DNA of 22,722 nucleotides from Simkaniaceae bacterium (GTDB lineage: Bacteria > Chlamydiota > Chlamydiia > Chlamydiales > Simkaniaceae), in NCBI GenBank assembly GCA_050248615.1, contig JBFWSA010000032.1, forward strand, positions 1-22,722, written 5' to 3'. Both the position numbers and the translations under genes were made by a program. The notes under the pieces were generated by a model. The model was not told the origin of the DNA. It did no database searches and saw only the letters and a program-made list of their open reading frames with translations. This document shows positions 1 to 22,722 of this stretch, piece by piece (position 1 is the stretch's first letter; every line of letters begins with the position of its first letter).

Positions 1-372
1 GATTGAGGGAAGTGTTGTGACAAAGGCGGCTCTACCGCTTATTGAATACCCCAATCGAGCAGAGATTTTCGGTGTGAGGATCGTTGCAGAAACGGCTCCT
101 ATAAAGGATGCAATCATGCGAATTCTATCTTGTTGTGTTTTTTGATACCCTCTGGGGAGATAATGATGAGAGGGGAGTTCACTAAAGAGGGCCTGTTGGA
201 TGCGAATTGCAGGAAATTCAGAAGCGGTGTAAACGCAAGCACTGATGACGCACGGGAGTGTAGCTTGTGGATACCAATTGACAAAACGACTACCCCAGGA
301 TCCAAAAACATTAATGGCTGCCGCGATCGAGGTTTTGGCAGCTAGTGCGCCTGCAACTTGTACGTATGACAT
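1..372 (-). CDS. hypothetical hydrophobic protein, runs off the left edge (3'-truncated)
   Basis: Not in the ORF track. Manual translation from ATG at 372: MSYVQVAGALAAKTSIAAAINVFGSWGSRF...ATILTPKISARLGYSISGRAAFVNTLPSI, 124 open codons to the edge. AGGAG SD lies 5 nt upstream. Confidence 0.7.
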   Translation of the reverse strand, partial: MSYVQVAGALAAKTSIAAAINVFGSWGSRFVNWYPQATLPCVISACVYTASEFPAIRIQQALFSELPSHHYLPRGYQKTQQDRIRMIASFIGAVSATILTPKISARLGYSISGRAAFVTTLPSI

Positions 373-466
373 GCGATCTCCTGAAAATTAACAAATATAG
401 GTTTAACAACGAAAATTGCAAATATCATAGTTTTATTTATCAATAATGTAAACTAAAAAAATTTGT

Positions 467-1786
467 TTATTTTTTTCTTACTTCTAGAAGGGAACCTGTT
501 GTCCCCGATTGCTTAAGAAGGGTAAGAATTTCTTGAGCCACCTCCTCAGGGGAGAGGAGGGTAGAAGTCTCCTCTTGAGGGAAGCTTTTTTTCCTCATAG
601 GAGTGGCTGTTCGCTGCGGGATAACAGCATTGATGTGGAGCTCAGGGTGTTCTTCTGCAAGACCTTGGGTGAAGTTCACAATGGCAGCTTTTGCTGAGGA
701 GTAAAGGGTGTAGGATTTACGTCCGCGGGTGAAGGAAGAGGAAGAGAGGTTAACGATATGCCCCCCCGGTTTGAGTTTGGCTAGGCGGCAACTATAGATA
801 AGGGAGTGAAGGTTAGTGGATAGGGAGTGATCGATCTCTTTTTGCGAGAGGTTTTGAAAGGGCTTGAGCGACAAAAATCCCACACAGTTGATGAGACCAT
901 CTAGCTCCCCATGTTTTTTGCGGATAGAAGCAAAAAGAGCCTCTGTTTGAGGATAATTTGTGAGATCTGCCGGATACGAGGAGGAGGATTTTGATATGAT
1001 CAGGGGATGTGCCCCTTCTTTTTCTAGTAATTTGGCGAGGGCGGAGCCGATCCCTCCGGTTCCCCCCGTAATGGCAAAGGTTTTCCCTTTGAGTGAAAGG
1101 GAAGGATGGGTAGGAGGGATTTTTTTTAGGCGCATCAGTTGTTCTGCTAAAAACAGATCGAGTTCATCGGTAATTTTAATATTATGTTCTGATCCAGAGA
1201 CAATATGGACAGGGTGCCTTAAGTCTAATACAAGCTTACAATCATCTGATGTATTTTTCGAAATGGCTTTTTCGTGTGCCTCTAAGAGAAGGGGGTAAGA
1301 AAAGCTTTGGGGGGTTTGTCCCCGAAGGTATTTGGAACGCTGGGGAATCGAGGTGATTTGATCAAAGGTTTCTACATGAACAATGGTATCGGCAGAAGGA
1401 ATGCAGGTATCGATCGCATCATGCTTTTGCACAGCATCGAGATTGTCTTGAATAATTTTTTTCGAAACAAAGGGGCGGACAGCATCATGAATCACAACAT
1501 AGGAGGTCTCTTTTCCACACGCAATGAGTCCGCGGTAGGAGGAATCTTGTCGCGAATGCCCTCCCTCAACGATCCGTACACGGGGGCTTGAAAGATCAGC
1601 AGCGACGCTCTCCATCCAGTTTTTATGACAAACAAGAAGGATTTCTGAGAACTCGGGAAAATCGAGAAAGGTCTCTAAGGTGTGGAGGTAAATTTTCTTT
1701 CCAGAGAGATTGAGAAATTGTTTGGGGGTTTCACCTCCAAAACGCTGTCCCTCTCCTCCCATTAAAAGAATTGCTTTGATTGTCAT
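467..1786 (-). CDS. bifunctional IspD/TarI-like cytidylyltransferase fused to a C-terminal SDR oxidoreductase (Bcs1/Acs1-like architecture)
   Basis: N-half has AILLMGGEGQRFG, PKQF, GGHSRQDS, IHDAVRPF, GQTPQSF, NIKIT. C-half has TGGTGGIG Rossmann motif, VNLSSS and YSSAK (YxxxK). Confidence 0.85.
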   Translation of the reverse strand: MTIKAILLMGGEGQRFGGETPKQFLNLSGKKIYLHTLETFLDFPEFSEILLVCHKNWMESVAADLSSPRVRIVEGGHSRQDSSYRGLIACGKETSYVVIHDAVRPFVSKKIIQDNLDAVQKHDAIDTCIPSADTIVHVETFDQITSIPQRSKYLRGQTPQSFSYPLLLEAHEKAISKNTSDDCKLVLDLRHPVHIVSGSEHNIKITDELDLFLAEQLMRLKKIPPTHPSLSLKGKTFAITGGTGGIGSALAKLLEKEGAHPLIISKSSSSYPADLTNYPQTEALFASIRKKHGELDGLINCVGFLSLKPFQNLSQKEIDHSLSTNLHSLIYSCRLAKLKPGGHIVNLSSSSFTRGRKSYTLYSSAKAAIVNFTQGLAEEHPELHINAVIPQRTATPMRKKSFPQEETSTLLSPEEVAQEILTLLKQSGTTGSLLEVRKK

Positions 1787-2844
1787 AATTTCATGTTTAG
1801 GGGCTTTAATGCTTTTTGCAAATATTGCGCCCGTTTATGTGGTAATTCATCATTCGAAATTTCGCTATTGCTAAGCAAAGCTAAATGCGCTCGGCGTACC
1901 CCGAATAGAATCACATTAATTTCTTTATCGGTTAATCCTGAGATCCATTCTAAATCGATGCCGAGTTTAATGAAACTCAAAGCTGCAAGGGCTTCTTTGG
2001 TTTCAATTTGATAGGAGTGTCTAAGGAGTCCGATGGCGCGACTCACCTTGTCAACGATCAGAGCATCGGGCTTTTCTTTTAAGGCAGTTCTGAGCATTTT
2101 TTCCAGGTTCATCAATTTGGTGGCAGATTTATGAACCCCTTCCAAAATATGTTCTTCAGTGAGGCCGATTGTAAAGCGGTTTTGAATGATCACAATATCT
2201 CCAATAAAATCGCTCTGTCCCGATAAGCCACTGACCTGTACTTCATCGTCTAACTCTTTCAAGAGAACTTCATCGATTTGATCGAGGTGAATCAGGCAAG
2301 GAAGATGGAGAAAGGCTTGTACGGTTAAAGCTGTTCCTGAATTGGCCAGTTCAGACGTGAGATAGCCAAACTTAGGAGAGTAAGCAAAGGTATGGCTTTT
2401 AGCGAGCTCTATTTCAATTTCGGAGAGTTTTTTCCACGCGAGCTTCCAATCAGCTTGAGTGTCGATGGAGTGGAGTACGAGATGGTCTTCTCCATTGATC
2501 ATCGCAAGAAAGTTTCCCGTCTGATCTACAATCACTCCCGATTTGCACTCGGGGTTATTACTTTCGCAGGTCGCTAAAAAGTGTTCTAGTAAGTACTGTT
2601 TTTCCCAGGTTTTGAGCTCGCTCATTTCATAGTAAATGGGAATCTCAAGCTGAGGGACATGCATTAATGTTTGTTTGAGAGCAGTGAGAGTGACCTCAGA
2701 TTCAGTCGCATTCATTTTCATGGGAAAGGGTTCTGAAGAAAGATTTCTTTGGAGAAAAAAGCTTGAGGCGATCCAGATGGGAGTATCGCTTTTTTCCCAA
2801 AAACTTTTTTCTTTTAAATCTATAAAAGGATTAGGCTCGTTCAT
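1783..2844 (-). CDS. mcsB: McsB-like protein arginine kinase (ATP:guanido phosphotransferase family), divergent active site
   Basis: LQRNL..PFP, MINGEDHL, FAYSPKFGYLTS..N.GT.L....LHLP, DKVSRAIGLL, KRAQYL; directly downstream of mcsA. Confidence 0.85.
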   Translation of the reverse strand: MNEPNPFIDLKEKSFWEKSDTPIWIASSFFLQRNLSSEPFPMKMNATESEVTLTALKQTLMHVPQLEIPIYYEMSELKTWEKQYLLEHFLATCESNNPECKSGVIVDQTGNFLAMINGEDHLVLHSIDTQADWKLAWKKLSEIEIELAKSHTFAYSPKFGYLTSELANSGTALTVQAFLHLPCLIHLDQIDEVLLKELDDEVQVSGLSGQSDFIGDIVIIQNRFTIGLTEEHILEGVHKSATKLMNLEKMLRTALKEKPDALIVDKVSRAIGLLRHSYQIETKEALAALSFIKLGIDLEWISGLTDKEINVILFGVRRAHLALLSNSEISNDELPHKRAQYLQKALKPLNMKL

Positions 2845-3343
2845 CGGATTTTTCCATGAGTGCGTTGATTTGATCTCTGAGCCATGCGGCTTCTTCGTAA
2901 TTTTCCCCCTTTAACGCTTCACCAAGAGCTGCGTTAAGATCACGCATCCGATTTGAGTGGAGGGCTTTTTCATCGATATGAGGCGATTTTCCCATATGTA
3001 AAATGGGCGTTTGGGAAACGGGACTGGGTTTAAGGCGGGGGGAAATCTGAGCTGTTTCTGTCAGTTGATCGATTAAGACATCTTGAAAAACCTCATAACA
3101 TTCTTTACAGCCAAGGGGTTCTCCCATGAGGACCGCATCGAGGGAAGTATGACACCGATTGCAGCAGAGCTCCTCTTCCTTTTTCAAGGTTTTTGTATTG
3201 TCGGTTTTTCCTTGCAGCTTGGATTGCAAAACGGGACAGTCACGGCACATGTGCCAGGTTGTCACTGCGGTTCCAACCATCTCGCTATAGATAATATCTG
3301 CTTTTTTCTTGCACTGACTGCATTCGATAGGTCTTTCTTCCAT
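2831..3343 (-). CDS. mcsA: McsA-like Zn-finger/UVR-domain protein
   Basis: Four CxxC motifs (CSQC, CRDC, CNRC, CKEC), HMGKSP and a C-terminal UVR motif ENYEEAAWLRDQI. Confidence 0.88.
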   Translation of the reverse strand: MEERPIECSQCKKKADIIYSEMVGTAVTTWHMCRDCPVLQSKLQGKTDNTKTLKKEEELCCNRCHTSLDAVLMGEPLGCKECYEVFQDVLIDQLTETAQISPRLKPSPVSQTPILHMGKSPHIDEKALHSNRMRDLNAALGEALKGENYEEAAWLRDQINALMEKSDERA

Positions 3344-3349
3344 GAGCCT

Positions 3350-3380
3350 ATCCTAGCGGTTCACTCCATTTTTTTGTCAA
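3350..3380 (-). promoter_or_regulatory. putative sigma66/sigma70-type promoter of mcsA
   Basis: TTGACA (3380-3375), a long 19-bp spacer, then TAGGAT (3355-3350), 6 nt before the ATG. Confidence 0.4.
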
Positions 3381-3427
3381 AAGTTCTTTTCTAATCTATT
3401 CCTATATGGTATGAGGAAATTATTTAA

Positions 3428-3587
3428 CGCGAATTTGGATTAGATCTCTATGAGAAGGTTTAGATTTTTGAAGAGACTTTCAGAAAAATCTGCGAAGGAG
3501 ATAGCCAAAGTGCTATCTTCGAGCAGTTTTTCCTGGAAAGATCACAAAAAGATAGACATTCTCATAGAGATCTAATCCAAATTCGCG
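3428..3587. mobile_element. palindromic MITE-like element, family A, intact (160 bp)
   Basis: Perfect 29-bp terminal inverted repeat CGCGAATTTGGATTAGATCTCTATGAGAA; imperfect pairing continues to the apex GATAGC-CAAAGT-GCTATC; flanked by direct repeat TTATTTAA (3420-3427, 3588-3595). Confidence 0.85.
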
Positions 3588-3607
3588 TTATTTAATGTGA
3601 GGTTTGG

Positions 3608-4099
3608 ATGAAAAGTTTTTTTTGTATGTTAGCAACAGGTTTAGCCTTTTGCAGTTTATCTTATGCCCAGTATGGTTCTTCTCAAGACTACTCAAACTAT
3701 GGGCAATCTAATGGTTCTCAAAACCAGTATCCCCAATATGGACAAGGGCAGCAACAGCAGCAGCAGCAACCTCAGGTTCAGGGATCGGGATCGGATTGTG
3801 ATCATTTGTCGCAGCAAGAGCAGCAATTTGCTTCGCAACTCAGTGTGATGCACCGCACCATGTTTTGTCGCCATTTTTCGGTTTCACAACGCATTGAAGC
3901 CATGACCCTTGCCTCTTCTCAAGTCCAAGGACTTCAAGGGCAGCAGAGTTCCATTTCCCCTGATGAAGCAGTCGAAATCGTGATGAAAAATACGCGGACA
4001 AATGGAGCCCAGGATCAGCAGCCACAGTCTCCACAAGATGGGAGTCAGTATAGCTATCCCTCAGGGTCCTCTTCAAGCAACCCCTATAGCAATTATTAA
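3608..4099 (+). CDS. secreted Gln/Ser-rich hypothetical protein
   Basis: Signal-peptide-like N-terminus MKSFFCMLATGLAFCSLSYA, GAGG SD, low-complexity Q/S/Y ends around a central two-Cys helical segment. Confidence 0.75.
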   Translation: MKSFFCMLATGLAFCSLSYAQYGSSQDYSNYGQSNGSQNQYPQYGQGQQQQQQQPQVQGSGSDCDHLSQQEQQFASQLSVMHRTMFCRHFSVSQRIEAMTLASSQVQGLQGQQSSISPDEAVEIVMKNTRTNGAQDQQPQSPQDGSQYSYPSGSSSSNPYSNY

Positions 4100-4980
4100 G
4101 AAAGCGCAGGGTAAGTAAAGCAGAAGAAATGGATCACGTTGAATAGGTAGTGGCAGAAGATGCTACTTTCAATGGAACGTGTCATTTGGTAAACACTTCC
4201 ATAGATTAGACTGGCAATAAATGTCAGGGAAAGGAAAGTGAAGTCGTGTACAAAGGCAAAGTGGAGGAGTGCAAAGAGTAGGGAAACGACAATCACGCTG
4301 ATCGGTCCTCCCCATTTTGCATGGATATACTCAGAAATCTCTCTCTGGAGAAACCCGCGAAAGAAAGCCTCTTCAGGAATCGTTACAAAAAAGAGATTAG
4401 TCACGAGCCAAATAGCCGAAATATGGGGTAGTTTTAAGTCGATATCAACAAGATGGAGATAGAGGGCTAGAAGCATCAAAAGCATCACCCCTAAAGCGGT
4501 GAGGGCGAGCGTTTTTAGAGCAATACCGCGCCAATGCATCCGAGAGTGGATCAGAGGAATCGTGAGAGCTAAGGGGAGAAAGCCGATAAAGGGTTTATCG
4601 TAATTGAGATAAAGAGAATAGGGGTAGGCGTTTTGACTGATTTGCAAATCGGAAGCGAGTTTCCAGTTATGAAATCCCGGAAAAAAATGTCCCATCAGGG
4701 CAATAGAGACGAAAAAGGCCATGAAAATGGCAAGTAACCGCGAAATGCCTTTTGTTTCTGCGGATAAGAAAAGATGGGCCCCACATAAAATTCCCAAGGC
4801 AACAAAGATTTTAAAGTCGATGAGCTTTCCTAAAAAAGCAAAGATAAAAGAGACGGCTAGAAACGATCCCCAAAGCCACGGTTTTCTGTGAATCCATAAG
4901 CTGATAAAGGCAAGGATGAGGGCTACAAATGCTAGAGAAGCAATGGGGTGATGAATCAAGGTAAAGTAGCTAAACTTCAT
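4096..4980 (-). CDS. CPBP/CAAX-family intramembrane glutamic endopeptidase
   Basis: Multi-TM protein with EEAFFRG, FALLH and HYLFN motifs. Confidence 0.88.
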   Translation of the reverse strand: MKFSYFTLIHHPIASLAFVALILAFISLWIHRKPWLWGSFLAVSFIFAFLGKLIDFKIFVALGILCGAHLFLSAETKGISRLLAIFMAFFVSIALMGHFFPGFHNWKLASDLQISQNAYPYSLYLNYDKPFIGFLPLALTIPLIHSRMHWRGIALKTLALTALGVMLLMLLALYLHLVDIDLKLPHISAIWLVTNLFFVTIPEEAFFRGFLQREISEYIHAKWGGPISVIVVSLLFALLHFAFVHDFTFLSLTFIASLIYGSVYQMTRSIESSIFCHYLFNVIHFFCFTYPALS

Positions 4981-6407
4981 AACTTCTGAGAGATGACTTT
5001 TTCGCTCAAGTATTCGTAGATGCCGCTAGATCCCCCTTCACGGCCAAAACCTGAGGCTTTGACTCCTCCAAAAGGGAGCTGTGCACAACTCGGAGCACCA
5101 TCATTGAGGCCAACGATACCAAACTCCAGTTTAGAAGTCACATGTTCTGCACGTTTTAACCCTTCTGTGAAGACATAAGCAGCGAGGCCGTAGGGTGTTT
5201 GATTCGCAAGATGGATCACTTGATTTTCCTCTTCAAATTCCATAATGGCAACAACAGGCCCAAACGTTTCTTCATTAAAAATGAGCATGTCATGAGTGGC
5301 TCCCGTTAAGATTTCAGGTTCATGGGGCTTTTTCGCTCCCAGGTGGGCTTTAGCCCCTTTTTTTAGGGCATCTTCAATATGGGCACGTACTTTTGCTTGA
5401 GAATCTGAATGAAGTGTATGGGTAAAATCGGTTTCTTTTTCTCGAGGGTCTCCCACTTTCATGCTGCGTACTTTGTGAATCAATTTTTCAAGAAAGGGGG
5501 AGAGGATTTTTTTGTGAACATAGAAACGGTTGGCACAAATGCATGTTTGTCCCCCGTTACGAAACTTGGCAATCAAAGCCCCTTCGACCGCTTTTTCTAA
5601 ATCGGCATCATCAAAAATAATAAAGGGGGCATGTCCCCCCAGTTCCATCGTGACTTTTTTAAGCGTCTGGGCACTAACTCCATAAAGGTATTTCCCGACA
5701 TCGCAGCTTCCTGTAAAGGAAAGCTTCCGGATATGAGGGGCTCCGAGGAGGGCATCCCCAATTTTTTTACCATCCCCCACGAGGACGTGAATCGATTCTT
5801 TCGGAATGCCTCCCTCATGACAAAGGGCTCCTAAAATGAGACCCGATAAAGGGGTGGTGGAGCTGGGTTTACAAATGACAGGGCATCCAGCTGCCAAAGC
5901 GGGAGCCACTTTGCGAGCCGCCATGGCGATGGGAAAATTCCAAGGGGTGATGATGGCAGCAGCTCCTAAGGGCTCATACATGACATAGAGTCTTTTATCG
6001 CGAAAATGGGAGGGAATTTCCTTGCCGTAAACCCGCTTGACTTCTTCTGCAAACCAACTGAAGTAGCTCGCTGCATAGTGAACTTCTGCTTGAGCTTCTT
6101 TAAGAGTTTTTCCCATCTCCATTGTCATCAGTTCTGAGAGCCTGTCCATGTGATGAAAAAGGAGAACAGAAATCTTATGTAAAATGGCTGCCCGTTCATA
6201 AGCGGTCATTTCTTTTAGGGGATTCTTTTTAACCGCTTCAATCGCTTCAGCAATCTCTCCGTCCGTTGCTAAATAAAGCGTTTGCCATTCTTTTTGAGTA
6301 ACAGGGGAAACAAGTACTCTTTTTTCCCCACTTTTTTTCCACGTGCCATTAACAAAGGATCCAAAAGTTTCTTGATCAGAGTCGCTCTTTTCCATAATAT
6401 CACTCAT
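4977..6407 (-). CDS. gabD: NAD(P)-dependent succinate-semialdehyde dehydrogenase (ALDH family); alternative start at 6395
   Basis: ITPWNFPIAM, FTGS, MELGGHAP, KFRNGGQTCICAN, EETFGP, PFGGVKASGFGREG. Confidence 0.85.
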   Translation of the reverse strand: MSDIMEKSDSDQETFGSFVNGTWKKSGEKRVLVSPVTQKEWQTLYLATDGEIAEAIEAVKKNPLKEMTAYERAAILHKISVLLFHHMDRLSELMTMEMGKTLKEAQAEVHYAASYFSWFAEEVKRVYGKEIPSHFRDKRLYVMYEPLGAAAIITPWNFPIAMAARKVAPALAAGCPVICKPSSTTPLSGLILGALCHEGGIPKESIHVLVGDGKKIGDALLGAPHIRKLSFTGSCDVGKYLYGVSAQTLKKVTMELGGHAPFIIFDDADLEKAVEGALIAKFRNGGQTCICANRFYVHKKILSPFLEKLIHKVRSMKVGDPREKETDFTHTLHSDSQAKVRAHIEDALKKGAKAHLGAKKPHEPEILTGATHDMLIFNEETFGPVVAIMEFEEENQVIHLANQTPYGLAAYVFTEGLKRAEHVTSKLEFGIVGLNDGAPSCAQLPFGGVKASGFGREGGSSGIYEYLSEKVISQKL

Positions 6408-6742
6408 ATAGCTAGATTTGTTTAAAATTGGGATGATTTAGGTGAGATATTTTTGATGGATTTTGGCTTCTTAAAATCGAAAACATTGTCCATCAGACAA
6501 GAACCTATCCAGTATTTAAGACATTTTTTTATTCCACGCTTTTTGGCATCTTTTCCATTTTCATTTTGACCTCTTGTCTCATGGACAATGTGATCAAAAT
6601 GAAAATGGAAAATCTGTTCAAAAATCGAAGAAATCAAATAAATCCTTAAATACTGGATAGGTTCAAGGAGAGATTTTAAGAAATCGAAAGACAACGGAAA
6701 GATCCACATAAATCATCCCAATTTTAAATAAATTTAGCTATA
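6407..6742. mobile_element. palindromic MITE-like element, family C (170 bp without its insert), interrupted by a family E element
   Basis: 34-bp TIR TATAGCTA(G/A)ATTT(G/A)TTTAAAATTGGGATGATTTA with 2 mismatches (6407-6440 / 6709-6742); inner stem TTCTTAAAATC/GATTTTAAGAA. Confidence 0.85.
6502..6663. mobile_element. palindromic MITE-like element, family E (162 bp), nested in C
   Basis: Perfect TIR AACCTATCCAGTATTTAAG; inner stem TTTTCCATTTTCATTTTGA/TCAAAATGAAAATGGAAAA; flanking direct repeat CAAG (6498-6501, 6664-6667). Confidence 0.85.
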
Positions 6743-6746
6743 AACC

Positions 6747-7451
6747 ATGTTAAGAAAAAAAGAAAATGAATTAGAGTGGCTCGAGTTTGAGCTTTTGCAA
6801 CAATTTCCCGAAGTGAAACACGGGGTATTTTTGCATGTAGATTTGGGGGAACGCGGAAAGGTTGAAGATCAAGAGCGTGTTGCTGACCATTTTGGTGTTC
6901 CAACAATGAAGCTCAAACAGGTGCACAAAGACGCTCTTTTTGAGGTGAAAAAAACCCAGAAAAAACTCTCTTATCGGACAGGATTTGATGGAATGGTCAC
7001 AAAAGAAAAAAATGTAGCTCTTCTGATTCGTCATGCCGATTGTCAAGCGACCTTATTTTATGATCCCTTTCACAAAGCCCTTGCAAATGTTCACTGTGGT
7101 TGGCGAGGAAGTACGCTTAACATTTACGAAAAAACCGTAAAAAAAATGGAGAAGCTTTATGGAACCCATCCAAAAGATCTCCATGTATGTATTGGCCCGA
7201 GCTTAGGCCCCGAGTCTGCAGAATTCATTCACTATAAAAAAGAACTCCCTCCTCACTTTTGGGCTTTTCAAGTACGTCCTACCTATTTTGATTTTTGGGC
7301 CATTAGTGAAAAGCAGCTAAAGGATCTAGGGGTTCCTTCAACTCAGATAGAAATTGCCCGCATCTGTACCAAACAAAATACGGAAGATTGCTTTTCCTAT
7401 CGGCGCAATAAAAACACCCCTCATCATGGCACCCTCGCATTCATGATTTAG
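6747..7451 (+). CDS. pgeF: PgeF/YfiH-family polyphenol oxidase-like protein (peptidoglycan editing factor / purine nucleoside phosphorylase)
   Basis: LKQVH, DGMVT, HADCQ, NVHCGWRG, IGPSLG, CT...FSYRR motifs. Confidence 0.88.
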   Translation: MLRKKENELEWLEFELLQQFPEVKHGVFLHVDLGERGKVEDQERVADHFGVPTMKLKQVHKDALFEVKKTQKKLSYRTGFDGMVTKEKNVALLIRHADCQATLFYDPFHKALANVHCGWRGSTLNIYEKTVKKMEKLYGTHPKDLHVCIGPSLGPESAEFIHYKKELPPHFWAFQVRPTYFDFWAISEKQLKDLGVPSTQIEIARICTKQNTEDCFSYRRNKNTPHHGTLAFMI

Positions 7452-7496
7452 ATCACCTATGAAGGGGTATATCCAAACAACTTCAAAAGTTGCCCA

Positions 7497-7525
7497 TTGT
7501 CAAATTTAGAACTAGCTCCTATAAT
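7497..7525 (+). promoter_or_regulatory. putative sigma66/sigma70-type promoter of the rmlC operon
   Basis: TTGTCA-N17-TATAAT, 9 nt before ATG 7535. Confidence 0.65.
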
Positions 7526-7534
7526 TTGGTCTCT

Positions 7535-8065
7535 ATGGAGATTAAAGAACTAAGTCTAAAAGGGGCTAAACTGATTAAGCCCTTGGTTCATTGGGATTCA
7601 CGGGGCTTTTTTTTAGAGAGCTTTCAAGAAGAGCGTTACCAAGATCTAGAGAGTAGATTTGTTCAGGATAATCATTCCTTTTCCAAAAAAGGGGTGATCC
7701 GGGGGATGCATTTTCAGTCGGATCCGGGACAAGCCAAGCTCGTTCGTGTCGCTATAGGAAAAATTTATGATGTGATTGTCGATATCCGTCCGGATTCACC
7801 GACCTTTGGAAAATGGCAAGGGGTCACTCTAGATGATCAGGAACATCAACAATTATTTATACCCGTGGGATTTGCTCACGGGTTTTGTGTTTTAAGTGAT
7901 GAGGCGCATGTGCTTTATAAAACTAGTACCCCATTTTGTGCAGAAACGGAAAGGGGATTTCGCTTTGATGATCCAGAAGTGGGAATAGAGTGGCCCCTCA
8001 AGGATCCGATTGTTTCGGAGCGGGATCAAAATACTCCCTATTTTTACGAACTGAGGTGGTCATGA
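7535..8065 (+). CDS. rmlC: dTDP-4-dehydrorhamnose 3,5-epimerase
   Basis: DSRGFFLE, FVQDNHSFS, RGMHFQ, QAKLVR, GFAHGF. Start moved to MEIKEL at 7535. Confidence 0.93.
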   Translation: MEIKELSLKGAKLIKPLVHWDSRGFFLESFQEERYQDLESRFVQDNHSFSKKGVIRGMHFQSDPGQAKLVRVAIGKIYDVIVDIRPDSPTFGKWQGVTLDDQEHQQLFIPVGFAHGFCVLSDEAHVLYKTSTPFCAETERGFRFDDPEVGIEWPLKDPIVSERDQNTPYFYELRWS

Positions 8066-8907
8066 GACTGTGGATTATTGGAAAACGTGGATTGCTTTCC
8101 CAAGCCTTTCAACGTAAATGTCAAGAAAAAGGGATCGATTATCTAGCAACTTCCCGAAAAGAGGTAGATCTGCAAGATGTAAAGAGTGTGCGTGCCCAAT
8201 TTGAAACCCTTTTGTTTACCCATGTCATAAACTGTAGTGGGTATACAGCTGTTGATCGTGCAGAAGAGGAGAGTGAGGCAGCTCATGCCCTCAACGGTGA
8301 GGCTGTAGAACTTTTAGCACGCTTAGCGAAGCAGCATGGGAAAAAAATGATTCATTTTTCGACAGACTATGTTTTCGATGGAAAGGCAGAAGAGTATTCA
8401 GAAGGAGCCGAAACAGCCCCCCTTTCTGTCTATGGAAAATCCAAGGAAAGAGGAGAGAAAAAGCTTTTCGAGCAGTATCCCGAGGCCTGCTTAGTGCGTA
8501 CTTCGTGGCTTTTTGGGAGAGACGGAAGAGATTTTGTGAAGAAGATGGTCGAGATGATGCAAAGTCAGGAAGACATTCGTGTGGTAAGTGATCAGAAGGG
8601 ACGTCCCACCTATGCCGATGATTTAGCTGAAGCGGTCCTCTCGATATTAGATCAGTCGGGGATTTTTCACTTTGCGAACTCCGGACCTGTTTCTTGGCAT
8701 GAATGGGCTCTAGCAATTCGTGAAAAATTGCGAGCGAAAAATGTTCCCTTACGCTGTCAAAAGATCCATGCGGTTTCGACAGAGGCGCATGGCGCTAGAG
8801 CGCCTCGCCCTAAATCCTCAGTATTAGCTACCGAAAAGTTTGATACCCCCCATTGGGAAGCCGGGTTAGAAGAGGTTTTATCAAGTGTTATCTCATCCCT
8901 TAAATAG
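8062..8907 (+). CDS. rmlD: dTDP-4-dehydrorhamnose reductase
   Basis: YTAVDRAE, STDYVFDG, VYGKSK..GE, RTSWLFG, DQKGRPT. Start MRLWIIG at 8062 gives an ATGA overlap with rmlC. Confidence 0.92.
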   Translation: MRLWIIGKRGLLSQAFQRKCQEKGIDYLATSRKEVDLQDVKSVRAQFETLLFTHVINCSGYTAVDRAEEESEAAHALNGEAVELLARLAKQHGKKMIHFSTDYVFDGKAEEYSEGAETAPLSVYGKSKERGEKKLFEQYPEACLVRTSWLFGRDGRDFVKKMVEMMQSQEDIRVVSDQKGRPTYADDLAEAVLSILDQSGIFHFANSGPVSWHEWALAIREKLRAKNVPLRCQKIHAVSTEAHGARAPRPKSSVLATEKFDTPHWEAGLEEVLSSVISSLK

Positions 8908-9877
8908 CCACATCTTAGTGACGGGAGGGGCGGGTTTTATGGGGTCCTCCTTTATTCGCTATCTATTGGAAAAGGATGGCTTTACAGGGCGTATTACGAA
9001 TCTAGATCTTTTGACCTATGCAGGGAATTTAGACAATGTTGCCTCAGTGGAAAAAGACGGGCGGTATCAATTTATTCAGGGGGATATTCGCAAGGCAGAT
9101 CTTTTAGAATCCTTAGAGGATCCCCCCGATATCATTGTCCATTTTGCAGCTGAGACCCATGTTGATCGGAGCATCAAAAGTCCCCAGGTCTTTTTAGAAA
9201 CGAACGTTTTGGGAACTTATCACCTTTTGGAGTATGTGAGAAAGCATCCTGCAACACACTTTCATCATATTTCTACAGATGAGGTGTATGGGGCATTAGG
9301 CCTAGAAGGGGTGTTCTCAGAAAGCTCTCCCTATCGTCCCAACTCTCCCTATTCAGCCTCAAAAGCGAGCTCCGATCATCTCGTGCGTTCTTATGCAGAG
9401 ACCTATGGTATTTCCACAACCCTTTCCCACGCCAGTAATAACTATGGTCCTTGCCAGTATGCGGAAAAATTTATTCCCCTCATGATTGAGCACGCTATGC
9501 AAAGAAAACCCTTACCCGTTTATGGAAGGGGGGAAAATAGGCGCGAGTGGCTCTTTGTCGCAGATCATTCCGCAGCGATCTATGCGATTTTATCTCACGG
9601 AAAAAAGGGAGAAGTCTATAATGTGGGCGGAGGAACCGAGCTGCGTAATATCGATCTTTTGCATAAAATTTTAGAACTGATGGGAGATGCGTCATTAAAA
9701 AGCTTGATTACCTATGTTGAAGATCGCCCCGGCCATGATTTTCGGTATGCGATGCAAGGGGATAAGATCAGAGCTTTGGGGTGGCAGCCTCAATGGTCCT
9801 TAGAAGAGGGTCTCAAAGAAACCATAAGGTGGATGCATGAAAAAAGTATGTGTTATTCCAGCAAGGCTAGCCTCTAG
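8885..9877 (+). CDS. rmlB: dTDP-glucose 4,6-dehydratase
   Basis: LVTGGAGFMGS, LTYAGN, FAAETHVDRSI, ISTDEVYG, PNSPYSASKA, DRPGHDFRY. Confidence 0.95.
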   Translation: MLSHPLNSHILVTGGAGFMGSSFIRYLLEKDGFTGRITNLDLLTYAGNLDNVASVEKDGRYQFIQGDIRKADLLESLEDPPDIIVHFAAETHVDRSIKSPQVFLETNVLGTYHLLEYVRKHPATHFHHISTDEVYGALGLEGVFSESSPYRPNSPYSASKASSDHLVRSYAETYGISTTLSHASNNYGPCQYAEKFIPLMIEHAMQRKPLPVYGRGENRREWLFVADHSAAIYAILSHGKKGEVYNVGGGTELRNIDLLHKILELMGDASLKSLITYVEDRPGHDFRYAMQGDKIRALGWQPQWSLEEGLKETIRWMHEKSMCYSSKASL

Positions 9878-10580
9878 CCGTTTTCCTCGTAAAGTTCTTA
9901 GCATGTTAGGAGAAAAACCCATGCTTCAATGGGTTTGGGAAGCGGCAACAAGTTCAGAGATCTTTGATGAAGTGACGTTTGCCATCGATGATTATGAAAC
10001 AGCACGCCTTATCGATAGTTTTGAGGGGAATCACATCATGACTTCTCCAGAGTGCCTCAGTGGGACCGATCGCTTAGTTGAATTACATACTTCAGGAAAA
10101 CTTCAAGGAGATATTTGGGTTAACTGGCAAGGAGATGAACCCTTTATTCGACGTGAAATGATTGAAGATCTTTTGCAAACAGCACACGAAAAAAAATTTG
10201 ATATTTACTCTCTCAAAAAAAAGATTAACAACGAAGAGTGCGTTGAAGACCCCAATACAGTAAAAGTAGTGACCAATCTTGAAGGACGCGCCCTCTATTT
10301 TTCCCGCTCTCCCATCCCTTACTACCGTGATGTCATCGACTTCGAAGAAACTCCCTACTACAAACATATCGGGATCTATGCTTATTCAGAAGAAGCACTC
10401 TCAAAAATCGCTACCTTTTCCCCGACACCTCTAGAACTAGCAGAACAGCTTGAACAACTCCGTTTTCTAGAAAATGGGCTCTCCCTTCAAGTTCACAACA
10501 CCGAACATGAAACTTTAGGGATTGACACCCCAGAAAACTTAGCTCAGGCAATCGACAGGATCTCTAGCCAAATCGTCTAA
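9837..10580 (+). CDS. kdsB: 3-deoxy-manno-octulosonate cytidylyltransferase
   Basis: IPARLASSRFP, SGTDR, QGDEP, ALYFSRSPIP, KHIGIYAY, EQLEQLR. Confidence 0.94.
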   Translation: MKKVCVIPARLASSRFPRKVLSMLGEKPMLQWVWEAATSSEIFDEVTFAIDDYETARLIDSFEGNHIMTSPECLSGTDRLVELHTSGKLQGDIWVNWQGDEPFIRREMIEDLLQTAHEKKFDIYSLKKKINNEECVEDPNTVKVVTNLEGRALYFSRSPIPYYRDVIDFEETPYYKHIGIYAYSEEALSKIATFSPTPLELAEQLEQLRFLENGLSLQVHNTEHETLGIDTPENLAQAIDRISSQIV

Positions 10581-10583
10581 GCC

Positions 10584-10622
10584 ATAGCTAAATCACCCCA
10601 TTTTTAAACTGCTTTAGCTATA
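10584..10622. repeat. collapsed remnant of a family C element
   Basis: 10589-10622 matches the C right arm (6709-6742) at 28/34 positions and retains ATAGCTAAA/TTTAGCTAT ends. Confidence 0.7.
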
Positions 10623-10687
10623 TACCAAAATGCTTTCTTTAAGTTATGTTCAAGTATTTTTTGAAAAGGATAACTTTAGGCGGGTCT

Positions 10688-11710
10688 ATGAAAAAAGCTT
10701 TTTTTCTTTTATGTTTTTTCCTTTGGAACAGTATTTTTGCAGAAGGAGAACCAAGACCCCCTACATCAAGATGCAATGGATATACACGATTATTTTTAAC
10801 GGGAGATTTTATTTATTGGAAAGCCCGACAAGAAGAGTTAAATTCTATTGCGAATTTTAGTTTTTTCCAAGAAGGAGTTGAGAGAGATATTCGCGTTAAA
10901 GCAAAAGATATCGATTTCAAGTTTAGTCCAGGATTTAAATTAGGCCTTGGAGGAAACCTCCCTTATGATGGATGGGATCTCTATTTAAACTGGACGCATC
11001 TACATAACAACCCCGTTACTACCTATAAATCAGCGTCTCATGATTTAGTTAATATTGAAAGGCTCCAGGGAGGGGCTCCTTTTGTTACTAATGATGCAAC
11101 AGTGCGCTTTAATCTCATGCTAAATGTTGTTGATTTTGATTGGGGACGGAGATGGAGCCTGAGTGACGCCTGGAGCATTCGCCCTTCTTTTGGTGCGAAA
11201 GCACTTTGGATTCATCAAAAGATTGGCTATAAATTTGAAAACGTTCAAACGATACCTATCCCTAATTTGGGACCTATCCCAGGTTTTCCAGAGTTTATTG
11301 ATGCAACCAATAATTACTGGGGTATTGGGCCCTATTTTGCTTTTGAAGGAAAGTGGAGTTTTGGTTGGGGGATCGGCATCCTGGGGAAGCTATCGGGATC
11401 GATTGTATGGGGTGAATTCAAACAAAAAGCGAGGTCAGACGAAAATGAGCTAGAGTTTTCCGGAGGCAATCCTACAGTCTCTCTAACCCATGTTCATCAG
11501 GAAGCAGATGCTTATCGGGTCCGCCCAACAGCGCAAATGTTTATAGGAATAGATTGGGAAAGGTGCTTGATTCCTGATCGATTCTCACTTCAGCTACGTG
11601 TGGGGTATGAGACTCAGTATTATTGGGGGCAGCTCCTCAATGTTCGAGATATAGAAGAGAGCGATCTATCTTTAGAGGGGCTGACTGCAATGGCTCGCAT
11701 AGATTTCTAA
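10688..11710 (+). CDS. MOMP-like / Lpg1974-family outer-membrane beta-barrel porin
   Basis: Signal peptide MKKAFFLL (start 10688 preferred over 10646), GDFIYWKA, PGFKLGLG, DGWDLY, GYETQYYW, C-terminal RIDF. Confidence 0.85.
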   Translation: MKKAFFLLCFFLWNSIFAEGEPRPPTSRCNGYTRLFLTGDFIYWKARQEELNSIANFSFFQEGVERDIRVKAKDIDFKFSPGFKLGLGGNLPYDGWDLYLNWTHLHNNPVTTYKSASHDLVNIERLQGGAPFVTNDATVRFNLMLNVVDFDWGRRWSLSDAWSIRPSFGAKALWIHQKIGYKFENVQTIPIPNLGPIPGFPEFIDATNNYWGIGPYFAFEGKWSFGWGIGILGKLSGSIVWGEFKQKARSDENELEFSGGNPTVSLTHVHQEADAYRVRPTAQMFIGIDWERCLIPDRFSLQLRVGYETQYYWGQLLNVRDIEESDLSLEGLTAMARIDF

Positions 11711-11734
11711 AACTTCAAAGTTCGATTTTTAATT

Positions 11735-11853
11735 TACAGCTAAATTTATTTAAAATTGGGATGATTTATGCGAATCTTTCCGTTGTTCTTCGACTTCTTA
11801 AAATCTCTCCTTGTCTAATGGACAATGGTCTCAATTAAATAAATTTAGCTATA
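11735..11853. mobile_element. family C element, inverted relative to 6407, one arm largely deleted
   Basis: Reverse complement aligns to 6484-6501 joined to 6668-6742 without the E insert; ends TACAGCTAAATTTATTTAA / TTAAATAAATTTAGCTATA. Confidence 0.85.
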
Positions 11854-11871
11854 CACGAAAGAATCTCTCTG

Positions 11872-11900
11872 TTGACAAAGCAATCCAAAACCGTTAGCCT
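11872..11900 (+). promoter_or_regulatory. putative promoter of sufBCDS
   Basis: TTGACA-N17-TAGCCT, 9 nt before ATG 11910. Confidence 0.55.
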
Positions 11901-11909
11901 TTCTGGCAA

Positions 11910-13349
11910 ATGTCTACAGAAGAGCTGATAGCCTCTCGAGAGGAATATAAATATGGTTTTCGGACCGAGATTGAGTCTGAGACCTTTCCTAAAGGCCTTA
12001 ACGAAGAAACGGTAAGAGCCATCTCAGCAAAGAAGGAAGAACCCGCGTTCTTACTGGATTTTCGCTTGAAAGCCTATAGGAAATGGAAAGAAATGTCCCC
12101 ACCTAACTGGGGGCAGCTCAAGATCGATCCCTTGGATTTTCAAGAAATCCGTTACTACTCTGCGCCCAAAAAAAAGCAGCAACTAAGTAGTTTGGATGAA
12201 GTCGATCCTGAGATTTTGCGTACCTTTGAAAAGCTAGGAATTCCTTTAACAGAGCAAAAACAGCTCTCCAATGTTGCTGTGGATGTAGTCTTTGATTCGG
12301 TGTCACTTGGGACAACTTTTCACGAAACCTTAGAAAAAGCGGGAGTGATCCTTTGCTCGATGAGCGAAGCGGTGAAAAAGTATCCCGAGCTGATAGAAAA
12401 ATATTTAGGCACCGTCGTTCCTATTGGGGACAATTTTTATGCCGCCCTCAATTCGGCTGTCTTCTCCGATGGATCTTTTGTTTATGTTCCTAAAGGGGTT
12501 CGCTCACCGGTAGAACTTTCCACCTATTTCCGCATTAATGAAAGGGAAACAGGACAGTTTGAACGGACACTGATTATTGCAGAGCCAGGATCTTATGTGA
12601 GTTATTTAGAAGGGTGCACAGCGCCAGCTTATGATGAAAATCAACTTCATGCAGCTGTTGTGGAACTTATCGCATTAGAAAGAGCCGAAATCAAGTACTC
12701 CACTGTGCAAAACTGGTATGCTGGCGATAAAAAAACCGGGAAAGGGGGCATTTACAACTTTGTCACAAAGCGGGGAAAATGCGCCGGAAATCATTCAAAA
12801 ATTTCCTGGACGCAAGTGGAGGCTGGTGCTGCTATTACCTGGAAATACCCTAGTTGTATTTTACAAGGAGATGATTCTGTAGGGGAATTTTATTCCGTTG
12901 CCCTTACCAATGGAAAGATGCAAGCAGATACGGGAACTAAAATGATTCACCTGGGGAAACGGACAAAATCGACAATTATCTCGAAAGGGATTTCTGCAGA
13001 CACCTCTTCGAATACCTACCGGGGACTTGTTCATATTTCTTCAAAAGCAGAGGGAGCGCGTAATTTTACCCAGTGTGACTCCATGCTGGTCAAAAATGCG
13101 TGCAGCGCGAATACCTTTCCTTACATCGAAGTCCACAACGATACAGCTGAAGTTGAGCATGAGGCATCGACTTCTAAAATGAATGAAGAGCAACTTTTTT
13201 ATCTTCAATCCCGTGGGATCTCTCTTGAAGATGCGATCCATATGATTGTGAATGGATTTTGTAAACGGGTCATCAAAGAGCTTCCCTTAGAATTTGCTGT
13301 TGAAGCTCAAAAACTTTTAACCCTTAAACTGGAAGGATCGGTTGGATAA
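11910..13349 (+). CDS. sufB: Fe-S cluster assembly protein SufB
   Basis: [46 protein letters not shown]. Confidence 0.97.
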
Positions 13350-14074
13350 TGCTAATCATTGAAAACTTACATGTATCTGTAGAAGGGGAGCCTATTCTCA
13401 GGGGGTTTTCTCTTACTGTCAATGCAGGTGAAATCCATGCAATCATGGGGCCCAATGGAGCGGGAAAATCGACCCTTGCAAAAGTTTTAGCGGGGCATCC
13501 CCATTATGAAGTGACCCAAGGGACCATCCATTTCTGCGGACAAGATCTTTTAGCGTTGGAGCCTGAAGAGCGCTCCCATTTAGGCCTATTTATGGGTTTT
13601 CAGTATCCCGTTGAAATCCCTGGGGTCAGTAACTTTCAGTTTTTACATAGCGCCCTGAGTGCCAAACAAAAAAAGAGCATCAGCGAAGAGGATTTCCGCA
13701 AAATCTTAGAAGAAAAAATGGATGCTATCCATATTCCCAGATCCTTTGCCGATCGGGATGTTAATGGAGGGTTTTCTGGAGGGGAAAAGAAGCGGAATGA
13801 AATTCTCCAAATGGCGGTTTTAGAACCCAAGCTTGCCATTTTAGATGAGACCGACTCAGGGCTTGACATCGATGCTATGCGGATCGTTGCTGAGGGGGTG
13901 AGTCGCCAAATGCATGGGGAAAATGCTCTCATATTAATTACCCATTACCAACGCTTACTCGATTATATCAAACCCCATTTTGTCCATGTGGTTGTTGAAG
14001 GAAAAATTGTAGAATCAGGGAATCATACCCTGGCCCTGCATTTAGAAGAAAAAGGGTATGCGTTGCACCAATGA
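13349..14074 (+). CDS. sufC: Fe-S cluster assembly ATPase SufC
   Basis: GPNGAGKST, FQYPVEIPGV, FSGGEKKRNE, LDETDSGLDID. Confidence 0.97.
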   Translation: MLIIENLHVSVEGEPILRGFSLTVNAGEIHAIMGPNGAGKSTLAKVLAGHPHYEVTQGTIHFCGQDLLALEPEERSHLGLFMGFQYPVEIPGVSNFQFLHSALSAKQKKSISEEDFRKILEEKMDAIHIPRSFADRDVNGGFSGGEKKRNEILQMAVLEPKLAILDETDSGLDIDAMRIVAEGVSRQMHGENALILITHYQRLLDYIKPHFVHVVVEGKIVESGNHTLALHLEEKGYALHQ

Positions 14075-15240
14075 GCTTTCTAGAAACCCTAGCCCCCCAT
14101 TATAAAAGTCGCGATCAGTGGAAGCAAAAAGCTTGGGAAAGGCTTCACCTTAAAGGATTTCCCAATCGCAAGTGGGGAGCTTTTCAATATGTTCCCTTAA
14201 AAGCTCTCTACGAAACATCCTTTATCCCTCTAACGAAAGCAACACCTGCAATTGAAAAGAAAAAAAATACTTGTGTTTTTGTTAATGGAGAATTTCGCCC
14301 AGAGTTATCTCAAGTTGAGCAGATCATCTGTTTACCCTTATCCGAAGCGATCCGTTCTTATGGAATGCTATTACATAAAAACTGGGTGCAAATGCTTGCC
14401 GAGGAAACCAATCCTTTTTTCCTTCTTAATCATGCTCTTTATGAAGAGGGGCTTTTTCTTTATGTCCCTCCCCAAGTGCAGTCCTCAATAGAGTGGCTTT
14501 TTCTTACAGTAGGAGATAGCACAATCCATATGCCGAAAATGGAAGTGCATTTAGGAAAAGGAGCTGTGTTAAACATTCAGTCTCACCACCGCGGAGAAGG
14601 AAGCTATTGGCATAATGAGTCCTTAAGTATGTCGCTAGATGAAGGGGCGCGCCTTTTTCTTGAAGAGAAAATCTCCCACTCCGCTGAAGCCTTTGGGTTT
14701 CATAGCAAACGGTTAAAGTTAAAACGGGATGCAAAATTCGAATGTCTTGTTCTTTCAAAGGGAGCAAAAGTAGAACGCCATGATATCGCTGCTGTTCTAA
14801 AAGGGGAAAATGGGGAAGTAGATCTAAAAGGTCTCTCTCTACTTTCCGAAAAAAGAGAAATGCATCATCATCTTTTTGTAAAACATGAGGCTCCTCATAC
14901 GCGTTCTAATCAACATTATAAAACGGTGCTAAGTGATCGTGCGCGTTCGAGTTTTGAAGGGAAGATTTATGTGGAAAAAGAGGCGCAAAAAACAGAGGCC
15001 TATCAGCTCAATAACAATTTACTGCTGAGCCCCAAAGCGCAAGCCATGAGTAAACCTAACTTAGAGATTATGGCAGATGATGTGAAAGCCTCCCATGGAG
15101 CGACGTGTACTCAACCTAAAGCCGATGAAATGTTCTATTTACGAACCCGCGGCTTAAGTGAAAAAGAGGCCAAGCGCCATCTTGTAAAAGGCTTTTGTCG
15201 TGAACTCATGAATGACGAGGTGATTGATGCAAGTTTTTGA
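14071..15240 (+). CDS. sufD: Fe-S cluster assembly protein SufD
   Basis: FEGKIYV, AQKTEAYQLNNNLLLS, KPNLEIMADDVKASHGAT, FYLRTRG. Confidence 0.93.
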   Translation: MSFLETLAPHYKSRDQWKQKAWERLHLKGFPNRKWGAFQYVPLKALYETSFIPLTKATPAIEKKKNTCVFVNGEFRPELSQVEQIICLPLSEAIRSYGMLLHKNWVQMLAEETNPFFLLNHALYEEGLFLYVPPQVQSSIEWLFLTVGDSTIHMPKMEVHLGKGAVLNIQSHHRGEGSYWHNESLSMSLDEGARLFLEEKISHSAEAFGFHSKRLKLKRDAKFECLVLSKGAKVERHDIAAVLKGENGEVDLKGLSLLSEKREMHHHLFVKHEAPHTRSNQHYKTVLSDRARSSFEGKIYVEKEAQKTEAYQLNNNLLLSPKAQAMSKPNLEIMADDVKASHGATCTQPKADEMFYLRTRGLSEKEAKRHLVKGFCRELMNDEVIDASF

Positions 15241-16465
15241 TGTGTGGAGAGTGCGGGAAGATTTTCCCATGCTAAAAAAAACCATGAATGGAAGACCTCT
15301 TGTCTATCTTGACTCAGCAGCAACAGCACATAAGCCCCATAGCGTTATCCAGGCGATGCATCATTTTTACGAGAAAGAATATGGGACAGTCCATCGCGCT
15401 GTCTATGAACTGGCTGCCCACTCTACAGAAATGTACAGTGAAGTGCGCGGTAAGATGCAACGTTTTATCCATGCCCGCGACGAAGAAGAAATCATTTTTA
15501 CTCGAGGAACGACGGAATCGATCAATTTAGTGGCCTATTCTTTTGGAAAAGCGTTCATTCAAGAAGGGGATGAAATCATTATTTCTGAGATGGAACATCA
15601 TTCCAACATTGTTCCTTGGCAAATTTTATGCAAAGAGTCTGGCGCCAAGCTAAAATTTATCCCCATCAATGAAAAAGGGGAGCTTCGCTTAGATGTTTTT
15701 GATGAAATTTTATCGGAACGAACCAAGCTTGTGAGTATTGCACACATTGCCAATTCTACGGGAACTCTCAATCCCATCGAAGAAATCATCCAAAAAGCCC
15801 ATGCTTTTGGTGCAAAGGTGATGATTGATGGAGCCCAAGCAGTCTCTCACCGCCTCATCGATGTGCAAGCCCTCGATGTCGATTTTTATGCCTTTTCAGG
15901 GCATAAAATGTATGGCCCCACCGGTATTGGTATTCTCTATGGAAAGAGAGCCCTTCTCAATGAGATGCCCCCCTTTATGGGAGGAGGAGATATGATTGAA
16001 GAGGTGTATATGGATCATTCCACCTTTCAAGAAGCTCCATTGAAGTTTGAAGCAGGAACCCCCTCTATTGCAGAAGTCATTGGATTGGGGGCAGCGATTG
16101 ATTATATTGAATCTATTGGAAGAGAAGCCATTGATCTATGGCAAAACAAATTACTACGTCATGCAACAGAAAAACTCCAAGAGATCAAAGGGCTGCGCAT
16201 TATTGGTTCTGCAAAACAGAAAGGACCCATTATTAGTTTTGCTCTAGAGGACCTCCATCCTCTTGACTTGGGAACGATTTTAGGCCTCAAAGGAATTGCG
16301 ATCCGAACTGGACACCTGTGCGCCCAACCGACACTCCGACGCTTTGGACAAGAGGCCCTTGCACGCCTCTCCTTTGGAATTTATAACACCCATGATGAAA
16401 TCGATCTCTGCGTCCACGCCATCAAAGAAGCCGCCGTACTCCTTAAACCAGAAATGTCTTACTAA
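15224..16465 (+). CDS. sufS: cysteine desulfurase SufS
   Basis: YLDSAATA, EHHSNIVPW, FSGHKMYGPTG, RTGHLCAQP. Confidence 0.95.
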   Translation: MMQVFDVWRVREDFPMLKKTMNGRPLVYLDSAATAHKPHSVIQAMHHFYEKEYGTVHRAVYELAAHSTEMYSEVRGKMQRFIHARDEEEIIFTRGTTESINLVAYSFGKAFIQEGDEIIISEMEHHSNIVPWQILCKESGAKLKFIPINEKGELRLDVFDEILSERTKLVSIAHIANSTGTLNPIEEIIQKAHAFGAKVMIDGAQAVSHRLIDVQALDVDFYAFSGHKMYGPTGIGILYGKRALLNEMPPFMGGGDMIEEVYMDHSTFQEAPLKFEAGTPSIAEVIGLGAAIDYIESIGREAIDLWQNKLLRHATEKLQEIKGLRIIGSAKQKGPIISFALEDLHPLDLGTILGLKGIAIRTGHLCAQPTLRRFGQEALARLSFGIYNTHDEIDLCVHAIKEAAVLLKPEMSY

Positions 16466-16739
16466 CGCAAATTGAGACCATTGCAAAAGTCATTCCATTC
16501 ATCTAAGTTGATCTATTTTGATTAAATTTTTTTCTCTTTTTCGCTCAGCTCTCTAGAGCTGACCTCAAAAGCTGAGAAAAATTTTCTCTAAAAAATCTCA
16601 ACTCATCTGAATGAAAGCATTTTTGCAACGGTCTCAAATTGCGGATTAGATCTCTATAAAAACACCCATCTTTTTGGGATCTTTATAGGAAAAACTGCTT
16701 AAAGATAGCGCTTTGGCTATCTCCTTCGCAGATTTTTCT
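16466..16739. mobile_element. family A element, diverged and truncated, inverted relative to 3428, interrupted by a family B element
   Basis: 16643-16739 aligns to the reverse complement of the 3428-3587 copy (GGATTAGATCTCTAT...GGAAAAACTGCT...CTTTGGCTATCTCCTTCGCAGATTTTTCT); its first bases CGCAAATT are at 16466-16473. Confidence 0.75.
16474..16635. mobile_element. palindromic MITE-like element, family B (162 bp)
   Basis: TIR GAGACC(A/G)TTGCAAAA, imperfect pairing to the apex TCAGCTC-TCTA-GAGCTGA; flanking direct repeat AAATT (16469-16473, 16636-16640). Confidence 0.85.
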
Positions 16740-17844
16740 AAAAATCGAATCGAGCTCTTAGAGTGAGCCCTTGGAGATTAAGATCAAATCGATCGTAGTG
16801 ATCGCTGATACTAATATAAAGTGTTTGATTGATCCAGATCTGACTTTCCCATCCTCCTTGAAGTAAGAAGTGGTAGCGTCCACAACCGAAATAGCTCTCA
16901 GCTCTAAGTCCAATAGCAAACTCCAGTACAGGTTTTACTAATCTGAGATGATCTTGAATACTGACTGTTGTAATCTCATTCGATTGTGGTTGGTTGGGTT
17001 CTAAAGTCTCAAAGGTATCTTTACGATCGATGTCATAATGGAGCCAGATCGCTGTTAGGGCGATATTTCCATAAATGCTAAAGATCTTGGAGAATTGCCA
17101 TGAAGTGTTAAGTCCTGTACGCATCCCCACTCCCCAGAGAGAATGATCGAAGCGGACAGAATAATCGAAAGTAGGAACTTGGGGGAGTAACTGAATAGGA
17201 ATGGTTTCATAGAAGACATTATAGTCTTGTTTTTGCCATGTTCCCTTTACACCAACAAAGGGGCGGAGTTTAAGAGTGCGACTCACATAGTAGTTTCTTC
17301 CGAGTTCTAAATCACCCACTTGGTAGTGAAGATCAAAATGGGCATGGGCGCGTTCAAAAGGGGGAATCGTCAGTCCCGAAAAAGAGGGGGTACGGATTTC
17401 AAATGCAGGCTGCAAAAATTGCGAACGCTTGCTGTCACCCACATTGGTATAAAACCAGGTATACTGCAACGTCATATCCCAACAACCATGGCAGAAACTC
17501 CATCCTAAACCCACTTTGAAACCCGGGTCCCAAGTCCAATCTACACTTTGGACTTCCCCTTTATTAGGTCCTTGATGGGTTGTTAAATTTCCCATCCCTG
17601 TTTTTGCATAGGTAAGAGTGTCTAAGCGCGCAGTCCAATAGATAAAATCGGCAAAAATCGCGAGATCCATTCCATTTTTGACTCGGGGGCCCGCGCAAGG
17701 GGTGATTTGATTTAAGGGTTTATCTTGATGTTGCTCAAGAGAGGAAACACGGTTTTCTAGTCCCCTCATCCGAATTTCACTCTCCGCTTGCAATAGGAAT
17801 GTGGGGAGTAAGCTTAAAATAAAAAACGCGCGCAAAAACTTCAT
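16738..17844 (-). CDS. MOMP-like / Lpg1974-family porin
   Basis: Signal peptide, ITPCAGPRV, ADFIYWTA, PGFKVGLG, DLELGRNY, GWESQIW, C-terminal RFDF. Confidence 0.88.
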   Translation of the reverse strand: MKFLRAFFILSLLPTFLLQAESEIRMRGLENRVSSLEQHQDKPLNQITPCAGPRVKNGMDLAIFADFIYWTARLDTLTYAKTGMGNLTTHQGPNKGEVQSVDWTWDPGFKVGLGWSFCHGCWDMTLQYTWFYTNVGDSKRSQFLQPAFEIRTPSFSGLTIPPFERAHAHFDLHYQVGDLELGRNYYVSRTLKLRPFVGVKGTWQKQDYNVFYETIPIQLLPQVPTFDYSVRFDHSLWGVGMRTGLNTSWQFSKIFSIYGNIALTAIWLHYDIDRKDTFETLEPNQPQSNEITTVSIQDHLRLVKPVLEFAIGLRAESYFGCGRYHFLLQGGWESQIWINQTLYISISDHYDRFDLNLQGLTLRARFDF

Positions 17845-17928
17845 CGGAATCTCACCTTATAAGATTATGAGTGAAACACTATGAAACGAGATTTGCAATT
17901 GATTTTCAAGAAAAACTTTAGCTCTGAC

Positions 17929-18312
17929 TCAAGCGTAAGAGTCGATCACAATCCGAACAAAAATAGAGAAGATCTGAGAAGTGGTATAAACATCACTCAG
18001 GTAACTACGGGGAAGGTGATAGTCCAACTTGTTGAATAGATAAGAGGTTACATAGGGAGTCAATGCATAAAGGACAACAAAGGTAATTTTGGGAACTAAG
18101 GGATAGTTTTCATCAATAGCGCCGATTTTCCCGATGTAATAACAGAGGCTGATATTCTGGACATCAACAACTGTTTGTGTGAAACCATAAGCTAACGCAG
18201 TCTCCATAGGAACTCCATGGTCTCGGAGAAGATTTCCCCCCACGCAGGGAATCATCCGAGAACCCACTAGAATTCCACAAGTCATTGCAAGATCTCTTAG
18301 GGGAGCTGCCAT
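17929..18312 (-). CDS. small hydrophobic hypothetical protein
   Basis: 127-aa ATG-started ORF that fills the gap between two porins on the same strand; no recognisable motif. Confidence 0.55.
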   Translation of the reverse strand: MAAPLRDLAMTCGILVGSRMIPCVGGNLLRDHGVPMETALAYGFTQTVVDVQNISLCYYIGKIGAIDENYPLVPKITFVVLYALTPYVTSYLFNKLDYHLPRSYLSDVYTTSQIFSIFVRIVIDSYA

Positions 18313-18356
18313 GGTAAATCCAACTTTTGAAGTTGTTTGAGTATACCATAAAAAAG

Positions 18357-19385
18357 TTAAAAATCAAAGCGAAGCTTAGCCGTTAATCCATTGAAGGTTA
18401 AGTCCCCATTATTTTGCCCCCAAAAGGAAATAAATCTTCCATAATGGATCCAAATTTGACTCTCCCACCCTGCTTGCATAGAAAAGTGATACCGCTCCTT
18501 TTGAAACCACCATTCCCCTTTAAGCCCTAGCATCATCTCGATGTTAGCGATAATAGAGTTGGGATCGTTAGAGATATTGACCGTAGTTGTTGCAGGGGAC
18601 CCATCAATCTGAAGGCGATCCCGTCTGTTCACATCGTAATCATTCCAAAGACCTGCAAAGGCGATGTCACTTACAATACTCCACCCTTTATAGAAGGTCC
18701 ATGTGGCATTTGCTCCCATCCGAATACCGATTCCCCAACTGTCATGATCTTGATTAGTTGTTCCTGTTCCGGGAAGAGGTCCTAAGTTACCTAGGGTCAC
18801 AGAATTTGCAATATAGCGCGTATTCCAATCCTGATAAATCCAGCTTCCTCTGAGTCCAAAAAAGAGGCGTGTGGCTAAGAAGCGGCTTAAAAAGAAATTA
18901 CGCCCGAGTTCCAAATCTAAAACATTAAACATCAGATCCCAGTGACTTCTCGCGGCTGTGATCGCTGAGATTTGTGTTGTTGTCAGATTATTAAAGGTTA
19001 AAGAGATCGGAACGATACCGCCACCTGCGCTTTTGGCTCGATCTGTTGAACTGCTCTGCAGCCAAGTATAGCGCGCATAGAGATCCCACCCATCATGACA
19101 AGGATAGAAACCAACCCCTACACGAAAGCCAGGCTTCCAAGGGTACCCTACTGTATGGATCTTCCCTGAAGAGGTTACCGCAGTCCCTGGAGTGACTGAT
19201 ATTCCTGTTGTGGCGTAGTTAAGTCTCTCCTGGATAGCCTTCCACCACAAAAACTCTGCAGTAATGAAGACATCTGCTCCCTTTTTTACAAAAGGGCCCG
19301 CAGGAGGTGTAATAACCTGCTGATTTTCTGTAAACACCTTGAATATTAATAAGAAACAGACAAGGAAAAGAAGTTTTCCTTTCAT
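18357..19385 (-). CDS. MOMP-like / Lpg1974-family porin
   Basis: Start MKGKLL at 19385 with G-rich SD; ITPPAGP, AEFLWWKA, DGWDLY, DLELGRNF, C-terminal RFDF. Confidence 0.88.
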   Translation of the reverse strand: MKGKLLFLVCFLLIFKVFTENQQVITPPAGPFVKKGADVFITAEFLWWKAIQERLNYATTGISVTPGTAVTSSGKIHTVGYPWKPGFRVGVGFYPCHDGWDLYARYTWLQSSSTDRAKSAGGGIVPISLTFNNLTTTQISAITAARSHWDLMFNVLDLELGRNFFLSRFLATRLFFGLRGSWIYQDWNTRYIANSVTLGNLGPLPGTGTTNQDHDSWGIGIRMGANATWTFYKGWSIVSDIAFAGLWNDYDVNRRDRLQIDGSPATTTVNISNDPNSIIANIEMMLGLKGEWWFQKERYHFSMQAGWESQIWIHYGRFISFWGQNNGDLTFNGLTAKLRFDF

Positions 19386-19449
19386 GGTTTCCCCCACTTC
19401 TTCTTCTTTCTTCTCTTTAGCAAATAAGGACAAATACCATCAACAAGAT

Positions 19450-19484
19450 AAAAAAAAACTGAGCACCGAAGTGCCCAGTTTTTT
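19450..19484 (-). terminator. intrinsic terminator after the 19510-20646 porin
   Basis: Minus strand reads AAAAAACTGGGCAC-TTCG-GTGCTCAG-T9: a C(UUCG)G tetraloop stem followed by a U tract. Confidence 0.85.
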
Positions 19485-19509
19485 ACGAGAAAAATTCCGA
19501 AGACTTTAT

Positions 19510-20646
19510 TTAGAAATCGAAACGGAATTTTAAGTTAAGTCCTTGAAGACTTAAATCTTGAGTAGCTTCATCAACGAGCTCCACAAAACGTCCCCAGTTT
19601 AACCATACTTGCTGTTCCCATCCTGCTTGAACTGCAAAATGGTAGTTATCATCGTAAAACCAGATTTCCCAGCGCAAGCCAAGTTCGAGTTCACCAATGT
19701 ATTTAGCTGTGTAATGGTTGTCATTATCTAGGTTAACAACACGAGTAGAGATACCTGTAGCGGTGTCTTCTAGATTGTCATGTCTAATCAGATCATGGTA
19801 ATTTGTCCATAGTGTAGTCCAAGCGAAGTCGCCATAAAAGCTCCAGCATTTAGACATATACCAAGAAACATTTAAACCACCACGAACACCAACTCCCCAA
19901 ACATCGTAATGTTGGTGCATAACATAAGGACCTGAAACAGGAACGCTAGGATTTCCTTCTAATTCAAAGGAATTTCCAGTAAAGTATGCTTTTAGATCGG
20001 TATCCTGCCAAGTACCTTTAAGACCAATAAAAGGTCTCATAGTCAAGAATTGGCTGACATAAAAATTACGTCCAAGTTCAAGATCAATCACGTTAAAGTG
20101 AAGATCCCAATTAGCTTTTGCACTGTTGGCGAATACAAGAGGTCCATCTCCGCCTAGCGCAAATGTGTTTGCAATCACACCGTTGTCACTAGAGAGACTA
20201 TTACTGTTGCTAGGGCGTAGCCAAGTGTATTGAGAATAGAGATCCCATCCATCGTGACTTAGGTTAAGACCTAATCCCACTTTAAAACCAGGAGCCCAAT
20301 CATCTCCAACACTTTTTACTTTTCCTTTTGAGGCTGATTGAAAAGCAGGTAAATTATCTCCTACTTTTACTCCAGTAAAAGCGTATTCAGTTCCTTCTTG
20401 AACAGCTTTCCACCAAATGAAATCGGCTGTGATGAAAACATCTGCACCATGTGCGACACGAGGTCCGGCGTTAGGTGTAATTTCTCTGTACGATCCGCGT
20501 TGATACGTTCCCTGTCCAGATTGTTGCATGCTTCCGCTTGATTGCGAACTGCCATTATACTGATAAGTATCAGCAAATGCAGAGCCAAACAAGCTCACAC
20601 ACATTGCCCCTACAAGAGGCCAAAGTTTTTTGAGTTGCATTTCCAT
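19510..20646 (-). CDS. MOMP-like / Lpg1974-family porin, possibly the major expressed copy
   Basis: Signal peptide ending AFA, ITPNAGPRV, ADFIWWKA, DGWDLY, DLELGRNF, GWEQQVW, RFDF; own promoter, GGGAG SD and terminator. Confidence 0.9.
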   Translation of the reverse strand: MEMQLKKLWPLVGAMCVSLFGSAFADTYQYNGSSQSSGSMQQSGQGTYQRGSYREITPNAGPRVAHGADVFITADFIWWKAVQEGTEYAFTGVKVGDNLPAFQSASKGKVKSVGDDWAPGFKVGLGLNLSHDGWDLYSQYTWLRPSNSNSLSSDNGVIANTFALGGDGPLVFANSAKANWDLHFNVIDLELGRNFYVSQFLTMRPFIGLKGTWQDTDLKAYFTGNSFELEGNPSVPVSGPYVMHQHYDVWGVGVRGGLNVSWYMSKCWSFYGDFAWTTLWTNYHDLIRHDNLEDTATGISTRVVNLDNDNHYTAKYIGELELGLRWEIWFYDDNYHFAVQAGWEQQVWLNWGRFVELVDEATQDLSLQGLNLKFRFDF

Positions 20647-20791
20647 TACTTGTTTCTCCCTGTTACAGAAATGATAAAATTTATAGTTCTCTTTCCTTTT
20701 TAACTGACTAAGCCAGAATTATGCAAGTAAAATGGTGTTAACCACCACTAAACATACACGCAACTGAGTTTTTTCAGCTTTTCCAATTTGG

Positions 20792-20820
20792 AATATATGA
20801 AACTCTATTGAGCGATTCAA
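20792..20820 (-). promoter_or_regulatory. putative promoter of the 20646 porin
   Basis: TTGAAT-N17-TATATT on the minus strand, implying a ~140-nt 5' UTR. Confidence 0.45.
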
Positions 20821-20985
20821 ATGCAAGAAAAAAATATTCAAAGTGGTTTAGATAGGCTAAGAATTTTCCACTGTTAGAGTTAAGTGTTACCTGTTTTTCT
20901 TGCTATGTTAAAGATATAGCTAAAGTTGTTGGAGTATAAATTATGGGGAAGGGGAGGCTTTTGTGCGAATGTCACTTTTTCCAGG

Positions 20986-21049
20986 AGGCCCCGACCAAAT
21001 CGGTGTCAACACGAACTTCTTCGATGACATGTTCTGCTTTGCGGGGCCT
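20986..21049. repeat. GC-rich imperfect hairpin downstream of the 21073 porin
   Basis: AGGCCCCG/CGGGGCCT outer stem enclosing TGTCA..CGAA-CTTC-TTCG..TGACA. Confidence 0.5.
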
Positions 21050-21072
21050 TATTTCCGCTTTTCTATCGCGTA

Positions 21073-22146
21073 TTAAAAGTCAAAACGGACCTTAATCGTG
21101 AGCCCTTGAAGGATAAGGTCTCCATTATTGGCAGCATCGTTTTGGGTGACTACGAGATGGTTAAAGTTGATCCAGACTTGCTCTTCCCATCCTGCTTGGA
21201 TAAGGAAGTGGTAACGGTCATCCATAAACCACCACTCACCCCGCAGGCCAATGCCAAATTCTAAGAGGGCTTTAAGGGTGTGGAATTCGTTTTCTGTTCT
21301 TAAGACTGTGATGTCTGTGTTGAGGGGAGTTCCACCCCCATTTTGGGAGTCGTTGCGGATATCATTGCGTACGCTATCAAACTGGGACCAAAGGGCTGTG
21401 AGTGCAAAATCTCCATAGAAGCTCCAGTTGCGATGGACATACCAGGCTGTATTGAGTCCGGAGCGGAGTCCAATCCCCCAAAAATCTTGATCATTGCGCA
21501 TACGGAGCTGAGAGACGATGATTTGGTCAGCAAAATCATAATTGACGTGGTAATCTTGATCGATCCAGCTTCCTTTGAATCCAATAAAAGGTCTTAAGGT
21601 GAGAAACTGACTGATGAAATAATTACGTCCCAAACTGAGATCGATAGCATTAAAGTGAATATCCCATTTTGTATGGGCGTTATTGACGCTGGTAGCATCA
21701 AGATTTACAATATTCCATAGAGGGACGTGATTTAATCCTGTGACAGAGTCAGATGCACTGGAATGGAGCCACGTGTATTCGGCGTATACATCCCATCCAT
21801 CATGGGGAAGGTTGAGTCCCACTCCTGCTTTAAAACCGGGATCCCAATCCCAATCAGGATAGTGGACGCTTCCTTTGCCCGCATTCGTGATTCCATCGCC
21901 TAACCCAGTCATGACATAACCTAGGTTATCCATGCGTGCTGTCCAATAGATAAAATCAGCGGTAACAAATACATCGATTCCATTATCTACACGGGGGCCT
22001 GCATTGGGAGTGATGGGGCGCGGCATTTTTTCAGCAATTTTCCCTGCAACATCGTGGGAAGTGGGAGCAGGGGGGCCATCATAGGTTCCTGAGAAAATTT
22101 TAGAACTAATAATAAATAAAGGCACAAGCCACAGTTTGCATTTCAT
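21073..22146 (-). CDS. MOMP-like / Lpg1974-family porin
   Basis: Start MKCKLW at 22146 with GAGG SD; ITPNAGPRV, ADFIYWTA, DGWDVY, GWEEQVW, RFDF. Confidence 0.88.
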   Translation of the reverse strand: MKCKLWLVPLFIISSKIFSGTYDGPPAPTSHDVAGKIAEKMPRPITPNAGPRVDNGIDVFVTADFIYWTARMDNLGYVMTGLGDGITNAGKGSVHYPDWDWDPGFKAGVGLNLPHDGWDVYAEYTWLHSSASDSVTGLNHVPLWNIVNLDATSVNNAHTKWDIHFNAIDLSLGRNYFISQFLTLRPFIGFKGSWIDQDYHVNYDFADQIIVSQLRMRNDQDFWGIGLRSGLNTAWYVHRNWSFYGDFALTALWSQFDSVRNDIRNDSQNGGGTPLNTDITVLRTENEFHTLKALLEFGIGLRGEWWFMDDRYHFLIQAGWEEQVWINFNHLVVTQNDAANNGDLILQGLTIKVRFDF

Positions 22147-22175
22147 GAAAGACCTCAAAAATAAATTTTCTTATT

Positions 22176-22204
22176 AGGCTAAAGATTTAGAAACGAAATG
22201 TCAA
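22176..22204 (-). promoter_or_regulatory. putative promoter of the 22146 porin
   Basis: TTGACA-N17-TAGCCT, the same hexamers as upstream of sufB. Confidence 0.55.
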
Positions 22205-22226
22205 GAAGACTGATTCATTAAACAGG

Positions 22227-22377
22227 GCTAATACATTAAAATGACATTGAAGAAGTGATTCCTAGGAGGAAAGTTCAAGGCGCCTGATGCAGGCAACCCT
22301 GTTAAGGGTTGTCGAAGCAAGGCAACGTAGAAATTTTCCCTAAGAAAACTTCTTCAATGTCATTTTAATGCGTTAGC
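22227..22377. mobile_element. palindromic MITE-like element, family D (~150 bp)
   Basis: Perfect 23-bp IR CATTAAAATGACATTGAAGAAGT (22234-22256 / 22348-22370), extendable to GCTAA ends; apex GGCAACCCT-GTTA-AGGGTTGTC. Confidence 0.8.
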
Positions 22378-22722
22378 TCTGGTTCATAAACCGCATTGTA
22401 CTAACCAATTTGTTAAGGACCTCAAGCCAGTCGTACGAGTGTTTGGTGAATTGTTTTAAGATGAAGAACCAGGCAGCCCACAGGAGACCCAGACCTAAAA
22501 GAGATTTGATTGACATGCCTAAGAAAGCGATTTGGACTTGAGGAGCTAAGCGGTTCGCGATTCCTAAGAACATTTCTGCCATCAATATCGCAACAAGGGA
22601 AGGGGAGGCGAGTTGGATGGCGATCGCTATGATTTGATTGACAAGGTCTATTCCGGTTTTCCAGAAGGGATTGACGCTTGAGAAAAAGAGAGGATTGAGA
22701 TAACCATTAGCGGGAACAATGT
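22373..22722 (-). CDS. sctT: type III secretion export apparatus subunit SctT (FliR family), 5'-truncated by the window edge
   Basis: Frame open to the edge: ...IAIQLASPSLVAILMAEMFLGIANRLAPQVQIAFLGMSIKSLLG, the typical SctT/FliR C-terminal motif. Confidence 0.88.
   Translation of the reverse strand, partial: IVPANGYLNPLFFSSVNPFWKTGIDLVNQIIAIAIQLASPSLVAILMAEMFLGIANRLAPQVQIAFLGMSIKSLLGLGLLWAAWFFILKQFTKHSYDWLEVLNKLVSTMRFMNQS

Follow-up and report, generated by a model that had tools for sequence, protein, structure and literature searches.

Why should a single chlamydial contig carry so many intergenic hairpins that are alike in size and fold, despite their unrelated ends? The question is raised by the window, that is, the whole 22,722-bp stretch analysed here (positions 1-22,722 of contig JBFWSA010000032.1, Simkaniaceae bacterium, assembly GCA_050248615.1; genome G000). 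A first-pass annotation had described five hairpin elements in it, and all five lie at the positions given there or 1-4 bp off and do fold as long imperfect hairpins. In predicted DNA folding, families A, B, D and E reach z values of -14.2, -6.7, -11.1 and -14.6, respectively, which none of 200 shuffles equalled in any case; a separate fold gives the same kind of hairpin for the family C element. The number of copies in the window has to be raised from eight to ten, remnants included, and these belong to six families (Table 1).

Table 1 Hairpin elements, their remnants and the conserved D core in the window.
Feature	Positions	Strand	Length	Ends	Duplication	Remarks
Family A MITE	3427..3588	+	162 bp	ACGCGAATT	TATTTA (6 bp)	IS982-type ends
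Family C MITE	6409..6740	+	166 bp without insert	TAGCTA	TA	IS630-type ends; split by E
Family E MITE	6501..6664	+	164 bp	GAACCTATCC	AA (2 bp)	IS5-type ends; inside C
F0 one-end remnant	7468..7492	+		TACTCAAAC
Family C collapsed stub	10585..10620	.	36 bp			both ends present, core absent
Family C deletion derivative	11737..11851	-	115 bp
Second A copy, truncated	16465..16746 (16465-16473 + 16636-16746)	-				split by B
Family B MITE	16474..16635	+	162 bp	GAGACC	AAATT (5 bp)	weak IS5-family end match
F0 one-end remnant	18316..18345	+				single end
Family D MITE	22223..22381	+	159 bp	CAGGGCTAA	degenerate, 10 bp	ISAs1-type ends
Conserved D core	22270..22335	+				apical stem, symmetric GA-rich internal loop, two lower helices; common to elements with other ends

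Genome-wide, gene-less hairpin elements of about 28 families give 329 matches and make up 1.9% of the DNA, so that the earlier description of elements that fill the intergenic space was overstated. Their lengths range from 158 to 173 bp, with 26 of the 28 families at 158–166 bp, which leaves no room for a transposase ORF, and no sign of one is seen. A whole-genome scan for inverted repeats detected 226 long hairpins, of which 133 measure 160–179 bp (duplicated target bases counted in), versus none when 1.4 Mb of the genome was shuffled locally. Each of the families A to E occupies 17–34 loci: 20, 17, 34, 20 and 33 for A, B, C, D and E, of which 11, 5, 15, 5 and 8 are full-length at 80% identity or more. 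Copies of E elsewhere are 99–100% identical. The largest family of the genome is F0, in which short core-less forms (49) outnumber full ones (39); such forms are common. Moreover, 18 of 169 copies are nested or abutting, and an F8/F11 chimera is found among the copies. Among the 66 scanned of 132 flanking ORFs there is no dedicated neighbour gene and the neighbours are unrelated; one of the 66 is a TnpB-like gene.

The duplications were settled by comparison of many copies. In family A the duplication is 6–7 bp (exact in 8 of 11 copies) rather than the 8 bp first read, and in E it is a variable 2 bp in 8/8 copies rather than CAAG. The TA of C (13/15 copies) and the 5 bp of B (4/5) are as annotated. 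For D, the duplication of about 10 bp is exact in one of five copies, agrees at 7–9 of 10 bases in three, and is poor in one. The D site is empty in three of four sequencing runs (three studies), where 169 bp are skipped, and the C/E element is missing from the orthologous gap in the congener G001. Exact empty sites were sought in this congener and not obtained, as it is too diverged (70%); its A site has been replaced together with the neighbour gene. Because their sides are short and they probably stem from paralogues, joints that skip 166 bp at E or parts of B are left uncounted. Overall, with a length below 500 bp, no transposase gene, TIRs flanked by a duplication, dispersed copies, and both filled and empty sites, the elements of all families are MITEs, and the earlier reading of a chlamydial genome that hosts a community of non-autonomous MITEs from several families holds.

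As to what moves them, four of the window families (A, C, D, E) have TIRs that match an autonomous IS, and B matches weakly. The TIR of D is identical to that of the intact ISAs1 elements L180 and L181 over 22/22 nt, and the 10-bp duplication fits. The first 9–10 nt of A equal those of an IS982 relic that the source genome carries, with a 6-bp duplication, and also those of a PF13612 element (L389) in genome G295. The first 10 nt of E are shared with a broken IS5-type element of the source genome (C55) and with L224, with a 2-bp duplication. The IS630 elements L280 and L307 end in TA|TAGCTAA, as does C (14–16 of 24 nt), while B agrees with the IS5-family element L309 at 10/14 nt of the ends and in its 5-bp duplication. 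Outside the window families, F8 resembles IS5 over 13–17 nt with a TA duplication, F13 matches IS630 at 12/14, and the end of F22 is matched to a PF13612 element. Most families are without a partner among the IS tested. The annotated lack of a transposase is true of the window and does not extend to the genome, which contains relics of IS and a single intact element of the IS5 family. An intact transposase with ends matching A to E was sought in this genome and only relics were found, the matches coming partly from other genomes; no DUF772 transposase was found there, and C55 is the only long element with the families' own ends, other long pairs being chance or tandem. Since the ends and the duplication lengths both match IS, a cognate DDE transposase likely mobilises each family in trans.

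On the other hand, only the terminal 9–22 bases match. The interiors of nine MITEs score 15–30 against 12 IS, which is the shuffle level (in 11 of 108 comparisons the score slightly exceeds that of the best among 15 shuffles), and five further MITE-IS pairs have no interior likeness. The elements are therefore not internally deleted versions of those IS in any simple sense. In the standard model (PMC3184786; PMC10969869), applied also to the Cardinium IS982 MITE (PMC9769881), each family arises when its own IS loses the interior; this would make size and fold convergent and the shared cores a product of later recombination between families. It agrees with the lack of any sequence link between the A, B, C/E and D cores and with the recombinant copies. 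The interiors, however, are unlike any cognate IS tested, the arms are self-complementary over the whole length as IS interiors are not, and in several Chlamydiota families one core lies under ends of the ISAs1, IS5 and IS66 types. No parent with such an interior was found among the 12 IS and five further pairs compared, and for D and F8 internal deletion is contradicted unless the core is present in parent IS outside the sample; we regard this origin as improbable.

The D core provides the clearest case of one interior under different ends. D, with ISAs1 ends, and F8, with IS5 ends, are each 159 bp long and align colinearly between bases ~23 and ~120. The D-core families score 63–70 against one another (z 20–26). 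The core is present in 20 of 301 genomes of the phylum and, in a scan of the collection, at 72 loci, within hairpins of at least ten end/duplication types, and 50 of the 59 well-defined ones are 155–184 bp long. Elements with GTAAG ends and 8-bp duplications occur in genomes whose IS66 ends in GTAAGC with 8 bp. IS256 was considered as the partner of the GGGTG-ended D-core elements and dropped, as the ends failed to match.

For the D core, the end-swapping suggested earlier is shown, and for C/E and B/F54 it is moderately supported. End promiscuity is not general, since the E core retains GAACC-type ends in nearly all relatives and the A core has mostly ACGCG ends. In a B-core search, most of the matches (17 of 300) are short and due to chance, and five loci were hairpins. 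The common ancestry once proposed for the five families is not shown: the D-core covariance model has no significant match to A, B, C or E, and most of the 378 family pairs score at shuffle level (median z 0.3).

Ends could also change without any capture. Point mutations would then have carried a lineage of cores stepwise from one TIR to the next; copying between the arms would have made this faster, and selection would have come from the transposase that happened to be at hand. Length stays in register (159, 159 and 158) where ends differ, and the words GGGC and ATTAAAA are common to the ends of D, F61 and F8, so stepwise mutation instead of capture is possible. In addition, the two arms do change together, with 79 mirrored substitutions observed versus ~28 expected, and the E-class families hold one 10-nt end constant while the sequence directly behind it varies. 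Yet a 22/22 identity between the D and ISAs1 TIRs and at least ten unrelated end types on one core speak against this. Whole foreign segments do enter the arms, as seen in nested insertions, chimeras and a copied tRNA end. The last of these lies at a tRNA-Leu locus, where the 3' end of the tRNA recurs in inverted orientation as the far arm, and in two of four genomes a genome-specific variant is found on both sides. The mutational walk therefore appears rather unlikely to us.

What the families have in common is a one-strand fold with purine mismatches and tandem G·A. Purine-purine oppositions number 253 versus 38 pyrimidine-pyrimidine ones, a ratio inflated because the strand was picked by its purine excess. 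On that strand G-T exceeds A-C in 21 of 26 untied families, and GA/GA accounts for 19 of 61 2x2 loops. In the lower core helix of D, which lies outside the search pattern, double changes are found in all four pairs, with related sequences counted as independent. With the leading strand taken from GC skew, 118 of the 198 copies in the source genome (p 0.008) and 23 of the 28 in genome G012 (p 0.0009) have their purine strand on the C-rich strand; the bias is not significant in the 72-locus set (23/38, p 0.26) and is absent in F0 (24 vs 26). Relative to co-directional flanking genes the orientation is unbiased (47 vs 49), and copies between convergent genes (46) are not in excess of those between divergent ones (56). 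Covariation and strand asymmetry support selection on a single-strand structure, which the first-pass annotation had proposed. The one-strand fold, the replication-strand bias and the lack of a transcription bias would point to single-stranded DNA, a likelier target than RNA.

If the fold were instead kept for the host, the transcribed hairpin might act as a terminator, an RNase III site or an mRNA stability element, as proposed for Correia and ERIC; such functions of repeats are reviewed in PMC2229807. The G-U-compatible and G·A pairs on one strand would stabilise RNA as well, and one family member is kept behind tRNA-Leu in four genomes. Against this speak the missing orientation bias and convergent excess, sites that are not conserved, being missing in the congener and polymorphic, and neighbours that are unrelated. 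The side-hairpin loops are of 3 nt, 20 of 23 being GNA, a DNA-type loop. We consider a host role very improbable.

The structured, conserved core and the replication-strand bias also resemble what is generally known of single-strand transposition, and an HUH (Y1) nuclease could be imagined to recognise the core hairpin as in REP/REPIN, with the IS-like ends incidental. Duplication length, however, tracks the end type and not the core, no Y1 transposase (PF01797) match is found in the source genome (96% complete), and a TnpB-like gene adjoins the elements just once among 66 ORFs. This reading is extremely unlikely.

We therefore favour, with moderate confidence, that the 9–22 terminal bases and the duplications mark families moved in trans by cognate DDE transposases of the IS982, IS630, ISAs1 and IS5 types, and that at least one core has passed between unrelated IS ends, likely by tip replacement and copying to the other arm. 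A foreign tip may have been captured at one arm through nesting or chimera formation and then copied onto the opposite arm by fold-back copying. Selection for the one-strand fold and for a size of ~160 bp may act during a single-stranded, probably replication-linked step by which the element itself spreads or survives, and would not concern a host function. As the tips resemble several unrelated transposons and some families share a common middle, the elements likely persist by tip-swapping, hitch-hiking on whichever transposase is available. More tentatively, and at present doubtfully, the hairpin core could be a transposase-independent cis module. It would fold as single-stranded DNA at the replication fork into a ~160-nt rod whose tandem G·A joins the ends or recruits a host factor, and any DDE transposase with a grafted TIR would amplify it. 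Hairpin MITEs would then form a superfamily of their own, older than IS and only parasitic on them, with a single-strand step unknown for DDE enzymes.

Reviews derive bacterial MITEs from decayed insertion sequences (PMC3184786; PMC10969869). Here, two elements of equal length and common interior bear ISAs1 and IS5 ends, respectively, and about 28 families, which would rely on transposases of four or more families, have arrived at a single size and a single folding grammar. With such natural matched pairs, one can test directly how hairpin MITEs arose and what their interior does. The elements also add an overlooked 2% mobile fraction to environmental chlamydial genomes, which breaks assemblies and is polymorphic between strains.

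The seven matches from an Rfam scan of the window are weak and all far below the gathering score, and a plasmid collection gave only three matches of 19–20 nt, which is chance level. The E. coli element upstream of lpd, which we take to be ERIC, scores z < 2 against all 29 representatives, and in a D-core model search of K-12 the best E is 0.06, with matches off that element. By eye, two short boxes are alike in ERIC and these elements. TA at the termini, as in ERIC/IRU, is found in C and several other families and is lacking in A, B, D and E. A literature search found no description, though MITE lists in the supplements of PMC11602168 may include the elements unlabelled. REP/REPIN are Y1/RAYT-associated, GTAG/CGTC-tagged palindromes of 20–40 bp (PMC3733652), and the elements do not belong to them, differing in size and in their IS-type duplications and lacking the PF01797 partner. 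Correia/NEMIS of Neisseria, ERIC/IRU and YPAL/RU-2 of enterobacteria and bcr1 of Bacillus are intergenic repeats of 127–168 bp with a similar long stem-loop (PMC3184786; PMC2229807); judged by their descriptions, these repeats differ in having one family per end type. Correia/NEMIS are recognised by their own TIRs and by an IHF site within a 50-bp core. For Neisseria, E. coli and Anabaena, the account in Delihas 2011 (PMC3184786) gives MITE cores without sequence similarity. Several families in one genome are also known from the cyanobacterial MaeMITE, Nezha and Muzha (130–435 bp; PMC3184786), in whose descriptions, as compared here, we found no report of cores shared across IS or of convergence on 158–166 bp. 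The nearest relatives in kind are RUP/IS630-Spn1 of Streptococcus pneumoniae (PMC2229807) and the IS982-derived MITE of Cardinium cOegib (PMC9769881), which are likewise short and non-coding, have the TIRs and duplication of an autonomous IS, and are moved in trans. These, however, are described from one parent IS, whereas here the match is confined to the TIRs, the interior is an unrelated whole-length hairpin, and one core carries the ends of several IS families.

All five hairpin elements of the first-pass annotation (families A to E) are present in the window, and they fold far better than their shuffles. Its count of eight copies or remnants has to be raised to ten, in six families, with E nested within C and B within a second A copy. 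In the whole genome (2.04 Mb in 69 contigs, 96% complete, the window being one entire contig), a de novo inverted-repeat scan found 226 long hairpins, with 133 in the 160–179 bp range. In a control of 1.4 Mb of shuffled genome it found no long hairpin. From the clusters, 29 full-length representatives were taken; without the chimera F51 these stand for 28 families, whose 329 non-overlapping matches cover 39,080 bp, or 1.9% of the genome. With ends and duplications set by multi-copy comparison, the length between true ends is 158–166 bp in 26 of the 28 families, and 170 and 173 bp in the remaining two. The duplications differ: 6–7 bp for A (exact in 8/11 copies), 5 bp for B (4/5), TA for C (13/15), ~10 bp for D (exact in 1/5) and two variable bases for E (8/8). 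For family F0, ~28 copies genome-wide are reduced to a 31-bp stub with one common breakpoint at short direct repeats, likely by recurrent hairpin deletion.

Contigs of three of four sequencing runs (three studies) join across D, skipping 169 bp, i.e., 159 + 10. This empty site may reflect loss as well as recent gain, because the duplication of D in the window is degenerate (7/10 bases). In the syntenic congener G001, C/E is missing from the corresponding gap, and copies of E occur elsewhere at 99–100% identity.

DDE transposases act via their terminal inverted repeats (TIRs) and determine the duplication length. In the genome itself, an IS982 relic with a 6-bp duplication has ends starting like A, a broken IS5-type element has ends starting like E, and ISAs1 and IS630 are present as fragments; no intact cognate transposase for A–E was found in the assembly. 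The ends of its intact, single-copy IS5-family element are carried by none of the 28 families, and A-like cores in genome G261 have similar ends with 9-bp duplications. Relatives supply further partners: the TIR of intact ISAs1 elements with a 10-bp duplication is identical to that of the D family over 22 nt, IS5 elements match family F8 over 13–17 nt with TA, C, F0 and F13 share their end type with IS630 elements, A and F22 with PF13612 elements, and B is matched weakly by an IS5 element. The MITEs would thus be moved in trans by cognate DDE transposases.

The interiors show no such relationship. Nine MITE interiors scored 15–30 against twelve IS, equal to shuffle level (in 11 of 108 pairs the score was slightly higher than that of the best among 15 shuffles), and five further cognate MITE/IS pairs were likewise at shuffle level. 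Against each other, the interiors of D/F11, F8 and F61 score 63–70. D and F8, both 159 bp, are colinear from about base 23 to base 120. They differ at their ends, where ~22 nt form an ISAs1 TIR in D and an IS5 TIR in F8. The D core, the folded interior of these elements, occurs in 20 of 301 genomes of the phylum, in 16 of 149 by covariance model, and at 72 loci in a genome-collection scan, whose titles, taken as given, name chlamydial groups, 'Verrucomicrobia' or 'uncultured bacterium'. The hairpins around it carry ten or more combinations of end and duplication (CAGGG+10, GATAGTG+TA, GGGCGTG+TA, GTAAG+8, CAGCAG+9, CTTGAG+6-7, GGGTG+8-9, ACC+7, ACCCGC+TA and TACCATTT+3), and 50 of the 59 with a clear arm measure 155–184 bp, excluding two contig-end loci and twelve weak calls. 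The end-swapping proposed earlier is borne out for the D core, which sits under unrelated ends. Weaker cross-end links join C/E (IS630 versus IS5 ends, z 8.7), B/F54 (z 7.6) and F16/F56 (z 34); in relatives, the cores of E and A have for the most part retained their own ends. For the proposed common ancestry of all five window families, no joining sequence link was found. A link of these cores to ERIC was tested with a negative result. In one D-core element with GTAAG ends, the left arm is immediately followed by an IS66 copy; here an IS has been inserted within a MITE bearing related ends.

How could the ends change? A foreign end might be captured at one tip and then copied onto the other arm by fold-back. 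The main rival is that new ends were reached by a mutational walk of the TIR. We prefer capture and copying because the arms change in concert (79 mirrored substitutions versus ~28 expected), 18 of 169 full copies are abutting or nested, one copy is an F11/F8 chimera, and a tRNA end has been copied. The last case is a single-copy hairpin that follows the same folding grammar and lies on the 3' end of tRNA-Leu(TAA) in four genomes of two families. In two of them, the present genome (G000) and G076, the last 13–14 bases of the tRNA recur inverted as the far arm, with a genome-specific variant on both sides; the other two retain the core, not the copied arm. Possible readings of this hairpin are domestication of a copy, a family that targets tRNAs, or a trailer pairing with the acceptor strand.

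The fold itself appears to be under selection. Among 52 D cores, double changes occur in 11 of 15 pairs, and in all four pairs of the lower helix outside the search pattern (uncorrected for relatedness). Across the 28 families, one strand has 253 purine-purine against 38 pyrimidine-pyrimidine oppositions (the strand being picked by the same measure), 21 of 26 untied families have more G-T than A-C on this purine strand, and GA/GA makes up 19 of 61 2x2 loops, spread over 14 families. The purine strand lies on the C-rich strand, presumably the lagging one, in 118 of 198 copies here and in 23 of 28 D cores in genome G012 (after excluding 4 of 32 near skew switches); in the 72-locus set the bias is not significant (23/38), and transcription direction shows no relation (47 vs 49). 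Some cores have a side hairpin with 3-nt loops, GNA in 20 of 23 related copies. Fold covariation, one-strand mismatches, strand placement and GNA side loops together suggest that selection acts on the single-stranded form of the DNA, either when the element inserts or via strand-dependent loss.

Gene content places the genome among Simkania-like chlamydiae. The window genes include a type III export gene and five PF05150 (Legionella MOMP-like) outer-membrane paralogues, four in tandem. A secreted-looking ORF without a Pfam match is missing in G001, and its poly-Gln tract differs in length from run to run. The left part of the window differs by ~2% in other strains and the right part by 0–0.4% in most long pieces, suggesting a recombined block.

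Locations of features discussed in the text
Feature	Location	Details
Intact IS5-family element	G000:C9:40858-41925 (L012)	297 aa, 9-bp duplication
tRNA-Leu(TAA) hairpin	G000:C4:64812-64974 (L404/L405); also L406, L407, L408	163 bp
IS66 after MITE left arm	L239:1245-1290	
Gln/Ser-rich ORF	window 3608-4099	163 aa
PF05150 paralogues	window 10688-11710, 16738-17844, 18357-19433, 19510-20646, 21073-22158	
Left part	window 3545-10573	
Right part	window 11800-22722	

In the mostly open-access literature covered, which included passages of PMC3184786, PMC2229807, PMC9769881, PMC3733652, PMC10969869, PMC11602168, PMC2267715, PMC13229535 and PMC9723776, we found no paper that describes chlamydial MITEs or a core shared between the ends of several IS families. 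The families have their size and folding grammar in common. Overall, the multi-family MITE community is real, and its kind of element is already familiar; what is unusual is the modular form, in which hairpin interiors not derived from the cognate IS carry the ends of those IS, which belong to four or more transposase families.
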